Part shown: piece by piece, positions 1 to 64,000 of the stretch
Numbering within the stretch: the stretch's first letter is position 1
Layout: each line of letters starts with the position of its first letter
Assembly (NCBI GenBank): GCA_018780805.1
Contig: JADMJD010000079.1
Span: forward strand, 10,167 to 74,166
From: Rubrivivax sp.
GTDB taxonomy: Bacteria; Pseudomonadota; Gammaproteobacteria; Burkholderiales; Burkholderiaceae_C
Reading direction: 5' to 3'
DNA length: 64,000 nucleotides
Made by a program: the position numbers and the translations under genes
Notes under the pieces: model-generated
What the model saw: the letters and a program-made list of their open reading frames with translations, nothing else
Database searches by the model: none
Told to the model about the DNA's origin: nothing

Positions 1-3000
1 GTGGTGCCGGTGCCCGTGGTCAGCACCTGCAGGCTGGCGGCGCTGATGTCCAGGTCGGTGGTGCCGCTGTCGGAGATGGTCAGCGCCTGCAGGCTGACAC
101 CGCCGGCCGTGGCCAGGCTGCCCAGGCTCAGGCTGCCGGTGGCAACCAGGCGCAGCGTGCCACTGCCGGACGTGAGTGCTGCACCGTCGGCCAGCGCCAG
201 GTTGGCGCCGCTTTGCAGATCGATCGAACCGGCGCCGCTGGTGGTGACGTCACCCGCCGCGGCCAGGCTCAGGTTGCCGGACGCCAGCAGGCTCACCGGC
301 CCGCTGGCGTTGACGGCCGCGCCCAGGCTCAGCTGCCCGGCCAGCACGTCCAGCCGCAGGCTGCCCACGGTGCTGGCACTGGCCACGGCAAGGTCGCCGC
401 TGCTGAGTGTGAGCACCGCCGCCCCCCCGGCCTGCAGGCCTTGTTGCGCGGCCAGGGCCACGGCGGCACTGCTGCCATCGGCAGCCAGGCGCTCAGCGGC
501 CACGGCCACCGCGCCCAGGCTGAGCCCGGCGTCGTCGGCCAGGAAGACCGCACCGGTGCCCGCCACCGCGGTCAGCGTGCCGGTCTGCAGTTCCAGTGCA
601 TTCGCGCCGCTGCCGATGCTGCTGCCGGCCGTCAGGCGCACCGCGGCGGCGACGACGTCCACGGCGCTGTCGCCGTCGGCATCGCTGTCCAGGATGCGGT
701 CGGCCAGCAAAGCGGCGTTGGCCGTGCCGGCGCTGATGCTGACACCGACGCCGGCCAGCGTCAGATCGCCCGCGGCACTGAGCAGCAGGTCGCCATTGTT
801 CGTGGCAAGCGTGGCGCCCAGGCTCAGGTGGCGGCCAGCCTCGGCGACGATGCTGCGGCCAGCGGTGTCGGTGCCGATGGTCGCGCTGGCCAGCACATCG
901 CGGCCCGCGACCAGGCCCAGGTGGCCGCCGGTGCTGCGCACGGCTGCGGCCAGGCTCAGGTCGGCCGCCGAACCCATGGCGGCCAGGCGCAGCGGCCCGG
1001 CGGCGAGTGCCGCACCGCCCGCGGCCAGGCCCAGGCTGCCGGTGTTCGTGAGGATCAAGGCGCCGGCACTGACGAGGTCCGACAACGGGGTGTCACCCGC
1101 CACCTCGGACACGCTGCCGTCGGCCGCGACACGGGCGATGGTGGTGGCCGCCAGGGTGTCGATCAACAGGCTGCCGGTGTTGGCCAAGTAGAGCCCGTCG
1201 GCCCCGGCGCTGGCCACGAGCTGGCCCACGGCCAGGTCCAGCGCGTCGCTGCTGCTGCCCAGGCCGCCACTGCTGGCCACCAGGCGCAGGCGGGCGGCGG
1301 TCACGTCGACGGCATCGTCACCATCGGTCACGGCCGTCGCCGACAGGCTGACCGTGCCGGTGCCGGCATCCAGCGCCGACAGGCTCAGCACGCCGGCGCT
1401 GGCCATGCGGGCATCACCACCGCCGGTGCTGGCGCTGCTGCCGGCCGCCATCGTCAGCGCGGCGCCGGCTTGCACATCCAGGTCCGCACCGCCGGTGAGC
1501 AGGCTGCCGCCGGCCGCCAAGCTGAGCGTGCCTGCGGACTGCAGCGACAGCACACCACCACCGCTGTCCACGGCCGCGGCGATGTGCACGGCGCCGGCCT
1601 GGGCGACCAGCCGCAGGGCACCACCGTCGCTGTCGACGGCCGCGTCCACGCCCAGGTCGCCGGCCAGGCTGGTCAACACCAGCGGCGCGGCGCCCAGCGC
1701 GCTCAGGCCGCTGCCGCTGACGGCCAGGGCCGACAGGCTGCCGTCGGCCGCGACGCGGTTGACGTTGAAGGCCACGCTGCCCACATTCAGGCCGTCGCTT
1801 TCGACCAGGTGAACGCCCCCCGCCGAGCTGCGGGCGGCCAAGGTGCTGACCGCGATCTCCAGCGCATTGGCCGCGCTGCCCAGACCGGCACCGGCCTGCA
1901 GCCAGACCTGGGCGGCGCTGAGGTTGATGTTGCTGTCACCCGTTGCATCGGCGTCCAGCAGCGCAGCCCCGGCGACCAGGGCGATGTCACCCCCCGTCGC
2001 CACGAGGTTGGCCACCGTCAGCGCGCCGCCGGCCTGCAGGTGCTGGCTGGCGGCGGTGCTGCCGACACCGGCGGCCATCACCAGATCGGCCGCAGCGAGC
2101 AGATCGACGCTGCTGCCGGCCACGGGCGCCGACAGCGTCAGCTGGGCCGCCGATTGCACACTGAGCGCAGCACCAGCCGTGAGGCCTGAGCCGACCTCCA
2201 GCGCACCGGCCGTCGTGGCCAGCAGCGCGGCGCCCGTGGCCGCCACCGTGGCGCCCGCACCGATCTGCAGCGCGCCCCCGCTGCGCAGCACCAGGGCCGC
2301 GCCGCTGTTCAGGCCGGCCAATGCGCTGTTGATGCGCGGGTCGGTGTCCAGCGTGCCATCGGACAACACACGCACACCGGTGGTCTGCGCCAGCGCCACC
2401 ACCTGCAGCGCATCGGCTTCGGCCAGGTACAGGCCGCCGCCCACGGCGCCCGCAGCCAGCTGCGCCACCTGCAGTTGCAACGGCACGCTCGCCGTGCCGG
2501 CGGCACCGGCCGTGGCGGCCAGGCGCAGGGCGTCCGCGGTGAACAGCGCTCCCGCGCTGCCTTGCCAGGACGCGGCCGAGAGGTTGATGTCGCCGCTGCC
2601 GGCGTTCAGGTCGTCCACCGTCGCCGCGCCGATGGCGAGCAGGCGCATGTCACCACCGGCCGTGCTGGTGGCCTGGCTGAAGGCCAGCGCTGCGCCCGCC
2701 TGCGCATCGAGCGACCCACCACCACCGACGGCGATGGCCGCCGAGGCCGTGAGGTCGCCGGTGCTGATCAGGCTCAGGCTGCCGTCCAGCGTGGCCAGCG
2801 CGGCGTCGATGTTCAGCGTGCCGGCGGCCGTGAGGCGCGCGTGGCCCACCGCGGTGGTGGCGACGGCACGGTTCAGGTCCAGCGTGCCGCTGGCGTCCAG
2901 CACCAGGGGGCCGGCGGCAGACAGGCCGGCCAGCGCGGCGTCGGCGGCCAGGGCACTGGCCGTGCCGTCCGCGGCCACGCGCTGTACCGCGGCGCCAGCC

Positions 3001-5522
3001 ACGCTGTCCACCGCCGTGAGGCCGGCCGACAGGAACACCGCGCCGCCCGCCTGCACCGCCACCGAGGCGGCATTGAAAACCAGCGCCTGCGCGCCACTGG
3101 CCACCGCGCCGCCGGCCGCGATGCGCAGCGCACCGGCCACGACATCGGTGCCCGGCGCAGCCGCCAGCGTCACGGCGCCACCCGCCTGCAGGCTGACGGT
3201 GCCGGCGCCCGCATCGGCGCGGCCAAGCTGCAGGGCTGCGCCGGCCTCGGCACGTTGGGCGCCACCTTGGGTGAGCAGGCGCACATCGGCGCCCATGCCG
3301 AGGTTGCTGCCGGCACGCAGGTCCAGCGTCTGGCCGCTGGCCGCCGCGCGCACGTCAAAGGCCGCGCCCTGCAGCAGCAAGGCCTGCGAAGCCAGCAGGC
3401 TGATGCTGCCACCCAGCGTCAGCACCTCGGCACCCAGGCTCAGGTCACCCGCCAGCGCCTGCAGCAGGATGTGGCCGCTGCCGCTGGCTTGTGCGCGCAC
3501 CGCGCCACCGACCGACAGCGTGCCGCTGCTGGCCAACACGGCGATGGCGCCATCGCCGGAACCTGCGGTGCCCAGCCCGGTGACCACGAGTGCCGTTTCG
3601 TCGACGAAGAAGATGCCGCCGCCGGCCGTGGTGCTGGCCTGCAGCGAGCCGACGGTGCCGCGCAGCGCGGCGCCTGCGGCACCCACGCCGCTGGCGGCTT
3701 CCAGGGTGACCACGGCCGCTTCACCCCGCAGGTTGGCCGTGTCGCCGGCCAGGCCGTCGAGGATGCGGCCACCGGTGGAGCGCAGTGTGATGGCGTTCGC
3801 GGCTTCGATGATGCCGATGCTCAGGTCGCCCGCGGCCTCGATCTCGACGATGCCGCTGGGCCCGGCCACGATGGTGATGCCGCTGAAATCCAGCATGCCG
3901 CCAGAGACAAAGGCCACGGTGCCGCCGTTGGACGTGACCGCCGCGCCGATGGCCAGGTTGCCGGTGCCAGCGGCGAGCGTGATGTTTGCTGCGCCGGTGG
4001 CGGTGATAGCCGCCGCTGCGGCGGTGGTCAAGGCGTCGGCGGCCGAGAGCAGCACCGTGCCGTCAACGACGTTGATCGGCGCGTTCAACACCAGATCAGA
4101 ACCGGTGCCCAACGCCTGCAGCGTGAGTGCGCCGCTGCCGGCGATGGCGATGCCGGCACCGGCGGCCAGCGTGATGCTGCCGTTGTCGGCCAGCAGCGAT
4201 ATGTCGTTGGCCCCGCTGCCGGCCGCTTGCGAAAGGCTGACCACGGTGACGGCGCCGGTGATCTGCGTGTTGTCGAAACGCGTGGTGTTGCGCGCGGTGT
4301 TGATCTCGATGGCGATGTCGCCGGCACCGCTGTTGCTGGCCTGCAAGCTGTTGGTCTCGACCGAGTCCAGCGTGATGCCGGTGGCGGCCGACACCACCAG
4401 CAGCGGCGTGCGCAAGGCTTCATCAACGCGGTTGTCAGCACCTGCATCGGCCTGCACCACGCTGCCGCCGCTGCTGACCAGGCTGACGCTGTCGGCCTCG
4501 ATCTCGTTGGCCAGGTTGATGTTGCCGCTGGCCTCCAGCGCCAGGCTGTCGCCGGGCCCCAGCCGCAGCATCGCGTTGGGGTCGCTGTAGTCGCTGACGG
4601 TGATCGTGCCGCCACGCAGCACGGCAGGGTCGCGCAAGCTCACGCCGTCCAGGGCCGTTTCGGCGCCCACCGTCATCGCGCCCTGCCCGGTCTGGCCGAT
4701 GGCGATGCTGGAGAAGCCGTCGGCGAAGGCCCGCATCTCCGCGGTTTCCAGGTTCAGCACGCCCGCGGTGGCCGCACCCACGGGCGACAGCAGCGCCGTG
4801 GCCAGGCCGGGCGTGGCAGCGCGCAGGGTCAGCAGGCCGGTGCCGCTGAACAACTCGTCGCCCATCTGCAGGTCGATCTCGTCGGCCTCGATAGTGACGT
4901 TGCCTGGTGTCGTCGCCAAGCCGAGCTGCAGTTCGACCGCCGCTTTGAACACCACCTGCGTGGCGCCAGTGATGTTGAGGCTGCCGCCGTTGCGCAGCGT
5001 GATCTGGTCGTTGAAGGTGATGATGCCGCCGGCGTCGATGGTCAGGTTGCCGTCGACTATGAGTTCGCCCCCAAAGGTGACATCTTCACCGGCCACGACC
5101 GTTAGACCGTTCAACGCGTCTCTACCGTCCCCCTCTTCAACTGCACCAAAGAATGTGACATTGCCCCCTGCCACGACCAGTAACGTGTCGGTACCCGAGG
5201 AATGACTCACGACATAGTCAGTCGCATCGTCCCCTATCCGAACGTTGCCTACAGTTGCCTCGATACGCCGATCCCCGTCTACCTCAATCGATGTCTGTAT
5301 CGAGCTGATGTTGCCCGTTGCCACAATCAGGTCTGTGCTCAAGACGAAGGGCAGCCCGCTCAACGGCACGATGACGTCCTCATCCGCCTGCGGCGCCAGC
5401 GCCATCAGGCCTGCAGTCAGCGGGTCGGCCGACAGCAGCAACCGGGCCTCCAGGGCCTCCACGCGCCAGGCTTCGCGCAGTGCGCGTTGGAGCTTCGAAG
5501 CCGGCGTGCGGTCACAGTACAA
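1..5522 (-). CDS. Second giant LEPR-XLL-leader surface/adhesin-like protein, beta-helix-like repeats; 3' end runs off the window (>1,840 aa); not in the supplied ORF track
   Basis: Translated by hand: TTG at 5522-5520, GGAGG 6 nt upstream (5533-5529). Reads MYCDRTPASKLQRALREAWRVEALEARLLLSADP... The frame was read fully over 5522-4981 and spot-checked at 3001, 1201 and 1-40 (...DISAASLQVLTTGTGT) with no stop. The track lists no minus ORF in this frame, consistent with no stop inside the window. Codons are strongly G/C-ending outside 5050-5340. Confidence 0.9.
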   Translation of the reverse strand, partial: MYCDRTPASKLQRALREAWRVEALEARLLLSADPLTAGLMALAPQADEDVIVPLSGLPFVLSTDLIVATGNISSIQTSIEVDGDRRIEATVGNVRIGDDATDYVVSHSSGTDTLLVVAGGNVTFFGAVEEGDGRDALNGLTVVAGEDVTFGGELIVDGNLTIDAGGIITFNDQITLRNGGSLNITGATQVVFKAAVELQLGLATTPGNVTIEADEIDLQMGDELFSGTGLLTLRAATPGLATALLSPVGAATAGVLNLETAEMRAFADGFSSIAIGQTGQGAMTVGAETALDGVSLRDPAVLRGGTITVSDYSDPNAMLRLGPGDSLALEASGNINLANEIEADSVSLVSSGGSVVQADAGADNRVDEALRTPLLVVSAATGITLDSVETNSLQASNSGAGDIAIEINTARNTTRFDNTQITGAVTVVSLSQAAGSGANDISLLADNGSITLAAGAGIAIAGSGALTLQALGTGSDLVLNAPINVVDGTVLLSAADALTTAAAAAITATGAANITLAAGTGNLAIGAAVTSNGGTVAFVSGGMLDFSGITIVAGPSGIVEIEAAGDLSIGIIEAANAITLRSTGGRILDGLAGDTANLRGEAAVVTLEAASGVGAAGAALRGTVGSLQASTTAGGGIFFVDETALVVTGLGTAGSGDGAIAVLASSGTLSVGGAVRAQASGSGHILLQALAGDLSLGAEVLTLGGSISLLASQALLLQGAAFDVRAAASGQTLDLRAGSNLGMGADVRLLTQGGAQRAEAGAALQLGRADAGAGTVSLQAGGAVTLAAAPGTDVVAGALRIAAGGAVASGAQALVFNAASVAVQAGGAVFLSAGLTAVDSVAGAAVQRVAADGTASALAADAALAGLSAAGPLVLDASGTLDLNRAVATTAVGHARLTAAGTLNIDAALATLDGSLSLISTGDLTASAAIAVGGGGSLDAQAGAALAFSQATSTAGGDMRLLAIGAATVDDLNAGSGDINLSAASWQGSAGALFTADALRLAATAGAAGTASVPLQLQVAQLAAGAVGGGLYLAEADALQVVALAQTTGVRVLSDGTLDTDPRINSALAGLNSGAALVLRSGGALQIGAGATVAATGAALLATTAGALEVGSGLTAGAALSVQSAAQLTLSAPVAGSSVDLLAAADLVMAAGVGSTAASQHLQAGGALTVANLVATGGDIALVAGAALLDADATGDSNINLSAAQVWLQAGAGLGSAANALEIAVSTLAARSSAGGVHLVESDGLNVGSVAFNVNRVAADGSLSALAVSGSGLSALGAAPLVLTSLAGDLGVDAAVDSDGGALRLVAQAGAVHIAAAVDSGGGVLSLQSAGTLSLAAGGSLLTGGADLDVQAGAALTMAAGSSASTGGGDARMASAGVLSLSALDAGTGTVSLSATAVTDGDDAVDVTAARLRLVASSGGLGSSSDALDLAVGQLVASAGADGLYLANTGSLLIDTLAATTIARVAADGSVSEVAGDTPLSDLVSAGALILTNTGSLGLAAGGAALAAGPLRLAAMGSAADLSLAAAVRSTGGHLGLVAGRDVLASATIGTDTAGRSIVAEAGRHLSLGATLATNNGDLLLSAAGDLTLAGVGVSISAGTANAALLADRILDSDADGDSAVDVVAAAVRLTAGSSIGSGANALELQTGTLTAVAGTGAVFLADDAGLSLGAVAVAAERLAADGSSAAVALAAQQGLQAGGAAVLTLSSGDLAVASASTVGSLRLDVLAGQLSLGAAVNASGPVSLLASGNLSLAAAGDVTTSGAGSIDLQSGANLALADGAALTSGSGTLRLVATGSLSLGSLATAGGVSLQALTISDSGTTDLDISAASLQVLTTGTGT

Positions 5523-8500
5523 GGCTGTCCTCCCAGTAGTCGAAGCGGTCGCTGCCCAGGCTGCCAAGGCCAGTGGCCGCCGGCTGTTGTGATGCGCTGC
5601 CCAGCACCCAGCCCTGGGCCAGGCGGCTGGCCAGGCCGAAGGCCTCGACACTCAACCCGGCGTCGATGGCCATCGCGGGGTCGATGGTGGCGCCGGGCAG
5701 CGGGTCGGCCGTCAGCGTGGCCAGGTAGGCGGCGGCGGCGCTGCCGGCCGGCAGGGCGCGGTCGCCATCCAGCGCCGCCAATGCGCTGCGGGCCCGGGTG
5801 TCGCTGTCGCGCAGCTCGGCCAGCGGGCGCAGAGCGTTCAGCCAGGCGGCGGCCGCAGCGGCATCGCCACTGCTCAGGTCGCCACCGCTGGCGGCGCGGG
5901 TGCTGGGGCCCTGGGCCTCGATCTGCTGGTGCAGCACACCGTCTTTCAGCAGGTTGTAGCGGGTGCGGCCATCGGCGGTGGAATCGCGCAGGATCAGGCC
6001 ACCGTCGGCGTCGATGTCCACGCGGTTGGCCTCGACGTCGATGGCGTCCATCGCCACCGACTGGCCGGCGCCCAGCACCGGGCCCAGGCCGCGCATCACC
6101 AGCCAGGCGGCCCGCACGTTGGTGGCGCTGTCCCGGTCGGCGTCGCTGATGCGCCCGCCGCTCACCAGCACCAGGCCGGCGCTGCCCGTGTCCAGCTCGG
6201 CGATGGCCAGGTCGCCGGCGGCGCACAGCGTGAGTTCGTGGTTGCCGGTGGCCAGCAAGGCGCCCGGGGCCATGCTGATCGCACCGCGGCTGGTGAGCAC
6301 CACGCTGGCGTCCACACTGCCGCGGCCGCTGAGCTCGATGCGGCTGCCGGTGGCGTTGAGCTGATCCAGCACCAGGGAAGACAAGGTGGCGGTGTCAATC
6401 ACCAGCGCGCCACTGCTGGCATCGCCCAGCTGCAGGCTGCCAAAACCTTGCAGCGCGGCCAGCGTGCCAGCGGTCAGCACCAGGCCATCGCCCGCAGCAC
6501 CGACGGTGAGGGTGGCACCCGCCGTCGTGGGCGTCAGCAGCACCTGCGCATCGGCGCTGCCGCGCACGCTGCCGTTGAACTGCAAGGCGTCGGCACTGAG
6601 CACCAGATCGCCGCTGGCCAACACCACATCGCCCAGCACGATGCGGCTGGCACCGGTGATGGTGAGGCTGCCGCCGTTCAGCACGATGGGGCCGGTGAGC
6701 GTGACCACACCACTGGCTTCGATGACGAGATTGCCGTTGAGGGTGACCTGGGCCAGCGTGACGTCGGTGGCGCCGTCGATCAGAAGGCCGTCCAGCGGTG
6801 TGGTGGCGCCGATGGCACCGGTGACCACCACGGGCGCGCCGTCGGCGTGCAGCTCCAGCCGGTCGGGTGCACCGCCCGGGTTGCCGTCGATCGCACCGTC
6901 GATGAGGATGGCGCCGTCCCCCGTGCCTTCGCCGGTGCCGGCCCGCACGACAAAGTCGCCCTGGATGCGCAGGTCGCTGTCGATCTGAACCGGGCCTTCC
7001 TGCGTGATGTCGTCGCCGCGCACGTCCAGCACGGCCCCGTCACCGCCGGCTGACAGCTCGATGTGGCCGCTGCCGTGGGCGGTGATGGCGCGGCCGTCAC
7101 TGGGTGTGCTGCCGTCCAGCAGGTCGATGCTGCCGTCCAGCGTGCGCAGGCCGATGCTGCCGTTGCCGCTGGTGGTGATGAGGTCGCTTTGCAGGAAATC
7201 GAGTGCCGCGCCGGCCACACCGTCGCTGCCGACACGGTGCACGCGCACGGCCACGTCGTGCACGCGGATGGCGTCGGCTTCCTGCAGCCAGATGCCGCCA
7301 GCCCCGGCGCGGGCGCTGACGGTGCCGGCCTGCGTTTCCACGCGTGCTGCGCTGCTGCCGATGCCTTGGCCGGCCTGCATCAGCAGGCCTTCGGCCGCCA
7401 CGCGCTGGCCGCTGCTGCCGATGATCCAGCCGGCGGCCACCAGCATCAGGTCGCCCGGTGTCGTGACACGGCCGATCTGGATGTCGGCCGCGGCTTCGAC
7501 CAGGGCATCGCCCAGCGTCGCCAGCAGGCCATCGCTGCCAAAACGCAGGCTGCCACCGGCCGAGAGCACCACCGTGCCGGCCGCATCGCCCGTGCCAACC
7601 AGGCCGTTCAGCTGCAGGTCACCACCGGCGCTGGCGCTCAGGTGGCCGGCTTGTGTCTGGGCGCTGCCGTTGATCTGCAGTGCACCGGCGCTGGCCAGCA
7701 GCAGGTGGCTGCTGCCACGGGCTGAGGCTGAACCATCGAGCGTCAGGCTGCCACCACTGGTGGCGACCAGCGTGCCGGTCGACAAAACCGTGCCGCCGAT
7801 GCGCAGCGAGGACTCGGCCTGCAGCCGCAGCGCACCTGCTGTGTCCAGCGTACCAGCCAGTTCCAGCGTGCTGGCGTTGATGGCGGCATCGCCGGCCACG
7901 GCCACCTCACCGCCCAGCGTCAGGGCCTGTGTGGCGGTCAGCACCAGGCGCCCACCGACTTGCATGTCACCGCCCAGGGCGATGGTGGAGGCGCTGGCCA
8001 GCAGGTCGGCCCCGGCGGCCAGGTGGCCGGTGGCCAGCAGATCACCCAGCGCGGTGAGGTGGAGGTCACCAGCGGCTTGCAGGTCGCCATTCAGCGTCAG
8101 CGTGCTGCCGGTGATGGCCAGGTCGCCGGCCGCCACGAGCGCAGCGTCGATCAGGATGTCGACGCCACTCAGCGTCAGGCTGCCGCCGGCGTTGACCGCG
8201 GCCGCGACCTGCAGCGCACCATCGGCCGCCAGCGCGATGGCGCCCCCGGCCTGGAGAGGTGCGCCGATGTCCAGCGCCGCGCCGCTGAGGCTCAGATCGG
8301 TGCCTGCCGTCACAGCGCCGGTGATGCTGAGCGTGCCGCCGCTGGCGAGCTGCACCGCCCCGTCGGCGCTGGCGCCAGTGACCGTCAGCGCATCGACGTC
8401 ACTCAGCACCAGGGCGCCGCTGCCAGCTGCAGCCTGCAGGCTGCCGGCTTCGGTGCGCAGGCCATCGCCCCAGGCACCGATGCCTGCACCGGCGCTGAGG

Positions 8501-11500
8501 ATCAGGGCCTGGCCGCGCAGGTTCACACCGTCGCCGCCAGCATCGCCGATGTGGCCACCCGCCGTGACCGTGATCGTCGCGACCGCGGCATCCACCCCGC
8601 CCAGCGAGATGTCGCCGGTGGCCTGCAACTGAATGGCGCCGCCGCCACTGCGCAGGCTGCTGTCGGCGGCCATCGTCAAATCACCGGCCTGCACTTGCAG
8701 CACGATGCTGCCGCCGGCCGTGGCCACCACCGCATCAGCCGCCAGCGACAGGTCGCCGCTGGTGAGCACCAGAGACAGATCGCCACCGACGCTGAGGTCG
8801 CCCAGCACCAGGTCCCCGTCGCGCACGGCTTGCAGGCTGCCGCCCACGCTGCCGCTCAAGCCGCTGGCGGCCAGATCGAGTGCACCGCCGCCGCTGGCCA
8901 GCACATCACCCGCCACCTGCAGCGTCAGCGCGCCGCCGGCCTGCAGGCCGCCGAGCACGGCGTCGGTGAGCGCCTCTGCCGCCAGCGTGCCATCGGCCAA
9001 CACCACCGCCACGCTGATGGGACCGGCGCTGCCGATCAGCAGGTCACCCGCCGTCGTCAGGCTGACGGCGCCGCCGGCCGACACGGCCAGCACATCGGTG
9101 TCGAGCTGCACCGTGACCGCACCCCCGGCCTGCACACGCAGCTGCGTGGCCGTGACGGTGGACGACGACAGCACCGCGCCGCCGGCCACCAGGCTCAGCT
9201 CGCCGGCGGTGATGCCACCCACCGTCAGGTCGGTGCCAGCGGCCAGGCGCACATCGCCGCCGCCGCTGGCCAGCACGGCCGCGGCGTCCAGCGTGATGCT
9301 GCCGCCGGCGCGCAGGTCCAGCGTGTTGCCCTGGGTCAGCACGCGGCCGGTGGCGCTGACCAGCAGCGCGCCTTCGGCGACGATGCTGATGGCGCCGGTG
9401 CCGGCGTTCACCGTGGCGTTGATGTCGATGTCGCCCGGCACGGCCGGGGCGGCGCTGTTGGCGGCCAGCAGGATGTTGCCGCTGCCGGCGGCCACCACGT
9501 CGGCGTCCACGACGAAACGGCCTTCGTGTGTGTTGCCGTTGCTGATGACGATGGCACCGTCCACGCCCGAGGTCGCGCCCGAGACGCTGCCCACGGTGCC
9601 GACCACCAGGCCGTTGCCTTCGGCCAGGAAGATGCTGCCGGTGTCGCTGCTGGCGGCCAGCACGTTGACCGCGGTTTCGATGGCGGCCGTGCCGCTGCCA
9701 ATGCCACCTTCGGCCACCAGGCTCACCTGGCCGGCGGCGACGTGCACCACACCACCCGTGTCGGCGCCGACGATGGCACCGCCCGTGCTGACGCTGACGG
9801 TGCCGGTGCCGGCTGAGAACTGGCCGATCAGCACACCGCCCATGGCCTCGATGCGCTGCGCACCGCCGGCGCTGACCAGGCGCGCATCGGGCGCCATCAG
9901 CAGCTGGCCTCCGGCCACCACCTCCAGCAGCGATGCGGCATTTTTGGTCTGCGCGCGCTGGCCGGCGGCGAGCTGCACGTCACCGGTGGCGAGCAGGCGC
10001 AGGTCGCCGCTGTCGCTGACCACGTTGGCCTGCAGCAGGATGTGGGCGCCCGCGCCCAGCACCTGCAGTTGCACCCCGCCGTCGGTGGCGGCGCTGCTGG
10101 TGATGGACTGGTTGACGGTCAGGTCGCCAGTGCGCAGCGTCACGACAATCCGGCCACCGTCGGCCGCCAGGCCGCCGCCGACGAAGCTGAGTGCGTCTGT
10201 TTCATCCAGGAAGATGCCACCGATGCCGCTGTTGCCGCTGCTGTTGCTGGCGCCCACGGTCTGCAGCGTGGTGCGCAGCGCGGCCATGGCTTCGCCCACG
10301 CCCGTGGCCGCGGCCAGGCGGGCGGTGGGCGCGCGCAGGTTGGCCGCGTCGCCCGTCAGGCCGTCGCGCAAGGCCCCAGCAGTGCTGGTGAGCGCGAGGC
10401 TCTGGTCGGCGCTGACGATGGACAAGCGCATGTCGCCCACCGACTCCATCACCACCCGGCGTGCATCGGTGCTGGTGCTGCCGAGCGACGAGACCGTGGT
10501 GCCGTCGTCCATGACCAGGCTGCCACCGGCCGTGATGGTGACCAGGCCGCCCGCGGCCACGACATCGGCGCCGATATGCACATCGCCGCCCGTGGTGATG
10601 TTCAGCGCCCCGTTGCCGGCCAGCGTGATGCGGCCGGCGCCCGTGGTGCTCAGCGCGCCCGCCAGCTCGAGCGTGAGGCCACCGCTGGTGGTCTGCAGGG
10701 TCTGGGCCAGCAGCAGATCGGGGGCCTGTTCGGCCGCGCCGGCTGTGGCCAGCGTGATGCTGCCACTGCCGGCCGTCCACACACCGGAGCCAGCCGCATC
10801 GACCACCAGGCCACCGGCCGCAGCGCGCAGGTCGATGTTGCCGCTGCCCTGGGCCGAGAGCTGGGCCAGGCGCAGCACCGTCAGCGTGCCGTCGAGTGCC
10901 GCACTGCTGAAACGCAGCGTGTCGCGTGCGGCCAGCTGGCTGAAGAAAAAGTCGCCGTTGCCGCGGTTGACGGCGTCCAGCGTGCCAGCCTCCAGGCTCC
11001 CAAGCGACGCGCCTTCCAGCGTGTCCACCGTCAAGGCTGCGGTGCGGATGGCCTCGCCCAGCAGGCCATCGGCTGCGGCGTCGATCTGGCGCACGCTGCT
11101 GGTGGCCGACACCAGGTACACGGCATCGGCTTCGATCTGGTTGGCGATGGTGATCACGCTCACGGCGTCCAGCGTCAGCGTGGCGCCGGCGCCCAGGCGC
11201 AGCACGGCGGCGGCCTGGCTGTAGTCGGCCACGGCGATGGTGCTGCCGAACAGCGCCACGCTGTCGCGGAAGGTCAGGCTGTCCGCGTCCACCCGCGCGC
11301 CGACCGTGACGGCGCCGCTGCCCGCGAGCGCGTGGCCGTCGTTGCCCTGGTGGCCGATGACGATGCGGCTGAAGCCGTCGCCGAACGTGCGGATGTCGGC
11401 CATGTCGAGGTTCAGCACCCCGTTTGTGGCCACGCCGGCCGGCGACGCCACCGCGATGCCCTGCGACACCGTGGTGGAGCGCAGCGTGAGCAGGCCGCTG

Positions 11501-14500
11501 CCGGCCAGCTGCTGCTCGCTCATCGACAGGTCGATCTCATCGGCTTCCAGCAGGATGTCGCCCGCGCTGCCGTCCGCGGCCGTGCCCTGCAGGTTGACAC
11601 CGCCGCGCAGCAGGATCTGCGTGGCGCCGCGGATGATCAGGTCGCCGCCGTTCAGCAGCGTGATCGAGCCGTTGAAGGTGACGAGGCCGGTGGCGTCGAT
11701 GATCAGGTCGCCGTCGACCACGATGTCCTGGTCGAAGCTGACGTCACCCGCGCCCTGCACGCGCAGCAGCTGCAGCGCGTCGGAGCCTTCGTCGCCGCCA
11801 CCGATGCGGGACGCGACGCGGATGTTGCCGGCGCTGGCCAGCAGCGTCAGCGTGTCGCGGCCGGCCGAATCGCCACCCAGGTAATGGGTGTTGGCGCCGC
11901 CCAGCAGGATGTCGCCGCCCTGCGCGGTGATGACACGTTCGCCGTCCACGCGGATGGAGTCGAGCACCGTGACGTCACCGGCCGTGGCAGTGACATCGGC
12001 CACCACAGCCGTGGTGTCGCCAGAACCGAAGATGGTGAGCGACGGTGCCAGGAAATGTGCGCCGATCATCACGTGGCCGCCGTCGCCGTTGGTGAAGAAG
12101 ACCACGTCGTCGCGCATCGTGATCGCGCTGCCGTCGGCCGTCATCACCATCACCACCTGCGCGTTGCCGTTGGCACCGAAGACCAGCTGCGCAAAACCGT
12201 CGCGCAGGTTGGCCATGTCGGTGGCGTCCAGGTGCATCGCGCTGCCATCGGCCATCGAGAACACCCGCGCGCCGTTGCCGCCGCTCAGGCTGCCCAGCAC
12301 GATGCTGCCGTCGGCGGCGATGGTGCGGAAGCTCAGCGTGCCGCCGGCGCTGCGCATCGGCGCCAGGATGTCCACGTCGTCGGCGGCCACGCCCACGTCT
12401 TCACCGTCGGCGTCCACGGCGGCATCGATCACCTGCTTGCCGGCGAGGCTGATGACGTCGGTGCTGCCGGCACGAGAGCCGCTGCTGCCGCCGGTGCCCA
12501 GGCTCACGGCGCCTGCGGCGACCACCGCCACGGTGTCGCGTTCGCTGCTTACCGCGGCCACGCTGCCGGCGTTGACGAAGATCGCCAGCGGGCTGTAGCG
12601 GAAGCCCTCGACCGCCTCGCCGACCTGGTTCAGCGCGGTCAGCGTGAGCTGGCCGCCCACGGTCTCGACAAAGGCGCCGCCGGCACGTCGCAGGACAGTG
12701 CCGTTGCTGATGCCCTGGAAAACTTCTTCGTCAGGTGTCAGGTTGGCGGCCAACACCAGGCCGGAGTTGGCAAAAACCTCGAAGCGGCCTTTCGAGAGCG
12801 CCCACTCGAGCGACGCGGCAAAACCGTCCGCGCTGTCGAAGCCGCGCCATTGCGCAGCGGCCAGGTCGGTGAGGATGGAGCCTTGCACGGCGCGCAGCAG
12901 GATGGCACCGCCGATGTCGTCGCTGCTGTCGTTGGCGTTCACGCCATCGGCCAACACCAGGTCGCCGGCCTCGGCCGTGAGCGTGATGTTGCCGCCACCG
13001 CTGACCACATCCGCGCCGATGAACAAGCTGCCCTGGCCGGCGTACAGCACGATCGGCCCGCCGGTGGAGACGACACCGCTGCCACCGTCTTCAGCGCCCA
13101 GCACGGTGAGATCCCCACTGCGGGTGACGATCCGGACGGCGCTGGTCTGCGGCGTCGGGCCGTTGCTGTTCTGGCCCTCGGCGTTCTGGCGGATGGATTC
13201 GATGTCCAGACCATCCACTTCTTCGATGGAGATGTCGCCGCCGCCGCTGTTTTCCAGCCAGAGCGAACGCACCTGCACTTCGAGCGGGTTGCCGTCGTCG
13301 CCGATGCCGATGGTGCCCCCGATCCCGGCATCGGAGGTGATCACCAGCCGCGCCAGCGGCGCGACGATGTCGATGTCGCCTTCGCCCACGTCGACCACAC
13401 CGCCTGTGGTGATCACGACATCGGCGGTGGACGTGGTGCGCAGCTTGCCGAGCAGGATGGAATCGGTGGCCAGCAGCGTCAGCGTGCCGCCCGGGACGAT
13501 GCTGTCGTTGGGGTCGGGATCACTCACCCGCGCGTCCACATAGGTGGAGGCGTTCATCTGCAGGCCGCCGGCACCGGCGTTCAGCAACACGTTGCCGCCC
13601 AGCGTTGTGATGTCGGCCAGCTCGTTCATGAACAGGCCGTTGCCGGCGACCACGGTGACAGCGCCGCCCACCGTGGTGAGCGCCTGGCGCAGGTCGATCA
13701 GGCCGGCGGTGGACCGCAGGCTGATGGCCGCACCACCCAGGGTGGCCAGCGGTGCCTCGATCAGCAGATCGAGGCCGGCCGTGATGTCGATGGCCGCACC
13801 GGTTGACTCCAGCCGTGTGATGGTCAGGCCGGTGGCATCCACGATGGTGACGGCACCGCCAGCGCGGGCGTCCAGCGTCGTCGCGTCGATGTCGGCCTGG
13901 ACCGTGGTGCCGGCTTGCAGCACCAACTCACCGATCAGCGCCGTGCCGCTGAGGGTGATCGAGCCGGTGGCGATCAGCGTCATGCGGCCCACGCTGCCGG
14001 TCAGGCCCGACAGGTCGAGGTTGCCGTCGACGGTGATCGTCACGTTGCCGCCGTCCATCACCAGGCGGGTGATGTCCAAGTCCTCGCGCGCCAGGTTCTG
14101 TTCCAGCGCAAAGTCGCTGAACTGGCCGCTCGGGAGGTTGTCGCTGTCCAGCGTGACCTCGAGCACGCCGACGCGGGTCTGCAGGTTCAGGTCGTCGCCG
14201 GCTGCGACGTTGAGGCGCTGCGCCGTCACGGTGTCGCCCAGCGTCAGGCTGTTGCCCGCGCTCAGCGTGACGATGCCGGTGCTGCCGGTATTCAGTGCAT
14301 CCACGACCACCAGCGACTCGTCGGCACGCAGCGTGATGGTGTCGCCGGCGTGGGTCTGCAACAGCACCACCGACAGGCTGCCGCCCAACGCGCGGTAGGC
14401 CACGGTGCCCGGGTCGCGGTCCGGCAGGATCAGCACCGAGTCACCGTCCAGCGGCACCTCGGTGGCCAGGCCCGCGCTGCGCGAACCGGCGCCTACCGCA

Positions 14501-17500
14501 AACGGATCATTGTTGTTGACCGCCGTGAGCGTCAGCGTGCGTGCGTTGGCGTCGAACGCGGCGGTGACCTCGCCGGTGCCGGTGGCCAGATCGGCCATCT
14601 CCTGCAGCAGGCCGGCCCAGTCGACCGCGGCATCGACACCCAGTTCAATCTCGAAGGCGGTGGTCCCCACCGTCAACGTGAACAGGTCACCCGTGGCCAG
14701 GTCGCCCACGAAGGCGCTGAAGTCCAGCGTGCTGATCTGGCGGCTCAGGATGCCGGCGGGGGTGGGCGTGCTCGTCGAGACGCTGGCGCCGGCGGCCGTG
14801 CGGTCGATGGCGTCGAGCACCGACATGCCGCTGACGCTGAAGCCGGTGTTCTGCTGGTCGGCCGTGAGGCGGACGGCGCGGTCCGGCACGCCGGCAGCGG
14901 CGGTCACCGCGAGGCTGGTGTCGTCGTTGATCGCATCGATCAGGCCGTCGATCACCTCGTCCCAGCCGTCACCCTGCGCCACGGTGTAGGAGAAAACCGA
15001 GGCGTTGACGGTGACGCTGACCACATCGGCCACGCCCAGCGGCGCGTCCTTGAACTGGAACTGCGAAATCTGCGTGCTGTTGGTGCCGGGGTCCTGCACC
15101 CGCGCGGTGGTGCCGACACCGGAGGACTTGGTGATCGTCGCGGTGGCGGAGACGTTGAAGTCGACATCGTCGGCCACACCCGTCAGCACCAGGCGGCCAC
15201 TGCCGTCGACGGTGGCGTTGGCCGTGGGGTCGCTGGCCATCGCGTCGGCAAACAAGTTCGCGAGGCTGGCGTTGGTCGGGCCGTTGCCGGAATTGACGGT
15301 GTAGACCTGCCCTTCCAGGTTGATGCTGTAGCTGACGTTGGGCAGCGGGTTGGGCGAGAACGTCACGCGCCAGATGTCGGGCTGGTTGTTGTCGGCGTTC
15401 TGCACCTGGACGGGTGCATCCACGCTGTCGGTGGCGCTGATGGTGCCGATCGTGAAGCTGGTGTTGCCGACCTCGGCCTGCAGGCGCAACACACGCGGCG
15501 TGCTGTCCACCGTGATGCCGGTGCTGCCTGTGATGCTGGTGCTGTTGCCCACCCCGCCGGTGACCACGACCACATCGCCCTGGGCGTAGGCGTTGTAGGG
15601 GGCAGAGGCATCGACCAGGCCCGCCAGCGCCGTTGCGATCGAGGCCGCCGAGTCGCCGCCTTCGGCCGTCAGGAAGGCCTCGTACTGGAAGGTCGTGCCG
15701 GCGATGGTGATCGAGTAGACCGCGCCATTCGTGACCGTGACCGCACTCAGGTGGACCGTGCGCTCACCTGCCTGGAGGTCTTGGCCGGCTTCGATCTTCA
15801 GGCCCAGCACGGCCACCAGGGTGCGTGCATCGGCAACCGTGAATCCGCCCAGCGTCTCGCCAAAGCTGGCGGTGTAGGTGCTGCTGTTCACGACCACGCT
15901 GTAGGTCTTGCCGGCGTTGACCGGGATGTCGTCGGCCAGCGTCACCGTGCGCCGCTCGTCACGCACAAAACCGGCAGCAACCAACGGGGTGGCCCCATCG
16001 TTTTCCACGACATCGGCCGTGTCCAGCGGCGTGGTCACGAACTCGCGCACCTCGGCGGCCACCGTGAAGGCCTGGTTCGGCGTGGTGGCGGTGATCGTCA
16101 GGGCGTCATCGCTGCCCACCGAGACGGTGTAGGGGCCACCTGCGCTGATCTGGGCTTCGAGGCCGGCGAGCATGGCGTCGAACTCGAGCGCCGTGGCAAA
16201 GTCACCTGCCACGCTGATGGTCTGGCGGAAGGTCTGGCCCGCCAGCGTGACGCTGTACACCATGCCGTCGGTGGCCAGGCCACCGAACACCACGCGGCTG
16301 GACTGCGCGCGGTCGATGCCGGCCGTCGAGACGGCATCCACCTCGGCGGTCTGCACGCCCAGGCTGCCGTTGATGACACCTTCTTCGGTGATCTCCGTCT
16401 CGCCCGTGGTCAACGAGCCGCTGTAGCGCAGGTCCAGATCGGTGCCGGTGCCGCGGTCGCCAGCGCCGTCCAGGCGCTTCGTGACCGCGTTGCCGAGCAC
16501 CGTGAGGCTGTACGCATAGACGTCTGCCGCGCCCTGCTCTTCGGCGTTGTCGCCGCGGTCCAGCCACTCGACGATGTCCACTGTCGAGGCGTTGCCATCG
16601 TTGGCGTCCAGGTAGACCGTGGAGCCTGCCACCTTCTGCGCGCCATCGCTAGAGCCGGCTTCGATGCTGTCGATGGAAAGCAGGCCGTTGGCACGCACCG
16701 AGATGCCGTGGCCGCCGGTGAAGTTGACGATCTGGTCCACGTTCACCGAGCCGCCAGCCTCGACGCTGATGCTGCCGGTGCGCGCGCTGATCAGTTCCAC
16801 CGTCAGTTCGCCGGCTTCCTTGATCGTGATGTTGCCGGTGCCGGTGCTGACGGCCACCAGGGTGTTGATCAGCGTGTTGGCCTGGATGCTGCCCGTGGTC
16901 AGGATGTCCAGCCGGTCGGCGATGAACACCGACGCGGCGTCGGCGCTCAACGTGGTGGCGCGCACCACCAGCGCACCCGTTCCTTCGGGCACCGGCTGAC
17001 CGTCGGCCGGGGTCTGGGCGCTGACGATGCCACCGAAGAGCTTGAGCTCGCCCAGGATGTCGAGCCGCACGTTGCGTGCGGCGTCGAAGCCCGTCAGGCC
17101 ACCGACGAAACCGCGCAGTTCCAGGCTGGTGGCCACGTCCAGGCGGATGTTGCCGGACGCCCGCAGCTCGAAGCTGTCCACCGGCAGGCTGCCCAGGCGC
17201 AGCAGGATGTCGCCGGTGTCGGTGTTGGCGTTGGGGTTGTTCGCGCCGCCGGCCCATTCTTCGATCACGTCGTCGAAGTCACCGTCGCCGTTGTAGTCGA
17301 TCTGCTGGCCGCCTTCGATCAGCAGGTCCAGCTTGTCGCCGTCGTTGTTGAGGTCCAGGTCGAGGTCGATCTCGCTCAGCGTGTCCTGGGTGTCGCCATC
17401 GTTGTTGTAGTCGTTGGCGCCTTCGGTGGTCTCGTGCAGCACGGAGCTGAACTCGCCGTCGCCGTCGTAATCGCGGCCGGAGCGGGATGCGGCATCGCCA

Positions 17501-20500
17501 CGGGCCGTGATCACCAGCACGTCGATGTTGCTGCCGGCGCTGGTGCCGCCGAAGTAGCTGGCCTTGTGCAGGATCTGGGCGGGCGTGTTGTCGTCCAGGC
17601 CGGTGATCAGCACGCTCTCGCCGGCGATCAGCTCCAGGCGGCGGTTGGCGCTGATGCTGCCGGTGATGCTGAGCGTGCCGCCGGTCTCCAGGATCAGCGT
17701 GTCGGCCGCCAGCACCGTGGGCAACATGCGCGTGGTGTCGGCATCGATGCCGGTGCCAACACCGCTGCCGAAGACGAAGTAGTCCTGAGCCCGGTACTCC
17801 ATCCACTCGTCGGCTTCGAAGAACTGGTAGAGCTGCACCGTCTCGCCGGCCACGAAGGCCACGCCGCGGGTGTACTGCAGGGCGTCATCACCGTTGTCCA
17901 TGGCAAACGGCACGATCACGCTGGCGTCGGTGCTGGCCAGGCGGATGCTGTTGCCGCGTACCAGGCCTTCGATGAAGTTGTCATCGCTGGCTATGCTGCC
18001 CACACGCAAAGTGTTCACGGCCTGCAGCTCGACCCGCGTGGTGCCCGCCAGCGTGTTGGCACTCGTGGCCCGCAACACGTCCAGGCCCAGCTGGGATTCC
18101 AGTGCACCATCGGACTCGAAGAGCTGGATGTTGCCGCCAGACGTCTCGACCCACAGCGTGTTGGCAGCGATCTCCAGCCCGATCACACCCGTGTCAGCCT
18201 CGATCACCAGGCGGTCGGCCACGACGTCAACGCCGTCATCGAGCACACTTTCCAGCACCGAGCCGCCGGTGGAACGCAGCGTCACGTCACCGGCGGACGA
18301 CACCACCGTCGGCGCCGCGAAGCTGCCGTCCGGCAGCCGCACCTGCGGCGCTTCACCGGCGTTGTTGTAGAAAACACCGGCTGAGACGAACCGCACCAGC
18401 AGATCGCCCGCGGCCTCGACCTCGATCTCGGCGGTCGGCGTGCCGGCCGTTTCCTGGTCGCGGTTGGAGCTGACACGCACCGAACCCAGTTCGACCACGC
18501 CCTGGCCGGTGAGCCGGAAGCTGCCGTCGGCCACCACGGCGCTGCGCACCAGCAGGCGTGTGTCGGTCTGCTGGATGTTCACCTGTGCGAAGGCCACGGT
18601 CTGCAGCAGCAGCACCGAGACATCGCTGTTGATGTCGACGATGCCGATGTGGCCGGCGGTGCCGTCGTCATCCTGCCGCCCGCTGACCACGCTCAGCTCT
18701 TCGGCCTGGATCACGCCGCCCAGGCTGCTGCGCACCTCGCCTTCGGCCTTGATGAAAATGTCGCCGCGCTGCGCGTTGGTGAGCACCTGGCCCAGCAACA
18801 GATCGCTGCGGAAACCGCCCGCCTGGTAGACGCTGAGGAAGATGTCGTTGTTGTCGGTGCTGCCGTCGGCACGCAGCAAGGTGGCCGTGACGCTGCTGAA
18901 GCTCTTGATGCGGATGAAGCCATCGGCCACCCGCACCTGGTCCAGCGTCAGCTGGTAGTCGGCCGAGGTGGCAACCTGCCCCACAGGCACCACAACCTGG
19001 TTGACGAGGTCGATGTTGCCCGCGCCGCTCAGGCGGGCCCACTCAATGCGCTGCACCGCGGTGGCCAGCACGATGCCGGTCTCGGCCTGCGCGCGCAGCA
19101 CCGCGCCGCTGACCAGGCCGTTGATGGCCGGGTTGCCGAAGTCGTCGGTGACCACGTCGCCATCGGCATCGGTGAAGAAGGTCTGCAGGATCTGGCCGGA
19201 CTCGGCCGTCATGCTCACGGTGCCACTGGCGCTCAGCGCCGCGCCGTCCAGCCGGATGCTGCCGGCGTAGGGGCCGGCCATCAGCGTGAGGTCGCCGGCC
19301 AGCGCCGCCAAACGGGAGTCGCTGTCGATGTCGATGCCGCCGGCACCCCGGCCGTCGACGATGTTGTTGTTGGCGTCACGCGTGACGGCGCCGGCCTCGA
19401 TGGTGATGCTGGACGCGGTGATGGCGCCGCTGAGGCCGATCTCACCGTCGGCACGCAAGGTGACGCTGCCCAGCACGCCGCTGTCGGCCATGATCTGGCC
19501 ACCGACCAGCAGGTCGCCGTCGGTGGTGAGCAGGATGCTGGCGGCGCCCTGGGTGCCCACCTGCGTGCCGCCGAGCACGGTGGAATCGTCCACCCGCGTG
19601 ACGATGCCGGAGTGCAGCTCGATGCGGTTGCCCAGCAGCTCGGTGGCGCGGCGGGCTGCGCCGGGATCGTCACTCAACAACTCACCGCGCAGCGCCACCT
19701 CGCTGCCGGCGTTGACCTGCAGGAAATCGCTGGCCGAGATGCGGCCGCTCAACCGCACCGATGCACCGGCGTCGAGCAGGATGTTGCCGGCGTTCAGCGA
19801 CGCGTCGGAGCTGCTGTAATTGCGCGCACCGGCGTCGATCTCCTGCACCGTGGTGACCAGTTGCGACTGGATCACGATGTTGGGCACGTCCTGCCACACC
19901 GTGACCGACTGGTACTGCGTGACCATCACCTCCTGCACCGTGGTCTGGTAGACCGGCCGGTAGTCGACGATGTCCTGGCTCTGCGTCGTCAGCGTGTAGC
20001 TGAGCTGGATGCGCTGGTCGTAGACGTTGGCGTAGGTGGACGTCCAGGTGTAGCGGTAGTCATTGTAGGTTTCGTAGTGGTAGCCCCAGGCCTTGTACGA
20101 GCTGTAGTCGTCGTTGCGGACCACGTTGCCCGTGCCGTAGTAGGGGTCGCGGACACCACCGTAGTCGATGTGCTGGTAGCCATCGACGCGGTAGGTGGTG
20201 CTGTAGAACTGGATCGAGGAGTGTTCGTCGTTCGGGCCGCTGCCCACCCAACTCACGTTGCCGATCCAGGTGTTGCCGAAGCCACTGCCGACGCCGTGTT
20301 CCCACGCCGTGAAGATGGCGTTGCCGTTGTTCTGCACGGCACCGACGGCACCTGACACGCCGTTCCAGGACGGGGTGCGGGTGGTCGGGTTGCCACCCTC
20401 GAGCACCAGGCTTTGGGTGGTGCCCGTGACGGTGTCCAGCGCACCGAGGTAGTTGTTGGGCGCATAGATCGCGTGGGTCTGGCCAAAATTTTGGCCGCGC

Positions 20501-23500
20501 GCGCCGGTGTAGGGGCTGTCGGAGCCGTTGCCGTAGCTGCCCGGGTTCCAGGCCCAGTTCGGGTCCCGCACGACGTCGTCGCTGAAGTCGCCATCCAACC
20601 CGGCCACGGATTGACCGGTGATCTCGTAGTAGCGCTGGCCTCCGCCGCCGTAGTTGACGGTCCAGTAGGCGGCGCTGTTGTCGCCGTCGATGCTGACCCG
20701 GTTGGGGTCCTGCAGGTTGGGGTCGTCAATGTTGCCGCTGTTGCGCAGGAAGGAAGCGGACTGGGTGTACTGAACCTTGCCGTCGTCCTTGTAGCGGCCA
20801 ACGAGTTCACCCTTCAGTTCGAAGCTGTCGTTCGGATCGTTCGGATCATCTTCGTCGATCTGGTTGGCGTACTTCCAGGTGCCGCCGGTGCTCTCGCCGT
20901 CGCGCGACGGGTCGTTCACCAGGAACCTGGCCTGGTCGTTGGTGGCCACGGCCAGGATGTCTTCCTGCGCGCCCTTGGGCATCAGGACAAATTTGTCGCG
21001 CCAGCCGCTGATGTCGATGAAGTAGATCTTGTCGACGTTCTGCGGGTCGTCCCAGGTGGGCGTTGCCGCGGTGGCGGTGACGCTGCCGTTGAGCGTGACA
21101 TGCTTGACCGCGGTGTTGTACCCAAAGTCGTACAGCGGCTTGTAGCCCAGGCTGTTCATCACCGCCCAGCGCTGCGCATCGTTCAAGGCCTGGAACGGCC
21201 GGTAGTTCTGGTTGGTGTAGTCGCCGCTCGGAATGCCGGCGCCCGTGACCTGGCGGCCCGGGTTGAACTCGTCCCCCGCGTTGGACCAGTTGATGCTGGG
21301 CAGGTTGTTGCGGCCGTCGTTGGAATAGTCCAAGCCCTCGATCAGCACCTCGCGGAAGCTGTTGGTCTTGGGGTTGTAGTACCCGATCTGCGACAGCGTG
21401 ACGTTCATCGTCCAGTATTCGCTGCCCGCCTTCACCAGCTCGGTGCCCACCTGCTCGGTGACCTCGGTTGTCTCCCAGGTCACGACCGGCACGTCGACGG
21501 TGCCCACGGCCTCCTGCCGGTAGCCGGTGACGATCTCGACGTCCTGGTTCTGCGTCGTGGTGATCTGGATCTTCAACTCGCGCTCGGGCCCCACGGCGGT
21601 GCCGGCGTCCAGCGTGATGTCGCCACCAGCCACCAGGCGCAGGTCGCCGTCGGTGTCCAGCAGGCCGCGGCCGAGGATGGTGATGTCACCACCAAACACA
21701 TCGGCGGCGCCGATCGCGGACACGCCGTTGCTGTCCACCGCCTCCAACGCGTCGCGACCACGGCTCAGGTCCACGCCCACGTGTACGTCGATGCGGCGGC
21801 CGGCCCCCAGCGTGCCGCCGATGAGCACGCTGTTGGCGGCCGACAGCAGCAGGCGGCCGTCGGCGCCCTTGGCCTCGACGAAACCGTCGATCTGGATGTC
21901 CGGTGCCATCAGGTGCACCAGACGATCGGCCTGCACGATGGTCACGCGCACGGGGTCTGAGACCAGGTCGTCCGGGGCCACGTAAAGGCGCGTGCGGGCC
22001 TCCAGGCGCGCGGTGGAACCATCCGCGACCGCGAACACATGGCTGCCGTTGAGCAACGAGAGGTTGCCGCTGGTGATCTCGACGCTGTCGGCGACGTTGA
22101 TGTCGCGCCGCAGCGTCAGGTCCCCGGCGATGGACTCGATGACCAGGGTGGACACCTTGCCCTGGTCGCCCAGGTCGCCCTCGCCCGACAGCTGGCCGAC
22201 CACACCTTCGATCAGGATGCTGTCGATGGCGCCCAGCAGGATGTCGCCGCCGGCATCGGTGTCCAGCGTGCCGCCGGACTGGCGCTGGCCGCCCACCAGC
22301 ACCAGGGTGTCGACGACGATGGCGATGCCGGTTTCGTCGGTGCCACCAAACACCTCCAATCGGTCGGCCGCCGACACCAGGCCACCGATGCGCACCTGGG
22401 CCCGCGACTGCACTGCAACGTCGGCACCGGCATCCGCGTAGGCCGCGTCGGCGGGGCCCTCGTCGCCGGCCCGCACGAAGCCCATCAGACGGATGTCGCC
22501 ATCGGCAAGCAGCGAGACCAGACCATCGCCGAGCTGGTCCGCTGCCAGCGGCCAGCGGCCGTCGCCCGAGGCGTCGGCCACGATGCGGCTGCCGGTGGTC
22601 ATGTCGATGCCCATGCCGGCCGCCGAGGTGCCCGCGCTCAGCGCGATGGTGCCGGTGGCGGCCAGTTCGCCGCCGATGCCGCTGCCGCTGTTGCCGATGA
22701 CGATGTCGCGTTGCGCGGCCAGGTCGATCACCGCCCCGCGGCCGGACCAGGCCCAGCTGCTGTCGGCATCGGCCGCGTCGGCACCGGCGCGCAGTGCGCC
22801 GCTGATGCGCAAGGTCTGCGCCTCCAGCTCGATGCGGCTGTTCTCGCCGGTGCTGTAGAGCTGTCCCGCATCGCCCACCGTGATGCGGCCGCCGGCCGTC
22901 AGGCGCACCAGCGCATCGGCCTCCAGCAGTGCGGCGTTCGGGGTGGCGTTGCGGGCACCGATCTCGATGGCATCGCCCGCCCGCATCGTCAGGCGCTGTC
23001 CAGTCGCCTGGGCGCTGAGGCTGGTGTTCCAGGCTTCGATGTCGTCACCGGCGGTGGCCAGCACCGAGCCGGCGAACTCGAAGTCGCCGTGCAGCAGCAG
23101 GTCTTGCTCGGCGCGCAAGATCACCTCGTCGTCGTAGCTCGCGGCCGTGGCGCCCAGGCTGCGCACCGTCCCGGCCACATCGACGTTGACACCGTAGAGC
23201 TCGATCAGGCCGCCGGTTTCCAGCTGGCCCGAGGTGGCGGCGATGGTCAAGGTGCCGGTCTGGCTGCCGATCTCCAGCCGCTCCAGGCCCGGGCTGCCGG
23301 TGCCGACCTCGCTGTCGATGACCACGTCGTTCAGACCGGTCAGCACGATGCGCGCACCGGCGTCCAGCGTGCTGAGGCTGCTGGTGCCCACCGTGCGCAG
23401 GCTGACCTCGCCCGCCGCCTGCACCGTGCCGGCGCTGATGATGATGTTGCGCTGCGCCGTCAGCTTGCCCCGCAGTTCCAGCGTGTCGGCAGCGGTGATG

Positions 23501-26500
23501 ACGATGTCGGCGTCGCTGCCGCGCGCGATCAGCTCGCCCTCGAAGACAGCAGCGCCGTAGGGCGTGAGCCGCATGCCGCCCGAGAGCGTTTCCAGCAGGC
23601 CGCTGGCGGTGAGCCGCACGGCGGGCGCACCGGCGTCGGTGGTCGAGGCGTACATCTCGATGGCCGTGTGGGCCCGGATCGCGTTGCTGATGACGATCTC
23701 ACCACCCGCAGCACCGGCACGGCCCAGCTGCACCACGGAGCCCACCCCGATGGCGTCGATGGCGTAGGCGCGTGCGGACGCCAGCGCGCCGCCCGTCGGC
23801 GTGCTGCCCACCTGCGTGAAGCCCAGGCGCTCGGCACCACCTTCGTTGGCCGCCGCGATGCTGAAGGCACGCGAGCCCGTCAGCAGCAGCCGGCCTTCGT
23901 CCAGCCGCACGGTCGGGCGGTCGGCGCTGGTGAGCGTGGCCGGGGTGTTGAGTGCGGGCGAGCCCTGCGTGGCGCTGACCACAAAGCTGGCCGCCAGGAT
24001 CGCGGCCTGCAGGTCGTCGCGCAGACTGGCCAGGCCCTGGTTGTCCTGGGTGCTGGCTGCAGTGACCAGCACGGTGGCGGTGGCGGTCCAGCTGCCCATC
24101 ACCACGGAAATCTGCAGCGCGGCGTCGGCCGTCAGGCGGCCGTTGGCCAATTCGGCAAAGCCGTCGGCGATGAGCTCCTGCGTCCAGGCCGGCGGCAGCA
24201 CGGCGAGGTCACCGACGGCCGACAACAGGATCGTGCTGTCGTCCATCCAGGTGCTGAGCGAGACGTTGCCGCCAAGCACCATGCCATAGCTGGCAAAGGG
24301 ATCGTCGGGGTCGTTGACCGGCGCTTCGTAGCCGCCGCGCACGTCGATCGTGCGACCAGCCACCACGTCGCGGCCCAGGCGCACCTGCTGCTCGGCCGTG
24401 ATGGTGATGCTGGAGTTGCCAGCGAAGTTGCGCAGCGTAGAGCCCAGGTAGAAGCCGGCGGCGTCGTAGGCATCCACCAGTTCGCCACCGGCGACCAGCC
24501 AGCCGTTGACGACGGCATCCTGTTGGGCCTGCACGAGGATGTCGCCATCGGGGTCGGACACGATCACCCGTGCCGCGCCCGGGATCAGCACGCCGATGCC
24601 GTCGGCATTGGCGCCGCCGATCAGCGCGATGTGCATGTTGGACAGCACCGTTGCGCCCACCTCGACGGTGGCACCACTGACCGCCCGGGTCAGGCCACCC
24701 AGCCACAGCTGTCCCTGGGCCGCCAGCCGCACGGTGGACGCTTCGTCCGACCAGGCGATGCTTTCGCTTTCCAGGCGGCCGGTGTCGTCGTTGAAGACCT
24801 GCGTGACGGTGCCGCCGGCGATGATGCGGCCCGCCAGCGTGATGCCGCCGACGATGTCGGCCTCGACCCGGCCACCGCTGCCATCGCTGGTGAGGCCAGC
24901 CGCCGTCAGCCCCCCGGCAGAGCCCAGCACGAGGCCGAAGCCTTCGTCGTCGGCGCCGGGTGCACCGGTGGTGGACAACAGTACCGCCTGCGACGCCGCC
25001 ACCGCGGTGTCGATGCGGATCTGCTCGCCCGCGATGAGGGTGACCGTGCTGTCCGGCCCGGCCCACTGGATGTTCTTGTCGCTGATGCTGCCGCCCGCCA
25101 CCAAGGCGCCGAGCAGGTGCACGTCGCGGGCGCCTTCAATGTGGATGTCGGCACCCGGCGCGGTGGTGTTCAGCGTCGACGACGGATGCACGTAGACGCT
25201 CAGGCCCTCGCCGGGTTGGCCCAGGCTCGGGGCGCCACGGCCGATCAGCGTGATGTCGCCGTTGACGTTGGCCTGGCCTTCCCAGTAGACCCAGCGCTGC
25301 GATTCCAGCACGAGGTCGGAGCCCGCGCCCAGCAGGTTGAAGTTGCCGCGCACGATGATGTCGTCCACCGTGCTGACCACAAAGTCGGCGTCGTCCTGCA
25401 ACGTGTTGACCGTGCCGGTCAGCAGGAAGCCGGCGCCGCGCTGGCCGAACAGCGGGTGCAACTCCTGCACGCGGATCTCGTCTATCACGCCGTCCAGCGT
25501 CTCGTCGTAGGCGTAGACCAGGTAGCGGTTTGCGCCATCGTCGATCAGCCAGCGGTTGGGCTCGGCCGTCCCGGCACCGGCGTTGGTGTACTCCAGGCCC
25601 TGGACAAAGCTCGTGCGCACCGGCTGGTCGGCGCCGGCCTTGTAGAACACCGGCAGGTTGTATTCGGCAAAGCCGCTCTGGCTGAGCACACGGTACTGCT
25701 GCGCCGCGGTCATGTCGTCGAAGGAGGTGCCCGCGTCGGGGATCTCCAGCAGGCTCCACACCACGTTTTCGTTGGTGTAGTCCGAACCTTCGGTGAAGCT
25801 CAGGCGGTAGCGCTCGCTGCCGGCGCCCGGCTTTTCATAGACCAGGCCGCTCCAGCGTTCGTAGCCCAGCGTGGCCAGCACCACATCCTGCTGCGCCCGC
25901 GTCATCTCGGCAAAGGCGGTGCCCAGTGCCGGCTTGGCCACGCGGCCCCATTCGATGTCGTTGATCAGGAAGTCGCCGTTCACGCCCTCCTGCAGGTCGT
26001 CGACGACCTGCTTGTCCGGCGTCGGCGCCGATGGGTTGAGGAACAGCTGCCGGTCGACCTCGGTGTAGCCGAGCATGGCCAGCACGACGTCGCGCTGGGT
26101 GGGCGTCAGGTCTTCGAAGCTGGCGTCGGCAGCAGGCGCGGGCACACCGCCCCAGTCGATGGTGCGGATGTCGTAGTCGGCGCCACCGGCCGTGAAACCC
26201 AGTGTCAGTTGCAGGCCTTCGGGCGCATCGGCCGTGTAGAAGGCCGTGCCGTCGATGACCTCGTAACCCAGGGCATGGGCCACGACACGCTTCTGATCGG
26301 CAGTCAGCGACTCGAAGCTGGCGTTGTCGGCCGGCGCCCCCGCATCGCCCCAGAAGATGTCGCTGTTGCGATACTGGGTCACCCGGCCTTCGGTGAAGCC
26401 GGTGACGAGCTTTTCGCCCGACGGGCCGTCGTAGTTGTAGAACGTGACCTGGTCGCCCTTGCCTGCGGCGTACAGGCCGTCGATGTAGGCCACCACCACC

Positions 26501-29500
26501 GCCTGCTGGGCGGCGGTGAGGTCCTTGAACAGCACATCCAGGCCGGGGCGGACGAGGTTGTCCACCACCTCGCGCTGGTCGCCGGTGAGGTCGTCGTAGT
26601 CGGTGCCGGCGGCCGGTTCAAAACTGAAGTTGGCGTCGACCACGGCCTTCTGGGCGGACGTCAGGTCGGCATAGGCCGTGCCGGGGCCCGGCACCCCGGC
26701 CTGGCCCCAAACACCAGCCTCGATCAGCACCGAGAAGTTGGCCGTGCTCGCGTCGATCCAGACGCTGCGCGGCACGCTGGCGTAGTCGACCGTGCTGTTG
26801 CCGATCCAGCGCTCGGAGGAGATCGTGCCCCAGTCGAAGCGGTAGCCGATGCTGTTGGCGACCACCAGCTTCTGCGCGGTGGTGATCTGCGCAAACGACG
26901 GGTCCCCGGCCGGTGCGGCCACACCGGCGCCGGCCCAATCGATCAGGTCGTTGCTGTAGTCGGCCGAGAAGCCCTGCAGGAAGCCGGTGCGCAGCGCCTC
27001 TTCCTGCGGGCCGGCGTCGGCCTTGTAGTAGACACCGCCGGTGTAGGTGGTGTAACCCAGGTGCTGGGCCACCGCCACCTTCTGCGCCCCATTCAGGTCC
27101 GCGAACGGGGTGCCGTTGGCGGGCCGGCCGGCGTCGCCCCAGGCCACCGCTGCCGGGTCGTAGCCCACCACCGGACCGGCGATCAGCGCCTCGCGGATCA
27201 CGCCGCTCACGTCGTTGTAGAAGGCGCCATCGGCAAACACCGTGTAGCCCAGCGACTGCGCAATCTGGAACTGCTGCAGCGGCCGCAGTTCGCTGAACGG
27301 CCGGTAGTCGCCCACGGCCACCACGCCGGCACTGTCGCCCAGGGCCAGCGACTGGTCGGCCAGCAGGGCGCGCAGCGCGGCGCTGACGTTGCCCGCACCC
27401 AGGCCGGCCAGGATGCTGGCCACCGTGCTGGCGTCGGCCGTGGCGGCCAGTTCGACGCCCGGCAAGCGGTCGAAGTAATCGGCCAGATCGTCCTGCACCT
27501 CGCCGGCTTCCAGCGTCATCTGCCCGGCCGAGGTGATCACGCCACCCAGCAGCATCTCGCCTTCGGTGCGGATCTCCAGCACGGCGTTCGGCCCGGTGAT
27601 CACGGGTGCGCTCCCTGTGACAAACCGCCCACCGGAAATGATGGCGCTGCCCGGGTTCAGGTGCACGTGGCGATCAGCCGCCACCGAGATGCGGCCATCG
27701 GCCGCCTCGGCCACGAGCGCCGAGCCTTCCAGCAGCGTGAAGCCGGTGCCGGCCTGGATGTCCATCACCGAACGCGCGCCGTTCAGCGCCACCGTGCCGG
27801 CGTTGTAGATGGACTTGCTGGTGACGATGTTCAGCGTCGCGTTGTCGTTCAGCGTGCGGATCAGCGCCGAGGTATCGCTGGTGAAGCTGTTGGCGCCGTC
27901 GCCGTAGGACACCAGCGCGCCCAGGCCGGTGGTGCCGTCCACGACGATGTTCAGCCGGTCTTCGCCGCTGAGCGTGCCCGAGACGATCAGCTGTTCATCG
28001 ACGCTGAGGTTCAGCACGCGCGCCTGCACCGACACCGATGCTGCGCCCAGCAGGTCGTGGATGTTCTGGCGCTGCACCTCCAGCAGGCCAGCCTCGATGT
28101 CCAGCGTGCCGCTGGCGCGCACGTTGCCGACCACGGTCACGCGGTCGGCTTGCAGCAGCGTGGTGTCGTCGAAGCGCGCCGAGAAGCTGAAGCCGCGGAT
28201 GATGCTGTCGGCGACGTCACCGATGGCCATCTCCACGCCCAGGCCGCGGTGGCCGATGGTGACAGCGGCAAACCCGTCGCGCAGCGCGCTCAGGTCGCGC
28301 ATGCCGAGTTCCATGTAGCCGGTGCGGCCACCGTCGGAGAAATCGAAGCCGAACTCCGACTGCCCGGCGCTGCCGATGCGGTAACCCTGGCGCGCTTGCT
28401 CGGTGCGGATGGTCAGCGTGCCGTCGCCGCGCACGGTGTCGTTGCCGGCCCGCAAATCGATGTCGTCGGCCACCAGCAAAAGGCTGCGGCCCGGGCCGGT
28501 GCTGATCAGGCCGGAGTCGTGCGAGAACAAGGCCTCGCGGCCGGCCAGGCGCACGTCCACTCCGCCGGTGGCGGTGGCCAGGCCACCGCCAGCACGGCCG
28601 TCGGACACGATGGTGAGGCTGTCGTCCTCGCGCACGACGATGTCGCCGAAGGCACCGTCGGGCGTGCCGCGCAGCAGCACCGACAGTTCGGCCAAGCGGG
28701 TGTCGAATTCGCCGTGGATGCCGGTGGCGCTGACGCTGAACATCGCATCCGGCGCCACCAGGCGGGCGTTGCGGATGTCGACGACGCCGGCAGCGTCCAG
28801 CACCAGGTCGGTGTCGCCCCAGGTGGTGTTGTCGGCGGTGACCAGGGTGGTGCCGCCGGTGTTCTGGTCGGTGACTTCGATGCGGTCCACACCGGCAAAC
28901 TGCACGGTGCGCTGGAACGCGGAGGTCTGCAGTTCGAGCTTGGCCGTGCTGAGCTGGATCGGCGCAGTCGTGCTGACCGGCGCGACGATCACGCGGTCAA
29001 AGCCCTCGCCCCCCAACACGGTGAGCAGGCCGCCAGCGCTGAGGTAGACGGTGTCGTTGCCCGCGCCGCCAGCCACGGTGTTCTCGCCGGCACCGACGGT
29101 GAACACGTCCTGGCCCCCGTTGCCCACCATCGTGTTGTTGCCGGCGCCCATGTCGACGATCTCGCTGCCGTCGCCGCCGATGAAGCTGTCGTCGCCGTCA
29201 CCGCCCCAGAAACGCAGGCCGTTCGACGAGCCGCCGACAAAAGCGTCCTTGCCAGCGCCACCGCGGATCTGGCTGCTGCTGGCGCCGCCCAGGATCAGGA
29301 ACTTGTCGTTGCCCGCCTGGCCATCAAAATCCAGCTCGGCCTGCACCGAGGGGCCGACGTAGATGAAGTCGTTGCCACTGCCACCGTAACCGACGATGCG
29401 CCGCACCTGGCTGGCGTTGTAGGTGTCGGTCTCGCCCAGCGAACGCACGGTGAGCGTGTTGCCGTCCTGGTCGATGTTGAAGGCCTCGAGCGTGATGTCG

Positions 29501-32500
29501 TCGTACAGGTCGCCACTGCCGTAGCGCCCGGACTGGTCGCCCATGTGCAGGTACAGCGTGCCATCGGCATCGAGGTGGCTGATGTCCGGCGGATCACCGA
29601 AGCGCCAGATGTAGCTGCCGCCCACCGTGATGCCCATCACCGTCACGCGGGCGGCCAGGTAAGCGGCGGCGGGCGTGATGTCGATCTCGCCGTAGAAACC
29701 GGCGATGGTGAAGTCGATCTCGAAGAAGCCGAAGTCGATCTCGAAATCGAGCGAGCCGTAGGCCTTGGCGGCGAAGCGCGGCTTGCTGGACAGCGTCAGG
29801 CTCATGCCCGCTTCCAGGTGCAGGGGCCCGAGGAAGATGTTGATGCTGGCGCTGCCCGTGATCTCGAACTGGCCATCGCTCTGGATGAAGCCGCCGATGT
29901 CGATCGTGAGCGCGTTGAAGAAATTCAGGCCGCCGTTGAACTCGAGCCGGAAAACTTCTTCGACGATGCTGACACGGCCGCCGAAGGTGATGTCGAAGGC
30001 CAGCAGCTTGATGCCACCGTCCAACGCCAGGTCAAACAGCGTGTCACCCGCGATCACCTGGCCAGCCAGCGTGGTGTAGTCCAGGCTGCTGGTGTTGATC
30101 TGCAGGATGGCCGCGGCCTTGACGTTCAGCGACGACACGCCGAACTCCATGTTGGTGGCCACACGCAATGCGAAGAAGGCATCGCCGTTGGCGTCGGTGC
30201 CGATGGCAGCGGCGCCATCGAAGGCCAGCTCGCCAAAGTCGCCCAGGTCGAGTGTGACGTTCAGTGCGGCCTGGAAGCCGTTGCGGTCGATCAGCAGGTC
30301 GACCTTGCCTTCCAGCGAGATCGGCCCGATGGCCACGGACGCCGCGCCCGACAGGCGCAGCATCTGCGGCGTCAGCGTGACGATGACGGGCTGGCCATTG
30401 GCGTCGAAGACATTGCCCTGGGCGTCGCGGCCGCGCACCTGCTGCGACTCGGCCGTGGTGTTGATCTGCAGCAGGAAGCGGCCGCTGATCGAAAACACAC
30501 CGGCGTCCAGGATCTTGCCCTCGGCACCACCGCCGCCGATCTCCAGGCTGCCGTACAGGCCGGCCGGCACGATGCCCAGCGTGCCGGTGACCGACAGCGG
30601 CTCCAGCACCGGCAGGTCGATCTGCGCGGTGATGCCGATCTCGGCGCCGCTGGTGGAGACGATGACCGCGAAGTCGCCCTGCATCACCAGCAGGCCGTCC
30701 AGCAGGTTCAGGTCACCCTGGCCAGTGAGCGCCACGTAGGGGCCGGTCCAGTTGGGCTTGCCGGGCGGCGTGGCCGGGATCTCGTAGACCGGGAAGTCCA
30801 CCTTGTCCAGGAAGGCCTCGGGCACCTCGTAAATGATGTCGGTGCCGAAGCTGTTCATCGTCAGCTCGAGCTCGGCGTTGAGCTCGGCCACATCGCCGAA
30901 GTCGAGCTGCGTGCTGATCTCCAGCCGCATCGCGATGCCGTCGCGTATCACCAGCAGGCCGGTGGCCTGGGTTTGCAGGATGGGCGCGCTGGCGCTGCCG
31001 ATGCGCGCGTTGACGTCGGCAAACACCTGCAGGCCCTGGCTGGCGCTCAGGCGCAGGTCGATCACACCCGTCAGGAGCACCAGGCCGGCCACATCCAGTT
31101 CGGCCTCGCCGAAGATGCGCAGGAAGAGCTCGTCGTACATCAGCACGATGGGCTCGTCGGGGTTGCCGGTCTCGATGCCGTAACCCGGGCTGATCACGCC
31201 TTGAGAGTTGGTCCAGGTGGCGGCGGAGAAGTCGATCACCTCGAAACCGAAACTCACCTCGACATCGCTGTTCTGCGCCACGGCACCGGTCAACGGGTCG
31301 GTGGTGAACTGGCCGGCGCCCAGGAAGAAGCGGATGCCGCTGTTCACCTCCAGTTGCAGGCTGCCTTCGAGCGTGACCTCGGGCACGCCCACCAAACCCA
31401 CGCGGTCGACATCGGCGTAGGCGGCCAGGTACACACCCACGGACACGCCGCTGCCACTGATGACAAGCTCCTTGGCCACAATGACACCGACGTCCAGGTC
31501 TTCGATCACCACGCCCACGGCGCTGGTGTCGGGGCTGTCGGTCTCTTCGATGCGGCCGTTGCCGTTGCTGTCCTGCCAATAACCGCCGAAGCCGACAAAA
31601 CCGTAGGCGTCGTTGATGCCGATGGCCAGGCTGGTGACGATGGTTTCGTCGCCGTTGGACAGGCGCACCGTCTCGGAGCCGCGCTTGGTGAAGGCCATCG
31701 AGGCCGAGAGCTGGATGAAACCACCCAGGTTGATCTCGGCGTAGCCCACCTTGGCCTGCACGATCTCTTCATCGAAGTCGATGAAGATCATGTTGTTGCC
31801 ACCGGCCGGCAGCGCAAAACCGGCGCGGTCAATCAGGTTGTTCTGGTTGCGGTCTTCACCGGCGTCCAGCACGTCGTTGGCGTTCAGGTCTTCGCTGAAG
31901 TCCTTGAAGCTGGGGCTGGACGGGAAATCGATGGACGGCGGGCCGAAGAGCTGGATCGCCAGGTTCACCGGCGGTGGCACGCCCGGCACGTAGAAACTGT
32001 TGATGTTGACTTCAATGTCTTCGGCCCGGATGCTGAGCAGGTCGGGGTCGATGCCCACCAGCCCGGCCTGGCCGACGTAGGCCTTGGTGGCCATGAACCG
32101 CGGCGTGTACTGCTCCAGGCCCGGGATGGCCTTGCCGATGGCCGGTGTGAAGAGCGCGAAGCCAAAATCGACGTCGTCGACCACCAGGCCGGCGGCGCCT
32201 TCATTGATCTGGTCCAGCAGGCCGTCGCCATCGGCGTCTTCGCCAAAACGGTAGGGGCCGCCGATGCCCGCAAAACCGCTGAGGTTGGCACCGCCCAGGG
32301 TCATTGCCACCACCTGCAGCGGGAACTCGCCGTTTTCCAGCCCCAGGTCTTCGGCCAGCGTGGCCAGGCCGCCCAGGTTGACCGTGACGTCGTAGACCTC
32401 GCCCTGGCGGAAGGCCAGCGAGCCGCGCAGGAACAGGAAGTCGGCCACCGCGATCTCGGCCAGGCCGATGTCGATGCCGATGATTTCGGGCCCACTGAAG

Positions 32501-35500
32501 CTCAGCGTCACCGGGTCGCCACCGGTCTTGATGGCGTAGCCCGTGACCTCGTTGCCGTTGGCGTCCAGCGTCTTGACGGTGGTGTAGTCGGCGGTGGAGC
32601 GCATCAGCCCGCCGAAGAGCTTGCCGCCGCTGTTCACCTCCACGGTCACATCGGTGGCGCGGATGGTGAGCAGGTCACCAAAACCGTAGGTGCCGACCTC
32701 GGCCGCCTCCAGCGTCAGCGAGTAGAAGTTCTGCGTCTGGATGCCGGTGAGCTGGGCCTTGAACACCCCGAGGCCGAGCGACACGTCCTGCAGGCCGAAG
32801 CCGACCAGATCGTCCTGCTCGGAGAAGGGCCGGTCCCAATCGGGGCCACCGACGCCGATGAAGACGTTGACGTCGCTGGCGCCGAAACTCAGGCCGTTGA
32901 AAGTGACGCCGCCCAGGCGCGAGTAGTCGTCCGAGAGCTGGCCGACGCTCTTGAGCAGGTCGATGATCTGCTGCGCTTCGTCGCCCAGCAGGGTTTCGAT
33001 CAGCGACAGCTCCTTGGGCAGCCCGGTGTACATCGAGCCGGTGAAGGTGTCGCCCAGGTTGAGCTGGAAATCGCCGTTCAGGTAGAAAAAGTCGCCGATG
33101 TTCAGCGAGAGGTCGGGCAGGCTGATCGAGCCGAACAGCGTCAGCCCGATGTCGGGGTTGAAGCCGATGGAGAGCTGGATGTCCTTGACGAAATCGAGTG
33201 CACCGTCCAGGAAGTCGAAGCCAGGCAGTGTGTCGGGCAGGAATCCGGTGAGTTTGCTCAGGCTGATGCTGGGGATCAGCGAGCCGGTATCGGGCAGCTC
33301 AAACTCAAAGTCGAAACTCTCGCTGATGGTGAACAGGTCGAACAGGCCCAGCGTGGCCGTCATGCCGATGCGCAGCGAGTTCGAATCGAAGTCGATGCGC
33401 AAAGCTTCGGCATCGCTGCCGATGGGGATGGCCAGGCCGCCGCCGTCCATGGTGCTGAAGTCGACATAAGCCGCGGGCAGCGGGATCTTGCCGACGAAGG
33501 CACCGTTGAATTCCAGCACCACGTCGGTGGCCTGGGCGGTGAGGAAGGGGTCGGTGCCCACCAGGCCGGCCAGGCCGGCGCTGGCCGAGAGTGCAAAGAA
33601 GTTGCCCGGGATCGTCACGCCGCCGGGCAGCAGCGGCGACATCATCGCAAACGCGAAGTCCAGGTCGTCGATGGCAAAGCCGATGGCGTCGTCGTTGGGC
33701 GCGTCGTTGTCGTCGATGACACCGTCGTTGTTGCTGTCGGTGCGGTAGGGGCCGTTGATGCCGGCGAAGGCGTAGACGTCCTGGCCGGCAATGACCAGCG
33801 CGTCGGCGTTGGTCTGCAGCTCGATGCCGGGGCCGTGGAAGGTGACGTCTTCGACCACGCGCTTCTGGAACGCCAGCCCACCTTGCACCGACAGGATGCC
33901 GGCGATGTTGGCCGTGGCCTGGCCCACGGTGGCGCTGATGAGGCTGTTCGTGAAGTCCAGCAGCAGCGGTTCGCCGCCGGTGGCGATTTCGTAGCCTTCG
34001 GTGGTGCCACCCTGGGTGAAATCGGCGATGTAGAGCGGGTTGCTGCTGAGGTTGATGTCAACCGCCAGGTCCTGCAGCGACAGCTCGACAAAATCCTCGA
34101 AGCCCACGAAGGCGATCTGCCCGGCGGCGGCCTTCAGCGCGGTGAAGCGGGTGCCTGCCGGCACCAGCGCGTTGTCCGGGCTCAGCGGGTCGAAGACGGT
34201 GGTGAACAGGCCCAGCCCGAAGTCCAGGTCTTCGATCACCAGGCCGATGGCGTCGTCGCTGCCGCCGTTGATGCCGACAAAGGCGTTGACGTCGGTGGCC
34301 CCGATCTCGATGCTGCGGGCCTTCACGTCGGTGAAACCCACACCCAGCGGGCCGGTGACGCCGATGCCGCTGGCTTCGCCCTTCAGGAAACCGAAGTTGC
34401 CCTGGATCTCGACGAAATCAGCGATGCGCAGCGTGGCGCCGGTGAGTTGCGCGCCCACCACCGGGCCCGACATGTCCAGCACCACGGGGTCGGCACCGGT
34501 GGGCACAGCGTAACCACCGCTGGCCGCGAAGTCGATGGCGTAGGGGCTGCCCGTGACGGTGTTCAGCGTGACCTGCACCCCTTGCACCGAGAGCTCGAAG
34601 TCATCCGGGTCGATGCCATAGATCGCGGCGTTGGCCGAGCTGGCCTGCAGCGCGGTGTACGACACACCACCGGCCTTGGCCATCAGCAGGCCGAAGCTGA
34701 TGTCCTCGATGCCGATGCCAAACAGGCTGTCGGCCTGCTCGGAGAACGTCTTGCTGCGGTCGATGCCGTTTTCGGCGTACCCGACGAAGACATCGACGTT
34801 GCTGGCGCCGACGCTGAAGCCGCGCGTGTTCAGCAGCGGCAGGCCGAGCTGGTTCTTCAGCCCGGTGATCGTGCTCTTCTGGAAGCCGAAGGCGCCCTGC
34901 ACAAACACGAAGTTCGAGATGGACAGCGTGGCCAGGCCGGCAAACAGGCCCAGGCGCTCGCCCTTGAAATCGAGCACGACATCGTCGCCGCCGGTGGGGA
35001 TGGCCAGCTCACCCCCACCGGTGGCGGTGAAGTCCAGCGCCTGCACCAGGCCACCCGGGCCGGCGATGCCGCTGTTGTATTCGATGCGCAGGTCCAGCGC
35101 CGAGAGCTGGAAGTCGCTGGGGTCGAAGCCGTAGATGGCCACCGTGTCGGCGCTGGCCTTGAGCGACTGGAAGGTCCGGCCGCCGCCGTCGCGCACGCTC
35201 AGGAAGCCGAAGGTCAGGCCTTCGATGCCGAAGCCGAAGAGGTTGTCGGCCTGGTCGGCAAATGGCTGATCGGGGGCTATGCCGCCGTCGGCATAACCGA
35301 CAAAGGCGTCGATGTCGCTGCCGCCGATCGAGAAGCCCCGCGCCTGGCTGACGATCTGGCCCGGGCCGGTGCGCAGCGTGTTGGCGTAGTCGGCCTTCTG
35401 GAAGCCGATGCCGCCGCGGAAGTACAGGAACTCGCTGATCGTCAGCGTGGCTTCTTCGGCGAACACGCCGATGCGGTCGCCGGCCTCGAAATCCAGCACC

Positions 35501-38500
35501 ACCTGGCCTTCGAAGCCCAACGCCAGGCCGTCTTCGCCGTAGCTGGCCAGGAAGTCGATGGACTTGCCGGTGGGGTCGGCGCGGTTGATCTCCAACGTGA
35601 AGCCGGTGGCGCTGAGCTGGAAGTCGTCCGGGTCGAAGCCGTAGAGCGCCACGGTCTCCAGACGCGCCTTCAGCGTGGTGTACGACTGGCCGCCCGCCTT
35701 GGTGAGCAGCAGGCCGAAATCGGCGCCTTCCACACCAAAGCCGTACAGGTTGCCGGCCTGCTCGGCAAACGTGCGGCTGGTGTCCACGCCACCATCGGCC
35801 CAGCCGACGAAGATGTCGATGTCGCGCCCGGTGATGGCCAGCATCGAGGTGGGCGTGACCTGGGTGGCCACACCGGTGGGGGTGCGCAGCGTGATCGGTG
35901 CGGTGGGCGTGTACTTCTCGAAGCCGATGCGGCCCGAGAGGTAGGCAAACTCAGCGAGCTGCAGCGTGATCTGGCCTTCGGCGCGGATCACCTGGCCCAC
36001 GCCGCCGTCGATGGCCAGCAGCAGGCTGCTGTCGGGGCCGGTGGCGACCTCGAAGTTCTGTGCGGCAAAGTCGATCACGCCATCGGCCGGGCGGGCCGAC
36101 TGGTTGAGCTCGACCCGCAGGTCCTGCACCGTGGGCAGCAGGTCGGAGATGCCGACAAAACCCACGCTGTCGGCGTTGGCCTGCACCGTCGTCCACTTGG
36201 CGGCCGGTGTGGCCTGCGAGGTGAACAGCGCCACGCCCACGTCGATGCCGGTGAGCTGCAGGCCGATGGCGTCGTCGGTGCCGCCGTTCACGCCGGCAAA
36301 GGCGTTGACGTTGCTGGCGCCAATGGTCAACACATCCACGGCCACCGTGTTGCCGTTGGCCAGCACCACGCTGCCGCTCTTCTTCTCGACGGCAAAACCG
36401 CCGTCGACCTGGAAGAAACCGAAGGCGTCGATCTCAATCTCGCCGACCGCGCGGATCAGCTCACCTTCGGCACCGTCCATGCCAAAAGCCACGACGTCTT
36501 CGGCATCCGGCCCGGTGCTGACATTGAGCACCGTCGCGCCATCGACGAAGTCCAGCACCGCCTGGCCAGGCAGGCCGGCCTGGTTGACCTGCACGTCGAG
36601 GTTGTTGGCGTTGAGCACAAAACCGTCGATGCCCACCAGGCCCACGCTGCCGGCCGTGGCCTGCAGCACCGTCCACTTGCGTGGCGTGGCCACGCCAGCA
36701 CCGGCCTGCTCGCTGACCAGGGCGACGGCGAATCCGACATCGTCCATCTGCAGGCCGAGCGCATCGTCGGTACCGCCGTTCAGGCCGGCAAACGCGTTGA
36801 CGCTGCTGGCGCCGATGGTCAGCAGATCGGCCTGCAGCGTCTCGCCCTCGGCCGTGACCACGGCCTGGCTGCGTTGTTCGATCGCAAAGTCGCCGCTCAG
36901 CTGCACAAAGCCGAACACATCGAGCTGCAGGTTGCCGGCGGCCTTCAGCGACGGGCCATCGGCACCCGCCATGTCGAGCTGGAACTCGCTGTCGGGGCCG
37001 GTGCGCACCGCCAGGTCGGTGGCGCCGTCGGCAAAATCGACGACCTGGTCGCCCAGCACCGCGGCGCGGTTGATGGCCACGGTCAGGTTGTTGCCACTGA
37101 GCGTGAGGCCGTCGATGCCCACCAGGCTGACGCTGCTGGCTTCGGCCTGCACCGCCGTCCACTTGCGGGCCGGGTTCCCGCTGTCGGTCATCAGCGCGAC
37201 GGCAAAACCGGCGTTTTCAACCTTCACGCCGAGCTCGTCGTCGGTGCCGCCGTTGATGCCGACAAAAGCCTGAATGCCGCTGCCCCCCACGGTGAGCAGC
37301 TGGGCTTGCACCTGCTCACCATCGGCCAGCACCAGGGCGGCGCTGCTCTGCTGGAAGGCGAAGTCCCCTTCCAGCATCACGAAGCCGAACACGTCCAGCG
37401 TCACGGTACCGGCCGCGCGGGTCACCTGGCCCAGCGAGCCCTCGAGCGTGAGGTCCAGCGTGCCGTCTGGCCCGGTCAGCACCGCCAGCGGCGCGGCCTC
37501 GAAATCCACCACCAGGTCGGCCGCACCGCCGACACCGGCCACGCCGCGGTTGATCTGCACGACCAGGTCGGTGGCGCCGACCTCAAAACCATCAATGCCC
37601 ACCAGGCTGACGCTGCCGGCTTCGGCCTGCAGGCCCATGAACTGGCGCGGTGTGGGTGTGCCCACCGGGTCGCTCATCAAGGCGATGGCGAAGTTCACGT
37701 CTTCCAGCTTCAGGCCGAGCTCGTCGGCCGTGCCGCCGTTCAGGCCGGCGAAGGCGTTGACGTTGCCGCCGCCGATGGTGAGCAGGTCCACCGCCGCCGT
37801 GCTGCCGTCGCTGAGGGTGAGGTCGCTGCTCTTTTTCTCGACCGCAAAACCGCCGTCCAGCTGCAGGAAGCCGAAGGCATCGAGTGTGAGTTCACCGCTG
37901 GCGCGCAGCAGTTCACCGTCGGCACCGTCCATGTCCAGCACGATGCTGGACGACGGGCCGGTCAGCACCTCCAGCGCGGTGGCGGCGTGGTCGATGACCA
38001 CATCACCAGCCCGGCCGGCCTGGTTGATCTCCAGGCTGACGGTGTCGGCCTGGAGCGCGAAACCGTCGATGCCCACCAGACCGGCGCTGCCGACGTTGGC
38101 CTGCAGGCTGGTCCAGCTGCGTGTGGGTTCGGCGCGTGAGCTGGCCAGTGCGAGTGCGAAGCTGGTGTCCGCCAACGCCAGGCCCAGCGCATCGTCGGTG
38201 CCGCCGTTCAGGCCGGCGAAGGCGCTGACGTTGTTGGCGCCGATGGTGAGCAGGCCAACGTCCACGTCGTTGCCATCGGCCAGCGTGACGGTGGTGTCGC
38301 GCTTTTCGATGCCGAAGTCGCCATCGAGCATCACGAAGCCGAAGAGGTCGATGGTCAGCGTGCCGGTGGCGCGCAGCAGTTCACCGTCGTCACCGTCCAT
38401 GGCCAGCGTCAGGTCGCTGCTGGTGCCCGTGGGCAACGTCAGCGGTGACGCCGTGTAGTCCACCACGGCATCGCCCAAGGTGCCGGCCTGGTTGATCTCC

Positions 38501-41500
38501 AGCGCCAGGTCTTCCACCGTCACGGTCAGCCCATCGACGCCGACAAAACTGGCGCTGCCGACGCTGGCCTGCAGGCTGGTCCAGCTGCGCGTGGGCGTGG
38601 TGGAGGACGACATCAGCGCCAGGCCGAACTCCACCCCGCTGAGCGCCAGGCCCACACGGTCGTCGCTGCCGCCGTTCAGGCCGGCAAACGCGCTGACGTT
38701 GCTGGCGCCGACGGCCAGCAGGTCCACCGCCACTTGCTCACCACCGGCCAGCGTGACGTCGGCGGAGCGCTTCTCGAAGCCGAAGTCGCCGTTGATCTGG
38801 ACGAAGCCGAAGATGTCCAGATCCAGCGTGCCGGTGGCGCGCAGCAGGTCGCCGTCGGCGCCGTCCATCGCCAGGTCCAGGCTGCTGCTGGCGCCGGTGG
38901 CCACGCTGAAGGCCGTGGCGGTGTAGTCCACGACAGCATCACCCAGCACACCGGCCTGGTTGAGCTCGACGCGCAGGTCCTGCACCCCCACGGTGAGGCC
39001 ATCGACGCCGACGAAGCTGGCATCGCCCACATCGGCCTGCAGGCTGGTCCAGCCGCGGGCCGGGTCAGCCCGGGCACTGAGCAGGGCCAGGCCAAATTCA
39101 ACCCCTGTGAGCGACAGACCCAGGCGCTCGGCGCTGTGGCCGTTGACACCGGCAAAGGCGTCCACGCCGCTGGCGCCGACGGTGAGGCTGTCCACCGCCA
39201 CCACCTCGCCACCCGCCAGCGTGACGCTGCGGGTGTCGCGCACCAGCGCGAAGTCGCCCTCGACCTGGAAGAAGCCGAAGAGGTCAATCTCCAGCTCGGC
39301 CGCCACCTCCAGCAGCGGCCCCCGGCTGCCATCCATGTCCAGCGCCAGCGAGGTGCCAGTGCCGGTGGGCACGGCCAGCGTGGTGGCGCCGGCGGCGTAG
39401 TCGATGACGCTGCCGTCGGCGGCCGCCTGGTTGATGTTGAGCAGCAGGTCGCGCGCGGCCAGGGTCAGGCCTTCGACACCGGCAAAGGCCGCCGTGCCGC
39501 CTTGCGATTGCACGCTGGTCCAGCTGCGTGCCGGGGTGCCAACACCCGCGTTGGCCGGCAGGCGCTCCGACACCATCGCCAGGCCGAAGCCGATGTTGCC
39601 GAGCGTGAGGCCGATCGCGTCGGGTTCGCCGCCGTTGATGCCGGCAAAGGCACTGGCGTTGGCCGCGCCGACCAGCAGCAGCGACACCTCCACCGGCGCG
39701 GCCGATTCGTCCACACCGGCGGTGTCGGGGTTGTCGGCCAGCGTGACCTGGCCGTCGCGTTTTTCGAAGCCGAAGCTGCCGCCGACCTGGAAGAAGCCGA
39801 AGGCGTCGATCTCGACCTCGGCCGAGACCCGCAACAACTCGCCATCGCCGCCAGCCATGCCCAGCGTGAGGCTGTCCTGCGCGCCCGGGCCGGTGACCAC
39901 GGTCAGCACCGTGGCATCGGCGCCATAGGCCACCACCGGGCCCGTGGCCGCGCCGTCGATCTGGTTCAGCTCGACGTGCACATCGGTCACGCCGACGGTC
40001 AGGCCGTCGACGCCGACAAAACTGGCACTGCCCACATCGGCCTCCAGCGAGGTCCAGCTGCGCAGCGCGCCGCCCTGCTCACCGAACAAGGCCAGCGCAA
40101 ACCGCACGCCGTTGAGCTCCAGGCCGACCTTGGCTTCTTCGCTCTGGCCGTTGATGCCGGCAAAGGCCGACAGGCCCTGGCCACCCAGCAACAGCCGGTC
40201 CACCGCCACGCTGCTGCCGTCCGACAGCTCGACGCTGCCGCTGGACTTTTCCAGCGCCAGGCTGCCGGTGACGCGGAAGAAACCAAAGGCATCGACCGTG
40301 ATCGTGCCGCTGGCCTGCAGCAGCTCGCCCAGCGCGCCGTCCAGGCCCAGGCTGATCGGGTCGGCGCCGGTGAGCACCTGCAGCTCGGTGGCGCCCGCGC
40401 TGTAATCGGCCACGCTGTCGTTCAGCGTGCTGGCCTGGTTGAGCGCCAAGGCCAGTTCATCGGCCCGCAGCGTGAAACCTTCGATGCCGCTGAAGCTGAC
40501 GCTGCCGGCCGTGGCCTGCAGGCTGGTCCAGCCACGGGCCGGGTTGTTGGGGTCGGTCCACAGCGCCAGCGCAAAGTTCAGCTCGTCGAGCGTGAAGCCC
40601 AGGGCCTCGGGGGTTTCGCCGTTCAGGCCGGCAAACCCGCTCATGCCGCTGGCGCCAATGGTCAGCAGGTCGGCATCGGCCACCACCTCAGCGTTGGCGA
40701 GCGTGAGGTCGGCGGTGGTGCGCTCGAAGCCGAAGGAGCCGTCGATCTGCACAAAGCCGAAGAGATCGATCTCCAGCGTGCCCGACACCCGGGTGAGTGC
40801 GGTCTTCAGGTCCAGGTCGAAGCCGTTGGCATCGCCGGTGGGGATCACGAGGCCGGTGGCGTCGAAATCGATGACCGCATCGCCCAGCCGGCCGGCGCGG
40901 TTGAGCGCGACCGACAGGCCGCTGCCCTGCACGGTGACGTCGGCCACGCCGGTGAGCGACACGCTGCCGGCACTGGCCTGCAGGCCTGTCCAGCTGCGTG
41001 TGGTGTCGGCGCGGGCACTGGCCAGCACGAGCGCAAACTCCACGCCGCCCAGCACCAGGCCCGGGCCATCGGGGATGCCGGCGGTGAGGCCCACGCCGCT
41101 GGCGCCCAGCGTCAACCAGTCGGCGGCGACCACCTCGCCACCGGCCAGCGTGACGTTGCCACCGTCGCGGCGGATCGCAAAATTGCCCTGCGCGCTGACG
41201 AAGTCGCCGACCACCAGGTTGGCGCCCGTCAGCTCCAGCTGCTGCAGGCCAACGCCAAAGTCGGCCGCAAACGTGAAGGTCTGGTCCACGACTTCCATCG
41301 CGCGGTTGCTGGCGTCCACGCCACTGGCGTTCCAGCGCAGCTGGGCGGTGGCGGTGGCGCTGAAGGCATCGCCCGCCACGACGCTGGCCGTGCCCTGGGC
41401 TTCGATGAGCGAGATGGCGCCCGTGGTGGCGTCCATCTGCAGTGCGACGCCGGCATTGGACACGCCGGCCAGCACCTCACCCGCGGCCAGCCAGACGCTG

Positions 41501-43320
41501 GCGTTGCTGGCCAGCACCTCCAGGCCACCGGTGGTGGCGTCGCGCTCGAAAGCGAAGCTGCCGCTGATCTGGAAGCTGTCGGCGATGCGGGCCTGCAGGT
41601 TCTGCACCGACACGGCAGGCAGGTCCACCGCCTCCAGCGTGTTGAAGGTGTGGCTCAGCGCGCCAGCCCGCAGCACGACACCCGTCTGCACGACACCGGT
41701 GGTGTTCAGGCGCAGCGTGGTGCTGTCGGCGCTGACCTCGGCAAACCCGCCGCCCTGCACATAAAAGCCGGTGGCACGGGCTTCCAGCGCATAGGGGTTG
41801 CCGACACCGGGCAGCACCAGCAGGCCGAAATCGGCGTCGTCCAGGCCGATGGCCACACCGCCGGCCTGCAACCGCACCGCCACGTCCTGGCCCACCACCG
41901 TGAGCCCCGCGGGCGATTGTGCAAAGCCCAGCGAACCCGACAGGCTGAGCGTGGGGCCGACGTTCAGGCTCAGGTTGCCGCTGAGGCTGGCGTATTCGCC
42001 CAGGCTGCCGTCGTCGTCGAAGCTGAAGGTTTCACCACCGGCAACGATGCTCTGCGGCTGCGACGTGAGGTTGACGCCGCTGTTGTTGGGCTGGCCGTTC
42101 AGCAGGCCCAGGCCGAGCGAAAAATCCAGCGCCAGGTTGCCCACGCCCACCGACAGGTCGGACGTGCCCGCGATGTCCAGCCCGCCGGCCGTGCCACGCG
42201 CCAGCAGCCAGCCGAGGTCGGTGCCCGGCGTGGCGGCGTCGATGAAGAGCAGGCCAAAATCGATGTCGCTGAAGGACACGCCGGGCTGGGACGCGTCGTT
42301 GCGGTCGGCGCCCAGGTAGCCGCTGCCATCGGCCACGGCCACCTTCCACAAGTCGTAGGCCTGCGTGGCACCGCCGGCGTCCAGCAGCACGTTGGCGGTG
42401 TAGCCCACGGTCAGCGCGCCGGACAGGGCCAGGCCGCTGCCCAACTCCAGCTCACCTGCGAAGCTGAAGCTCTGGTTGTCCTGGAAATAGTCGAAGTTCA
42501 GCCACTCGCCGGCACGGTCCAGCAGGGCCGTGGCGTCGTTGGAGACGTTGGCGCCCAGGCTGAGCAGGTCCAGCACGAAGTCGGTGGACGAATCCAGCGT
42601 GTGCGCCACCAGTTCGAGGTTGCTGCCGGCCTGGCGCAGCTCGAAGTACAGGCCGTTGCCCGCGTCCACCAGGCCCAGGCCGGTGGCAAAACTGCCGCTG
42701 ATGGCGCCGGCCTGCAGGAACTGGAAGACCTGGCCGTCCGTCGGCGTGAAGTCGTTGATCACGGCCACCTGCAGCGTGCCGTCCAGGAAGGCCGTGCCAT
42801 CGACCACCACCTGGTCGTAACCTGTGCCAGGTGCGGCGCCGCCGATCTCGATCAGCAACGTCGAGCCGGCGCCGTTGGAAAAGTCGGCCTGGACCTCGAT
42901 CAGTCCGGGCGAATAACCCGGCGCCAAGCGGCCATCGTTGTGCAGCGCCAGATCGAACACGCCGCTGCCGGCCAAGGTCTCGTTGGCGGCGATGGTGAGC
43001 GTGCCGTCGAGGTAGCCGCTGCGGGCAGCCAGCTGCGCGGCGTCGAAGGCGGTGGCATCCACCGCAAAGGTCTGCGCCAGCGACGCCGCCGCGGCACTGC
43101 GCAGAGACGCCAGTTCGGCCGGCGGCAGGCTGGTCTGCGGTGCGTCGGGGTGGTCAGGGTCGTAGGCGGTGCTGAGGTCAGCCTGGCCGTCGCCCGGCGG
43201 CACCAGCAGCGCATGGGCGCCGCCGAAGATGGGGTCGGCCGACAGCAGGACACGCGGCTCGAGGGGCTCAAGCCGGAAGGCGTCGCGAACAGCGCTGGCC
43301 AGCCTCCTCAACGCAGTCAA
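5512..43320 (-). CDS. Giant 12,602-aa LEPR-XLL-leader secreted/surface protein (mosaic repeat adhesin-like)
   Basis: Single uninterrupted 37.8-kb ORF. TTG start with GAGG 7 nt upstream and an in-frame stop just upstream. N-terminal FRLEPLEPRVLLSADP. Contains RTX-like GGxGxD nonapeptides, DxNxDG Ca-loop motifs and several repeat families. Ends FDYWEDSLVL. Confidence 0.93.
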   Translation of the reverse strand: MTALRRLASAVRDAFRLEPLEPRVLLSADPIFGGAHALLVPPGDGQADLSTAYDPDHPDAPQTSLPPAELASLRSAAAASLAQTFAVDATAFDAAQLAARSGYLDGTLTIAANETLAGSGVFDLALHNDGRLAPGYSPGLIEVQADFSNGAGSTLLIEIGGAAPGTGYDQVVVDGTAFLDGTLQVAVINDFTPTDGQVFQFLQAGAISGSFATGLGLVDAGNGLYFELRQAGSNLELVAHTLDSSTDFVLDLLSLGANVSNDATALLDRAGEWLNFDYFQDNQSFSFAGELELGSGLALSGALTVGYTANVLLDAGGATQAYDLWKVAVADGSGYLGADRNDASQPGVSFSDIDFGLLFIDAATPGTDLGWLLARGTAGGLDIAGTSDLSVGVGNLALDFSLGLGLLNGQPNNSGVNLTSQPQSIVAGGETFSFDDDGSLGEYASLSGNLSLNVGPTLSLSGSLGFAQSPAGLTVVGQDVAVRLQAGGVAIGLDDADFGLLVLPGVGNPYALEARATGFYVQGGGFAEVSADSTTLRLNTTGVVQTGVVLRAGALSHTFNTLEAVDLPAVSVQNLQARIADSFQISGSFAFERDATTGGLEVLASNASVWLAAGEVLAGVSNAGVALQMDATTGAISLIEAQGTASVVAGDAFSATATAQLRWNASGVDASNRAMEVVDQTFTFAADFGVGLQQLELTGANLVVGDFVSAQGNFAIRRDGGNVTLAGGEVVAADWLTLGASGVGLTAGIPDGPGLVLGGVEFALVLASARADTTRSWTGLQASAGSVSLTGVADVTVQGSGLSVALNRAGRLGDAVIDFDATGLVIPTGDANGFDLDLKTALTRVSGTLEIDLFGFVQIDGSFGFERTTADLTLANAEVVADADLLTIGASGMSGFAGLNGETPEALGFTLDELNFALALWTDPNNPARGWTSLQATAGSVSFSGIEGFTLRADELALALNQASTLNDSVADYSAGATELQVLTGADPISLGLDGALGELLQASGTITVDAFGFFRVTGSLALEKSSGSVELSDGSSVAVDRLLLGGQGLSAFAGINGQSEEAKVGLELNGVRFALALFGEQGGALRSWTSLEADVGSASFVGVDGLTVGVTDVHVELNQIDGAATGPVVAYGADATVLTVVTGPGAQDSLTLGMAGGDGELLRVSAEVEIDAFGFFQVGGSFGFEKRDGQVTLADNPDTAGVDESAAPVEVSLLLVGAANASAFAGINGGEPDAIGLTLGNIGFGLAMVSERLPANAGVGTPARSWTSVQSQGGTAAFAGVEGLTLAARDLLLNINQAAADGSVIDYAAGATTLAVPTGTGTSLALDMDGSRGPLLEVAAELEIDLFGFFQVEGDFALVRDTRSVTLAGGEVVAVDSLTVGASGVDAFAGVNGHSAERLGLSLTGVEFGLALLSARADPARGWTSLQADVGDASFVGVDGLTVGVQDLRVELNQAGVLGDAVVDYTATAFSVATGASSSLDLAMDGADGDLLRATGTLDLDIFGFVQINGDFGFEKRSADVTLAGGEQVAVDLLAVGASNVSAFAGLNGGSDDRVGLALSGVEFGLALMSSSTTPTRSWTSLQASVGSASFVGVDGLTVTVEDLALEINQAGTLGDAVVDYTASPLTLPTGTSSDLTLAMDGDDGELLRATGTLTIDLFGFVMLDGDFGIEKRDTTVTLADGNDVDVGLLTIGANNVSAFAGLNGGTDDALGLALADTSFALALASSRAEPTRSWTSLQANVGSAGLVGIDGFALQADTVSLEINQAGRAGDVVIDHAATALEVLTGPSSSIVLDMDGADGELLRASGELTLDAFGFLQLDGGFAVEKKSSDLTLSDGSTAAVDLLTIGGGNVNAFAGLNGGTADELGLKLEDVNFAIALMSDPVGTPTPRQFMGLQAEAGSVSLVGIDGFEVGATDLVVQINRGVAGVGGAADLVVDFEAAPLAVLTGPDGTLDLTLEGSLGQVTRAAGTVTLDVFGFVMLEGDFAFQQSSAALVLADGEQVQAQLLTVGGSGIQAFVGINGGTDDELGVKVENAGFAVALMTDSGNPARKWTAVQAEASSVSLVGIDGLTLSGNNLTVAINRAAVLGDQVVDFADGATDLAVRTGPDSEFQLDMAGADGPSLKAAGNLQLDVFGFVQLSGDFAIEQRSQAVVTAEGETLQADLLTIGASSVNAFAGLNGGTDDALGLQMDDVGFAVALVSEQAGAGVATPRKWTVLQATAGSVGLVGIDGFVLNANNLDVQVNQAGLPGQAVLDFVDGATVLNVSTGPDAEDVVAFGMDGAEGELIRAVGEIEIDAFGFFQVDGGFAVEKKSGSVVLANGNTVAVDVLTIGASNVNAFAGVNGGTDDAIGLQLTGIDVGVALFTSQATPAAKWTTVQANADSVGFVGISDLLPTVQDLRVELNQSARPADGVIDFAAQNFEVATGPDSSLLLAIDGGVGQVIRAEGQITLQLAEFAYLSGRIGFEKYTPTAPITLRTPTGVATQVTPTSMLAITGRDIDIFVGWADGGVDTSRTFAEQAGNLYGFGVEGADFGLLLTKAGGQSYTTLKARLETVALYGFDPDDFQLSATGFTLEINRADPTGKSIDFLASYGEDGLALGFEGQVVLDFEAGDRIGVFAEEATLTISEFLYFRGGIGFQKADYANTLRTGPGQIVSQARGFSIGGSDIDAFVGYADGGIAPDQPFADQADNLFGFGIEGLTFGFLSVRDGGGRTFQSLKASADTVAIYGFDPSDFQLSALDLRIEYNSGIAGPGGLVQALDFTATGGGELAIPTGGDDVVLDFKGERLGLFAGLATLSISNFVFVQGAFGFQKSTITGLKNQLGLPLLNTRGFSVGASNVDVFVGYAENGIDRSKTFSEQADSLFGIGIEDISFGLLMAKAGGVSYTALQASSANAAIYGIDPDDFELSVQGVQVTLNTVTGSPYAIDFAASGGYAVPTGADPVVLDMSGPVVGAQLTGATLRIADFVEIQGNFGFLKGEASGIGVTGPLGVGFTDVKARSIEIGATDVNAFVGINGGSDDAIGLVIEDLDFGLGLFTTVFDPLSPDNALVPAGTRFTALKAAAGQIAFVGFEDFVELSLQDLAVDINLSSNPLYIADFTQGGTTEGYEIATGGEPLLLDFTNSLISATVGQATANIAGILSVQGGLAFQKRVVEDVTFHGPGIELQTNADALVIAGQDVYAFAGINGPYRTDSNNDGVIDDNDAPNDDAIGFAIDDLDFAFAMMSPLLPGGVTIPGNFFALSASAGLAGLVGTDPFLTAQATDVVLEFNGAFVGKIPLPAAYVDFSTMDGGGLAIPIGSDAEALRIDFDSNSLRIGMTATLGLFDLFTISESFDFEFELPDTGSLIPSISLSKLTGFLPDTLPGFDFLDGALDFVKDIQLSIGFNPDIGLTLFGSISLPDLSLNIGDFFYLNGDFQLNLGDTFTGSMYTGLPKELSLIETLLGDEAQQIIDLLKSVGQLSDDYSRLGGVTFNGLSFGASDVNVFIGVGGPDWDRPFSEQDDLVGFGLQDVSLGLGVFKAQLTGIQTQNFYSLTLEAAEVGTYGFGDLLTIRATDVTVEVNSGGKLFGGLMRSTADYTTVKTLDANGNEVTGYAIKTGGDPVTLSFSGPEIIGIDIGLAEIAVADFLFLRGSLAFRQGEVYDVTVNLGGLATLAEDLGLENGEFPLQVVAMTLGGANLSGFAGIGGPYRFGEDADGDGLLDQINEGAAGLVVDDVDFGFALFTPAIGKAIPGLEQYTPRFMATKAYVGQAGLVGIDPDLLSIRAEDIEVNINSFYVPGVPPPVNLAIQLFGPPSIDFPSSPSFKDFSEDLNANDVLDAGEDRNQNNLIDRAGFALPAGGNNMIFIDFDEEIVQAKVGYAEINLGGFIQLSASMAFTKRGSETVRLSNGDETIVTSLAIGINDAYGFVGFGGYWQDSNGNGRIEETDSPDTSAVGVVIEDLDVGVIVAKELVISGSGVSVGVYLAAYADVDRVGLVGVPEVTLEGSLQLEVNSGIRFFLGAGQFTTDPLTGAVAQNSDVEVSFGFEVIDFSAATWTNSQGVISPGYGIETGNPDEPIVLMYDELFLRIFGEAELDVAGLVLLTGVIDLRLSASQGLQVFADVNARIGSASAPILQTQATGLLVIRDGIAMRLEISTQLDFGDVAELNAELELTMNSFGTDIIYEVPEAFLDKVDFPVYEIPATPPGKPNWTGPYVALTGQGDLNLLDGLLVMQGDFAVIVSTSGAEIGITAQIDLPVLEPLSVTGTLGIVPAGLYGSLEIGGGGAEGKILDAGVFSISGRFLLQINTTAESQQVRGRDAQGNVFDANGQPVIVTLTPQMLRLSGAASVAIGPISLEGKVDLLIDRNGFQAALNVTLDLGDFGELAFDGAAAIGTDANGDAFFALRVATNMEFGVSSLNVKAAAILQINTSSLDYTTLAGQVIAGDTLFDLALDGGIKLLAFDITFGGRVSIVEEVFRLEFNGGLNFFNALTIDIGGFIQSDGQFEITGSASINIFLGPLHLEAGMSLTLSSKPRFAAKAYGSLDFEIDFGFFEIDFTIAGFYGEIDITPAAAYLAARVTVMGITVGGSYIWRFGDPPDISHLDADGTLYLHMGDQSGRYGSGDLYDDITLEAFNIDQDGNTLTVRSLGETDTYNASQVRRIVGYGGSGNDFIYVGPSVQAELDFDGQAGNDKFLILGGASSSQIRGGAGKDAFVGGSSNGLRFWGGDGDDSFIGGDGSEIVDMGAGNNTMVGNGGQDVFTVGAGENTVAGGAGNDTVYLSAGGLLTVLGGEGFDRVIVAPVSTTAPIQLSTAKLELQTSAFQRTVQFAGVDRIEVTDQNTGGTTLVTADNTTWGDTDLVLDAAGVVDIRNARLVAPDAMFSVSATGIHGEFDTRLAELSVLLRGTPDGAFGDIVVREDDSLTIVSDGRAGGGLATATGGVDVRLAGREALFSHDSGLISTGPGRSLLLVADDIDLRAGNDTVRGDGTLTIRTEQARQGYRIGSAGQSEFGFDFSDGGRTGYMELGMRDLSALRDGFAAVTIGHRGLGVEMAIGDVADSIIRGFSFSARFDDTTLLQADRVTVVGNVRASGTLDIEAGLLEVQRQNIHDLLGAASVSVQARVLNLSVDEQLIVSGTLSGEDRLNIVVDGTTGLGALVSYGDGANSFTSDTSALIRTLNDNATLNIVTSKSIYNAGTVALNGARSVMDIQAGTGFTLLEGSALVAEAADGRISVAADRHVHLNPGSAIISGGRFVTGSAPVITGPNAVLEIRTEGEMLLGGVITSAGQMTLEAGEVQDDLADYFDRLPGVELAATADASTVASILAGLGAGNVSAALRALLADQSLALGDSAGVVAVGDYRPFSELRPLQQFQIAQSLGYTVFADGAFYNDVSGVIREALIAGPVVGYDPAAVAWGDAGRPANGTPFADLNGAQKVAVAQHLGYTTYTGGVYYKADAGPQEEALRTGFLQGFSADYSNDLIDWAGAGVAAPAGDPSFAQITTAQKLVVANSIGYRFDWGTISSERWIGNSTVDYASVPRSVWIDASTANFSVLIEAGVWGQAGVPGPGTAYADLTSAQKAVVDANFSFEPAAGTDYDDLTGDQREVVDNLVRPGLDVLFKDLTAAQQAVVVAYIDGLYAAGKGDQVTFYNYDGPSGEKLVTGFTEGRVTQYRNSDIFWGDAGAPADNASFESLTADQKRVVAHALGYEVIDGTAFYTADAPEGLQLTLGFTAGGADYDIRTIDWGGVPAPAADASFEDLTPTQRDVVLAMLGYTEVDRQLFLNPSAPTPDKQVVDDLQEGVNGDFLINDIEWGRVAKPALGTAFAEMTRAQQDVVLATLGYERWSGLVYEKPGAGSERYRLSFTEGSDYTNENVVWSLLEIPDAGTSFDDMTAAQQYRVLSQSGFAEYNLPVFYKAGADQPVRTSFVQGLEYTNAGAGTAEPNRWLIDDGANRYLVYAYDETLDGVIDEIRVQELHPLFGQRGAGFLLTGTVNTLQDDADFVVSTVDDIIVRGNFNLLGAGSDLVLESQRWVYWEGQANVNGDITLIGRGAPSLGQPGEGLSVYVHPSSTLNTTAPGADIHIEGARDVHLLGALVAGGSISDKNIQWAGPDSTVTLIAGEQIRIDTAVAASQAVLLSTTGAPGADDEGFGLVLGSAGGLTAAGLTSDGSGGRVEADIVGGITLAGRIIAGGTVTQVFNDDTGRLESESIAWSDEASTVRLAAQGQLWLGGLTRAVSGATVEVGATVLSNMHIALIGGANADGIGVLIPGAARVIVSDPDGDILVQAQQDAVVNGWLVAGGELVDAYDAAGFYLGSTLRNFAGNSSITITAEQQVRLGRDVVAGRTIDVRGGYEAPVNDPDDPFASYGMVLGGNVSLSTWMDDSTILLSAVGDLAVLPPAWTQELIADGFAELANGRLTADAALQISVVMGSWTATATVLVTAASTQDNQGLASLRDDLQAAILAASFVVSATQGSPALNTPATLTSADRPTVRLDEGRLLLTGSRAFSIAAANEGGAERLGFTQVGSTPTGGALASARAYAIDAIGVGSVVQLGRAGAAGGEIVISNAIRAHTAIEMYASTTDAGAPAVRLTASGLLETLSGGMRLTPYGAAVFEGELIARGSDADIVITAADTLELRGKLTAQRNIIISAGTVQAAGEVSLRTVGTSSLSTLDAGARIVLTGLNDVVIDSEVGTGSPGLERLEIGSQTGTLTIAATSGQLETGGLIELYGVNVDVAGTVRSLGATAASYDDEVILRAEQDLLLHGDFEFAGSVLATAGDDIEAWNTSLSAQATGQRLTMRAGDAIEIGARNATPNAALLEADALVRLTAGGRITVGDAGQLYSTGENSRIELEAQTLRISGALRAGADAADADSSWAWSGRGAVIDLAAQRDIVIGNSGSGIGGELAATGTIALSAGTSAAGMGIDMTTGSRIVADASGDGRWPLAADQLGDGLVSLLADGDIRLMGFVRAGDEGPADAAYADAGADVAVQSRAQVRIGGLVSAADRLEVFGGTDETGIAIVVDTLVLVGGQRQSGGTLDTDAGGDILLGAIDSILIEGVVGQLSGEGDLGDQGKVSTLVIESIAGDLTLRRDINVADSVEITSGNLSLLNGSHVFAVADGSTARLEARTRLYVAPDDLVSDPVRVTIVQADRLVHLMAPDIQIDGFVEAKGADGRLLLSAANSVLIGGTLGAGRRIDVHVGVDLSRGRDALEAVDSNGVSAIGAADVFGGDITILGRGLLDTDGDLRLVAGGDITLDAGTAVGPERELKIQITTTQNQDVEIVTGYRQEAVGTVDVPVVTWETTEVTEQVGTELVKAGSEYWTMNVTLSQIGYYNPKTNSFREVLIEGLDYSNDGRNNLPSINWSNAGDEFNPGRQVTGAGIPSGDYTNQNYRPFQALNDAQRWAVMNSLGYKPLYDFGYNTAVKHVTLNGSVTATAATPTWDDPQNVDKIYFIDISGWRDKFVLMPKGAQEDILAVATNDQARFLVNDPSRDGESTGGTWKYANQIDEDDPNDPNDSFELKGELVGRYKDDGKVQYTQSASFLRNSGNIDDPNLQDPNRVSIDGDNSAAYWTVNYGGGGQRYYEITGQSVAGLDGDFSDDVVRDPNWAWNPGSYGNGSDSPYTGARGQNFGQTHAIYAPNNYLGALDTVTGTTQSLVLEGGNPTTRTPSWNGVSGAVGAVQNNGNAIFTAWEHGVGSGFGNTWIGNVSWVGSGPNDEHSSIQFYSTTYRVDGYQHIDYGGVRDPYYGTGNVVRNDDYSSYKAWGYHYETYNDYRYTWTSTYANVYDQRIQLSYTLTTQSQDIVDYRPVYQTTVQEVMVTQYQSVTVWQDVPNIVIQSQLVTTVQEIDAGARNYSSSDASLNAGNILLDAGASVRLSGRISASDFLQVNAGSEVALRGELLSDDPGAARRATELLGNRIELHSGIVTRVDDSTVLGGTQVGTQGAASILLTTDGDLLVGGQIMADSGVLGSVTLRADGEIGLSGAITASSITIEAGAVTRDANNNIVDGRGAGGIDIDSDSRLAALAGDLTLMAGPYAGSIRLDGAALSASGTVSMTAESGQILQTFFTDADGDVVTDDFGNPAINGLVSGAVLRAQAETGIVLATAVQRIEWARLSGAGNIDLVNQVVVPVGQVATSADYQLTLDQVRVADGFIRIKSFSSVTATLLRADGSTDNNDIFLSVYQAGGFRSDLLLGQVLTNAQRGDIFIKAEGEVRSSLGGVIQAEELSVVSGRQDDDGTAGHIGIVDINSDVSVLLLQTVAFAQVNIQQTDTRLLVRSAVVADGSFRLTGQGVVELGSVRVSSNRDQETAGTPTAEIEVEAAGDLLVRFVSAGVFYNNAGEAPQVRLPDGSFAAPTVVSSAGDVTLRSTGGSVLESVLDDGVDVVADRLVIEADTGVIGLEIAANTLWVETSGGNIQLFESDGALESQLGLDVLRATSANTLAGTTRVELQAVNTLRVGSIASDDNFIEGLVRGNSIRLASTDASVIVPFAMDNGDDALQYTRGVAFVAGETVQLYQFFEADEWMEYRAQDYFVFGSGVGTGIDADTTRMLPTVLAADTLILETGGTLSITGSISANRRLELIAGESVLITGLDDNTPAQILHKASYFGGTSAGSNIDVLVITARGDAASRSGRDYDGDGEFSSVLHETTEGANDYNNDGDTQDTLSEIDLDLDLNNDGDKLDLLIEGGQQIDYNGDGDFDDVIEEWAGGANNPNANTDTGDILLRLGSLPVDSFELRASGNIRLDVATSLELRGFVGGLTGFDAARNVRLDILGELKLFGGIVSAQTPADGQPVPEGTGALVVRATTLSADAASVFIADRLDILTTGSIQANTLINTLVAVSTGTGNITIKEAGELTVELISARTGSISVEAGGSVNVDQIVNFTGGHGISVRANGLLSIDSIEAGSSDGAQKVAGSTVYLDANDGNASTVDIVEWLDRGDNAEEQGAADVYAYSLTVLGNAVTKRLDGAGDRGTGTDLDLRYSGSLTTGETEITEEGVINGSLGVQTAEVDAVSTAGIDRAQSSRVVFGGLATDGMVYSVTLAGQTFRQTISVAGDFATALEFDAMLAGLEAQISAGGPYTVSVGSDDALTITATTPNQAFTVAAEVREFVTTPLDTADVVENDGATPLVAAGFVRDERRTVTLADDIPVNAGKTYSVVVNSSTYTASFGETLGGFTVADARTLVAVLGLKIEAGQDLQAGERTVHLSAVTVTNGAVYSITIAGTTFQYEAFLTAEGGDSAASIATALAGLVDASAPYNAYAQGDVVVVTGGVGNSTSITGSTGITVDSTPRVLRLQAEVGNTSFTIGTISATDSVDAPVQVQNADNNQPDIWRVTFSPNPLPNVSYSINLEGQVYTVNSGNGPTNASLANLFADAMASDPTANATVDGSGRLVLTGVADDVDFNVSATATITKSSGVGTTARVQDPGTNSTQISQFQFKDAPLGVADVVSVTVNASVFSYTVAQGDGWDEVIDGLIDAINDDTSLAVTAAAGVPDRAVRLTADQQNTGFSVSGMSVLDAIDRTAAGASVSTSTPTPAGILSRQISTLDFSAFVGDLATGDLFTLTVGTTAFEIELGVDAAVDWAGLLQEMADLATGTGEVTAAFDANARTLTLTAVNNNDPFAVGAGSRSAGLATEVPLDGDSVLILPDRDPGTVAYRALGGSLSVVLLQTHAGDTITLRADESLVVVDALNTGSTGIVTLSAGNSLTLGDTVTAQRLNVAAGDDLNLQTRVGVLEVTLDSDNLPSGQFSDFALEQNLAREDLDITRLVMDGGNVTITVDGNLDLSGLTGSVGRMTLIATGSITLSGTALIGELVLQAGTTVQADIDATTLDARAGGAVTIVDATGLTITRLESTGAAIDITAGLDLLIEAPLATLGGAAISLRSTAGLIDLRQALTTVGGAVTVVAGNGLFMNELADITTLGGNVLLNAGAGGLQMNASTYVDARVSDPDPNDSIVPGGTLTLLATDSILLGKLRTTSTADVVITTGGVVDVGEGDIDIVAPLARLVITSDAGIGGTIGIGDDGNPLEVQVRSLWLENSGGGDISIEEVDGLDIESIRQNAEGQNSNGPTPQTSAVRIVTRSGDLTVLGAEDGGSGVVSTGGPIVLYAGQGSLFIGADVVSGGGNITLTAEAGDLVLADGVNANDSSDDIGGAILLRAVQGSILTDLAAAQWRGFDSADGFAASLEWALSKGRFEVFANSGLVLAANLTPDEEVFQGISNGTVLRRAGGAFVETVGGQLTLTALNQVGEAVEGFRYSPLAIFVNAGSVAAVSSERDTVAVVAAGAVSLGTGGSSGSRAGSTDVISLAGKQVIDAAVDADGEDVGVAADDVDILAPMRSAGGTLSFRTIAADGSIVLGSLSGGNGARVFSMADGSAMHLDATDMANLRDGFAQLVFGANGNAQVVMVMTADGSAITMRDDVVFFTNGDGGHVMIGAHFLAPSLTIFGSGDTTAVVADVTATAGDVTVLDSIRVDGERVITAQGGDILLGGANTHYLGGDSAGRDTLTLLASAGNIRVASRIGGGDEGSDALQLLRVQGAGDVSFDQDIVVDGDLIIDATGLVTFNGSITLLNGGDLIIRGATQILLRGGVNLQGTAADGSAGDILLEADEIDLSMSEQQLAGSGLLTLRSTTVSQGIAVASPAGVATNGVLNLDMADIRTFGDGFSRIVIGHQGNDGHALAGSGAVTVGARVDADSLTFRDSVALFGSTIAVADYSQAAAVLRLGAGATLTLDAVSVITIANQIEADAVYLVSATSSVRQIDAAADGLLGEAIRTAALTVDTLEGASLGSLEAGTLDAVNRGNGDFFFSQLAARDTLRFSSAALDGTLTVLRLAQLSAQGSGNIDLRAAAGGLVVDAAGSGVWTAGSGSITLATAGAAEQAPDLLLAQTLQTTSGGLTLELAGALSTTGAGRITLAGNGALNITTGGDVHIGADVVAAGGLVTITAGGSLVMDDGTTVSSLGSTSTDARRVVMESVGDMRLSIVSADQSLALTSTAGALRDGLTGDAANLRAPTARLAAATGVGEAMAALRTTLQTVGASNSSGNSGIGGIFLDETDALSFVGGGLAADGGRIVVTLRTGDLTVNQSITSSAATDGGVQLQVLGAGAHILLQANVVSDSGDLRLLATGDVQLAAGQRAQTKNAASLLEVVAGGQLLMAPDARLVSAGGAQRIEAMGGVLIGQFSAGTGTVSVSTGGAIVGADTGGVVHVAAGQVSLVAEGGIGSGTAAIETAVNVLAASSDTGSIFLAEGNGLVVGTVGSVSGATSGVDGAIVISNGNTHEGRFVVDADVVAAGSGNILLAANSAAPAVPGDIDINATVNAGTGAISIVAEGALLVSATGRVLTQGNTLDLRAGGSITLDAAAVLASGGGDVRLAAGTDLTVGGITAGELSLVAGGAVLSSSTVTATQLRVQAGGAVTVQLDTDVLAVSAGGAVSLTTAGDLLIGSAGPISVAVVLADGTLAAEALTDAVLGGLQAGGALTLQVAGDVLASGGGALDLAASGLSGSVGGSLQAVRDGDLVLGDLSVGGDLSLVLTSGDLSLAADAVVATAGGSIVLQVQAGDLTMAADSSLRSGGGAIQLQATGDISLGGVDAAVATITVTAGGHIGDAGGDGVNLRGQALILSAGAGIGAWGDGLRTEAGSLQAAAGSGALVLSDVDALTVTGASADGAVQLASGGTLSITGAVTAGTDLSLSGAALDIGAPLQAGGAIALAADGALQVAAAVNAGGSLTLSGVDILIDAALVAAGDLAITGSTLTLNGDLQAAGDLHLTALGDLLATGHLAAGADLLASASTIALGGDMQVGGRLVLTATQALTLGGEVAVAGDAAINASTLELAGTLDTAGALRLQAESSLRIGGTVLSTGTLVATSGGSLTLDGSASARGSSHLLLASAGALQINGSAQTQAGHLSASAGGDLQLNGLVGTGDAAGTVVLSAGGSLRFGSDGLLATLGDALVEAAADIQIGRVTTPGDLMLVAAGWIIGSSGQRVAAEGLLMQAGQGIGSSAARVETQAGTVSARAGAGGIWLQEADAIRVHDVAVRVHRVGSDGVAGAALDFLQSDLITTSGNGSIGLRTLDGSIDLLDGSTPSDGRAITAHGSGHIELSAGGDGAVLDVRGDDITQEGPVQIDSDLRIQGDFVVRAGTGEGTGDGAILIDGAIDGNPGGAPDRLELHADGAPVVVTGAIGATTPLDGLLIDGATDVTLAQVTLNGNLVIEASGVVTLTGPIVLNGGSLTITGASRIVLGDVVLASGDLVLSADALQFNGSVRGSADAQVLLTPTTAGATLTVGAAGDGLVLTAGTLAALQGFGSLQLGDASSGALVIDTATLSSLVLDQLNATGSRIELSGRGSVDASVVLTSRGAISMAPGALLATGNHELTLCAAGDLAIAELDTGSAGLVLVSGGRISDADRDSATNVRAAWLVMRGLGPVLGAGQSVAMDAIDVEANRVDIDADGGLILRDSTADGRTRYNLLKDGVLHQQIEAQGPSTRAASGGDLSSGDAAAAAAWLNALRPLAELRDSDTRARSALAALDGDRALPAGSAAAAYLATLTADPLPGATIDPAMAIDAGLSVEAFGLASRLAQGWVLGSASQQPAATGLGSLGSDRFDYWEDSLVL
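7720..8350 (-). repeat. Short-period (~19-21 aa) beta-helix coil repeats
   Basis: Run of L-x-[IL]-x-G-x-[VL]-x-A-[GA]-G-x-L-x-L units (GGTLSITGAVTAGTDLSL, GALQVAAAVNAGGSLTL, TLTLNGDLQAAGDLHL, TLELAGTLDTAGALRL). Confidence 0.7.
14491..16308 (-). repeat. Six ~85-100-aa beta-beta-alpha-beta repeats
   Basis: Shared pattern Y/F-S-V-T-[LVI]-x-G-x-x-[FY]-x-[YF]...[helix: A-x-x-L-x-x-x-I]...L-T-L-T-A, e.g. YSVTLAGQTF...LTITAT, VSVTVNASVFSY...LIDAIN...VRLTAD, FTLTVGTTAF...LTLTAV. Confidence 0.7.
17269..17472 (-). repeat. Four clustered D-x-[ND]-x-D-G-[DE] Ca-binding loop motifs
   Basis: DYDGDGE, DYNNDGD, DLNNDGD and DYNGDGD within about 68 aa. Confidence 0.75.
25640..27310 (-). repeat. About 10 copies of a W-G-x-x-x-x-P...F-x-x-L-T-x-x-Q-x-x-V-V-x-x-x-L-G-Y repeat
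   Basis: Examples: FADLNGAQKVAVAQHLGY, FESLTADQKRVVAHALGY, FEDLTPTQRDVVLAMLGY, FAEMTRAQQDVVLATLGY. An isolated copy (FQALNDAQRWAVMNSLGY) lies at 21142-21204. Confidence 0.85.
29040..29400 (-). repeat. RTX/haemolysin-type Ca-binding nonapeptide repeats (internal)
   Basis: GGSGNDFIY, GQAGNDKFL, GGAGKDAFV, GGDGDDSFI, GNGGQDVFT, GGAGNDTVY plus degenerate copies. Confidence 0.8.
31300..41230 (-). repeat. Tandem array of about 19 beta-rich repeats of 154-180+ aa in the giant protein
   Basis: The marker [RK]-[SGK]-W-T-x-[LV]-Q-A-x-x-G-S recurs at 40990, 40528, 40054, 39520, 39049, 38581, 38113, 37639, 37159, 36673 and 36193 (period mostly 462-486 nt). Diverged copies lie at 35680, 35170, 34657, 34144 (510-513 nt), 33598, 32725, 32095 and 31429. 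Confidence 0.9.
42600..43020 (-). other. N-terminal beta-rich domain of the giant protein (LAPGYSPG...GYDQVVVDGTAFLDGTL)
   Basis: The G-x-LAPGxSPG...GYDQ-x-x-V-x-G-x-A-x-LDGTL pattern resembles the beta-helix cap domains I recall from autotransporter-passenger and PEP-CTERM-type proteins; recognised by eye. Confidence 0.55.
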
Positions 43321-43376
43321 GCGACGACCTCATCAGGGTTACCCCGGATGCGCTTGCAAGCCGCGGGTGAGGCCGG

Positions 43377-43406
43377 AGGTTAACGGCTTTTGTCCCGCTT
43401 TTTCAA
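43377..43406 (-). promoter_or_regulatory. Candidate sigma70 promoter for the giant-protein genes
   Basis: Minus strand TTGAAA (43406-43401), 18-nt spacer, TAACCT (43382-43377), in the relatively AT-rich part of the divergent intergenic region. Consensus match only. Confidence 0.3.
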
Positions 43407-43422
43407 GAGTGCAATCGGATGT

Positions 43423-43451
43423 TTCATGCCGGGCCCAAGCTCACCCATAAT
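43423..43451 (+). promoter_or_regulatory. Candidate sigma70 promoter for the sapC-tolC cluster
   Basis: Good -10-like CATAAT at 43446-43451; weak -35-like TTCATG 17 nt upstream. Confidence 0.25.
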
Positions 43452-43482
43452 GATTTGGAGGCCCAGTCCCCAGAGGAGTCCC

Positions 43483-44211
43483 ATGTTCGAGAAAGTTGTC
43501 CCGGTCAACCGTGAGCGCCACGCCAAGACACGCGTGCGTGAGATCCAGGGTTTTGGTTTTGCCGCCAAGTTCCACATCGCCTATGTGACGATGCACGAGT
43601 TCTCTCGCGCCGCGGCGGTCTACCCCATCGTGTACGTGGAAGACAAGGACAGCTTCCGCCCGGTGGCCCTGCTGGGCCTGGACGCGGGCGAAAACCTGTT
43701 CGTCGCGCCCGACGGTGGCAAGTGGGAGGCCTCCTACGTGCCGGCCATCATCCGGCGCTACCCGTTTGCGCTGGCCGCGACTGGCGGCGAAGGCCAGTAC
43801 ACGATCTGCCTGGATGAAGGCAGCGAACTGATCAGCACCACCGACGGCAGCCCGCTGTTCGACGACAAGGGCGAGCCCACCCAGGTGATTGAAAACGTCA
43901 AGCGCTACCTGGCGGAACTGCAGCAGATGGACCAGCTCACGCAGCAGTTCACGCAGTTCCTGAAAGAGAACAACATGCTCACGCCGCTGAACATGCGCGT
44001 GCGTGACAACGACAAGGTGAAAAACATCGCCGGTTGTTATGTCGTCAATGAAGAACGGCTGAACAACCTGAGCGACGAGAAGTTCCTCGAATTGCGCAGC
44101 AAGCGCTTTCTGCCCGCGATCTACGCGCAATTGATGTCGCTGGCCCAGATCGAGCGGCTGATGACGCTCAAGGACAAGCGCCATGCCCCTGCGCCGGCGG
44201 CCAAGGCCTGA
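43483..44211 (+). CDS. sapC: SapC family protein (242 aa)
   Basis: HEFSRAAAVYPIVY...PVALLGL...NLFV...W...YVPAIIRRYPF are the motifs I recognise for SapC. The ATG at 43483 follows GAGGAG, so it is preferred over the track's upstream start at 43390. Confidence 0.85.
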   Translation: MFEKVVPVNRERHAKTRVREIQGFGFAAKFHIAYVTMHEFSRAAAVYPIVYVEDKDSFRPVALLGLDAGENLFVAPDGGKWEASYVPAIIRRYPFALAATGGEGQYTICLDEGSELISTTDGSPLFDDKGEPTQVIENVKRYLAELQQMDQLTQQFTQFLKENNMLTPLNMRVRDNDKVKNIAGCYVVNEERLNNLSDEKFLELRSKRFLPAIYAQLMSLAQIERLMTLKDKRHAPAPAAKA

Positions 44212-45751
44212 CCGGCCGGGATCCGTCCGAGCCCCCGTCGCCTGCCTGCTGCTGAGCCTGGCCGCGCTGGCGCCAGCCGGTGCGGCGGCGGCCGAGCGGG
44301 CGGCCACTTTGCGGCTGGAGCCGGCCAGCGTGTTGCAGCTGGCCTTGGCGCACAACGCCGACCTGCAATACGCCAAGCTGCAATCCGCGGTGGCGCGCGA
44401 AGGGTTTGAGGCGGAGACCGGCCTGTACCTGCCCATCGCCTACGCCAGCTTCCGGCGCGACGGCCGCAGCCGGCCGCGCACGGTGGAGGAGCGGCTCACG
44501 GCGGCCTTGGGCGGCATCGCGCGGCTGGAGGAGTCCGGCCGCAGCGGCGAACTCGGGATGAAGGTGCGCACGCCCACCGGCGCCGAGGCCAGCCTGGCCT
44601 GGCGCAGCACCCAGAAACGCAGCAACGTGATCGACTCGGCGCAGTTTTCACCCAGCGACTCGGAAAGCAATGCCGCGCTGGTGATGACGGTGCGCCAGCC
44701 GCTGATGCGTGGCGCCAGCCGCGACGTGGTGGAGACCGACCTGCGCGTGGCCGAAGCCGAACGCGAGGTGGGCCGCTGGCAATACCGGCAACAGCTGCTG
44801 CGCGTGGCGAGTGATGCCTTGTCGGCCTACTGGCAGCTGCAGCGCGCGGTGGCCGCGCAGGCCATGCGCCGCACCGCGCTGGACAACGCCTTGGCACTGC
44901 GCGAGGACACCCGCGTGCGCATCGCCGGTGGCCGCCTCGCAGCGTCGGTGCTGGACGAAGCCAACGTGGCCGTGGCCACGCGCCAGGCCGACATCGCCCG
45001 TGGCGCACAGGCCGTGGCCGAAGCCGAGGCCCGGCTGCGTGTGCTGCTGGACCTGCCACCCGAAGACGGGGGCTGGACGCTGGCCGCGCCGCCGGCGCCC
45101 GATCCGTCACCGGTGGACGAAGGCCTGGCCGGCGCGGCCCGCCGCGTGCCAGCGGCCCTGGCCGCCTGGCCACCGCTGCGGGTGGCGCAGTTCCGCCGCC
45201 AGCAGGCCGAACACCGGCTCAAGCTGGCCGACGACCGCACGCTGCCGGCGCTGGACGTGTCGCTCAGCGTCAGCAGCAATGCGCTGGAGTACGGCCCGAT
45301 GTCGGCCGCCGAACGGGCGCTGGAAGGACGCAACCCCGACTGGACGCTGGGCTTCAGCCTGGAGATCCCGATCGGTGGCGACCCGCGCGCCAAGGCCCAG
45401 CAGCGGGCGCAGCAGCTGCGGCTGCAGCAGGCCGAGCTGGAAATCCGCTCGGTGCAGCAGGCGCTGGCCAGCGATGTCTACAACCGTGTCGCGCAGCTGG
45501 ACGCGCTGAAGCGCGAACAAGCGCAGATGCTGGCCGACCGCAACGCGCGGCGCGAGCTGCTGGCCGCCGACGAAGCGCAATACAACACCGGCAGCGCACC
45601 ACTGAACCGTTTGTTGCGCCGCCAGGCCGATGTGCTGGACGCCGAGCTGAAGCTCGCCGACGGCGCGGCGCGCGTGGCCCTGGCCCAGGTGTCGCTGCAG
45701 CTGGCCGACGGCACGCTGCTGGCCAGCCACCGGGTCGAGTTCGAGGACTGA
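44183..45751 (+). CDS. TolC-family outer membrane efflux protein
   Basis: Signal-peptide-like N-terminus, LQLALAHNADL, long helical segments, two-fold internal repeat (QQLLRVASDALSAYWQL / LASDVYNRVAQL) and C-terminal LQLADGTLL. Exact start uncertain. Confidence 0.85.
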   Translation: MPLRRRPRPDRPGSVRAPVACLLLSLAALAPAGAAAAERAATLRLEPASVLQLALAHNADLQYAKLQSAVAREGFEAETGLYLPIAYASFRRDGRSRPRTVEERLTAALGGIARLEESGRSGELGMKVRTPTGAEASLAWRSTQKRSNVIDSAQFSPSDSESNAALVMTVRQPLMRGASRDVVETDLRVAEAEREVGRWQYRQQLLRVASDALSAYWQLQRAVAAQAMRRTALDNALALREDTRVRIAGGRLAASVLDEANVAVATRQADIARGAQAVAEAEARLRVLLDLPPEDGGWTLAAPPAPDPSPVDEGLAGAARRVPAALAAWPPLRVAQFRRQQAEHRLKLADDRTLPALDVSLSVSSNALEYGPMSAAERALEGRNPDWTLGFSLEIPIGGDPRAKAQQRAQQLRLQQAELEIRSVQQALASDVYNRVAQLDALKREQAQMLADRNARRELLAADEAQYNTGSAPLNRLLRRQADVLDAELKLADGAARVALAQVSLQLADGTLLASHRVEFED

Positions 45752-45755
45752 AACG

Positions 45756-46550
45756 ATGTTGCCGCGCTTGTTGTTGATCGCCCTGCTCGCCAGCCCAGGG
45801 GCCACCCTGGCAGCCGACTACACCGGCCTCGTGCACGCCCGCCACCAGCTCACGCTCAGCGTGGCCACGGCCGGCGTGGTGGCCGGTGTGCCGGTGCAGC
45901 CAGGTCGGCGTGTGCAGGCGGGCCAGGTGCTGCTGCAGCTGGACGACCGGCTGCAGGCCATCGAAGAACAGCGCCGCAAGACCGTGCTGGACGACCGCAG
46001 CGAGCTGGCCGCTGTCGAAGAGCGCCTGAAACTCGTGCTGCCGCTGGCGGAAGACGCGCGCAAGCTGCAGGCGAGCAAGGGTGCGCTCAGCCGCGAGGAC
46101 CTGGCCCGCGCCGAGCTGGACGTGGTCACCACCCGCGGCCGTTTGCTGCAGCTGCAGGCGCAGGAAGAACGCGAGCGCAGCGAACACCAGGGCGCGGTCC
46201 AGGAGCGCGCGCAACGGCGCCTGGTGGCGCCGGTGGCCGGTGTCATCACCAAGGTGGCCATCGACCTGGGCGAATGGGCCCGGCCTGGCGATCCGCTGGT
46301 GGAGCTGGTGGACGCGTCGGTGCTGCACCTGCGTGTCAACGTGCCAGCGGTGGCCGCGCGCAGCCTGAAAGATGGCGCCACGCTGAGCGTCAGCTTCGAG
46401 CCAGCGCTGCAGTTGCCGGCGGTGCAGGGCCAGCTGAGTTTTGTCTCGCCGGTGGTGGATGCCGCCAGCGGCCTGGTCGAGCTGCGGGTGCAGTTCAGCA
46501 ACCCCGGTGGCCGCATCCCGCCCGGCATCAAGGGGCAGGTGAAGCTGTGA
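45756..46550 (+). CDS. Periplasmic adaptor / membrane fusion protein (HlyD/RND type) with cleavable signal peptide
   Basis: Lipoyl-like halves (GVVAGVPVQPGRRVQAGQVLLQLD; LVAPVAGVITKV...GEWARPGDPLVELVD) flank a coiled hairpin; C-terminal SPVVDAASG...PPG. Confidence 0.88.
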   Translation: MLPRLLLIALLASPGATLAADYTGLVHARHQLTLSVATAGVVAGVPVQPGRRVQAGQVLLQLDDRLQAIEEQRRKTVLDDRSELAAVEERLKLVLPLAEDARKLQASKGALSREDLARAELDVVTTRGRLLQLQAQEERERSEHQGAVQERAQRRLVAPVAGVITKVAIDLGEWARPGDPLVELVDASVLHLRVNVPAVAARSLKDGATLSVSFEPALQLPAVQGQLSFVSPVVDAASGLVELRVQFSNPGGRIPPGIKGQVKL

Positions 46551-46554
46551 TCTC

Positions 46555-48456
46555 ATGAGTGCGGTGCCGTCCGGCAACCCGTCGGCCCGGGAGGTCATCG
46601 AAGCCCTGCACGCACTGCGCCAGGCGCCGGTGGACGCCGCTTGGTGGCCGCTGCTGGCCGGCAACCTGCAGCGCCTGTGCCGCGCAAACGCCGTGTGGCT
46701 GCTGCAGGAGGCCGACGGCCGGCTGCAGCCGTTGGCCCAGGCCGGCAGCGCGGCCGCCGTCGACGACCCGCTGCGCGAGGCCTGGCAGGACGAGTTGCGC
46801 ACGCTGCTCGGCCGGGCCGGCAGCCAGGGGTATGCCACCTGCCCGGGGCGCAGCGCGGCCGGTGCAGCAGGCTGGTGGGCCGCGGTCCGCATGGAGCGCC
46901 AGGCCGGCGGCTGGATCCTGCTGAACCTGCCCGACGCCGAACGTGCGCAGATCAACGAGTTGCTGCTGCGCGCTCAGCTGGTGGCGGACCTGCCCGGCCC
47001 GTCGCCGGATCACACCCCCGCCGCAGAACCCGCACCAGGCACAGCCCTGAGCCCGCTGGCCGCCACCAATGGCGCCGACCTGCCGCAGACCTGGCACCGC
47101 CTGGCCGACGTCGCGGCGCAGGTCACCGTGCAAACCGCATTCGGCCCGGCGGCGCTGGCGCTGGTGAACGGCCTGGCCGCACGCTGCGAAGCACAGCAGG
47201 TGGTGCTGGGCTGGCGCGCAGGCCCGGGTGCGCGGCCCGAGGTGGTGGCCATCAGCCACCGCGACAAGTTCGACCGCGGCAGCGCGCCCATCGCACGCAC
47301 CGAAGACGCGCTGGACGAGGCGCTGGACCACGCCGGCGGGGTCTGGCTGCCCGCGCCGCGGGGCCAGCCGGTGATCAACGACACACCCGCCCATGCCCTG
47401 CTGCAGGAAGAGCTGGGCCGGCCGCTGCACCTGCTCTCCCTGCCGCTGGCGCAGGCCGACAGCGCGCCGCGCGCGGTTCTGCTGCTGGCCTTCGAGACCC
47501 CGCCCTCCCCGCTGCTGCGCAGCCTGCTGCCGGCCAGCTTGCAGCAACTGCTGCCCACGCTGGAACTGCTGCACGACCGCGAGCGCGCCTGGCCGCTGCG
47601 CATGAAAGACCGTGCGCTGGTACACCTGCAAGGCTGGCTGGGCCCGGGCCGCACGGGCTGGAAGGCCAGTGCCGGCATCGGCGCGTTGCTGCTGCTGTAC
47701 ACGCTGTTGGCGCACTGGGACTACCGCGTCAACGCGACCGGCCAGATCGTCACCGACAGCACCCGCGTGCTCAGCGCGCAGTTCGACGGCCGGGTGGAAG
47801 AAGCCCGCGCCAAGGCCGGCGACGTGGTGCGCAGCGGTGATGTGCTGGCCCGGCTGGACACCCGCGAGCTGCGTCAGCAGGAGGTGGACGCCGGCGCCGA
47901 GTTGAAACGTTACGTGGCCGAGGCCGACAAGGCCCGCGCCGCCAACGCACTGGCCGAGCTGGAGGTGGCCTCGGCCCGCGCCGCGCAGGCGCAGGCCCGG
48001 CTGTCGCGGGTGCTGGAGCTGATCAACCAGGCCCAGGCGACAGCACCCTTCGATGGCGTGGTGGTCGAAGGCGAGCGACAGGAGCTGCAGGGCGCGCCGG
48101 TGCGCAAGGGCGACAAACTCTACCGGCTGGCCCGCATCGAAGGCCTGTACGCCACGCTGGTGGTGCCCGAGCGCGACGCCGCGCTGGTGGCACCCGGCGC
48201 CAGCGGCGAGCTGGTGCTGGTGAGCCGGCCGGGGCAGAAGATCCCACTGCGCGTGACGGCGGTGATCCCGGTGGCGCAGACCCGCGGCAGCGAAGGCAAC
48301 CAGTTCCTGGTGCGCGCCGAACTGCAGCAGGCGCCCGAGGCCTGGTGGCGGCCCGGCATGAGCGGCGCCGCGCGCATCGACGCCGGCGAACGGCAGGTGG
48401 CCTGGATCCTGACGCACCGGCTGCTGGACACCTTGCGCCTGTGGTTGTGGTGGTGA
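46555..48456 (+). CDS. Membrane fusion protein with N-terminal GAF-like region
   Basis: The C-terminal third is a HlyD-type MFP (SAQFDGRVEEARAKAGDVVRSGDVLARLD...ATAPFDGVVVEG) preceded by one TM segment. The ~350-aa N-terminal region has a GAF-like pattern (inference). Confidence 0.78.
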   Translation: MSAVPSGNPSAREVIEALHALRQAPVDAAWWPLLAGNLQRLCRANAVWLLQEADGRLQPLAQAGSAAAVDDPLREAWQDELRTLLGRAGSQGYATCPGRSAAGAAGWWAAVRMERQAGGWILLNLPDAERAQINELLLRAQLVADLPGPSPDHTPAAEPAPGTALSPLAATNGADLPQTWHRLADVAAQVTVQTAFGPAALALVNGLAARCEAQQVVLGWRAGPGARPEVVAISHRDKFDRGSAPIARTEDALDEALDHAGGVWLPAPRGQPVINDTPAHALLQEELGRPLHLLSLPLAQADSAPRAVLLLAFETPPSPLLRSLLPASLQQLLPTLELLHDRERAWPLRMKDRALVHLQGWLGPGRTGWKASAGIGALLLLYTLLAHWDYRVNATGQIVTDSTRVLSAQFDGRVEEARAKAGDVVRSGDVLARLDTRELRQQEVDAGAELKRYVAEADKARAANALAELEVASARAAQAQARLSRVLELINQAQATAPFDGVVVEGERQELQGAPVRKGDKLYRLARIEGLYATLVVPERDAALVAPGASGELVLVSRPGQKIPLRVTAVIPVAQTRGSEGNQFLVRAELQQAPEAWWRPGMSGAARIDAGERQVAWILTHRLLDTLRLWLWW

Positions 48457-48473
48457 CCAGAAGATCAACCTGA

Positions 48474-50621
48474 ATGGCCGGCCATCTGCTCAGCGACGCC
48501 TGGTACCAGGTGGCCGACGCCCAGGTGGCGCTGCTGCCCACGGTGCAGGCGCAGCCGCAGCGGTTTCGCGGCCGTACCTGGGTGGTGCTGGAAGATCCGT
48601 ATGCACACCGCTTCTTCCGCGTCACACCCCAGGCCTACAGTTTTTTGCGCGCGCTGAACGCCGAAGAGACCGTGGACGCCGTCTGGCAGCGCGTGGCGGC
48701 CGAACAGCCCGACACCGTGCCCACGCAGGACGAGGTGCTGGGCCTGCTGTCGCAGCTGCATTTGTCCAGCCTGCTGTACTTCCGCGCCGCACCGCAGAGC
48801 AGCGCCATCTTCGAGCGCCAGCAGGCCACCCGTCGGCGTGAGCTGATGGGCAAGGCCATGGCCTTCCTGTTCGTGCGCATCCCGCTGTTCAGCCCGGACC
48901 GGGCGCTGAACGCCGTGCAGCCACTGGTCCGCGCCACCACCGGCCGGGCAGCCGGGCTGGTCTGGATGGCGGTGGTGCTGGCCGGCCTGTGGGCCGTGAT
49001 CGGCGAGTGGCCGGCGTTGTCGGCCGCGGGCCAGGGGCTGCTGTCGCTGTCCAACCTGCCGGTGTTGTACGTGGCCATCGCCATCGTCAAGGTGATCCAC
49101 GAGCTGGCGCACGCTTTCGTCTGCAAACGTTATGGCGGCCAGGTACCGGTGTTCGGCATCATGCTGCTGGTGCTGGCGCCGCTGCCGTACACCGATGCCA
49201 CCGCCAGCTGGGGCCTGCGCAGCAAGTGGCAGCGCGCCTACATCGGCGCCGCCGGCATGCTGGCCGAGCTCTTTGTGGCCGCACTTGCCGCCCTGGTCTG
49301 GGTCAACACCGGGGCCGGGCCGGTGAACAGCCTGGCCTTCAACATGATGGTGGTGGGCTCGGTGTCCAGCCTGCTGTTCAACGGCAACCCGCTGCTGCGC
49401 TTTGACGCGTACTACATCCTCTCCGATCTGGCCGAGCTGCCCAACCTGTACCAGAAGGCGCAGGCGCAGTGGCTGCACTGGGGCCGGCGCTTTGTGCTGG
49501 GCCAGGCCGACAGCCAAGGCCCGGCGACCGACGCGAGCGAGCGCAGCTGGTACGGCTTTTACGGCGCCGGCGCGTTTGCCTACCGGCTGCTGGTGACGGC
49601 GACCATCCTGCTGTTTGTCACCGACCAGTGGTTCGCCGTCGGCCTGGTGCTGCTGGTCACCACCGCGCTGGCCATGGTGCTGATGCCCTTGTCCAAGTTC
49701 GGACGTTACCTGCTCGCGCTGCGCCAGGGCCGTGGCCGGGCACTGGCCGGCACGGCCGGCGTGGTGGCGCTGCTGTGGTTGGGCATCGCTGTCTTGCCGC
49801 TGCCGCACGCCGTGCGCCTGCAGGGGGTGTTGCAGGCCCAGGCCAGCAGCCAGCTCTACGTGCAGACCGCCGGCCAGCTGGTGGCGCTGCCGGTGCGCCA
49901 TGGGCAGCGTGTGGCCAAAGGCGAGCTGATCGCCCGCCTGGACAACCCCGACCTGACACATGCGCTGCAGGCCGTGGCGCTGCAGCAGGCCGAGACCGAA
50001 GCGATGCAGCGCCAGGCCCTGCTGGCCACACCGGCCGAGGTGGCGCCGCTGCAGAGCCGGCTCGACGCGCTGCGCGACCGCGAACGCGAGCTGCGGGTGC
50101 TGGCCGCCCAGCTGGAGGTGCGCGCACCGCAGGCCGGCGAGTGGGTGGCGCCGCTGCTGCACGAACGCCAGGGCAACTGGATCGAACGTGGCCAGCCGCT
50201 GGGTGAGCTGGTGGACCGCGGCGCCTTCCGCTTCAGCGCCGTGCTGCCGCAGAGCCAGGCGGCCGAACTCTTCGGCCTGCCCGACGCAGGCGGCGACGTG
50301 CGGCTGATGCACGCGCGCGGCGTCGATCTGCCGGTGGCCCGGCTGCGCCTGGTGCCCTACCAGCGCCAGCGCCTGATGTCGCCGGTGCTGGGTTTTGGCG
50401 GTGGTGGGGATGTGGCGGTGCGGCCCGACGATGCCAGCGGTACGCTGGCCACCGAACCGTTTTTCGAGCTGCAGGCCGAGCTGGCTGACCCAGCGCTGGC
50501 CGGGCTGGTGGCCTACCACGGCCTGTCCGGGGTGCTGCGGGTGCCGGTGCCGGCCCGGCCGCTGTGGGAACGCACCGTCGCGGCGCTGCGCCAGCTGCTG
50601 CAGCAGCGGTACCAGGTGTGA
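48474..50621 (+). CDS. PqqD-like domain / M50 site-2 metalloprotease / MFP fusion protein
   Basis: HELAH zinc motif plus NGNPLLRFD third-ligand motif within a multi-TM core. The N-terminal ~90 aa look like a PqqD/RRE winged helix. The C-terminus has an MFP lipoyl/hairpin (GQLVALPVRHGQRVAKGELIARLDN). Confidence 0.85.
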   Translation: MAGHLLSDAWYQVADAQVALLPTVQAQPQRFRGRTWVVLEDPYAHRFFRVTPQAYSFLRALNAEETVDAVWQRVAAEQPDTVPTQDEVLGLLSQLHLSSLLYFRAAPQSSAIFERQQATRRRELMGKAMAFLFVRIPLFSPDRALNAVQPLVRATTGRAAGLVWMAVVLAGLWAVIGEWPALSAAGQGLLSLSNLPVLYVAIAIVKVIHELAHAFVCKRYGGQVPVFGIMLLVLAPLPYTDATASWGLRSKWQRAYIGAAGMLAELFVAALAALVWVNTGAGPVNSLAFNMMVVGSVSSLLFNGNPLLRFDAYYILSDLAELPNLYQKAQAQWLHWGRRFVLGQADSQGPATDASERSWYGFYGAGAFAYRLLVTATILLFVTDQWFAVGLVLLVTTALAMVLMPLSKFGRYLLALRQGRGRALAGTAGVVALLWLGIAVLPLPHAVRLQGVLQAQASSQLYVQTAGQLVALPVRHGQRVAKGELIARLDNPDLTHALQAVALQQAETEAMQRQALLATPAEVAPLQSRLDALRDRERELRVLAAQLEVRAPQAGEWVAPLLHERQGNWIERGQPLGELVDRGAFRFSAVLPQSQAAELFGLPDAGGDVRLMHARGVDLPVARLRLVPYQRQRLMSPVLGFGGGGDVAVRPDDASGTLATEPFFELQAELADPALAGLVAYHGLSGVLRVPVPARPLWERTVAALRQLLQQRYQV

Positions 50622-52411
50622 TGGGGCTGCACCGCCACCGGGCCAGGCGCCGCTGGTTGGCGAGCCAGGCCACGGCCCGGGCGGCATTGGCACTGGAACG
50701 CCAGCAGCCGGCCGACCTGGCCACGGCACACCAGGCCGCGCGCCGGGCCGCGGTGCGCCAGGAGCCGGCCCTGCAGCAGCTGGCCCAGCTGCAGGGCCTG
50801 GCCACGGTGCTGGCGGCGGTGGAGAGCCATCAAGGTCGGGCCGTGCCGGCCCCGGTGGTGGACACCGCGCTGGCCCTGCTGCGCCACGCCGCCGTCGAGC
50901 TGCCCGCGCTGAAGGACCGCCGCCTGGCCACTGCCCTGGCTGCTGCCACGGCCGCGCTGGCCGGCGAGCCGGTGCACGTGGTGACCACCAGCGATGAAGA
51001 CGCGGCGGCCACGGCCGCGGCCATGCGCCCGGTGTTCGACGCCTGTGGCCTGAGTGCCGCCGCGTTGTCGCTGGACATGGCACCGGCCGCGCTGGCCGCC
51101 GGCTACCGCGCTGACGTGGTGCTGGCCGGTGTGCGCCGGCTGGCTGCCGACCTGGCGCGCGACGAGCATCTGCAGTCGCGCCTGGGCGCCGATGGCCCGG
51201 TGCCGCTGCTCACCCGCGGCGCCGCCTGGGCTTTGCTGGAGCCGCTGGACCGTGTGCTGGCCGATGAAGCCCTGGGCCCGGTGCAGCTGTCGGTGGCCGA
51301 CGACCCCAGCGGCTTCGGCGCCGCGCTGGCGCTGGCCCGCCGCCTGGCCGACACCCTGGTGACCGGTGTGCACCACGACGGCCTGGACCTGCTGGACGCC
51401 GGCCGTGAGCTGCTGGACACCCACACCACCGCCTGGCCACCGCTGTGGCGGGCCGCCGCCAGGCGCGACGACCTGGTGCGCCAGGCGCTGTACGTGCGCG
51501 ACGGCCTGCAGCGTGGGCGCGACTACGAGCTCGCGCCCGGCAACCTGCTGTGGCTGGACGAAGGCCTGTCCGAGCGCCTGCCCGAGCGTGGCTTCAGCCC
51601 GGGCCTGAGCCAGGCCCTGCAACTGCGGCTGGGCGTGCCGATGGCGCCCATCACCCGCACCCTGGGGCGCACCAGCGTGCCGGCCTTCTGCCAGCGCTAC
51701 CGCCACCTGGCAGGCACCGCACCGGCGCTGGCCGGACTGGACGCCGAACTCTGGCAGGCCCATGGCCTGACGCTGCACGTGGCCGCGCCCGCCCCGCCGC
51801 TGCCCTGCAGCACCCGCGCCCTGCCGGACCGCGCCGCCTGGGAGCAGGCGCTGGCCGATGCCGCCGGCTCGGGCGCCGACAGCCTGGCCCGCCTGGTGGT
51901 GCTGCGCCGCGCCGCCGACCTGGCCAGCCTGCAGGCCCTGGTGCAGCACCCGCGTGCCGCCTGGGCACTGGAGGCCGTGGGCCCGCAGACGGCGTTGCAG
52001 GCGCTGGGGTTTGGCGGCCCGGACGCACCGGCGGGCCTGCGTGTGGTGTTTGCCGAGCCGCCCGACACCGCCCGCGCGGAGCTCGCCTTCCTGCGCCGCG
52101 CCGCCGACGCCAGCAGCGGCACGTTCGAAGCCGTGCGCCTGGTGCATGCCCACAGCCGCTGGCTGGCCGACCGCCTGCCGCTGCCGGCAGCGGCCTTGCG
52201 CCAGCTGTGCCGCCTGTGGCCCGGCGCCGCCCCGCGGCTGCTGCCCGCCCTGGTGGCCTGGGCACAGCGCTGCACGGCACGCCAGACCCGCGCCCACCGC
52301 CTGGCGCTGCCCCAACGTGAACGCCAGCTGCAGCAGCAACTCTCCTTCACCGCCGCCCGGTCGCCAGCCCCAACGCCCGGCCCCCAGCCGGCCCCCGGAA
52401 CATCCCCTTGA
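50621..52411 (+). CDS. SecA_DEAD-like protein with degenerate ATPase motifs (596 aa)
   Basis: Colinear with SecA by eye: GEPVHVVTTSD, YRADVVLA, DRVLADEALGPVQLS, RDYEL...LDE...FSPGLSQALQ...TRTLGRTSV..FCQRYRHLAG. TGATG overlap with the upstream stop (alternative GTG at 50618). Confidence 0.72.
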   Translation: MGLHRHRARRRWLASQATARAALALERQQPADLATAHQAARRAAVRQEPALQQLAQLQGLATVLAAVESHQGRAVPAPVVDTALALLRHAAVELPALKDRRLATALAAATAALAGEPVHVVTTSDEDAAATAAAMRPVFDACGLSAAALSLDMAPAALAAGYRADVVLAGVRRLAADLARDEHLQSRLGADGPVPLLTRGAAWALLEPLDRVLADEALGPVQLSVADDPSGFGAALALARRLADTLVTGVHHDGLDLLDAGRELLDTHTTAWPPLWRAAARRDDLVRQALYVRDGLQRGRDYELAPGNLLWLDEGLSERLPERGFSPGLSQALQLRLGVPMAPITRTLGRTSVPAFCQRYRHLAGTAPALAGLDAELWQAHGLTLHVAAPAPPLPCSTRALPDRAAWEQALADAAGSGADSLARLVVLRRAADLASLQALVQHPRAAWALEAVGPQTALQALGFGGPDAPAGLRVVFAEPPDTARAELAFLRRAADASSGTFEAVRLVHAHSRWLADRLPLPAAALRQLCRLWPGAAPRLLPALVAWAQRCTARQTRAHRLALPQRERQLQQQLSFTAARSPAPTPGPQPAPGTSP

Positions 52412-52442
52412 CGCCCCTGGCGCCGCACCGCAGGATCAAGCC

Positions 52443-53882
52443 ATGAACGCACGTCAACGCCTCTTCTTTTGCCCTGCCGGGCTGTCATTCGCCGCGGTGG
52501 CTGCCGCCGGCCTGCTGGCGGCCTGCGGCGGAGGCGGCGGTGGTTCGTCGCCCAGCGGCCCGCTGACGATCACCACCACGCCGGTGCTGGCCGGCAGTGC
52601 GCTGGTGTATGCCATCACCCTGCCCAACGGCTACAACGACGCGTCCATCGTCACCTACCGCACGGCCGATGTGGCCAGCGGCCTGGGTTACGCCACCGGT
52701 GGCCTGGCCTGCGGCGCCGGGGTGGACTACATCGCCGTGCCCGCGGGCAGCGTCACCATCACACGCAGCGGCACGGTGAACATCACCACCTGCCCCAACG
52801 CCAGCTTCGAACCGAACGAACAGCTGGTGCTGGTGGTCGATTGGCAAGGCGGCAGCACACGCAACCCGGGGCTCATCGTCAACACCGTGGCCGGTGGCCT
52901 GAATGACACCGGCAGCAGCCAGTGCCTGGACGCCAGCGGCGCCCTGGTGGCCTGCACCGCCGCCACCGCACTGGCCGGCCAGGACGGCAGCACCGGCCGC
53001 GACACCACCGCCGTGAGCAACGGCGGCAGCGACGGCCGCCTGGGTTTTGCGTTCACGGCCAGCGGCGGCTGCGTGACCGACCATGTCACCGGCCTGGTCT
53101 GGGACAGCAGCGCAGAAAGCGCCGGCACTGTGGCGACGGCCGAAGCCAACGTGGCCGCCGCCAACACCGCGGCGCGCTGCGGCGCCAGCGACTGGCGGCT
53201 GCCCACGACTGCCGAACTGCTGTCGCTGGTGGACGCCGGCCTGAGCAGCGGCGCCCGCATCGACCCCACGTTTGCCGACACGCCCGCCAACGGCTTCTGG
53301 ACCGCCGAGCCCTATGCCGGCGATACGCGCGCGTCGTGGCTGGTGGATTTCAGTTCCGGCGCGGTGGCCTTCGACACCGCCACCAACCCGCTGGCCAAGG
53401 CCTTCTCCAGCCGCCTGGTGCGCGGCACGGCCGACACACCGGCCTGCGATGCCGACGTCGCCACGCTGGTCACCAACAGCAACGCCACCGTCACCGACAG
53501 CCGCCTGGGCCTGATGTGGCAGCAGTGCGCCGAAGGTTTGTCGGGCGCCGGTTGTGCCACCGGCACGGCCACGGTCTACGGCACCTATGCCGCGGCGTTG
53601 TCACGCGCCGCGGCCGTCAACGCCGACCCGGCCGGTGCCGGCCGTGGCCACAGCGATTGGCGGGTGCCCAACCGCAACGAACTGGCGTCGCTGGTGAACC
53701 GCCGCTGCGAAGCACCGGCCATCCAGCGCACGCCCTTCCCAGGCACACCGTCGGCCAGTTTCTGGACCGCCACGCCGGCCTTTGCCGGGTTCGCCTGGTA
53801 CGTGGATTTCACCGACGGCAGCATCGGCCCCGGTGGCACGACGGGCGACCGTGTGCTGCGCCTGGTGCGCGGCGGGCAGTGA
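52443..53882 (+). CDS. Lipoprotein with Calx-beta-like domain and two Lcl C-terminal (DUF1566) domains (479 aa)
   Basis: Lipobox LLAAC followed by GGGGGGSS; GLNDTG motif; two VTDxxTGLxW...DWRLP/VPxxxELxSLV...FW domains ending LVRG. Start at ATG 52443. Confidence 0.85.
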   Translation: MNARQRLFFCPAGLSFAAVAAAGLLAACGGGGGGSSPSGPLTITTTPVLAGSALVYAITLPNGYNDASIVTYRTADVASGLGYATGGLACGAGVDYIAVPAGSVTITRSGTVNITTCPNASFEPNEQLVLVVDWQGGSTRNPGLIVNTVAGGLNDTGSSQCLDASGALVACTAATALAGQDGSTGRDTTAVSNGGSDGRLGFAFTASGGCVTDHVTGLVWDSSAESAGTVATAEANVAAANTAARCGASDWRLPTTAELLSLVDAGLSSGARIDPTFADTPANGFWTAEPYAGDTRASWLVDFSSGAVAFDTATNPLAKAFSSRLVRGTADTPACDADVATLVTNSNATVTDSRLGLMWQQCAEGLSGAGCATGTATVYGTYAAALSRAAAVNADPAGAGRGHSDWRVPNRNELASLVNRRCEAPAIQRTPFPGTPSASFWTATPAFAGFAWYVDFTDGSIGPGGTTGDRVLRLVRGGQ

Positions 53883-53890
53883 CCTGTCTT

Positions 53891-53929
53891 CGGCCGGCTG
53901 CGTGGCGGTTCAGCCGCCGGCCGCTTCTT
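53891..53929 (+). terminator. Possible hairpin between convergent genes
   Basis: CGGCCGGC (53891-53898) pairs with GCCGGCCG (53916-53923), followed by CTTCTT. Weak U-tract. Confidence 0.3.
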
Positions 53930-53930
53930 G

Positions 53931-54863
53931 TCAACGCGCCGGCACCTGCGCCTGCACATGCGCCTGCACCCGCGCCTGCACAAACGCCTGCAGCCGGGTC
54001 ATCCTGAAACCGAAGCGCTGCGCCAGCGCGGCCGCGCCGTCAAAGTGCTCCGGCAAGGCCTCGTCCGGCAGGCCCATCAGCCCGAGGATGCGTGCCACGC
54101 CCGGGTGCAGGGGCCGCACCACCCGCGCCAAGGCACGCGCCAGCCCGGCGGGCAGGTGCGTGGCCTTGTACGGCAGGCCCGCCAGACGGGCATACAAAGC
54201 CGCCACCTCAGCATTGCTGGCGTGGTCGGGCCCGCCGATGTCGAGGCGCTCGAAGGGCAGCGGGTCGTCCAGCAGCGCATGCACCGCGATGCGGGCCACG
54301 TCGTCGGCGGCCACGAAGTTGCGTGGCTTGGACGCAGGGCCGAAAAATACCGCCCGGCCGTGCTTCAGGAAAGGCTCGCCGTTGAATCGGTGCACATGGT
54401 GCTCCATGAAGGCCGAGGGCCGCAGGATGGCGTGGGGCAGGCCGCTGGCCGCCACCGCCTGCTCGATCGCATGTTTGGTGCGGCCGAAATCCAGCGGGCT
54501 GTCAGGCCCCGCCAGCAGCGCCGACACATAAACAAACCGCTGCACGCCAGCCGCCTGCGAGGCAGCGATCAGCGCGCGGTGGCCGGTGTCGTCCACCGCC
54601 TCCGAGCGCCAGCGGCCACGGCCCAGCAGGCCATGGGCGCAGGCCAGCACCGATTGCACGCCAACACAGGCGCGCTGCAACGACGCCGCGTCGATCAGGT
54701 CGCCGGCCACGACCTCGGCGCCCAGCGCCACCAGGTCGGCCGCCTGCGCAGGGTGGCGGCACAGCGCACGCACCGGCACACCGGCGGCCAGCAGACGGCG
54801 CACGACGGGACGCCCAAGCGCGCCGGTGGCGCCAACGACGAGCACAAGCGGTGGTGTCTTCAT
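53931..54863 (-). CDS. NmrA-like / atypical SDR NAD(P)-binding oxidoreductase
   Basis: N-terminal VLVVGATGALG Rossmann motif; GVQRFVYVS; K..IEQAVAASGLPHAILRPS. Confidence 0.85.
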   Translation of the reverse strand: MKTPPLVLVVGATGALGRPVVRRLLAAGVPVRALCRHPAQAADLVALGAEVVAGDLIDAASLQRACVGVQSVLACAHGLLGRGRWRSEAVDDTGHRALIAASQAAGVQRFVYVSALLAGPDSPLDFGRTKHAIEQAVAASGLPHAILRPSAFMEHHVHRFNGEPFLKHGRAVFFGPASKPRNFVAADDVARIAVHALLDDPLPFERLDIGGPDHASNAEVAALYARLAGLPYKATHLPAGLARALARVVRPLHPGVARILGLMGLPDEALPEHFDGAAALAQRFGFRMTRLQAFVQARVQAHVQAQVPAR

Positions 54864-54920
54864 GGCCGCTGATTCTGGTCACCAAGCCGGCCCTTGCCAA
54901 GCGGCGGTACCCGCCGCTGG

Positions 54921-56033
54921 TCAGGCGCTGAGCAGCTTGCCGGTGCGCACCAGGGTGCGGCCGGCGATCTTGGCCACGCGGGTGCCGGGCACGGCCCAGC
55001 GTGTGTTGATGCGGGCGTAGAGCACACCGGCCGACTGGGCGCGCAGCGGCAGGCGCTCGCCGGTGTCGACATCGACGATGTCGGCCACGGTCTGGCCGAC
55101 CTCGATGTGTTCGCCGGGCTGCGCGTGGAACACCACCACGCCGGGACGGGGCGCGGTGACGGGCTCCGACGCCGCCAGCAGCGTGGGCTCGCAGCGGGCC
55201 ACGGGCAACGGCGCCGGCGCACCGGCCACGATGCCACGCCGGCGCAGGAATTCGATGAGTGCCGCCGCATCCGCTTCGGCCAGCGCATGGTCGGTGTCGG
55301 CCTCGCCACGCAGCTCGACCGTGGTGCTGAAACAGGGCAGCGGCATCGGGTGCGCGGGGAAACGTTTCTGCAGCGCCGGCCCGGGCCGGCTGCAGGCTTC
55401 GTCGAACGGTGAATCGCCCGATTCTTCGGCCAGCAGCACAGCCTGCGCGCCCAGCAGCGCACCCAGTTCATGCGCCAGGTCGGCCTGCAGCGTGTGCGCG
55501 TACAGGTGCAGCACGGCCTCGCTGTCGCAGTGCAGGTCCAGCACCACGTCGGCGTCGATGGCCAGCTGCAGCAGCTGGCGCTTCAGGTCCTGCACCGGGG
55601 TCTGCACCGTCAAGGCCGCTGCCGCGTCCCGCAGTGCAGCACGTGCCAGCCGCACGTTGGTGCGGGCATCGTCGCCCAGGCGGCCGGCCAGCGCGGTGGC
55701 CGCGGCCTCGCTCAGATCGGCGTAGCCGCGGTTGAAGTTCAGGCCGTCGCGCAGGTCGAAGCGGCCCTGGTCGCGCGCCAGCACCTGCTGCGCCAAGCCG
55801 ATTGGGTTGGCGTAGGGCACCAGGCGCACCTCGCCGATCAACTGGCCCGCGGCCTCCAGCACCGTGAGCTGCCGGCGCAGCGCTTGCGCCACCAGCAGCG
55901 CCGGCACCTCGTCGGCGTGCAGCGCGGCCTGGATCGTGGCCACGGGGCCGCCGGAGGTGCCGAAGCGCAGCACGGTCAGCGTGTGCTGCAGGCCGGGCGA
56001 GGCGCTGAACAGCGGCAAGGTCTGGGGTGTCAT
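54921..56033 (-). CDS. Succinylglutamate desuccinylase/aspartoacylase family (M14) protein
   Basis: QAALHADE zinc motif, ANPIG, NFNR, VLDLH and a C-terminal lipoyl-like domain (PVTAPRPGVV...GEHIEVGQTVADI). Confidence 0.82.
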   Translation of the reverse strand: MTPQTLPLFSASPGLQHTLTVLRFGTSGGPVATIQAALHADEVPALLVAQALRRQLTVLEAAGQLIGEVRLVPYANPIGLAQQVLARDQGRFDLRDGLNFNRGYADLSEAAATALAGRLGDDARTNVRLARAALRDAAAALTVQTPVQDLKRQLLQLAIDADVVLDLHCDSEAVLHLYAHTLQADLAHELGALLGAQAVLLAEESGDSPFDEACSRPGPALQKRFPAHPMPLPCFSTTVELRGEADTDHALAEADAAALIEFLRRRGIVAGAPAPLPVARCEPTLLAASEPVTAPRPGVVVFHAQPGEHIEVGQTVADIVDVDTGERLPLRAQSAGVLYARINTRWAVPGTRVAKIAGRTLVRTGKLLSA

Positions 56034-56107
56034 GTGCGGGTTGTACCAGCGGCGCGGCGCGCCCAGGCTGGCATCATCGGCGCCATCTCACCAGGAATTG
56101 ACAAGAC

Positions 56108-56950
56108 ATGTGTGCCAGCAAGGTGCCCGAGGGCCGGGAGCGGGGATGGATCATCCCCATCGGCGGGGCCGAAGAAAAAGAGAACTCGCCGCAGATCCTG
56201 CGCCGCTTCGTGCAGCTGGCGGGTGGCAACGACGCCGACATCGTCGTCATCCCCACCGCCAGCCAGATGCGCGACACCGGCGCACGCTACGAACGCATCT
56301 TCGGCGAGCTGGGCGCCGGCCGTGTGAGCGCGCTGGATTTCGACACCCGGCGCGATTGCGACGAAACCAGCCGCATCAGCCGCCTGCAGCAGGCCACGGG
56401 GGTGTTTTTCACTGGCGGCAACCAGCTGCGGCTGTCCACGCTGCTGGGCGGCACGCCGGTGGCCAAGGCCCTCCGTGCGCTCAATGCGGCGGGTGTGCCG
56501 GTGGCCGGCACCAGCGCCGGGGCGGCTTTCATCAGCGAACACATGATCGCGTTTGGTGACGAAGGCAGCACGCCGATCGCCGGCTCGGTGCGCCTGGCCG
56601 CGGGCCTGGGGCTGACGAACCGCTTCATCATCGACCAGCACTTCCGCCAGCGCGACCGGCTCGGCCGGCTGCTCACCGCGCTGGCCTACAACCCGTTCGC
56701 CGTGGGCATCGGGCTGGACGAAGACACCGCCGCCTTCATCGCGCCCGACAACACGGTGCACGTGGAAGGTTCGGGCGCGATCACCGTGGTCGACGCGGCC
56801 GAGGTGCAGTTTTCGTCGATGGACAGCGTCAGCGAAGGCCGGCCCGTGTGCCTGCTGGGCGTGAAGCTGCACATCCTCACGCAAGGTGCCACCTTCAACC
56901 TGCACACGCGGCAGGCGGATGCGGGCAGCCTGGTGCGGCCCAAGGCCTGA
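56108..56950 (+). CDS. cphB: Cyanophycinase (peptidase S51)
   Basis: IIPIGGAEEK, FTGGNQLRL, GTSAGA nucleophile motif, DQHFRQRDRLGRL; directly upstream of cphA. Confidence 0.92.
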   Translation: MCASKVPEGRERGWIIPIGGAEEKENSPQILRRFVQLAGGNDADIVVIPTASQMRDTGARYERIFGELGAGRVSALDFDTRRDCDETSRISRLQQATGVFFTGGNQLRLSTLLGGTPVAKALRALNAAGVPVAGTSAGAAFISEHMIAFGDEGSTPIAGSVRLAAGLGLTNRFIIDQHFRQRDRLGRLLTALAYNPFAVGIGLDEDTAAFIAPDNTVHVEGSGAITVVDAAEVQFSSMDSVSEGRPVCLLGVKLHILTQGATFNLHTRQADAGSLVRPKA

Positions 56951-56991
56951 AACCTGCTTCGTTCATCCCTTCTGATCCCGGAGCCTGCTGC

Positions 56992-59805
56992 ATGCGCATC
57001 CTCGAACGCAACGTCTACGTCGGCCCGTCGCTGTACGCGCATTTCCCGGTCATCCGGCTGCTGCTGGACCTGGGACCGCTGGAGGGCTGGCCCACGGGCA
57101 AACTGGGTGCGGCGTTTGTCGACGGCCTGGTGGCGGCGCTGCCGACGCTGCAGGAGCATGGTTGTTCGTACCGCGAGCCGGGCGGTTTCATCCGCCGCAT
57201 GCGGGGAGATCCACAAGACCCCGACGGCACCTGGTTGGGCCATGTCTTCGAACACGTGGCCATCGAGCTGCAGAACATCGCCGGTGAAGACGTCACCTTC
57301 GGCAAGACCCGCAGCGTGGACGGCCAGCCCGGTGTCTACACCGTGGTCTACGAATACGCGCAGCGAGACGAAGGTGTGGAGGCCGGTGAACTGGCGATCC
57401 GGCTGCTGTGTTCGCTGCTGCCGCCCGAGCTGCAGCCTGAAGGCGTGGTGCCTGCCGACTGGGCCTGGCCCGAGGCGCGGCTGGACTTCATCCGCTACGC
57501 GCAGCGGCGTGCGCTGGGCCCGTCGACGGCCTCGCTGGTCAAGGCCGCCGAAGAACGCAACATCCCCTGGCTGCGGCTGAACGAACAAAGCCTGATCCAG
57601 CTGGGCCACGGCAAATTCCAGCAGCGCATCCAGGCCACCGTCACCGGCCGCACCAGCTACATCGCGGTGGAGCTGGCGCAGGACAAGGAAGAAACCAACA
57701 AGATCCTGGCCAACCAGGGCCTGCCGGTGCCGCGGCAAGAGCTGGTGCGCAGCGCCGACCGCGCCGTGCGCGCGGCCGAACGCCTGGGTTTCCCGGTGGT
57801 CACCAAGCCCTACAACGGCAACCATGGGCGTGGCATCAGCATCGAGCTGAAAACCGCCGACGAGGTGCGCGCCGGTTTTGCCGCCGCCGCCGAGCACAGC
57901 AGCAGCGTGATCGTCGAGACCTACCTCAGCGGCGCCGACCACCGGCTGCTGGTGGTGAACGGCGAGTTGATCGCGGCCACACGCCGCACGCCGGGGCGGG
58001 TGATCGGCGACGGCCAGCATTCGGTGCGTGAACTCGTGGACATCGTCAACCAGGACCCGCGCCGCGGCGTGGGCCACGAAAAGGTGATGACCCGCATCGA
58101 ACTCGATGCGCAGGCCGACACGATGCTGGCGCGCCAGGGCATGACCCCCGACTCGGTACCGGCCGAAGGCCAGGTCGTCGAACTGCGCAGCACCGCCAAC
58201 CTCTCCACCGGCGGCACCGCCACCGACGTGACCGACGTCATCCACCCCGACAACCGCGAGATGGCCGTGCGCGCCGTCACCGCCATCGGCCTGGACGTGG
58301 GCGGCGTGGACTTCCTCTGCCCCGACATCACCGAGAGCTACAAGACGGTGGGCGGTGGCATCTGCGAGGTGAACGCGGCACCGGGTTTTCGCATGCACGT
58401 GGCCCCCAGCGAAGGCACCCCACGCGACGCCGCCGGCCCGGTGATCGACATGCTGTTCCCGGCCGGTGTGGCCAGCCGCGTGCCGATTGCCGCCATCACC
58501 GGCACCAACGGCAAGACCACCACCAGCCGCATGCTGGCGCACATCACCAAGATGGCGGGTTACACCCCGGGCCTGACCACCACCGATGGCGTCTACATCG
58601 ACGGCCAGCGCACCGTGGAGGGCGACATGACCGGCCCCGTGGCCACGCGCATGGTGCTGGCCGACCCGGCCATCGACATGGCGGTGCTGGAGATCGCGCG
58701 TGGCGGCCTGCTGCGCGCCGGCATGGGCGTGCCCTTCGTCAACGTCGGCGCGGTGCTCAACGTGCAGGCCGACCACCTGGGCATGAAAGGCATCGACACC
58801 CTCGAACAACTGGCCGAGGTCAAACGCATCATCGTCGAGGTGGCGCGCGATTGCGCGGTGCTGAACGCCGACGACGAACACGTGATCCGCATGTCGGCCC
58901 ACACCGAGGCCAAACACCTGTGTTACGTGACGCTGAACCCGCAACACGCCGTAGTGCGCGAGCACATCCGTGCCGGTGGCCGGGCGTGTGCGCTGGAGGC
59001 GGGTGTGAACGGCCAGATGATCACGCTGTACGACAAGGGCCGGCACATCCCGCTGATGTGGACGCACCTGATCCCGGCCACACTGGAAGGCCGTGCGATG
59101 CACAACGTGCAGAACGCGATGTTCGCCGCCGCACTCGCCTTCAGCCTGGACATCAAGCTCGACGCCATCCGCCAGGGGCTGCGCACCTTCGACAGCACCT
59201 TCTTCCAGGCCCCGGGCCGCATGAACGTCTACGACGAACACCCGTTCAAGGTGATCTTCGACTACGCGCACAACGCCCATGCCGTGGGCGTGATGGCCGA
59301 CCTGGCGCAGCGGCTGGACGTGCGCGGCCGGCGCATCGTGGTGGTGGCCGGCCCGGGCGACCGGCGTAATGAGGACATCGTCGCCATCGCCGAGGCGGTG
59401 GCCGGCCGCTTTGACCACTACATCTGCCGGCGCGACGACGGCCTGCGCGGGCGTGCGCCCGACGAGGTGCCGCAGATGATCGCCGCCGTGCTGCGCCAGC
59501 GTGGCGTGCCTGACAGCGCGATCACCATCATCCCGGACGAGCAGGAAGCGATCGACGCCGCCTTGCGCATGGGCCAGCCGGGTGACCTGCTGCTGGTGTT
59601 TGCCGATGCGCTGACACGGTCGTGGAAGCAGGTCACGAAGTTCAAACCCGATGGGGCGGCCGTGGCCAGCGCAGCGCCTGCAGCGGCCGCGCCTGCGCCG
59701 GCCGACGACGAGCCGGCCACCGTGGCCCTGGGCGCCGACCTGGAGGCCGCCGGCTTCGTGCGCGACGAGCGCGGGCTGCGGTTCGTGGGTGAAGCCGCTG
59801 ACTGA
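56992..59805 (+). CDS. cphA: Cyanophycin synthetase (937 aa)
   Basis: N domain GTWLGHVFEHVAIELQ; ATP-grasp (KPYNGNHGRGIS, ANLSTGGTA, EVNAAPGFRMH); Mur domain (GTNGKTTT, DYAHN). Start at ATG 56992 (MRILERNVYVGPSLY). Confidence 0.95.
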   Translation: MRILERNVYVGPSLYAHFPVIRLLLDLGPLEGWPTGKLGAAFVDGLVAALPTLQEHGCSYREPGGFIRRMRGDPQDPDGTWLGHVFEHVAIELQNIAGEDVTFGKTRSVDGQPGVYTVVYEYAQRDEGVEAGELAIRLLCSLLPPELQPEGVVPADWAWPEARLDFIRYAQRRALGPSTASLVKAAEERNIPWLRLNEQSLIQLGHGKFQQRIQATVTGRTSYIAVELAQDKEETNKILANQGLPVPRQELVRSADRAVRAAERLGFPVVTKPYNGNHGRGISIELKTADEVRAGFAAAAEHSSSVIVETYLSGADHRLLVVNGELIAATRRTPGRVIGDGQHSVRELVDIVNQDPRRGVGHEKVMTRIELDAQADTMLARQGMTPDSVPAEGQVVELRSTANLSTGGTATDVTDVIHPDNREMAVRAVTAIGLDVGGVDFLCPDITESYKTVGGGICEVNAAPGFRMHVAPSEGTPRDAAGPVIDMLFPAGVASRVPIAAITGTNGKTTTSRMLAHITKMAGYTPGLTTTDGVYIDGQRTVEGDMTGPVATRMVLADPAIDMAVLEIARGGLLRAGMGVPFVNVGAVLNVQADHLGMKGIDTLEQLAEVKRIIVEVARDCAVLNADDEHVIRMSAHTEAKHLCYVTLNPQHAVVREHIRAGGRACALEAGVNGQMITLYDKGRHIPLMWTHLIPATLEGRAMHNVQNAMFAAALAFSLDIKLDAIRQGLRTFDSTFFQAPGRMNVYDEHPFKVIFDYAHNAHAVGVMADLAQRLDVRGRRIVVVAGPGDRRNEDIVAIAEAVAGRFDHYICRRDDGLRGRAPDEVPQMIAAVLRQRGVPDSAITIIPDEQEAIDAALRMGQPGDLLLVFADALTRSWKQVTKFKPDGAAVASAAPAAAAPAPADDEPATVALGADLEAAGFVRDERGLRFVGEAAD

Positions 59806-61570
59806 GACCCTGTCGACGCCACTGGGCCAGGAACCCGAGCCGAACCACGGCTTCGAGGATTCGCGCCGGCTCACCGGTGCCAACCGCTGGTTCCCGGGCC
59901 CGGCCGTGGTGCTGACGCCGCTGGGCGTCGCATCGACCGATGCCGCCGCGTTGGCCCGCTGGGCGGCACGGGTCGAGACCCTGGCCGCGGCCCTGGGCTG
60001 GGCCGCGCCCACGCCGGTGGTGCACCACCACGCCGGCGGCACGCTGCTGGTGTTTGCAGCGCCGGCGTCCACGCTGTTCACCGCCACCGAGCTGAACGAA
60101 TGGGCCTGGGAGCGCAGCGCGGCCGAGGCCGGCGAAACCGGCTTCGACATCGCCCAGCCTTTTGGCGACGACGTGGCCGTGGCCACGCTGGGCGCGCGTG
60201 CCACCGCCGAGCACCGGCCGGACGTGCAGGCGCTGCTGGACGCCGCGGCCGCGCAAGGCCTGCCCGCGCTGCTGGACGATCACAGCTTGTCGCTGGGCGG
60301 AGGCGTCAGCAGCCAGACCTGGGCCTTGACCACCCTGCCAGACCCGGCCACGGTGCCCTGGGACCGGCTACACGACGTACCCACGGCCCTGGTCACCGGC
60401 AGCAACGGCAAGACCACCACCGTGCGGCTGCTGGCCGCCATCGCGGCGCAGGCCGGGTTCACCGCCGGTTATTCCTGCACCGAAGGCCTGTTCGTCGGCG
60501 GCCAGCCGGTGGACCGCGGCGACTGGGCCGGCCCGGCCGGTGCCCGCGCCGTGCTGCGCCATCCGGCCGTCACCGCCGCAGTGCTGGAAACGGCGCGTGG
60601 CGGCCTGCTGCGGCGCGGCCTGGCGGTGGCCCGCGCCGACGTGGCCGTGGTCACCAACATCAGCCCCGACCACCTGGGTGAATACGGCGTGCACAGCGCT
60701 GCCGACCTGGCCGAGGTGAAGCTCATCGTCGCCCACGCGGTGGCGGGTGGTGGGAAGGGCGGCGGCGCGCTGGTGTTGAACGCTGACGATGTGGTGCTGA
60801 TGGCGGCGGTGGCTCGGCGCCTGCCCCAGGTGCCCACCGCGCTCTTTGCCCAGGACCACGAGCACCCGGCCCTGCAGGCGCTGCGCGCCGCAGGAGGCAG
60901 CAGCTGTGGGGTGGCCAACGGCCAGCTGCTGCTGGCGCATGCCGGCCGCACACACGACCTGGGCCCGGTGGCCGGGATGCCGATCACACTCGGCGGCGCC
61001 GCGCGCCACAACGTCGACAACGCCGCCGCTGCTGCCCTGGCCGCGGCGCTGCTGGGCTGGCCGGCGGCGGCCATCACCACCACACTGCAGCAGTTCGGCC
61101 AAGCACCGAGTGACAACCCCGGCCGGCTGGAACGTTGGACGCACCGCGGTGCCACCGTGCTGTTGGACTACGCCCACAACCCCGAGGGCCTGGCGCAGCT
61201 GCTGACCGTGGCGCGTGCGCTGGGCGGCCAGCGCCTGGGCCTGCTGCTGGGCCAGGCCGGCAACCGGGACGACGCCGCCATCACCGACCTGGCCCGAACC
61301 GCCGCCGCCTTTGCGCCCGAGCAGGTGGTGGTGAAAGAGCTGCCGGGCATGCTGCGCGGGCGGCTGCCCGGCACGGTGCCGGCGCTGATCGTTCAGGCGC
61401 TGGTGGACGCCGGCTTGCCACCCGGGCGCTGCCAGCGCATCGACGACGAATCCGCCGCCGCCCAGGCCCTGCTGGCCTGGGCGCCGCCCGGGGATGTGCT
61501 GGTGCTGCCGGTGCACACGGCCGCAGTCCGCGACACGCTGGTGGGCGTGCTCAGGGCTTCTGCAGCCTGA
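59789..61570 (+). CDS. CphA paralogue / Mur-ligase family protein lacking the ATP-grasp domain (~593 aa)
   Basis: GSNGKTTT, VLETARGGLLRRG, NISPDHLG, PGRLE, DYAHNPEG are colinear with the CphA C-terminal half. GTG at 59789 overlaps the cphA stop; exact start uncertain. Confidence 0.8.
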   Translation: MKPLTETLSTPLGQEPEPNHGFEDSRRLTGANRWFPGPAVVLTPLGVASTDAAALARWAARVETLAAALGWAAPTPVVHHHAGGTLLVFAAPASTLFTATELNEWAWERSAAEAGETGFDIAQPFGDDVAVATLGARATAEHRPDVQALLDAAAAQGLPALLDDHSLSLGGGVSSQTWALTTLPDPATVPWDRLHDVPTALVTGSNGKTTTVRLLAAIAAQAGFTAGYSCTEGLFVGGQPVDRGDWAGPAGARAVLRHPAVTAAVLETARGGLLRRGLAVARADVAVVTNISPDHLGEYGVHSAADLAEVKLIVAHAVAGGGKGGGALVLNADDVVLMAAVARRLPQVPTALFAQDHEHPALQALRAAGGSSCGVANGQLLLAHAGRTHDLGPVAGMPITLGGAARHNVDNAAAAALAAALLGWPAAAITTTLQQFGQAPSDNPGRLERWTHRGATVLLDYAHNPEGLAQLLTVARALGGQRLGLLLGQAGNRDDAAITDLARTAAAFAPEQVVVKELPGMLRGRLPGTVPALIVQALVDAGLPPGRCQRIDDESAAAQALLAWAPPGDVLVLPVHTAAVRDTLVGVLRASAA

Positions 61571-62744
61571 GCAGCAAGCCGGCAATGGGCCGGCCTTGTT
61601 CGTGGCGCAGCACCGTGGACTGCACCGCTTCCACCGTGAAGCCGGCGGCGCTGGCCAGCCGGCGCAGCGCGGTTTCGCCATGCCGGTAACGCAGTTGCGC
61701 GCACAGCTGCACGGCGTCGGTGTCATCGGCCGCTTCGACGCTGAACACCACGGGGCCACCCGGCCACAACACACGCCACAGGCCGGCGAACACCGGCGCC
61801 AGATCGCCGATGTAGATGAAGACATCGGCCGCGAGCGCGAGGTCAAAACGTTCCGGCGTCTGCTGCAGCCACTGCACCGCCTCGGCTTCGTGCAGCGCCT
61901 GGTACAGGCCGCGCGCACGCGCCTGCACCAGCATGCGCGGCGACAGGTCCACGCCGGTCAGCCGCTGCACACGCCCCTGCAGCGGCGGCGCACACAGGCC
62001 GGTGCCGCAGCCCAGGTCCAGCGCGTGGGTGTAGACGCGGCCCGGCGGCAGCAGGTCCACCACGCCCTGGTGCGCGCTGTAACCCAGGCCTTGCACCAGG
62101 TGCTGGTCGAAGCCGTCGGCATACCCGTCGAACAACGCCTGCACATAGGCGGGTGGCGCCTGGCCGTCGGCGGGCGCACCGGTGACCGAGGCCAGGAACC
62201 AGCGGTTCAGCGTCGGGTCACCGCCGTGCGCCAGGGCCTGCTCGAAGCAGTGCCGCGCATCGGCCAGCCGGCCGGCCTCGCGCAGCAGGCTGCCACGTTG
62301 GGTCCAGGCCGCGGCGTGCGTGGCATCCAGCGCCAACGCCGTGTCGAACGCCGACAAGGCTTCGTCGGCCCGCTCCAGCCGGCCCAGCAGCAGGCCGCGG
62401 CGGTGCTGCAGTTCGGCATCGACCGGGCGTTGGTGCAACAGGCGCTCCAGCACCGGCAAGGCCTGGGCCGGTTGGTCCAGCGCGGTCAGCGCGCGCGCCA
62501 GCAAGGCCAGCGCTTCAGGGTGCCCGGGTTCGGCGGCGAGCAGCGGCGCCAGGTCGTCGGGCACGGGGCCGGGGCGGCCAAGCGCCAGCCGCGTGGCGGC
62601 CAGATTGATGACCACCGAGGCGCGGCCCGGCACCAGCGCCTGTGCCTGCAGGAAACTCTGCTCGGCCTCGGCCAGCTGGCCGGCTTCGTGTTGCTGCACA
62701 CCGGCCATGAAAGCGGCGCGTGCCTGTTCAAAGCGGTGATCCAT
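61551..62744 (-). CDS. TPR-repeat class I SAM-dependent methyltransferase
   Basis: N-terminal TPR helices, YVQALFDGYADGFDQHLV, LDLGCGTG motif I, GVDLSPRML, AADVFIYIGDL. Confidence 0.87.
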   Translation of the reverse strand: MDHRFEQARAAFMAGVQQHEAGQLAEAEQSFLQAQALVPGRASVVINLAATRLALGRPGPVPDDLAPLLAAEPGHPEALALLARALTALDQPAQALPVLERLLHQRPVDAELQHRRGLLLGRLERADEALSAFDTALALDATHAAAWTQRGSLLREAGRLADARHCFEQALAHGGDPTLNRWFLASVTGAPADGQAPPAYVQALFDGYADGFDQHLVQGLGYSAHQGVVDLLPPGRVYTHALDLGCGTGLCAPPLQGRVQRLTGVDLSPRMLVQARARGLYQALHEAEAVQWLQQTPERFDLALAADVFIYIGDLAPVFAGLWRVLWPGGPVVFSVEAADDTDAVQLCAQLRYRHGETALRRLASAAGFTVEAVQSTVLRHEQGRPIAGLLLRLQKP

Positions 62745-62770
62745 GACCGCGATGATGCCCGCACCAGCGT

Positions 62771-63847
62771 TCAGGCCACGCGCTGCAGCCGCTGCGTTGT
62801 GCCCAGCACGCCACCGAACAGGTCCTTGGGGTTGGTGAGCTCTGGCACCAGGTCGATCGTGCGCCGCAGGTCGCCATGTTCCTGCAGCAGCTGGTGCAGC
62901 AGGCGCAGCGCGGAAAAATCCTCCAGCGCAAAACCCACCGAGTCGAAGACCGTCACCTCATCGGCATCGGCGCGGCCAATGGACTGGCCGCTGACCACGT
63001 CGGCAAACTCCGTGACGCCGAAGTTGGCCGGCAGCTGCTGGATCTCACCTTCGATGCGCGACTGCGGCGCGAACTCCACCACCACCCGCGTGCCGGGCCG
63101 GGTGAGGATGTCCACGTGCAGCTCGGTTTTGCCCGGGCAATCGCCGCCGACGGCGTTCAGGTGCATGCCGGGTTTCACCATCGACGGCGTCAAGATCACC
63201 GCGTTGCGCTTGTCTGCCGTGACGGTGGTGACGATGTGCGCACACATCACCGCGTCCGCGGTGGATGTGGCCACATGCAGCTGCAGATCGCGCAGCTCCG
63301 GCATCGCGCGCAGGTTGCGCAGCAGCTTGGCGGTGGCGGCGGGGTCGGTGTCGTACAGCCGCAGCGCGCGCACGCCCAGCAGCCGGTGGAAGGCGATGGC
63401 CTGGAACTCGCTCTGCGCGCCGTTGCCGATGATGGCCATCGTGCTGCCGCCCGGCCGCGCCAGCCAGCGCGCGGCCAGCGCCGACATCGCCGCGGTGCGC
63501 AGCGCGGTGGTGATGGTCAGCTCCGACAGCAGCAGCGGGTAACCCGTCTGCACATCGGCCAGCACGCCGAAGGCGGTGACCGTCAGCAGACCGGCCGCGG
63601 TGTTCTGCGGGTGGCCGTTGACGTACTTGAAGGCGTACTGCTGGCCGTCGCTGGTGGGCATCAGCTCGATCACGCCGACGGTGGAATGGCTGGCCACGCG
63701 CGCGCTTTTTTCGAACTGTTCCCAGCGCCGGTAGTCAGCTTCGATTTCGCCGGCCAGGCGTTCGATGAAGGCGCCGATGCCGACGCGCTGCAGCAGGCGC
63801 TGGATGTCGCTGATGCCGATGAAGGGCACGCCGATGAAAGGGACCAT
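62771..63847 (-). CDS. ocd: Ornithine cyclodeaminase (358 aa)
   Basis: ELMPTSDG..YAFKYVNGHP, TTALRTAA, IGNGAQSEFQ, NAVGGDCPGKTEL, FDSVGFALEDFSALR. Start at ATG 63847 with GGAG 7 nt upstream, rather than the track's 63973. Confidence 0.92.
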   Translation of the reverse strand: MVPFIGVPFIGISDIQRLLQRVGIGAFIERLAGEIEADYRRWEQFEKSARVASHSTVGVIELMPTSDGQQYAFKYVNGHPQNTAAGLLTVTAFGVLADVQTGYPLLLSELTITTALRTAAMSALAARWLARPGGSTMAIIGNGAQSEFQAIAFHRLLGVRALRLYDTDPAATAKLLRNLRAMPELRDLQLHVATSTADAVMCAHIVTTVTADKRNAVILTPSMVKPGMHLNAVGGDCPGKTELHVDILTRPGTRVVVEFAPQSRIEGEIQQLPANFGVTEFADVVSGQSIGRADADEVTVFDSVGFALEDFSALRLLHQLLQEHGDLRRTIDLVPELTNPKDLFGGVLGTTQRLQRVA

Positions 63848-64000
63848 GGAGAGACTCCGTTTTGCGGGAATCTCCATTGTTCCGGGCGGTCTGCTCAGCC
63901 GGAAGGCGGCGAACTGGCCAGATCGCTGCAGGCGGCTGGCACTTTGCCAGCCACCGCTGCCGGAACGCTCCATATCGGGCGCTCAGTGCAGCGCCGACAG

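Follow-up and report, generated by a model that had tools for sequence, protein, structure and literature searches.

The locus described here is read, with modest confidence, as a TolC-dependent trans-envelope exporter devoid of an ABC transporter (the 'secondary SecA_DEAD / M50-HlyD' type), along with two of its cargo proteins, both marked by an N-terminal leader. The candidate leader consists of a basic patch followed by LExLEPRxLLSAD. The locus lies in a window (the whole stretch of DNA analysed, 64,000 nucleotides) from Rubrivivax sp. This secretion route is probably widespread, and its cargo signal is identifiable. The idea of such an exporter is not new, since Kamneva, Poudel and Ward 2015, rightly cited in the original prediction, describe the module (core: GAF-HlyD, M50-HlyD, SecA_DEAD and HlyD, sometimes TolC) and already proposed that M50 is the inner-membrane pore and SecA_DEAD the ATPase (PMC4452313; PLoS One 10:e0129066).

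Two tandem giant genes on the minus strand diverge, as had been claimed, from seven plus-strand genes (from sapC to a lipoprotein gene) over an intergenic region of 162 bp (43321..43482, sequence read directly). The gaps or overlaps among the seven genes are, as also claimed, 31 nt or less. This length holds with sapC starting at ATG 43483, and residue 9 is the first one covered by the Pfam SapC match. A consensus scan of the region revealed no sigma-70-like promoter. A two-component system is inserted at the corresponding position in two other loci (L010 and L011). The predicted absence of an ABC protein is borne out: no ORF of the window pairs a Walker A motif with an LSGGQ-type signature.

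The unit made of giant gene and seven genes is found in the window and in three other loci (L001, L003 and L097) amid different flanking genes. The arrangement is thus not due to chance, which supports the earlier view of a cohesive unit moving between genomic contexts. L097 belongs to a cultured isolate, Roseateles sp. LKC17W. All seven genes and the 37.8-kb ORF of the giant are intact in the window, L001 and L097; in L003, where the contig end cuts the giant gene, its start with the motif is intact, as are the seven genes. Every gene is under purifying selection (dN/dS 0.01-0.21 for the window-L001 pair).

Giant gene A (5512..43320, minus strand; 12,602 aa, ORF listing) is a real coding sequence, since GC reaches 0.90 at the third codon position (GC3) versus 0.48 at the second one. 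Its product (roughly 1.3 MDa) is acidic (D+E 12.1% versus K+R 4.6%) and contains a single cysteine. At least 10 tandem repeats, spaced by about 157 aa, were found, as well as six RTX-like GGxGxD repeats in the middle of the protein (residues 4646-4770); no RTX repeats were found near its C-terminus. Orthologues have 12,628 aa (L001) and 12,948 aa (Roseateles, L097). Giant gene B (1..5522, minus strand) is partial: over 1,840 aa fall within the window, beyond whose left edge the gene continues. The open frame extends from 5651 to position 1; the probable start is a TTG at 5522, overlapping the stop of giant gene A (5512-5514). Giant B (residues 66-1758) shares 35% identity with giant A (residues 10443-12094). 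No Pfam match was found in either giant.

The LEPR-XLL motif announced for both giants is present at both N-termini. Scores against NCBIfam NF012209 (cut-off 17 bits) are 33.9 bits for giant A (FRLEPLEPRVLLSADP; 43225..43278, minus strand, 15-32 residues from the start) and 31.5 bits for giant B (WRVEALEARLLLSADP; 5415..5468, minus strand, residues 19-36 from the 5522 start). The motif is N-terminal in a long ORF in 118 of 120 metagenomic matches. The leader flanks are basic upstream (R/K 27%) versus 2.4% downstream, figures that concern positions not fixed by the LEPR search pattern. As cited in PMC8567305, Studholme 2004 proposed the motif as an export signal in Rhodopirellula. At the C-terminus of some LEPR-XLL proteins there are RTX and serralysin domains, which are typical of ABC-dependent type I substrates (PMC10868602); this counts against the proposed reading.

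The proposed link between LEPR-XLL genes and the module is seen in gene-neighbourhood analysis in both directions, module-first and cargo-first. Eighty genome loci from many phyla were retrieved through M50-HlyD. The gene order GAF-HlyD, M50-HlyD, SecA_DEAD is essentially universal among them; an ABC-like ORF occurs within 10 kb in 3 of these loci and inside the module in none. An ORF with the LEPR motif is found in 16 of the 80 loci; no LEPR gene was seen in the available flank of the other 64 modules. Thirteen LEPR ORFs lie 3 kb or less from the module (358 kb searched) versus three farther away (423 kb searched). These 16 loci cover seven phylum- or class-level lineages: Beta-, Gamma- and Alphaproteobacteria, Desulfobacterota, Myxococcota, Verrucomicrobiota and Planctomycetota. 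From the cargo side (73 metagenomic LEPR N-termini preceded by 1.5 kb of sequence or more), SapC, an HlyD-type gene, SecA_DEAD or M50 is encoded directly upstream in 25 cases; for about two thirds of these 73 genes, no module component was found in that position. This share, like the 64 modules with no LEPR gene seen, counts against the proposed reading. The order SapC then LEPR gene recurs at other loci, and a LEPR fragment from Verrucomicrobiales directly follows a full module.

The first plus-strand gene encodes a SapC-family protein (43483..44211, 242 aa; PF07277, E 1e-71) and is the most constrained of the locus (dN/dS 0.010 versus L001). Neither signal peptide nor membrane helix was found in the protein, which, judged from its sequence, is cytoplasmic; its fold gave no clue to function. 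The next genes encode a TolC-family outer-membrane factor with a hydrophobic N-terminus and a signal peptide (44183..45751; PF02321 OEP, E 6e-26; TIGR01844, E 5e-15) and a small periplasmic adaptor of HlyD/RND type (45756..46550, 264 aa; HlyD_3, HlyD_D23; TIGR01730, 110.7 bits, above cut-off). According to topology prediction, the latter has a cleavable signal peptide and no membrane anchor. In the X-HlyD (GAF-type) adaptor (46555..48456), about 360 aa form an N-terminal domain in the cytoplasm; a membrane helix and a periplasmic HlyD part (HlyD matches at residues 391-601) follow. The description of this adaptor as GAF-like holds by orthology (GAF in 27 of 33 orthologues), the window protein itself giving no GAF match. 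The last gene encodes an Lcl_C (DUF1566) lipoprotein (52443..53882; PF07603, E 1e-53, two matched stretches) with the lipobox LLAAC|GG, probably anchored in the outer membrane. This gene was found at 3 of the 80 related genome loci and at L001, L003 and L097, and is confined to a Burkholderiales clade.

The M50-HlyD fusion (48474..50621, plus strand; Peptidase_M50, HlyD and daptide_HExxH matches) combines a cytoplasmic PqqD-like (RRE) domain, a polytopic M50-type metalloprotease (about 6-7 membrane helices by topology prediction) and a periplasmic HlyD domain. The Peptidase_M50 score is 27.5 bits (cut-off 27.2), and the NCBIfam daptide_HExxH match (E 7e-48) remains below its cut-off (164 versus 300 bits), so the M50 part is not a member of the daptide family. 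The PqqD-like assignment also holds by orthology: the window protein reaches only E 0.047, whereas the domain is recognised in 14 of 33 orthologues. In the isolate orthologue it scores 29.7 bits, above cut-off. The family comprises 4,010 clusters at E<=1e-30, all of about 715 aa. The zinc-binding/catalytic HExxH motif (HELAH, 49098..49112, plus strand; residues 209-213) has H209, E210 and H213 invariant in 33 diverse orthologues. The second M50 motif (NGNPLLRFD, 49380..49406, plus strand; residues 303-311) has N303, N305, P306, L307, R309 and D311 (NxNPLxRxD) invariant in the same number. Since an invariant metalloprotease site accompanies a PqqD-type peptide-binding domain, the sequence points to a role of M50-HlyD in recognition and cleavage of an N-terminal leader, beside or instead of a channel role. 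The original prediction, in which this fusion would take the place of the ABC protein, needs changing accordingly. To our knowledge, no M50 protease has ever been shown to serve as a protein-conducting channel.

The SecA-like pseudo-ATPase (50621..52411, plus strand, 596 aa; SecA_DEAD only, PF07517, E 2e-20) has an NBD1-PPXD-NBD2 scaffold and a long C-terminal helix, without wing or C-terminal domains. Its AF2 model (pLDDT 87.8) matches SecA structures in Foldseek (E 6e-22, about 620 columns). Alignments with PDB SecA and with the family indicate that Walker A, Walker B and motifs III, V and VI are lost in the Burkholderiales-clade protein; the degenerate Walker A position (50906..50926, plus strand) reads ALKDRRL versus TGEGKTL in relatives. 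About 70 of 78 SecA-like family members have intact Walker A and B, TGT, GRGTD and GRxGRQGDPG motifs. The SecA-like protein is the fastest-evolving component (43% identity versus 60-76% for the others at L003 distance; dN/dS 0.185 for the window-L001 pair). Because this protein has lost every ATPase motif and there is no ABC pump, no energy source is visible here; the description of the locus as self-contained thus does not stand, its sole candidate motor having lost these motifs.

The proposed mechanism starts with the giant polypeptide, acidic and almost cysteine-free, which would be made in the cytoplasm and be unfolded there, with SapC adjoining it, possibly as a chaperone or an adaptor. 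The leader would be bound by the cytoplasmic PqqD-like domain, as by RiPP recognition elements; this role is suggested by domain identity. The SecA-like protein would dock at M50-HlyD and clamp the chain. Most lineages have this protein as an intact ATPase, which probably drives translocation; in the Burkholderiales clade, where every ATPase motif is gone, it could act as scaffold or clamp only. The polytopic M50 domain would form or line the inner-membrane passage, and its conserved zinc site could remove the leader. By analogy with type I secretion, TolC would be joined by three HlyD-type adaptors (M50 fusion, GAF-type fusion and soluble periplasmic protein), and the GAF-type fusion may gate the system upon ligand binding. 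As the locus encodes no motor, directionality might be supplied from outside it: extracellular repeat folding/Ca2+ binding, proton-motive force or a housekeeping ATPase. The Lcl_C lipoprotein might serve as a surface tether or partner for the cargo.

Classical type I secretion is possible, at a rather low probability: the giants would be exported via TolC and the adaptor(s) by an orphan ABC transporter or the housekeeping SecA, encoded outside the window, and the M50 and SecA-like proteins would have accessory roles (leader processing, cargo holding or quality control). It is in line with a SecA-like protein predicted to be catalytically dead in this locus, with the acidic, nearly cysteine-free giant A and its RTX-like repeats, with a Vibrio LEPR-XLL giant that has C-terminal RTX and serralysin domains (PMC10868602), and with the T1SS-like route (tolC, sapC and a distant hlyD) preferred by the authors of the work on Chlorobium chlorochromatii (bioRxiv 10.64898/2026.03.19.712371). 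However, motor motifs are intact in most SecA-like family members, the C-terminal region of giant A lacks RTX repeats and the conserved signal lies at the N-terminus, unlike the C-terminal signals of ABC type I substrates; the ancestral system also does not appear to be ABC-driven, because no module contains an ABC gene. The module could alternatively control retention and release, as LapG/LapD do on LapA, the GAF sensor and M50 acting on the N-terminal LEPR motif and export using another route. This is improbable: unless there is a conduit, the presence of three HlyD-type adaptors and a dedicated TolC is difficult to account for, and M50 active sites are located in, or close to, the cytoplasmic side of the inner membrane, whereas Lap-type cleavage is periplasmic. 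Being cytoplasmic, both the PqqD-like domain and the SecA-like protein meet the cargo before export. Such control would nevertheless account for the sensory GAF domain of most orthologues, the conserved protease site, the N-terminal position of the motif (where Lap-type retention modules sit) and the two-component systems and Crp-type regulators sometimes inserted beside the module.

Two further explanations are very unlikely. The module might export or mature a small ribosomal peptide (RiPP-like: PqqD, HExxH protease, HlyD), the LEPR giants being merely frequent neighbours. In NCBIfam, the M50 part indeed matches the daptide biosynthesis protease best, followed by weaker matches to NHLP bacteriocin HlyD and epipeptide protease, but the daptide score is far below cut-off, neither small precursor nor modification genes were found in the window or in the conserved core, and the enrichment of LEPR N-termini beside the module, across seven lineages and in both search directions, is unexpected for bystanders. 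The other holds that loss of the ATPase motifs marks a decaying, non-functional relic in this lineage, with which the rapid evolution of the SecA-like protein and the unrecognisable GAF domain would also agree. This conflicts with the intact genes of the window, L001, L003 and L097, with the low dN/dS of every gene and with the model, in which the pseudo-ATPase is confidently predicted as a full SecA scaffold.

The ABC-less exporter proposed here shares with the Kamneva 2015 module its four core genes in matching order, a SecA_DEAD without wing/scaffold domain, sometimes an OEP gene, the absence of an ABC gene and a cross-phylum spread by horizontal transfer. In that module, neither cargo nor SapC was named and SecA_DEAD was assumed to be an ATPase; in contrast, LEPR-XLL giants, SapC and the Lcl_C lipoprotein belong to the present unit, and its SecA-like protein has no ATPase motifs. 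Classical type I systems (HlyB-HlyD-TolC; Lap-type) likewise have a TolC-family duct, HlyD-family adaptors, cargo genes adjoining the exporter genes and giant repetitive cargo that is acidic, poor in cysteine and includes some RTX-like repeats. They differ from this locus, which has no ABC transporter, three different adaptors instead of one, an N-terminal instead of C-terminal cargo signal and no LapG/LapD-type genes. By analogy, peptidase-containing ABC transporters and RiPP leader systems would be similar in their N-terminal leader and in a dedicated recognition domain fused to a membrane exporter/protease, and the M50 part of the fusion is homologous to the daptide HExxH proteases and comes with a PqqD-like domain; here, a protein of about 1.3 MDa takes the place of the peptide as cargo, and the protease is fused to HlyD, not to an ABC pump.

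The comparison with sapCDEF of Campylobacter fetus, drawn in the original prediction, proves thin: both have a SapC-family gene preceding outer-membrane/adaptor genes for export of very large surface proteins, but SapC is the sole component in common, the ABC transporter SapD has no counterpart here and the cargo is unrelated to SapA S-layer proteins. In Chlorobium chlorochromatii, the LEPRxLL giants Cag_663/Cag_665 have sapC and tolC as flanking genes, are expressed together with a 'secA' gained by horizontal transfer, and are exported to the partner cell (bioRxiv 10.64898/2026.03.19.712371). Their exit from the cell was shown experimentally; the remaining components are not adjacent there, and the authors favour C-terminus-first export by a sap-like T1SS, M50-HlyD being unmentioned (same preprint). 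Gram-positive SecA2 is also a second SecA paralogue for few special substrates, and the fold matches include SecA2 structures. SecA2 proteins are active ATPases working with SecYEG or SecY2, whereas the present SecA-like protein, devoid of ATPase motifs, is linked to M50-HlyD and TolC.

Giant A (5512..43320, minus strand) is a 37.8-kb ORF of 12,602 aa. Its GC content at codon positions 1, 2 and 3 (0.68, 0.48 and 0.90) and its composition (one cysteine; D+E 12.1% versus K+R 4.6%) identify it as a real gene encoding an acidic protein of roughly 1.3 MDa, almost without cysteine. Giant B, the tandem minus-strand gene, runs from about 5522 to beyond position 1, with an open frame of more than 1,840 aa in the window. 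Both are very large proteins headed by a LEPRxLL motif: the N-termini match NCBIfam NF012209 (LEPR-XLL) at 33.9 bits (giant A) and 31.5 bits (giant B), above the cut-off of 17. A Pfam scan of all 14,400 residues of both giants gave no family at E ≤ 1e-3. Residues 777-2376 of giant A hold a tandem array with at least 10 repeat units of about 157 aa. Its RTX-like GGxGxD repeats, six in number, are confined to residues 4646-4770 of 12,602. Classical type I cargo carries an uncleaved C-terminal signal, as a rule with RTX repeats ahead of it. The last 1,000 residues of giant A hold no RTX-like repeats; C-terminal secretion signals themselves have no reliable sequence model.

Residues 66-1758 of giant B align with residues 10443-12094 of giant A at 35% identity (window 1-5522 versus 5512-13320). 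This common module, found at a different position in each tandem protein, points to shuffling of large blocks. Beyond the LEPR-XLL match, the one curated hit of giant A is a short stretch (residues 97-183) that resembles an autotransporter passenger region (NF051851, E 4e-6). At the metagenomic sites L130 and L135, as in the window, separate LEPR-motif ORFs, two in number, share one short contig, and tandem LEPR genes appear common. The window sequence was found in groundwater and biofilm metagenome DNA runs only, with no RNA run among them.

A gap of 162 bp separates the giants from seven plus-strand genes that are spaced, or overlap, by 31 nt or less; the gene content originally described, from the giants to the co-oriented series and its spacing, was accurate. 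The genes encode, in order, SapC (cytoplasmic); a TolC-family protein with a signal peptide (PF02321, E 6e-26; TIGR01844, E 5e-15, below the subfamily cut-off); a HlyD adaptor of 264 aa, also with a signal peptide; a 633-aa protein that joins 360 aa of cytoplasmic domain to a HlyD domain in the periplasm; a 715-aa M50-HlyD fusion, whose polytopic Peptidase_M50 domain stands between a domain in the cytoplasm and a periplasmic HlyD domain; a 596-aa SecA-like protein with a SecA_DEAD match only; and a lipoprotein with two Lcl_C (DUF1566) domains. HlyD_3 and HlyD_D23 domains place three of these proteins in the HlyD family. All seven genes are under purifying selection. SapC is the most constrained (99% identity, dN/dS 0.010); dN/dS values of the more divergent pair with L003, a relative of the locus, were left out, pS reaching 0.50 and being judged skewed by strong GC3 bias. 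More than 1,400 close homologues of SapC, mainly from Burkholderiales, were found; against the PDB, neither its model (pLDDT 75.8; best Foldseek match at E 0.2, TM < 0.2) nor its sequence (best phmmer match at E 0.48) had a significant counterpart that would hint at a function. A scan of 43000-54400 revealed no sigma-70-like promoter, and terminator-like sites were no commoner there than in shuffled sequence.

The region downstream (53931-63973) is a block unrelated to the export locus, whose genes were judged by synteny with L001, a close relative of the locus. It comprises an AstE/AspA-like gene (54921-56033, minus strand), a cyanophycinase (56108-56950, plus strand), two genes of cyanophycin-synthetase type (56848-59805 and 59651-61570, both plus strand), a TPR-methyltransferase (61551-62744, minus strand) and an ornithine cyclodeaminase-like gene (62771-63973, minus strand). 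By eye, the product of a 310-aa ORF (53931-54863, minus strand) resembles NAD(P)-binding proteins of NmrA/SDR type; in L001, the interval from Lcl_C to AstE holds no counterpart of this ORF.

The association of LEPR-XLL genes with the GAF-HlyD, M50-HlyD and SecA_DEAD module was searched from both ends. An alignment of four M50-HlyD proteins retrieved loci from at least 561 species genomes, of which the best 80 were kept. Among these, the order GAF-HlyD, M50-HlyD, SecA_DEAD is found wherever the contig allows, and the small HlyD gene takes one of two places, alongside TolC upstream or after the secA-like gene; the Lcl_C lipoprotein is restricted to the clade of the window. A small HMM built from the LEPR motif separated true matches (8 bits or more) cleanly from noise (7 bits or less) and detected a LEPR-motif ORF in 16 of these best 80 loci, a lower bound since 14 of the 16 cargo ORFs are cut by a contig end. 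Of the 16, thirteen are no more than 3 kb from the edge of the module, in 358 kb of searched sequence, against three in the 423 kb searched beyond that distance; in two of these three, nothing but an inserted two-component system stands between module and ORF. The LEPR-bearing loci belong to Beta-, Gamma- and Alphaproteobacteria, Desulfobacterota, Myxococcota, Verrucomicrobiota and Planctomycetota.

In the opposite direction, a degenerate DNA pattern for LExLEPRxLLSAD retrieved at least 120 metagenomic sites. In 118 of the 120 matches listed, the motif lies 2-152 residues (median 48) past a stop codon and heads a long ORF. Among the matches listed, 73 have at least 1.5 kb upstream, and 25 of these (34%) show SapC, a HlyD-type protein, SecA_DEAD or M50 directly upstream; 17 have at least 6 kb upstream, with a component in 7 and the M50/SecA core in 4. 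A search for LEPR proteins gave short fragments only. One such fragment, from a Verrucomicrobiales gene, lies directly behind a complete module, one lies behind SapC and one faces a HlyD gene; two others have nothing of the module within 10 kb. Three matches, the weakest of those followed up (P0122, P0127 and P0132, E 0.5-3), were excluded from the count as probably not LEPR proteins. The gene-neighbourhood check proposed with the original prediction thus links LEPR genes and module both ways (16/80 loci; 25/73 among the matches listed), and at this level the link is well supported.

A basic patch (R-R-K/R, then F/L) precedes the LEPR motif at positions left free in the pattern, R/K amounting to 27% upstream versus 2.4% downstream among the matches listed. 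At positions -6 to -1 of the leaders (L099-L218), R-R-K-F-L superficially resembles the twin-arginine consensus. A Tat signal was rejected: the segment that follows is charged (LExLEPR) and a hydrophobic core is absent.

Many LEPR genes have, in the sequence covered, a small HlyD-type gene as the only module gene before them, on the same strand or divergent (L100, L115, L128, L144, L146, L158, L159, L177, L199, L202 and L090); others have only sapC there (L103, L105, L133, L137, L180, L186 and L092). SapC is found directly upstream of LEPR genes even without other module genes, and the small HlyD gene likewise adjoins LEPR genes alone. Both may be cargo-specific accessories. In two Burkholderiales loci (L010, at 1925-4656, and L011), sapC is separated from the giant LEPR gene by inserted genes for an OmpR-type response regulator and for a sensor kinase of about 700 aa, rich in membrane helices, which suggests lineage-specific regulation of the divergent promoters. 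A distant four-gene module (L006) is preceded by a small DUF3467 gene (5606-5947, before GAF-HlyD) and followed by a Crp-family regulator (12926-13642, after the small HlyD); LEPR gene, SapC and TolC are absent within 10 kb of it.

The M50-HlyD fusion carries the signature of the protease family, HELAH (209-213; HExxH in a membrane helix) and, downstream, NGNPLLRFD (303-311; NxxPxxxxD(G)), and scores 27.5 bits against Pfam Peptidase_M50 (cut-off 27.2). Across 33 orthologues of only 31-57% identity, residues H209, E210, H213, N303, N305, P306, L307, R309 and D311 do not vary. The family includes 4,010 clusters (50% identity, E ≤ 1e-30) and is strikingly constant in length (about 715 aa). Of the curated models, the one closest to it is the daptide-type RiPP HExxH membrane protease NF041824 (163.7 bits, E 7e-48, residues 22-410); by this score, to be set against an equivalog cut-off of 300 bits, the fusion is a homologue rather than a member of the daptide protease family. 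Weaker matches are to other RiPP proteins. The labels "PqqD-like" and "GAF-like" given to the fusion and to the 633-aa adaptor find no clear match in the window's own sequence (no GAF hit; PqqD, PF05402: 14.5 bits, E 0.047; cut-off 23.4) and rest on orthology: PqqD matches 14 of 33 orthologues and also, at 29.7 bits versus a cut-off of 23.4, the Roseateles orthologue, and GAF matches 27 of 33 orthologues of the adaptor. In RiPP pathways, PqqD-type domains serve to recognise leader peptides. The union in a single chain of a leader-binding domain in the cytoplasm, a zinc site that is conserved and an adaptor in the periplasm suggests that the fusion would select LEPR-tagged chains, cleave their leader and couple them to the TolC conduit.

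No ORF of the window joins a Walker A to an ABC signature, which bears out the statement that no ABC transporter is encoded; in the 80 related loci, an ABC-like ORF was found within 10 kb in three and inside the module in none. The SecA-like protein is the sole motor-like product. Compared with solved SecA structures, it has ALKDRR at the position of TGEGKT and EPLD at that of DEVD; this Walker B position reads DEAD in relatives. In an alignment of 78 family sequences, about 70 keep TGEGKT, VDEADS, motif III (MTGTA), motif V (NMAGRGTDI) and motif VI (GRxGRQGDPG), and all five are lost in the window, L001, L003, L009, L010 and L011 and, separately, in L080. The Roseateles orthologue has lost Walker A, TGT and GRGTD, and a DELD remnant is left at the Walker B position. 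The motifs being lost and the best NCBIfam score being 73 bits (cut-offs 725-814), the protein does not fit a SecA/SecA2 translocase ATPase. Its model is confident (pLDDT 87.8, pTM 0.81) and superposes on SecA over about 620 columns (E 6e-22) as NBD1-PPXD-NBD2 plus one long helix, and dN/dS against the 90%-identical copy of L001 is 0.185; for these reasons it is, on alignment and model, most simply described as a conserved non-catalytic SecA scaffold. The locus would thus encode no ATPase at all, which contradicts its description as self-contained. In one Burkholderiaceae locus (L012), two SapC genes (7201-8025 and 14267-15004) flank the module, a Lcl_C-like ORF lies upstream and the ATPase motifs of the SecA-like protein are intact; SapC and Lcl_C are therefore not tied to ATPase loss.

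The main rival explanation is that power is supplied by an unlinked ABC transporter or by the housekeeping SecA. The dead motor of the window keeps it in play, as do the RTX-like repeats of giant A and the C-terminal RTX domain of a LEPR-XLL protein from Vibrio. The locus is best read, from gene content and neighbourhood, as a putative TolC-dependent, ABC-less exporter of N-terminally tagged giant proteins. The periplasmic and outer-membrane parts of this exporter would work in a type I-like manner and its cytoplasmic side like a leader-peptide-dependent exporter: the PqqD-like domain would bind the leader, the leader would be cleaved, the cargo would pass through M50, the SecA-like protein would clamp the chain and the GAF-type adaptor would gate the system. 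In the clade of the window, energy could, speculatively, come from extracellular folding, the proton-motive force or a borrowed housekeeping motor.

The study named in the original prediction (Kamneva, Poudel & Ward 2015; PMC4452313) is correctly cited. It described a secondary SecA_DEAD beside three HlyD-containing proteins, one weakly Peptidase_M50-like and one with GAF, sometimes with an OEP protein alongside, in Planctomycetes, Verrucomicrobia, Proteobacteria, one Nitrospirae and one Chlorobi. The absence of an ABC transporter was noted there; its authors proposed that SecA_DEAD provides the ATPase and that the M50 protein forms the membrane pore, and the original prediction likewise had the M50 fusion take the place of the ABC protein in the inner membrane. 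The biological role was called "completely unknown", and SapC, cargo and Walker motifs are not mentioned. The core idea (ABC-less module, M50 pore, SecA_DEAD ATPase) is thus already published since 2015. On the cargo side, Studholme 2004, as cited in PMC8567305, proposed RRLxxExLExRxLLA of Rhodopirellula surface proteins as a new N-terminal export signal; a related motif, LxLExLExRxxP, is found in 52 genes of Tuwongella. A 2026 preprint (10.64898/2026.03.19.712371) reports two Chlorobium chlorochromatii giants with N-terminal LEPRxLL domains, flanked by sapC and tolC, that reach the partner bacterium; a horizontally acquired "secA" is co-expressed and a sap-like T1SS is proposed, the M50 protein never being mentioned. 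The literature search found no paper linking the module, the LEPR motif and the C. chlorochromatii giants, or characterising the module. The present analysis adds a substrate class for the module, pointers to M50 as a leader-directed protease, a clade with a dead motor and a cultured isolate with the locus.

A gene-neighbourhood curiosity without substrate since 2015, the module receives from the LEPR-XLL link a cargo class to which belong both the surface proteins tagged "RRLxxExLExRxLLA" in Planctomycetes and the giants of the Chlorochromatium symbiosis. The cultured Roseateles sp. LKC17W (L097; GCA_043555875.1) carries the whole locus, which opens the cargo question to direct experiment. 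A broader proposition, tentative and in our judgement rather unlikely as a whole, is that the LEPR-XLL leader and the SecA-like/M50-HlyD/HlyD/TolC module would form a distinct and widespread class of Gram-negative secretion, found in thousands of lineages, with N-terminus-first threading and a cleavable leader read by a RiPP-type domain; one Burkholderiales clade would lack a dedicated ATPase, its proteins of about 1.3 MDa being pulled by extracellular folding, proton-motive force or a borrowed housekeeping motor. To our knowledge, only for ABC-driven type I systems is it understood how megadalton proteins cross two membranes. The puzzle is that the sole motor-like protein has lost every catalytic motif, yet purifying selection persists. 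Export of 12,600 residues either proceeds without a dedicated ATPase or draws on an unlinked motor; in both cases, ideas on how tripartite secretion systems are energised would change.

Among known systems, classical type I secretion shares HlyD-family and TolC-family components with the window locus but relies on an ABC transporter with Walker A, Walker B and LSGGQ, which the locus lacks. The same holds for sapCDEF of C. fetus, which joins SapC to the ABC transporter SapD, the adaptor SapE and the outer-membrane protein SapF: SapC, an adaptor and an outer-membrane factor are found here, whereas the SapD-type ABC protein is missing. Lap-type retention involves a LapG-type periplasmic cysteine protease and a LapD-type c-di-GMP receptor; no such domains are found in the seven genes. 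The hypothesis attached to the module of Kamneva et al. assumes an ATPase-competent SecA_DEAD, which the window protein is not predicted to be. The module itself (syntenic GAF-HlyD, M50-HlyD, SecA_DEAD and small HlyD) is that of the window locus, and its SecA paralogue, devoid of the wing/scaffold and C-terminal domains, agrees with the window protein (596 aa, PF07517 only).

Follow-up and report, generated by a model that had tools for sequence, protein, structure and literature searches.

Comparison with known systems

Giant proteins that carry a LEPRxLL domain have been described in Chlorobium chlorochromatii, where the genes for Cag_663 (36,806 aa) and Cag_665 (20,647 aa) are adjoined by sapC and tolC (bioRxiv 10.64898/2026.03.19.712371). 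Compared by domain and layout, the locus analysed here, contained in a 64,000-nt stretch of Rubrivivax sp. DNA (the window), is alike in having an N-terminal LEPRxLL domain of about 24 aa, very long hemagglutinin-like beta-rich bodies, and two side-by-side genes with sapC and tolC homologues adjoining. It differs in that the second gene (gene 2), of an estimated 2,600 aa, overlaps the first (gene 1), whereas the Chlorobium pair is separated by tolC, and in that its operon adds two membrane-fusion proteins (MFPs), an M50-MFP fusion, a SecA-like ATPase and an Lcl_C protein.

Type I giant adhesins of the LapA, SiiE and RTX-adhesin type are likewise very large and repetitive, have a conserved extreme C-terminus, and are encoded close to genes for a TolC-like outer-membrane factor and HlyD-type adaptors. 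Unlike them, the present locus has no ABC transporter in its divergent operon, nor do the related loci L007-L009; it lacks an RTX repeat block, the single HemolysinCabind match falling below the cut-off, and it has instead a conserved N-terminal leader, an M50 protease and a SecA-like ATPase. With the two-partner-secretion exoproteins FhaB, EtpA and HxuA it shares a predicted long beta-solenoid; the best Foldseek matches of the gene 2 model are EtpA, the FHA secretion domain and HxuA, all non-significant (best E 0.065), and Fil_haemagg matches the C-terminal part of gene 1 weakly, below the cut-off. Unlike in those exoproteins, neither a TPS domain nor a Sec signal peptide was detected, and no Omp85-type partner was found among the genes scanned.

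A Shine-Dalgarno (SD) sequence and TTG start inside the tail of an upstream gene is a common bacterial arrangement, and the pair, whose coupling is putative, resembles overlapping, translationally coupled genes in lying on the same strand, with the downstream start just short of the upstream stop by a few nt and its SD within the upstream coding sequence. What sets it apart is an upstream frame of 37.8 kb and the placement of the SD and start on top of a conserved C-terminal protein motif, which constrains both reading frames.

The two LEPR-XLL genes

The pair comprises the following features.

2..5522, minus strand: gene 2, first 1,840 codons; LEPR-XLL family, predicted beta-solenoid body, continuing beyond the window
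5415..5468, minus strand: LEPR-XLL N-terminal domain of gene 2 (NCBIfam NF012209), residues 19-36, WRVEALEARLLLSADPLT
5512..43320, minus strand: gene 1, LEPR-XLL giant of 12,602 aa, TTG start at 43320
43225..43278, minus strand: LEPR-XLL N-terminal domain of gene 1 (NF012209, 31.4 bits), residues 15-32
43318..43331, minus strand: gene 1 start region, GAGG (43331-43328), 7-nt spacer, TTG 43320
7039..11994, minus strand: gene 2-like region of gene 1

Gene 2 is a genuine, ordinary second gene behind the 12,602-codon gene. The frame that an earlier note on this DNA had traced from TTG 5522 as far as the edge of the window does run for 1,840 codons to position 2 with zero stops; the in-frame stop that the note feared it had missed is not there. 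Gene 2 has 122 relatives, the best being P0003 (E 1.7e-263, query 1-620 against target 1-621), a protein of 2,611 aa to which it is 80% identical across residues 1-1840. As six orthologues measure 2,526-2,874 aa, the full length is probably about 2,600 aa, of which some 70% would lie inside the window. The description "second giant gene" thus goes too far, giant size not being shown for gene 2, and "hidden" fits no better, the same TTG start having already been called in related public contigs. The frame is indeed absent from the list of open reading frames, as had been noticed, because frames that run off the source go unlisted, which is a technical artefact and no hidden biology.

An AF2 model of gene 2 (pLDDT 85, pTM 0.82) is a beta-solenoid, with residues 1-55 predicted disordered and 56-620 all-beta. 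By sequence comparison, gene 2 is paralogous to the last ~2,150 residues of gene 1, with a leader of its own in front: its residues 66-1,758 align with gene 1 residues 10,443-12,094 (BLASTP, 35% identity, E 1.6e-131), and residues 870-2611 of P0003 align with 10834-12602 of gene 1, up to the last residue (38%, E 3e-171). Gene 1 has orthologues of 12,628 aa (L001) and 12,270 aa (Roseateles cellulosilyticus, L007), and in-frame TGA TGA lies directly upstream of its start region. Both genes were said to start at TTG with a well-spaced SD; this holds for gene 2, and the SD of gene 1 is weaker, a GAGG 7 nt before TTG 43320.

Leader and start of gene 2

The junction of the two genes, read on the minus strand, contains four superimposed elements.

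5515..5544, minus strand: gene 1 tail codons, FDYWEDSLVL, an instance of a family-wide C-terminal signature
5529..5534, minus strand: Shine-Dalgarno GGGAGG, 6 nt 5' of the TTG; identical in L001, L002 and L004
5520..5522, minus strand: gene 2 start codon TTG, the last two bases of the gene 1 Leu codon CTT plus the next G
5512..5522, minus strand: 11-nt overlap, gene 1 ending …CTT GTA CTG TGA and gene 2 starting TTG TAC TGT GA…

The overlap of 11 nt is borne out by the sequence, as is the proposed origin of the SD, since the W-E-D codons TGG GAG GAC (5535-5527) of the FDYWEDSLVL tail supply GGGAGG at 5534-5529. On the minus strand, GGAGG occurs 34 times in the 64 kb, and six of the sites there combine it with N4-9 and a start codon. 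That gene 2 starts at TTG 5522 is supported by agreement among gene callers, by the conserved leader and by the P0003 alignment. Callers chose the equivalent TTG in three independent contigs (L001, L002, L004), and gene 2 and P0003 have their first 44 residues in common, the literal TTG 'L' included. NF012209 scores 23.5 bits in gene 2 against a cut-off of 17, the LE motif stands at residue 24, which is the family median, and the six frames of the whole window contain only two LE-x-R-x-LL motifs, one per gene. In the leader of the LEPR-XLL family, position -5 is aromatic in all 32 of 32 sequences and R is usual at -4 and -8.

CTT accounts for 0.8% of the Leu codons of gene 1, and yet the window shares it at the start site with L001, L002 and L004, the DNA of these three being only 66-87% identical to that of the window; the retention of this rare codon in all overlap-type loci argues that the TTG start is under selection. 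The suggestion that TTG serves to limit output does not follow. No other start codon fits the conserved Leu in this register (CTT|G), and a TTG forced by dual coding need not be there as a throttle; GTG and ATG starts are used as well among the orthologues of both genes.

Conserved tail and tandem arrangement in related loci

The family C-terminal signature, [F/V/L]-[D/E]-[Y/V/I/F]-W-x-[E/D]-x-L-x-[L/I/V]-COOH, ends the upstream giants of L001-L006, L010-L012, L014 and L018. It is found as well on other LEPR-XLL family members, gene 2 orthologues included, and on proteins without a downstream partner. With W-E-D thus belonging to a family-wide motif, the SD is an overlay that comes free with it.

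In about ten Burkholderiales loci a giant gene is likewise paired with a paralogue of ~2,600 aa. The giant lies directly upstream in L001-L006, L010-L012, L014 and L018, and Pelomonas parva and P. lactea are isolates represented among these. Only three lineages besides that of the window (L001, L002, L004/L010) show the 11-nt overlap together with TGGGAGGAC-N6-TTG; the seven remaining tandem loci have spacers of about 40-75 nt between the two genes, and where the start has been called (L003, L005, L006) it is GTG or ATG. As to whether homologous loci keep both features, then, the compared sequences show the tandem arrangement to be conserved and the overlap with its W-E-D-embedded SD to be conserved in one sub-clade.

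A divergent putative export operon

Divergently from gene 1 runs an operon with these members.

43483..44211, plus strand: SapC-family gene, first of the operon (Pfam SapC, E 1.3e-71)
44183..45751, plus strand: TolC-like outer-membrane factor (Pfam OEP, E 6e-26; TIGR01844 below cut-off)
45756-46550 and 46555-48456, plus strand: two membrane-fusion genes (HlyD/RND-adaptor type)
48474..50621, plus strand: M50-type intramembrane metalloprotease fused to a membrane-fusion domain (Pfam Peptidase_M50, HlyD_3)
50564..52411, plus strand: divergent SecA_DEAD-like ATPase (Pfam SecA_DEAD, E 1.9e-20), start codon uncertain
52443..53882, plus strand: Lcl_C-domain protein, last conserved member (Pfam Lcl_C, E 5.6e-53)

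The M50-MFP gene matches the NCBIfam daptide-type intramembrane metalloprotease (E 7e-48, below cut-off), and its N-terminal part has a weak PqqD-like match (E 0.087), with precomputed PqqD hits in some homologues. For the SecA-like gene, every SecA and SecA2 model is far below cut-off. The same gene set adjoins LEPR-XLL giants in Roseateles, Ramlibacter and Pigmentiphaga, and the position of the Lcl_C gene is likewise occupied in L007 and L009. Judging by this co-occurrence, the gene 1 and gene 2 proteins are probably substrates of the SapC/TolC/MFP/M50-MFP/SecA-like operon.

Proposed reading

We give a probability of roughly 0.75 to the whole reading in which gene 2 is the distal gene of a two-gene LEPR-XLL operon, started in the overlap at TTG 5522 and served by the neighbouring export set. 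The 12,602-aa giant would come first and gene 2 second on a common transcript; no promoter-like or terminator-like site was found at their junction, and the available RNA consists of two short metatranscriptome contigs, one within each gene and none spanning the junction, for which DNA carry-over is possible. Translation of gene 2 would start from TTG 5522, with GGGAGG provided by the gene 1 tail codons and TTG by the rare CTT plus G. A ribosome ending gene 1 at TGA 5514-5512 would stand 8 nt beyond the gene 2 start, which makes re-initiation or helped loading at the SD likely, and such gap-free translation would shield the end of the ~46-kb transcript from polarity. The product would consist of a disordered LEPR-XLL leader of ~55 residues and a long beta-solenoid, and would end, by analogy with its orthologues, at ~2,600 aa with a W-x-E/D-x-L-x-L type tail. 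Both proteins bear the same leader, which presumably has a role in their export by the SapC, TolC-like, MFP, MFP, M50-protease-MFP, SecA-like and Lcl_C set.

Alternative readings

That the open frame is a high-GC shadow carrying no gene is refuted by homology, and we give it practically no credence. Long shadow frames are common on the plus strand of the window, from 876-915 aa opposite the gene 2 region to 5,366 aa where they face gene 1, and in one antisense class GC3 is as high as in the real genes; GC1 exceeds GC2, however, in gene 2 (GC1/2/3 of 0.72/0.57/0.88) as in gene 1 and the order is reversed in the shadows, quite apart from the domain match, the homologues and the confident fold. 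Nearly as improbable is that genes 1 and 2 are a single gene, whether broken in two by a faulty assembly or joined in vivo through programmed +1 frameshifting. Gene 2 does overlap gene 1 and lies in the +1 frame relative to it, but it opens with a complete N-terminal LEPR-XLL leader, the family tail sits exactly at the gene 1 stop, other loci have a spacer at this point, and a second strain, assembled independently in another study, has exactly the same junction. It is also unlikely, though less so, that gene 2 begins elsewhere, at GTG 5462, ATG 5405 or the upstream TTG 5567 or GTG 5651. The upstream codons are formally available, the frame being open back to TGA 5654, and TTG 5567 would give a leader of 38 residues, within the family range of 19-43; against this, none of the four has an SD, and neither L001 nor L002 conserves TTG 5567. 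GTG 5462 would delete the conserved leader residues at -5, -4 and -8, and ATG 5405, which the earlier note had named as a possible start, lies 3' of the LEPR-XLL motif and would remove the defining leader. The callers picked the 5522-equivalent start, and the rare CTT has been retained at 5523-5521.

A more serious competitor, possible though in our view doubtful, accepts TTG 5522 and holds that ribosomes mainly load independently on the strong SD, the overlap being compact packing that sets neither dependence on nor stoichiometry with gene 1. Taken by itself, GGGAGG spaced 6 nt from the start makes a strong site, and related loci with spacers of 41-75 nt have SD-like sequences of their own. 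The 141 nt around the SD are, if anything, less stably folded than their shuffled versions (z = +1.6), leaving nothing for upstream ribosomes to melt; as no sequestration of the SD region is predicted, ribosomes may initiate there independently and reliance on those of gene 1 is not imposed. What speaks for re-initiation is the nearness of the terminating ribosome to the gene 2 start, a stop a few nt past the downstream start being the classic termination-reinitiation geometry of overlapping gene pairs, and the overlap has stayed at exactly 11 nt in lineages that share only 45-65% protein identity. Independent loading and termination-reinitiation are not mutually exclusive. Translational coupling of gene 2 to gene 1 is therefore plausible as far as sequence can tell, but coupling as a point of design, as had been proposed, is not upheld: the seven tandem loci with spacers keep the tail, so the overlap is unnecessary for the pair to function, and across the loci compared coupling is no conserved requirement.

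Composition and strain variation

The window has a GC content of about 73%, at which an open frame alone is weak evidence of a gene. Close strains differ in gene 2 at one place.

5066..5357, minus strand: strain-variable part of gene 2 (residues ~56-152), comprising the first coils past the leader

Here ~293 nt of unlike sequence lie between near-identical flanks.

Architecture of the junction

Gene 1, which encodes a LEPR-XLL protein of 12,602 aa, closes on the minus strand with TTC GAC TAC TGG GAG GAC AGC CTT GTA CTG TGA (F-D-Y-W-E-D-S-L-V-L-stop), and it is within these codons that the earlier note had placed a Shine-Dalgarno sequence (SD) and the start of a second minus-strand frame, gene 2. 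This observation, comprising the open frame, the embedded SD and an 11-nt overlap, is confirmed at 5534-5512:

5512..43320, minus strand: gene 1, 12,602 aa, with its TGA stop at 5514-5512
5534-5529, minus strand: SD GGGAGG, inside the gene 1 ORF and 6 nt ahead of the TTG
5522-5520, minus strand: TTG start of gene 2, with an 11-nt overlap with the gene 1 end

From TTG 5522 the gene 2 frame is stop-free to window position 2 (1,840 codons). Its omission from the ORF track also holds, the frame being absent from the ORF listing made here as well, but is technical in origin, in that the frame runs off the source. As submitted, the finding chiefly fills an annotation gap, since the window begins inside a real gene of ~2,600 aa; the interpretation attached to it, of a second giant whose synthesis is tied to that of gene 1 and limited by TTG starts, is partly supported when taken as a whole. 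The scan of the junction brought up neither a promoter-like nor a terminator-like site, and gene 2 probably shares an operon with gene 1. The pair is of a known type, LEPR-XLL genes with an ordinary overlapping start, in which two details stand out: the dual-coded tail, SD and TTG, and a conserved set of putative export genes with no ABC transporter among them.

Gene 2 as a coding sequence

The GC content of the region is ~73%, and an open frame by itself is therefore weak coding evidence; on the plus strand, shadow ORFs of 876-915 aa run across the gene 2 region and one of 5,366 aa lies opposite gene 1. GC3 alone was likewise dropped as evidence, one antisense shadow class having an equal value of about 0.89. 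We accept the frame as a gene because of the combined weight of codon-position GC, a LEPR-XLL domain match, relatives and a predicted fold. GC1/2/3 is 0.72/0.57/0.88 in gene 2 and 0.68/0.48/0.90 in gene 1, and GC1 falls below GC2 in the shadow ORFs. The NCBIfam LEPR-XLL domain NF012209, with a curated cut-off of 17 bits, matches gene 2 at residues 19-36 (23.5 bits) and gene 1 at residues 15-32 (31.4 bits), and a search of the window in all six frames gives just two LE-x-R-x-LL motifs, one in each gene. An exhaustive HMMER search returned 122 relatives of gene 2, 37 of them below 1e-30. In the AlphaFold2 model (8-row alignment; pLDDT 85, pTM 0.82), a disordered stretch (residues 1-55) is followed by an all-beta solenoid (56-620), so that gene 2, with its more than 1,840 codons, has the very long, repetitive, beta-rich body typical of LEPR-XLL proteins. 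A Foldseek search of this model against the PDB gave non-significant matches only, all of the beta-helix class (EtpA, IgA1 protease, RsaA and the FHA secretion domain). A high-GC shadow ORF is ruled out by the GC1/GC2 pattern, the domain match, the homologues and the fold, and a single split gene or frameshift fusion of genes 1 and 2 is also rejected.

Choice of the start codon

Upstream, the gene 2 frame extends without a stop as far as TGA 5654, and it offers GTG 5651, TTG 5567, TTG 5522 and GTG 5462 as candidate starts, among which TTG 5522 alone has an SD. The best relative, the 2,611-aa orthologue P0003, aligns from its first residue (query 1-620 against 1-621), shares the first 44 residues and carries a literal 'L' for the TTG at its N-terminus. 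Counted from TTG 5522, the LE motif of gene 2 stands at residue 24, which is also the family median (range 19-43 in leader-bearing sequences). A comparison of 33 leader-bearing sequences (31 family members and the two genes of the window) brings out a leader core, R-x-x-R-[DE]-x-[FWY]-R-x-E; the LEPR-XLL motif follows this core and a basic stretch and stands ~20-45 residues from the N-terminus, an arrangement that gene 2 shares. An aromatic residue occupies -5 in 32/32 (W in gene 2) and E occupies -2 in 29/32, with R usual at -4 and -8.

The competing starts fare worse on these data. Initiation at GTG 5462 (position -3) would delete conserved leader residues, and ATG 5405 lies past the LEPR-XLL motif, so that the leader core would be lost; neither L001 nor L002, two contigs encoding gene 2 orthologues, conserves TTG 5567. 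The strongest point for TTG 5522 comes from codon choice in the overlapping gene. The TT of this TTG derives from one CTT codon of gene 1, in which CTT makes up only 11 of 1,366 Leu codons (0.8%), yet the window and the orthologous contigs L001, L002 and L004, only 66-87% identical to it in DNA, all have CTT here. Such retention of a rare codon is a clean signature of selection on the TTG start. A second GGAGG + TTG site is formed by the LEPR motif codons CTG GAG GCC CGG TTG (5441-5451, minus strand); as a start it would destroy the motif, and we take it as a codon by-product.

The tail and its embedded ribosome-binding site

Most complete family members close with the signature [F/V/L]-[D/E]-aromatic/aliphatic-W-x-[E/D]-x-L-x-[L/I/V]-COOH, usually preceded by W/Y-[L/V]-L-G-x4-Q-P, as surveyed in the family members P0003-P0115. 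Gene 1 bears it (FDYWEDSLVL; tail region 5515-5640, minus strand), and the giants encoded upstream of gene 2 orthologues end in the variants DRFDYWEDSLVL, DRFDYWEDDLEL, DRFDYWDESLAL, DRYDYWEDSLAL, DRFDIWEDDCVL or TAFDIWEESLAL. The six gene 2 orthologues, P0003-P0008, carry the tail too (...VEMWDEALSL), yet nothing follows them on that strand. The W-x-[E/D]-x-L-x-[L/I/V]-COOH ending is an observation made here, distinct from the curated NF012209 model, and no model matched it in our Pfam and NCBIfam scans. Because the signature ends most family members, including those without a downstream gene, W-E-D is a protein motif, and the SD is an overlay on it that is used by one sub-clade. The preferred codons TGG, GAG (61%) and GAC (80%) yield GGGAGG from W-E-D at no extra cost. 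A conserved tail has in this way been co-opted as a ribosome-binding site in one clade.

The same register accounts for the start codon. The conserved Leu can supply only 'TT', and only through CTT, which makes TTG the sole start codon compatible with it. The proposal that TTG serves as a conserved throttle on costly proteins is accordingly rejected: dual coding explains the TTG of gene 2, and gene 1 orthologues start with GTG or ATG. Gene 1 in the window has no alternative to TTG, as in-frame stops sit just upstream.

Related loci and possible translational coupling

A giant gene lies directly upstream of the gene 2 orthologue in 6/6 of the contigs L001-L006; its product measures 12,628 aa in L001, and in L002-L006 contig or locus ends truncate it to partial calls of 3,423 to 10,670 aa. 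Further tandem loci came from scanning species-representative genomes:

L010: Rubrivivax MAG
L011: Pelomonas parva, with the giant's start in L029
L012: P. lactea
L014 and L018: Burkholderiales MAGs

L013, whose giant starts in L030 and whose junction is blurred by a broken downstream frame, may be another case. LEPR-XLL giants can occur as a 'long + short' paralogue pair, which is conserved across Rubrivivax, Pelomonas/Roseateles and related Burkholderiales; most other LEPR-XLL genes are without an upstream giant. Two tandem LEPR-XLL genes also occur in Massilia sp. IC2-278 (L041, 3180-12300), the first of which encodes 2,876 aa and ends in LLEFWLEDLVL. The two stand 330 nt apart, and the gap holds a terminator-like GC stem and T-run, a tandem without operon fusion.

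The junctions are of two types. An identical TGG GAG GAC-N6-TTG with an 11-nt overlap is kept in the window, L001, L002 and L004/L010, and spacers separate the genes in L003 (51 nt, GTG), L005/L014 (75 nt, ATG), L006 (41 nt, GTG) and, at similar sizes (roughly 40-75 nt), L011, L012 and L018. The isolates Pelomonas parva LYH14W and P. lactea DXS20W are of the spacer type, and the search brought up no isolate of the overlap type. Three of the spacers were scanned, and neither a promoter-like nor a terminator-like site turned up on the same strand. A stop 8 nt past the start, with an SD in place, is the classic termination-reinitiation geometry of overlapping gene pairs, and genes 1 and 2 have all its elements: the same strand, a start near the upstream stop and an SD within the upstream ORF. 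We put functional coupling of gene 2 translation to gene 1, as read from this arrangement, at slightly better than even odds (about 0.55). An obligatory role is doubted, both because the 141 nt around the SD and TTG fold less stably than shuffled controls (z = +1.59), leaving the site unsequestered, and because the spacer-type relatives lack the overlap. A second benefit of the absence of an untranslated gap might be protection of the distal end of the ~46-kb transcript from polarity. A search for RNA runs gave none. One wastewater metatranscriptome contains short contigs within gene 2 (4690-4860) and gene 1 (5909-6047), none of which spans the junction.

Paralogy and strain variation

Residues 66-1758 of gene 2 align with residues 10,443-12,094 of gene 1 (35% identity, E 1.6e-131). 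P0003, which is 80% identical to gene 2 across residues 1-1840, aligns over residues 870-2611 with gene 1 residues 10,834-12,602, the final residue included (38%, E 3e-171). Because of these alignments, with P0003 matching gene 1 to its last residue, gene 2 is a leader joined to a copy of the last ~2,150 residues of gene 1. Its description as a second 'giant' is unsupported, the six orthologues being 2,526-2,874 aa long, and some 70% of it is probably contained in the window; an exact 60-mer of window positions 1-60 had no match in the genome contigs or metagenome contigs searched. The C-terminal ~300 codons of gene 1 (7361-6418, minus strand) share 71% DNA identity with the C-terminal part of the gene 2 orthologue in L001 (16167-17113). 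This exceeds the protein identity of the paralogues as a whole (35-38%) and points to strong constraint or to gene conversion where the two share their C-terminal end.

The segment 5066-5357 (minus strand; gene 2 residues ~56-152) is strain-variable and spans the first solenoid coils directly after the leader. L001 and the close strain in the sequencing runs X2 and X3 have ~293 nt of dissimilar sequence in its place, and the flanks are 81-99% identical. One groundwater-metagenome run (X1) contains the stretch exactly, and its 58.5-kb contig should reach ~3 kb beyond the window edge. X2 and X3 come from a different groundwater study, and the gene 1/gene 2 junction of their strain is identical to that of the window.

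The divergent gene set, a putative export route

A conserved set of seven genes, divergent from gene 1, occupies 43483-53882 on the plus strand:

43483-44211, plus strand: SapC
44183-45751, plus strand: TolC-like factor
45756-48456, plus strand: two membrane-fusion proteins (MFPs)
48474-50621, plus strand: M50 intramembrane protease fused to a membrane-fusion domain (daptide-type protease match, 7e-48; weak PqqD match)
50564-52411, plus strand: divergent SecA_DEAD protein
52443-53882, plus strand: Lcl_C protein

The same set adjoins LEPR-XLL giants in Roseateles cellulosilyticus (12,270 aa), Ramlibacter sp. G-1-2-2 (3,861 aa) and Pigmentiphaga soli (16,683 aa), and no ABC transporter was found in the set of the window or of these three loci (L007-L009). 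An exact look-up of the SecA-like protein had no match, either because its genome is absent from that collection or because its start codon is called differently. Known secretion systems differ on several counts. Type I secretion employs a trio of ABC transporter, MFP and TolC-like protein, whereas only MFP and TolC-like genes are present here. In place of the C-terminal nonapeptide repeat block of RTX-type substrates, there is one sub-threshold mid-protein HemolysinCabind match (22.3 bits versus 23), and the Pfam scan found none near the C-terminus of gene 1; over all 12,602 residues Pfam gave sub-threshold matches only (Fil_haemagg, HemolysinCabind). As for two-partner secretion, Pfam and NCBIfam show no TPS domain at the N-terminus of gene 1 or 2, and there is no Omp85-type TpsB among the neighbouring genes scanned.

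In Chlorobium chlorochromatii, LEPRxLL domains are reported on two adjacent giants with sapC and tolC neighbours, and LEPRxLL giants are reported to be transferred between bacterial partners (2026 preprint, 10.64898/2026.03.19.712371); divergent SecA_DEAD domains occur in giant proteins of Omnitrophota (2023 preprint, 10.1101/2023.11.21.568195). In the literature on LEPR-XLL we found no mechanistic paper, and none describing a SapC/TolC/MFP/M50-MFP/SecA-like apparatus. Giant proteins may be exported by the seven-gene set, which would then be a route not yet described. It offers a concrete, ABC-less candidate for the way in which such enormous proteins leave the cell, and the reported transfer between partners makes the route worth testing.

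A fuller scheme, which we regard as a long shot, would make the giant and its short paralogue obligate partner substrates of an undescribed, TolC-dependent, ABC-less export machine. The SecA-like ATPase would be its motor, and the M50 protease-MFP fusion, with its PqqD-like leader-binding part, would recognise and remove the LEPR-XLL leader; the W-x-E-x-L-x-L C-terminus would act as a second signal. In the clade with the overlap, the two proteins would be made in a ratio set by termination-reinitiation at the W-E-D site.

Other features of the window

Two long ORFs are high-GC artefacts, namely the 5,366-aa shadow ORF antisense to gene 1 (22039-38139, plus strand) and a 331-aa ORF opposite SapC (43441-44436, minus strand). 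Farther along, at 56108-61570 on the plus strand, lies a cyanophycin cluster:

56108-56950, plus strand: S51 cyanophycinase
56848-59805, plus strand: cyanophycin synthetase
59651-61570, plus strand: second gene with the Mur-ligase-type domains of CphA2

Follow-up and report, generated by a model that had tools for sequence, protein, structure and literature searches.

The stretch of Rubrivivax sp. DNA analyzed here, 64,000 nucleotides long and referred to as the window, contains two genes for giant proteins that start with a similar sequence, and a gene cluster that is divergent from the first of them. The question raised by this locus is whether the shared N-terminus is a leader and, if so, whether the products of the neighboring cluster are the machinery that reads it. 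The features of the window are listed in Table 1.

Table 1. Features of the window, numbered from its first nucleotide
Feature	Coordinates	Strand	Basis
Gene 1, giant protein, 12,602 aa	5512..43320	-	ORF list; start TTG 43320
Gene 1 leader, codons 1-30, MTALRRLASAVRDAFRLEPLEPRVLLSADP	43231..43320	-	Translation; NF012209; own HMM
Gene 2, second giant, >1,840 aa within the window	1..5522	-	Start TTG 5522; cut by the left window end
Gene 2 leader, codons 1-34, MYCDRTPASKLQRALREAWRVEALEARLLLSADP	5421..5522	-	Translation; NF012209; own HMM
SapC family protein, divergently oriented to gene 1	43390..44211	+	Pfam PF07277, 240 bits
TolC-like outer membrane factor with Sec signal peptide	44183..45751	+	Pfam OEP; hydrophobic N-terminus
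Short periplasmic adaptor, 264 aa, Sec signal peptide	45756..46550	+	HlyD_3, HlyD_D23; TIGR01730, 110.7 bits
Long HlyD-type adaptor, 633 aa	46555..48456	+	Family scans
RRE-M50-HlyD fusion protein, 715 aa	48474..50621	+	Pfam, NCBIfam, AlphaFold and Foldseek, transmembrane segments
SecA-like protein, 615 aa	50564..52411	+	Pfam SecA_DEAD; PDB SecA matches; family alignment
Lcl_C-domain lipoprotein, lipobox LAAC	52443..53882	+	Conserved cassette neighbor in Burkholderiales; no LEPR leader

The giant genes and their shared N-terminus

The start of gene 2 is preceded by the Shine-Dalgarno sequence GGGAGGA, 5 nt upstream of its TTG, and its start region overlaps the stop codon TGA of gene 1 (5514-5512). 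By composition, the gene 1 protein is acidic, contains one cysteine, and is rich in G, A, L, V, D, T, and S; the GC3 of the gene is 0.90. Pfam scans of this protein gave zero matches, and just five internal GGxGxD motifs were found. It ends in FDYWEDSLVL, and a motif of this type, F[DE]YW.[DE].L.L, is also placed at the very end of giants from Burkholderiales and gammaproteobacteria, and is missing in the alphaproteobacterial giants that adjoin the same cassette. This clade-conserved C-terminal motif could be the real secretion signal.

A preliminary description of the locus had reported a 24-residue motif at the N-terminus of both giants, and the motif proved to be real. The NCBIfam model NF012209 (LEPR-XLL domain, LEPR-8K), with a curated cut-off of 17 bits, scored 33.9 bits with gene 1 and 31.5 bits with gene 2, and both are members; the match covers residues 15-32 of the former and 19-36 of the latter. 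The intervals that had been assigned to the leaders, 43231-43320 and 5421-5522, are exactly the codons given in Table 1. With an HMM of our own, built from 18 sequences including the two window leaders, the scores were 53.2 bits for gene 1 and 44.9 bits for gene 2, and the rest of the window was free of leader-like sequence, the next-best six-frame ORF reaching 6.6 bits. The two motifs are identical at 15 of 24 residues and at 50 of 72 bases, with nine identical codons, six synonymous differences, and nine non-synonymous ones; this codon pattern therefore indicates conservation at the protein level. It had also been stated that the proteins diverge at once after the motif, which did not hold, and they are not otherwise unrelated. 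Beyond SADP, members of the family share some 12 further residues that are less strongly conserved, with the pattern [VIL]-x-G-[AG]-x-x-A, and in gene 1 the conserved part extends some 12 codons further, to about 43195. Moreover, residues 66-1758 of gene 2 align to residues 10443-12094 of gene 1 with 35% identity (E 1.6e-131). The body of gene 2 matches a far-downstream part of gene 1, and therefore the same leader stands on different downstream sequence in the two proteins. Among orthologous giants, the leader is the best conserved block.

The absence of a Sec or Tat signal, also noted before, holds in substance. Within the first 80 residues, the maximum 19-residue Kyte-Doolittle mean was 1.22 for gene 1 and 1.9 for gene 2, the latter in a stretch containing D and P. 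An RR pair is found in the gene 1 leader (LRRLAS), followed by charged residues and no hydrophobic core, and the gene 2 leader has no RR. A profile search of a library of 1.84 billion cluster representatives returned 1,423 clusters at E<=1e-3, spread over many phyla, and in each of the top 150, the match begins no later than residue 70. A G-[AGP] pair occurs often, but not universally, 9-10 residues past the Arg of LEPR (PIFGGAHA, PVLGAAQA). The preliminary description was correct that LEPR-XLL is found at the N-termini of giant proteins and has no established function: NF012209 names a motif to which neither a function nor a partner system has been assigned, and the literature searched contained passing mentions only. 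The motif is thus already catalogued, and the novelty is what it travels with. As for the related Pfam family PF07595 (Planc_extracel), gene 1 scored 13.9 bits against a gathering threshold of 25.5 and gene 2 gave no match, so the window leaders are related to this family and not members of it.

The neighboring gene cluster

The cluster divergent from gene 1 encodes a SapC family protein, a TolC-like channel, a short and a long adaptor, a three-part fusion, and a truncated SecA-like protein. The sapC gene is kept beside the cassette in proteobacteria, and it was also found beside leaders in 14 further loci from the leader-first searches described below. The TolC-like protein scored below the cut-off of TIGR01844. 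The N-terminus of the short adaptor is MLPRLLLIALLASPGATLA. In the long HlyD-type adaptor, about 360 N-terminal residues gave no known-domain match, and in the cassette loci this protein is always paired with the M50 fusion. Family scans of the neighboring genes were negative for an ABC transporter; Walker A was found in 0 of the window ORFs of >=150 aa, the sole LSGG[QEM] match fell inside gene 1, and no ABC gene was annotated or called within any cassette examined. The scans of the window neighbors also gave no match to a C39 peptidase, no recognizable RiPP modification enzyme, and, in the general family scans, no lapG or lapD.

The fusion protein has three parts. Residues 1-105 form an RRE/PqqD-like domain, which by analogy would recognize and bind a leader; residues ~150-440 are an intramembrane metalloprotease of family M50, in which HExxH occupies 209-213 and NPLLRFD 305-311; and residues ~445-715 form a HlyD/MacA-like adaptor, whose structure matched MacA/MexA adaptors in Foldseek. 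The assignment of the N-terminal domain was based on the AlphaFold model, where residues 1-112 (pLDDT 82.5) adopt a winged-helix fold of a three-stranded sheet and three helices. The best Foldseek matches of this segment were the lasso-peptide RREs TbiB1 and TfuB1, with a probability of 1.0, a target-normalized TM of 0.65-0.67, and a weak E of ~0.02; both structures were solved with bound leader peptides. At the sequence level, Pfam PqqD matched 8 of 17 fusion homologues, and the window fusion itself gave no PqqD match at E 0.1; some homologues are labeled by PGAP as 'PqqD family peptide modification chaperone'. For the protease, the Pfam M50 score of the window fusion was 27.5 bits against a cut-off of 27.2, and residues H209, E210, H213, N305, P306, and D311 are invariant in 17 homologues, the window protein included, and predicted transmembrane segments lie on both sides of the motifs. 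Residues 22-410 also matched the daptide M50 protease model NF041824 with 163.7 bits, below its equivalog cut-off of 300.

The SecA-like protein may have its true start at ATG 50621. It comprises NBD1, the preprotein-binding domain, and NBD2, and lacks the SecA C-terminal domains; the PDB SecA matches reach NBD1, the preprotein-binding domain, and the start of NBD2 only. Its score was 73 bits against SecA/SecA2 cut-offs of 725-814. The consensus of the SecA-like family keeps GEGKTL, DEADS, TNMAGRG, and motif VI, whereas the alignment showed that Walker A, Walker B, and motifs Ia, V, and VI are lost in the window protein and its clade (L001-L006), being replaced by, e.g., KDRRL and EPLDR. Judged by these residues, the ATPase of this clade is catalytically degenerate. 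An inner-membrane energizer is not evident in the window, considering this loss of motor motifs and the negative ABC transporter scans.

The cassette and the leader in other genomes

When genomes were scanned with the M50 fusion, at least 590 relatives came up, and the best 80 loci were examined. These belong to Burkholderiales, Gammaproteobacteria, Desulfobacterales, Verrucomicrobiota, Planctomycetota, Anaerolineales, Acidobacteriota, and Nitrospira, and the cassette core is conserved in at least seven phyla. Within these best 80 of at least 590 relatives, the core of the 633-aa HlyD-type protein, the M50-HlyD fusion, and the SecA-like protein was intact wherever the contig permits. A giant gene adjoins the cassette in about 42 of 48 informative loci: at 18 genome loci a huge ORF opens with the leader (38-59 bits, with noise at <=7.9 bits), and at ~24 more a giant ORF has its 5' end past the fetched flank. 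Of the loci flanked by 3 kb or more on each side, only two had no giant ORF. On annotated plasmids and chromids, a giant gene (3,472 to 12,918 aa) was found beside the cassette in 8 of 8 cases, and the motif is present in 7 of 7 readable N-termini, six of which passed NF012209 at 25.8-35.4 bits, the motif call of the seventh (Pontibrevibacter) resting on its PGAP name. In all, the leader is carried by every readable giant N-terminus, at 18 genome loci and in 7 records of plasmids or chromids, and it is the only feature found to be common to all these giants, whose bodies and C-termini differ.

The SecA-like gene is missing in one subtype-1 cluster (Thalassospira) and in all clusters of a second cassette subtype. 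The latter, found in Azospirillum, Kosakonia, Burkholderia anthina, and 28 enterobacterial plasmids, also adjoins large proteins. Three N-termini of these proteins were read, leaving out that of B. anthina, which lies outside the fetched stretch, and they carry variant leaders: ALEPRFMFDAAG, SLEPRMLFDGA, and ALESRQLFDGA.

The adjacency was also analyzed from the leader side, as the preliminary description had weighed the export reading against genomes with such leaders that lack the cluster. The association was seen in part of the loci: a cassette marker was present in 2 of 8 look-ups and then in 24 of 80 metagenome loci, where SapC or core cassette genes lay on the visible side, and none was seen at the others. 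Thus, an adjoining cassette was missing in six of the eight look-ups and, where metagenome loci extended 8 kb or more upstream, in 16 of 24. Part of these absences is expected because the cassette often sits past the 3' end of the giant gene. A tblastn search of 72,556 plasmids gave only two matches, both on cassette-bearing replicons.

Comparison with known systems

The locus resembles type 1 secretion of giant RTX adhesins (HlyB-HlyD-TolC) in its TolC-family channel, its HlyD adaptors, and a huge, acidic, Cys-poor, and repetitive cargo with no Sec signal. It differs in having no ABC transporter, in the conserved signal at the N-terminus, and in the presence of three adaptor-type proteins, an M50 protease, an RRE, and a SecA-like protein. 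Bacteriocin exporters remove double-glycine leaders with their C39 domain, which offers a parallel for the proposed M50 cut. With these bacteriocin and RiPP exporters (C39-ABC plus HlyD; NHLP), the cassette shares HlyD adaptors, weak TIGR03794 matches, and, as proposed here, an N-terminal leader cut by a protease of the exporter, whereas the protease is of the M50 type, there is no ABC domain, and the cargo has 10^3 to 10^4 residues instead of being a peptide. The fold of residues 1-112 and the daptide protease match connect the fusion to RiPP RREs (PqqD, TbiB1, TfuB1) and to NF041824; here, however, a periplasmic adaptor is fused to the module, which is encoded in a TolC operon. Like SecA and SecA2, the SecA-like family retains the motor motifs and the preprotein-binding domain, but its members are about 615-700 aa long and have no C-terminal scaffold and wing domains, and the window copy is devoid of all ATPase motifs.

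Regarding the signal itself, the PF07595 motif (RRLxxExLExRxLLA), which lies N-terminally on surface proteins, shares the core ExLExRxLL and has been proposed as a novel export signal (Studholme et al. 2004). In Planctomycetes, dozens of mostly ordinary-sized proteins per genome bear a related N-terminal motif (PMC8567305), and Planctomycetota also hold cassette homologues with adjoining leaders. An experimental parallel comes from Chlorobium chlorochromatii, where the LEPRxLL giants Cag_663 and Cag_665 were observed to pass to the partner cell; they are co-expressed with a horizontally acquired secA, and their operon contains sapC and tolC (Kuzyk et al., bioRxiv 10.64898/2026.03.19.712371). 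According to the authors, these giants lack known transport signals, and C-terminus-first export via SapC/TolC/HlyD was proposed. The N-terminal LEPRxLL and the sapC-tolC operon agree with our locus; in contrast, neither an M50 nor an RRE component is mentioned in that study.

Proposed role of the leader and alternative explanations

On balance, and with confidence a little above even, we read the 24 residues of the LEPR-XLL motif, together with the ~12 weaker ones, as a Sec-independent N-terminal leader that would mark giant surface or extracellular cargo for the adjacent envelope-spanning exporter. The support for this reading is gene neighborhood and domain analogy throughout. The earlier proposal of a targeting leader for the adjacent exporter is thereby partly supported: a conserved cassette adjoins leader-bearing giants and encodes the RRE-M50-HlyD fusion. 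The exporter is not a classical one, having no ABC transporter and, in the clade of the window, a degenerate SecA-like protein. In the mechanism that we propose, the PqqD-like N-terminal domain of the fusion would bind the leader in the cytoplasm, and the polypeptide would enter an inner-membrane assembly formed by the fusion and the long HlyD-type protein. The periplasmic adaptor domains of both, along with the short adaptor, would dock onto the TolC-like channel, and the M50 protease would cut the leader off, at a presumed site, during or after transport. Where an intact SecA-like ATPase is present, it could hold the chain via its preprotein-binding domain and supply energy. We infer both the direction of transport and the energy source. 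On this reading, some of the largest bacterial proteins probably bear the leader as their tag for export, and the cassette would be a so far undescribed TolC-type exporter, with its own leader-binding and leader-cutting domains.

An unlikely alternative is that the leader is an N-terminal tether and release signal: the giants would be exported C-terminus first, as in type 1 secretion, with the cytoplasmic RRE holding the leader at the exporter, so that the giant remains anchored to the cell until the M50 cut releases it. LapA-type adhesins offer an analogy, as they have an N-terminal retention module that is taken off by LapG. The TolC and HlyD parts of the cassette are type-1-like, the giants of the clade end in F[DE]YW.[DE].L.L, where type 1 signals lie, and an RRE with a protease suits regulated release equally as leader removal; C-terminus-first export is, in addition, what the authors of the Chlorobium study favor. 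However, the alphaproteobacterial giants beside the same cassette lack the C-terminal motif, no ABC transporter is present to read such a signal, and the SecA family, whose preprotein-binding domain is kept here, acts from the N-terminus.

Distinctly improbable, in our estimate, is that the leader is a general signal read by other machinery, for instance as an atypical signal dependent on Sec/SecA or by an unknown system for surface sorting, and that the cassette serves the giants otherwise, e.g., in outer-membrane passage or quality control, their adjacency reflecting shared cargo. This would fit the majority of leader-first loci, with no cassette in reach, the ~50 ordinary-sized proteins per genome with a related N-terminal motif in Planctomycetes, and the weakly hydrophobic stretch after the motif, with its Kyte-Doolittle mean of up to 1.9 in gene 2. 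Yet gene 1, with its maximum of 1.22, has no Sec-like hydrophobic core; an RRE that is fused to a protease requires some peptide to bind, and the adjoining cargo has no conserved peptide other than the leader; and a divergent leader variant travels with a divergent cassette subtype. We give next to no weight to the last explanation, a functionless similarity due to chance or to tandem duplication of a giant gene. Paralogy of the two genes extends over 1,700 residues, but bodies and leaders are not collinear, 6 of the 15 shared residues use different codons in the two genes, the curated model NF012209 was passed, and the motif is N-terminal in 1,423 protein clusters of many phyla, all of which contradict it.

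The Putative Leader of the Two Giant Proteins

The two giant genes lie in tandem on the minus strand of the window, which has a G+C content of 70%, and the start region of gene 2 overlaps the stop codon of gene 1. Upon translation, the N-termini were MTALRRLASAVRDAFRLEPLEPRVLLSADP for gene 1 and MYCDRTPASKLQRALREAWRVEALEARLLLSADP for gene 2, so that both sequences and their coordinates in the preliminary description were correct. The 24-residue leader has 15 residues in common in the two proteins, and at the DNA level, 9 of the 24 codons are identical and 6 differ synonymously. When compared with NF012209, the LEPR-XLL domain of NCBIfam, gene 1 and gene 2 gave 33.9 and 31.5 bits, respectively, with a curated cut-off of 17; the motif is already known, and both proteins are new members of this curated family. 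The Pfam family PF07595 (Planctomycete extracellular) was not reached by gene 1 (13.9 vs. 25.5 bits) and gave no match with gene 2. A leader HMM trained on 18 sequences, both window leaders among them, scored 53.2 and 44.9 bits, and the next ORF of the window in any frame scored 6.6.

It had been claimed that the proteins diverge at once after the leader; instead, SADP is followed by about 12 further residues that are also conserved, though less strongly, with the form [VIL]-x-G-[AG]-x-x-A. Further downstream, residues 66-1758 of gene 2 aligned with residues 10443-12094 of gene 1 (35% identity, E 1.6e-131), and gene 2 resembles a duplicate of the C-terminal part of gene 1 with a leader placed in front. 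Since one leader precedes two different downstream sequences, it behaves as a transferable module. When gene 1 (12,602 residues) and gene 2 (1,840 residues) were scanned in pieces, no Pfam match was found at E ≤ 1e-3, and the bodies thus gave no functional clue. The gene 1 protein has one cysteine and five GGxGxD motifs, clustered around residues 4645-4775. Public reads placed the origin of the window in groundwater metagenomes, and 14% of the sampled words were found in only one metatranscriptome.

Features of the window, by nucleotide position
Feature	Position	Strand	Remarks
Gene 1	43320..5512	minus	TTG start; 12,602 aa; third-position G+C 0.90
Gene 2	from TTG 5522	minus	GGGAGGA ribosome-binding site; off left window end after 1,840 codons
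Last 10 codons of gene 1	5515-5544	minus	C-terminal motif F[DE]YW.[DE].L.[LV], then stop
Paralogous stretch	gene 2 1-5324; gene 1 7039-11994		35% identity
SapC	43390-44211	plus	
TolC-like outer membrane factor	44183-45751	plus	
Adaptor	45756-46550	plus	264 aa; signal peptide
HlyD-type protein (long HlyD)	46555-48456	plus	633 aa
RRE-M50-HlyD fusion protein	48474-50621	plus	715 aa; RRE domain at 48474-48809
SecA-like protein	50564-52411	plus	615 aa
Lcl_C-domain lipoprotein	52443-53882	plus	lipobox LAAC; after SecA-like gene
Peptidase S51 (cyanophycinase family), cyanophycin synthetase, shorter synthetase-like gene	56108-61570	plus	

A profile built from 44 leaders retrieved 1,423 proteins at E ≤ 1e-3 from 1.84 billion cluster representatives, and in 150 of the 150 top representatives, the match started within the first 70 residues. 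Many motif proteins are already called 'LEPR-XLL domain-containing protein' in public annotation. A protein word-index search with the leader profile returned only contig-end fragments shorter than 90 aa, full-length cargo being beyond such sampling. Chance or mere paralogy as the source of the leader similarity was excluded by the 1,423 proteins, the bodies and the codon differences.

The Cluster Divergent from Gene 1

Six genes of the cluster run divergently from gene 1. There is no ABC transporter within the window, and a classical type 1 system was therefore rejected. The reading of the leader as a Sec or Tat signal was rejected from the hydrophobicity of the two N-termini.

Residues 22-410 of the fusion protein matched NF041824, the daptide leader-removing intramembrane metalloprotease, with 163.7 bits, under the equivalog cut-off. 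The M50 motifs HExxH (209-213) and NPLLRFD (305-311) were invariant among homologues, with predicted membrane helices on both sides, and the C-terminal 270 residues showed a fold like that of MacA/MexA adaptors (AlphaFold, Foldseek). Residues 1-105 were predicted to form a three-strand, three-helix domain; a Pfam PqqD match was found in 8 of 17 homologues, and several carry the PGAP name 'PqqD family peptide modification chaperone'. As Foldseek with the full-length protein was swamped by the adaptor part, the N-terminal domain was modelled on its own. AlphaFold gave a pLDDT of 82.5 for residues 1-112, and the best Foldseek matches were TbiB1 and TfuB1, lasso-peptide recognition elements solved with leader peptides (probability 1.0, target-normalised TM 0.65-0.67, E only about 0.02). 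A PDB sequence search with a profile of the RRE, the RiPP-type leader-recognition domain, yielded chance matches to polycystin only (E 1.7).

The SecA-like family, with proteins of 615-700 aa, keeps GEGKTL, TxNDYLAxRD, DEADSxLxDEAxTPLIIS, TNMAGRG and motif VI, and relatives match the SecA preprotein-binding domain; unlike SecA, these proteins have neither scaffold nor wing domains at the C-terminus. All the family motifs are degenerate in the window protein and its nearest relatives (L001-L006), e.g., KDRRL for GEGKT: Walker A, Walker B and motifs Ia, V and VI are gone in this clade and perfect in the rest of the family. Because every motor motif is degenerate, the protein would be unable, judging by its sequence, to serve as the motor there. 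The reading frame is nevertheless unbroken and conserved (227-266 bits within the clade), and the protein looks like a putative pseudo-ATPase kept for a non-catalytic role.

Neither the M50 fusion nor the SecA-like protein has a curated family name, and annotations vary among four loci (L087, L088, L093 and L094): the former is called 'PqqD family protein', 'site-2 protease family protein', 'biotin/lipoyl-binding protein' or 'HlyD family...', and the latter 'prepilin peptidase', 'DEAD/DEAH box helicase', 'preprotein translocase subunit SecA' or 'hypothetical protein'.

Association of the Putative Exporter Cassette with Leader-Bearing Giants

A scan with the fusion protein recovered at least 590 relatives (one genome per species), the best 80 of which came from Burkholderiales, Gammaproteobacteria, Desulfobacterales, Verrucomicrobiota, Planctomycetota, Anaerolineales, Acidobacteriota, Nitrospira and others. 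In these 80 loci, the order long HlyD, M50 fusion, SecA-like was constant wherever the contig allowed, and the usual neighbours were TolC and the short adaptor, with SapC too in proteobacteria. The leader headed a huge ORF in 18 loci (38-59 bits, noise ≤7.9), and in 17 of them this ORF ended at the locus edge. In about 24 further loci, the 3' end of a giant ORF abutted the cassette and its 5' end was beyond reach. A giant ORF was absent from two loci whose flanks reached at least 3 kb on each side, and the remaining loci were too short to judge.

All eight annotated plasmids or chromids had a giant gene beside the cassette, and the N-terminus was readable in seven: Pseudosulfitobacter (12,918 aa), Pontibrevibacter (10,603 aa), Methylosinus (8,847 aa), Thalassospira (4,033 aa), Sinorhizobium (about 9,000 aa), Pseudohalocynthiibacter (about 11,600 aa) and Rhodobacteraceae M382 (3,472 aa). 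The motif was found in all seven, six of which passed NF012209 at 25.8-35.4 bits, with that of Pontibrevibacter known by PGAP name only; one bearer is called merely 'LamG-like' by PGAP. The eighth record, from Ensifer, has the same layout as Sinorhizobium. These giants are unlike in body and C-terminus, and the leader is therefore the only feature found common to all cargo. Among orthologous giants, no other block is conserved as well as the leader. The C-terminal motif F[DE]YW.[DE].L.L is present in gene 1 and in giants next to the cassette at several Burkholderiales and gammaproteobacterial loci (L014, L015, L020, L022 and L024) and missing from alphaproteobacterial ones, and it may be a second, clade-specific signal. 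In alphaproteobacterial cassettes (L088, L092, L093 and L095), a DUF3467 gene of about 95-115 aa lies between the giant and the long HlyD; the window cluster has none, and the Thalassospira cluster has DUF3467 without a SecA-like gene.

Distant relatives of the fusion were found in Burkholderia anthina, Azospirillum, Kosakonia and 28 plasmids of E. coli, Citrobacter and Hafnia. This second subtype has a shorter operon with a large DUF4347 or Ig-like protein, TolC, adaptor, HlyD of about 450 aa and M50-HlyD, and no SecA-like gene. Variant leaders were present on three cargo N-termini (ALEPRFMFDAAG, SLEPRMLFDGA and ALESRQLFDGA), scoring slightly under the NF012209 cut-off or giving no match; that of Burkholderia anthina lay beyond the fetched stretch and was left out of this set. 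The comparison indicated that the constant partners of the leader are the M50 fusion, a second HlyD-type protein, the short adaptor and TolC, with the SecA-like protein as an optional component. All 28 enterobacterial plasmids have one and the same variant leader, RFALESRQLFDGAA, at the head of a protein with about 4,457 aa, which is annotated as Ig-like, DUF4347 or cadherin-like. In E. coli NZ_CP104683.1 (L100/L101), the only record inspected, the giant is followed by TolC, adaptor, HlyD and M50-HlyD, again without the SecA-like gene, and this system is apparently a mobile surface-protein module.

Next, the question raised in the preliminary description, whether genomes with such leaders routinely lack the cluster, was run as an adjacency test. 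Eight look-ups of leader fragments showed the cassette next door in two (L081 and L082) and none in view in six, in some of which the giant gene leaves the contig. A tblastn search of 72,556 plasmids with the consensus leader gave two matches, both on full-cassette replicons, and the full cassette is on only about nine plasmid records; the Kosakonia variant gave one self-match, tblastn with so short a leader being of low power. The metagenome leader scan gave 80 loci, all with at least 22 bits with the leader HMM and 75 with at least 25. An M50 fusion, long HlyD or SecA-like gene was found in 10 of them, and SapC adjoined the leader in 14 more; when at least 8 kb upstream was available, 8 of 24 loci had a marker gene. 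Of the linked giants found cassette-first, over half bear the leader at the end far from the cassette, and one third visible is thus about the expectation under frequent linkage. In all, 24 of the 80 metagenome loci and two of the eight look-ups had a marker; none was in view in 16 of the 24 loci with at least 8 kb upstream and in six of the look-ups. The result leaves room for unlinked cargo, which is certainly common in planctomycetes.

Discussion

Since 2004, the LEPR-XLL or Planctomycete motif has remained an orphan, with no established export route for the giants that bear it. A Vibrio paper gives it a passing mention, and a proteomics paper citing Studholme et al. reports 52 proteins with the Planctomycete motif in Tuwongella (PMC8567305). 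It heads some of biology's largest proteins, including those of 36,806 and 20,647 aa of Chlorobium chlorochromatii, which move into the partner cell and, according to the authors, lack known transport signals; a horizontally acquired secA (Cag_1676) is co-expressed with both, and hlyD (Cag_1507), likewise acquired horizontally, is given as the likely partner of the giants (bioRxiv 10.64898/2026.03.19.712371). These two genes may correspond to the cassette's SecA-like and HlyD-type members, sited away from the giants. In the searchable literature, no description was found of a link between the leader and an RRE-M50-HlyD/HlyD/TolC cassette with an optional SecA-like ATPase, nor did searches for the exporter (SecA-like, M50, HlyD, giant, DUF3467, SapC) turn up one.

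By analogy, LEPR-XLL is most economically read as a leader peptide in the bacteriocin/RiPP sense. The RRE of the exporter's own fusion would bind it, the M50 protease joined to the RRE would probably remove it, with a cut predicted soon after SADP...G-[AG], and the cargo would be passed to the adaptor/TolC conduit. The earlier proposal of a targeting leader for the adjacent exporter is thus backed by the genomic association and by the RRE as a candidate receptor; the motif, its position and the domain identities were likewise established, and we infer leader binding, cleavage, transport direction and energy source. The main rival is that the leader acts in tether and release, with export proceeding C-terminus first. 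The TolC and HlyD parts and the clade-specific C-terminal motif fit this reading, but there is no ABC transporter, and C-termini are not conserved elsewhere. A signal independent of the cassette is less likely.

Returning to leader-peptide recognition, there is a fair chance that its combination with a tripartite TolC-dependent exporter is a distinct secretion pathway. Rather tentatively, leaders and cassette might constitute an undescribed, ABC-independent pathway for the largest known bacterial proteins, in which an N-terminal leader would be recognised by a RiPP-type domain and cargo of thousands to tens of thousands of residues would be processed by the exporter's intramembrane protease. 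Its parts would be the RRE-M50-HlyD fusion, long HlyD-type protein, short adaptor and TolC; a SecA-like ATPase, SapC or DUF3467 would be optional. If true, this would add a tripartite exporter working without an ABC transporter, and, if the structural models hold, a peptide-leader recognition module of RiPP biosynthesis would have been reused for giant proteins. A conserved partner machine with predicted leader-binding and leader-cutting domains turns the question of how these giants are exported into simple experiments. Tractable models for them are the 28 enterobacterial plasmids and the cultured genera Thalassospira (T. marina pCSC3H3), Pseudosulfitobacter (sp. DSM 107133) and Azospirillum.

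Other Features of the Window

The intergenic region 43321-43389 leaves 69 bp between the TTG of gene 1 and the listed TTG of sapC; since the SapC domain starts at residue 40, the sapC start may be further downstream and the divergent promoter region larger. The Lcl_C lipoprotein gene, a conserved accessory gene, follows the SecA-like gene in many Burkholderiales loci and precedes the cassette in others. The genes at the right of the window, among them a complete cyanophycin synthetase of 985 aa (1,097 bits) and, after it, a synthetase-like gene of 639 aa, have the appearance of a cyanophycin metabolism cluster unrelated to the leader.
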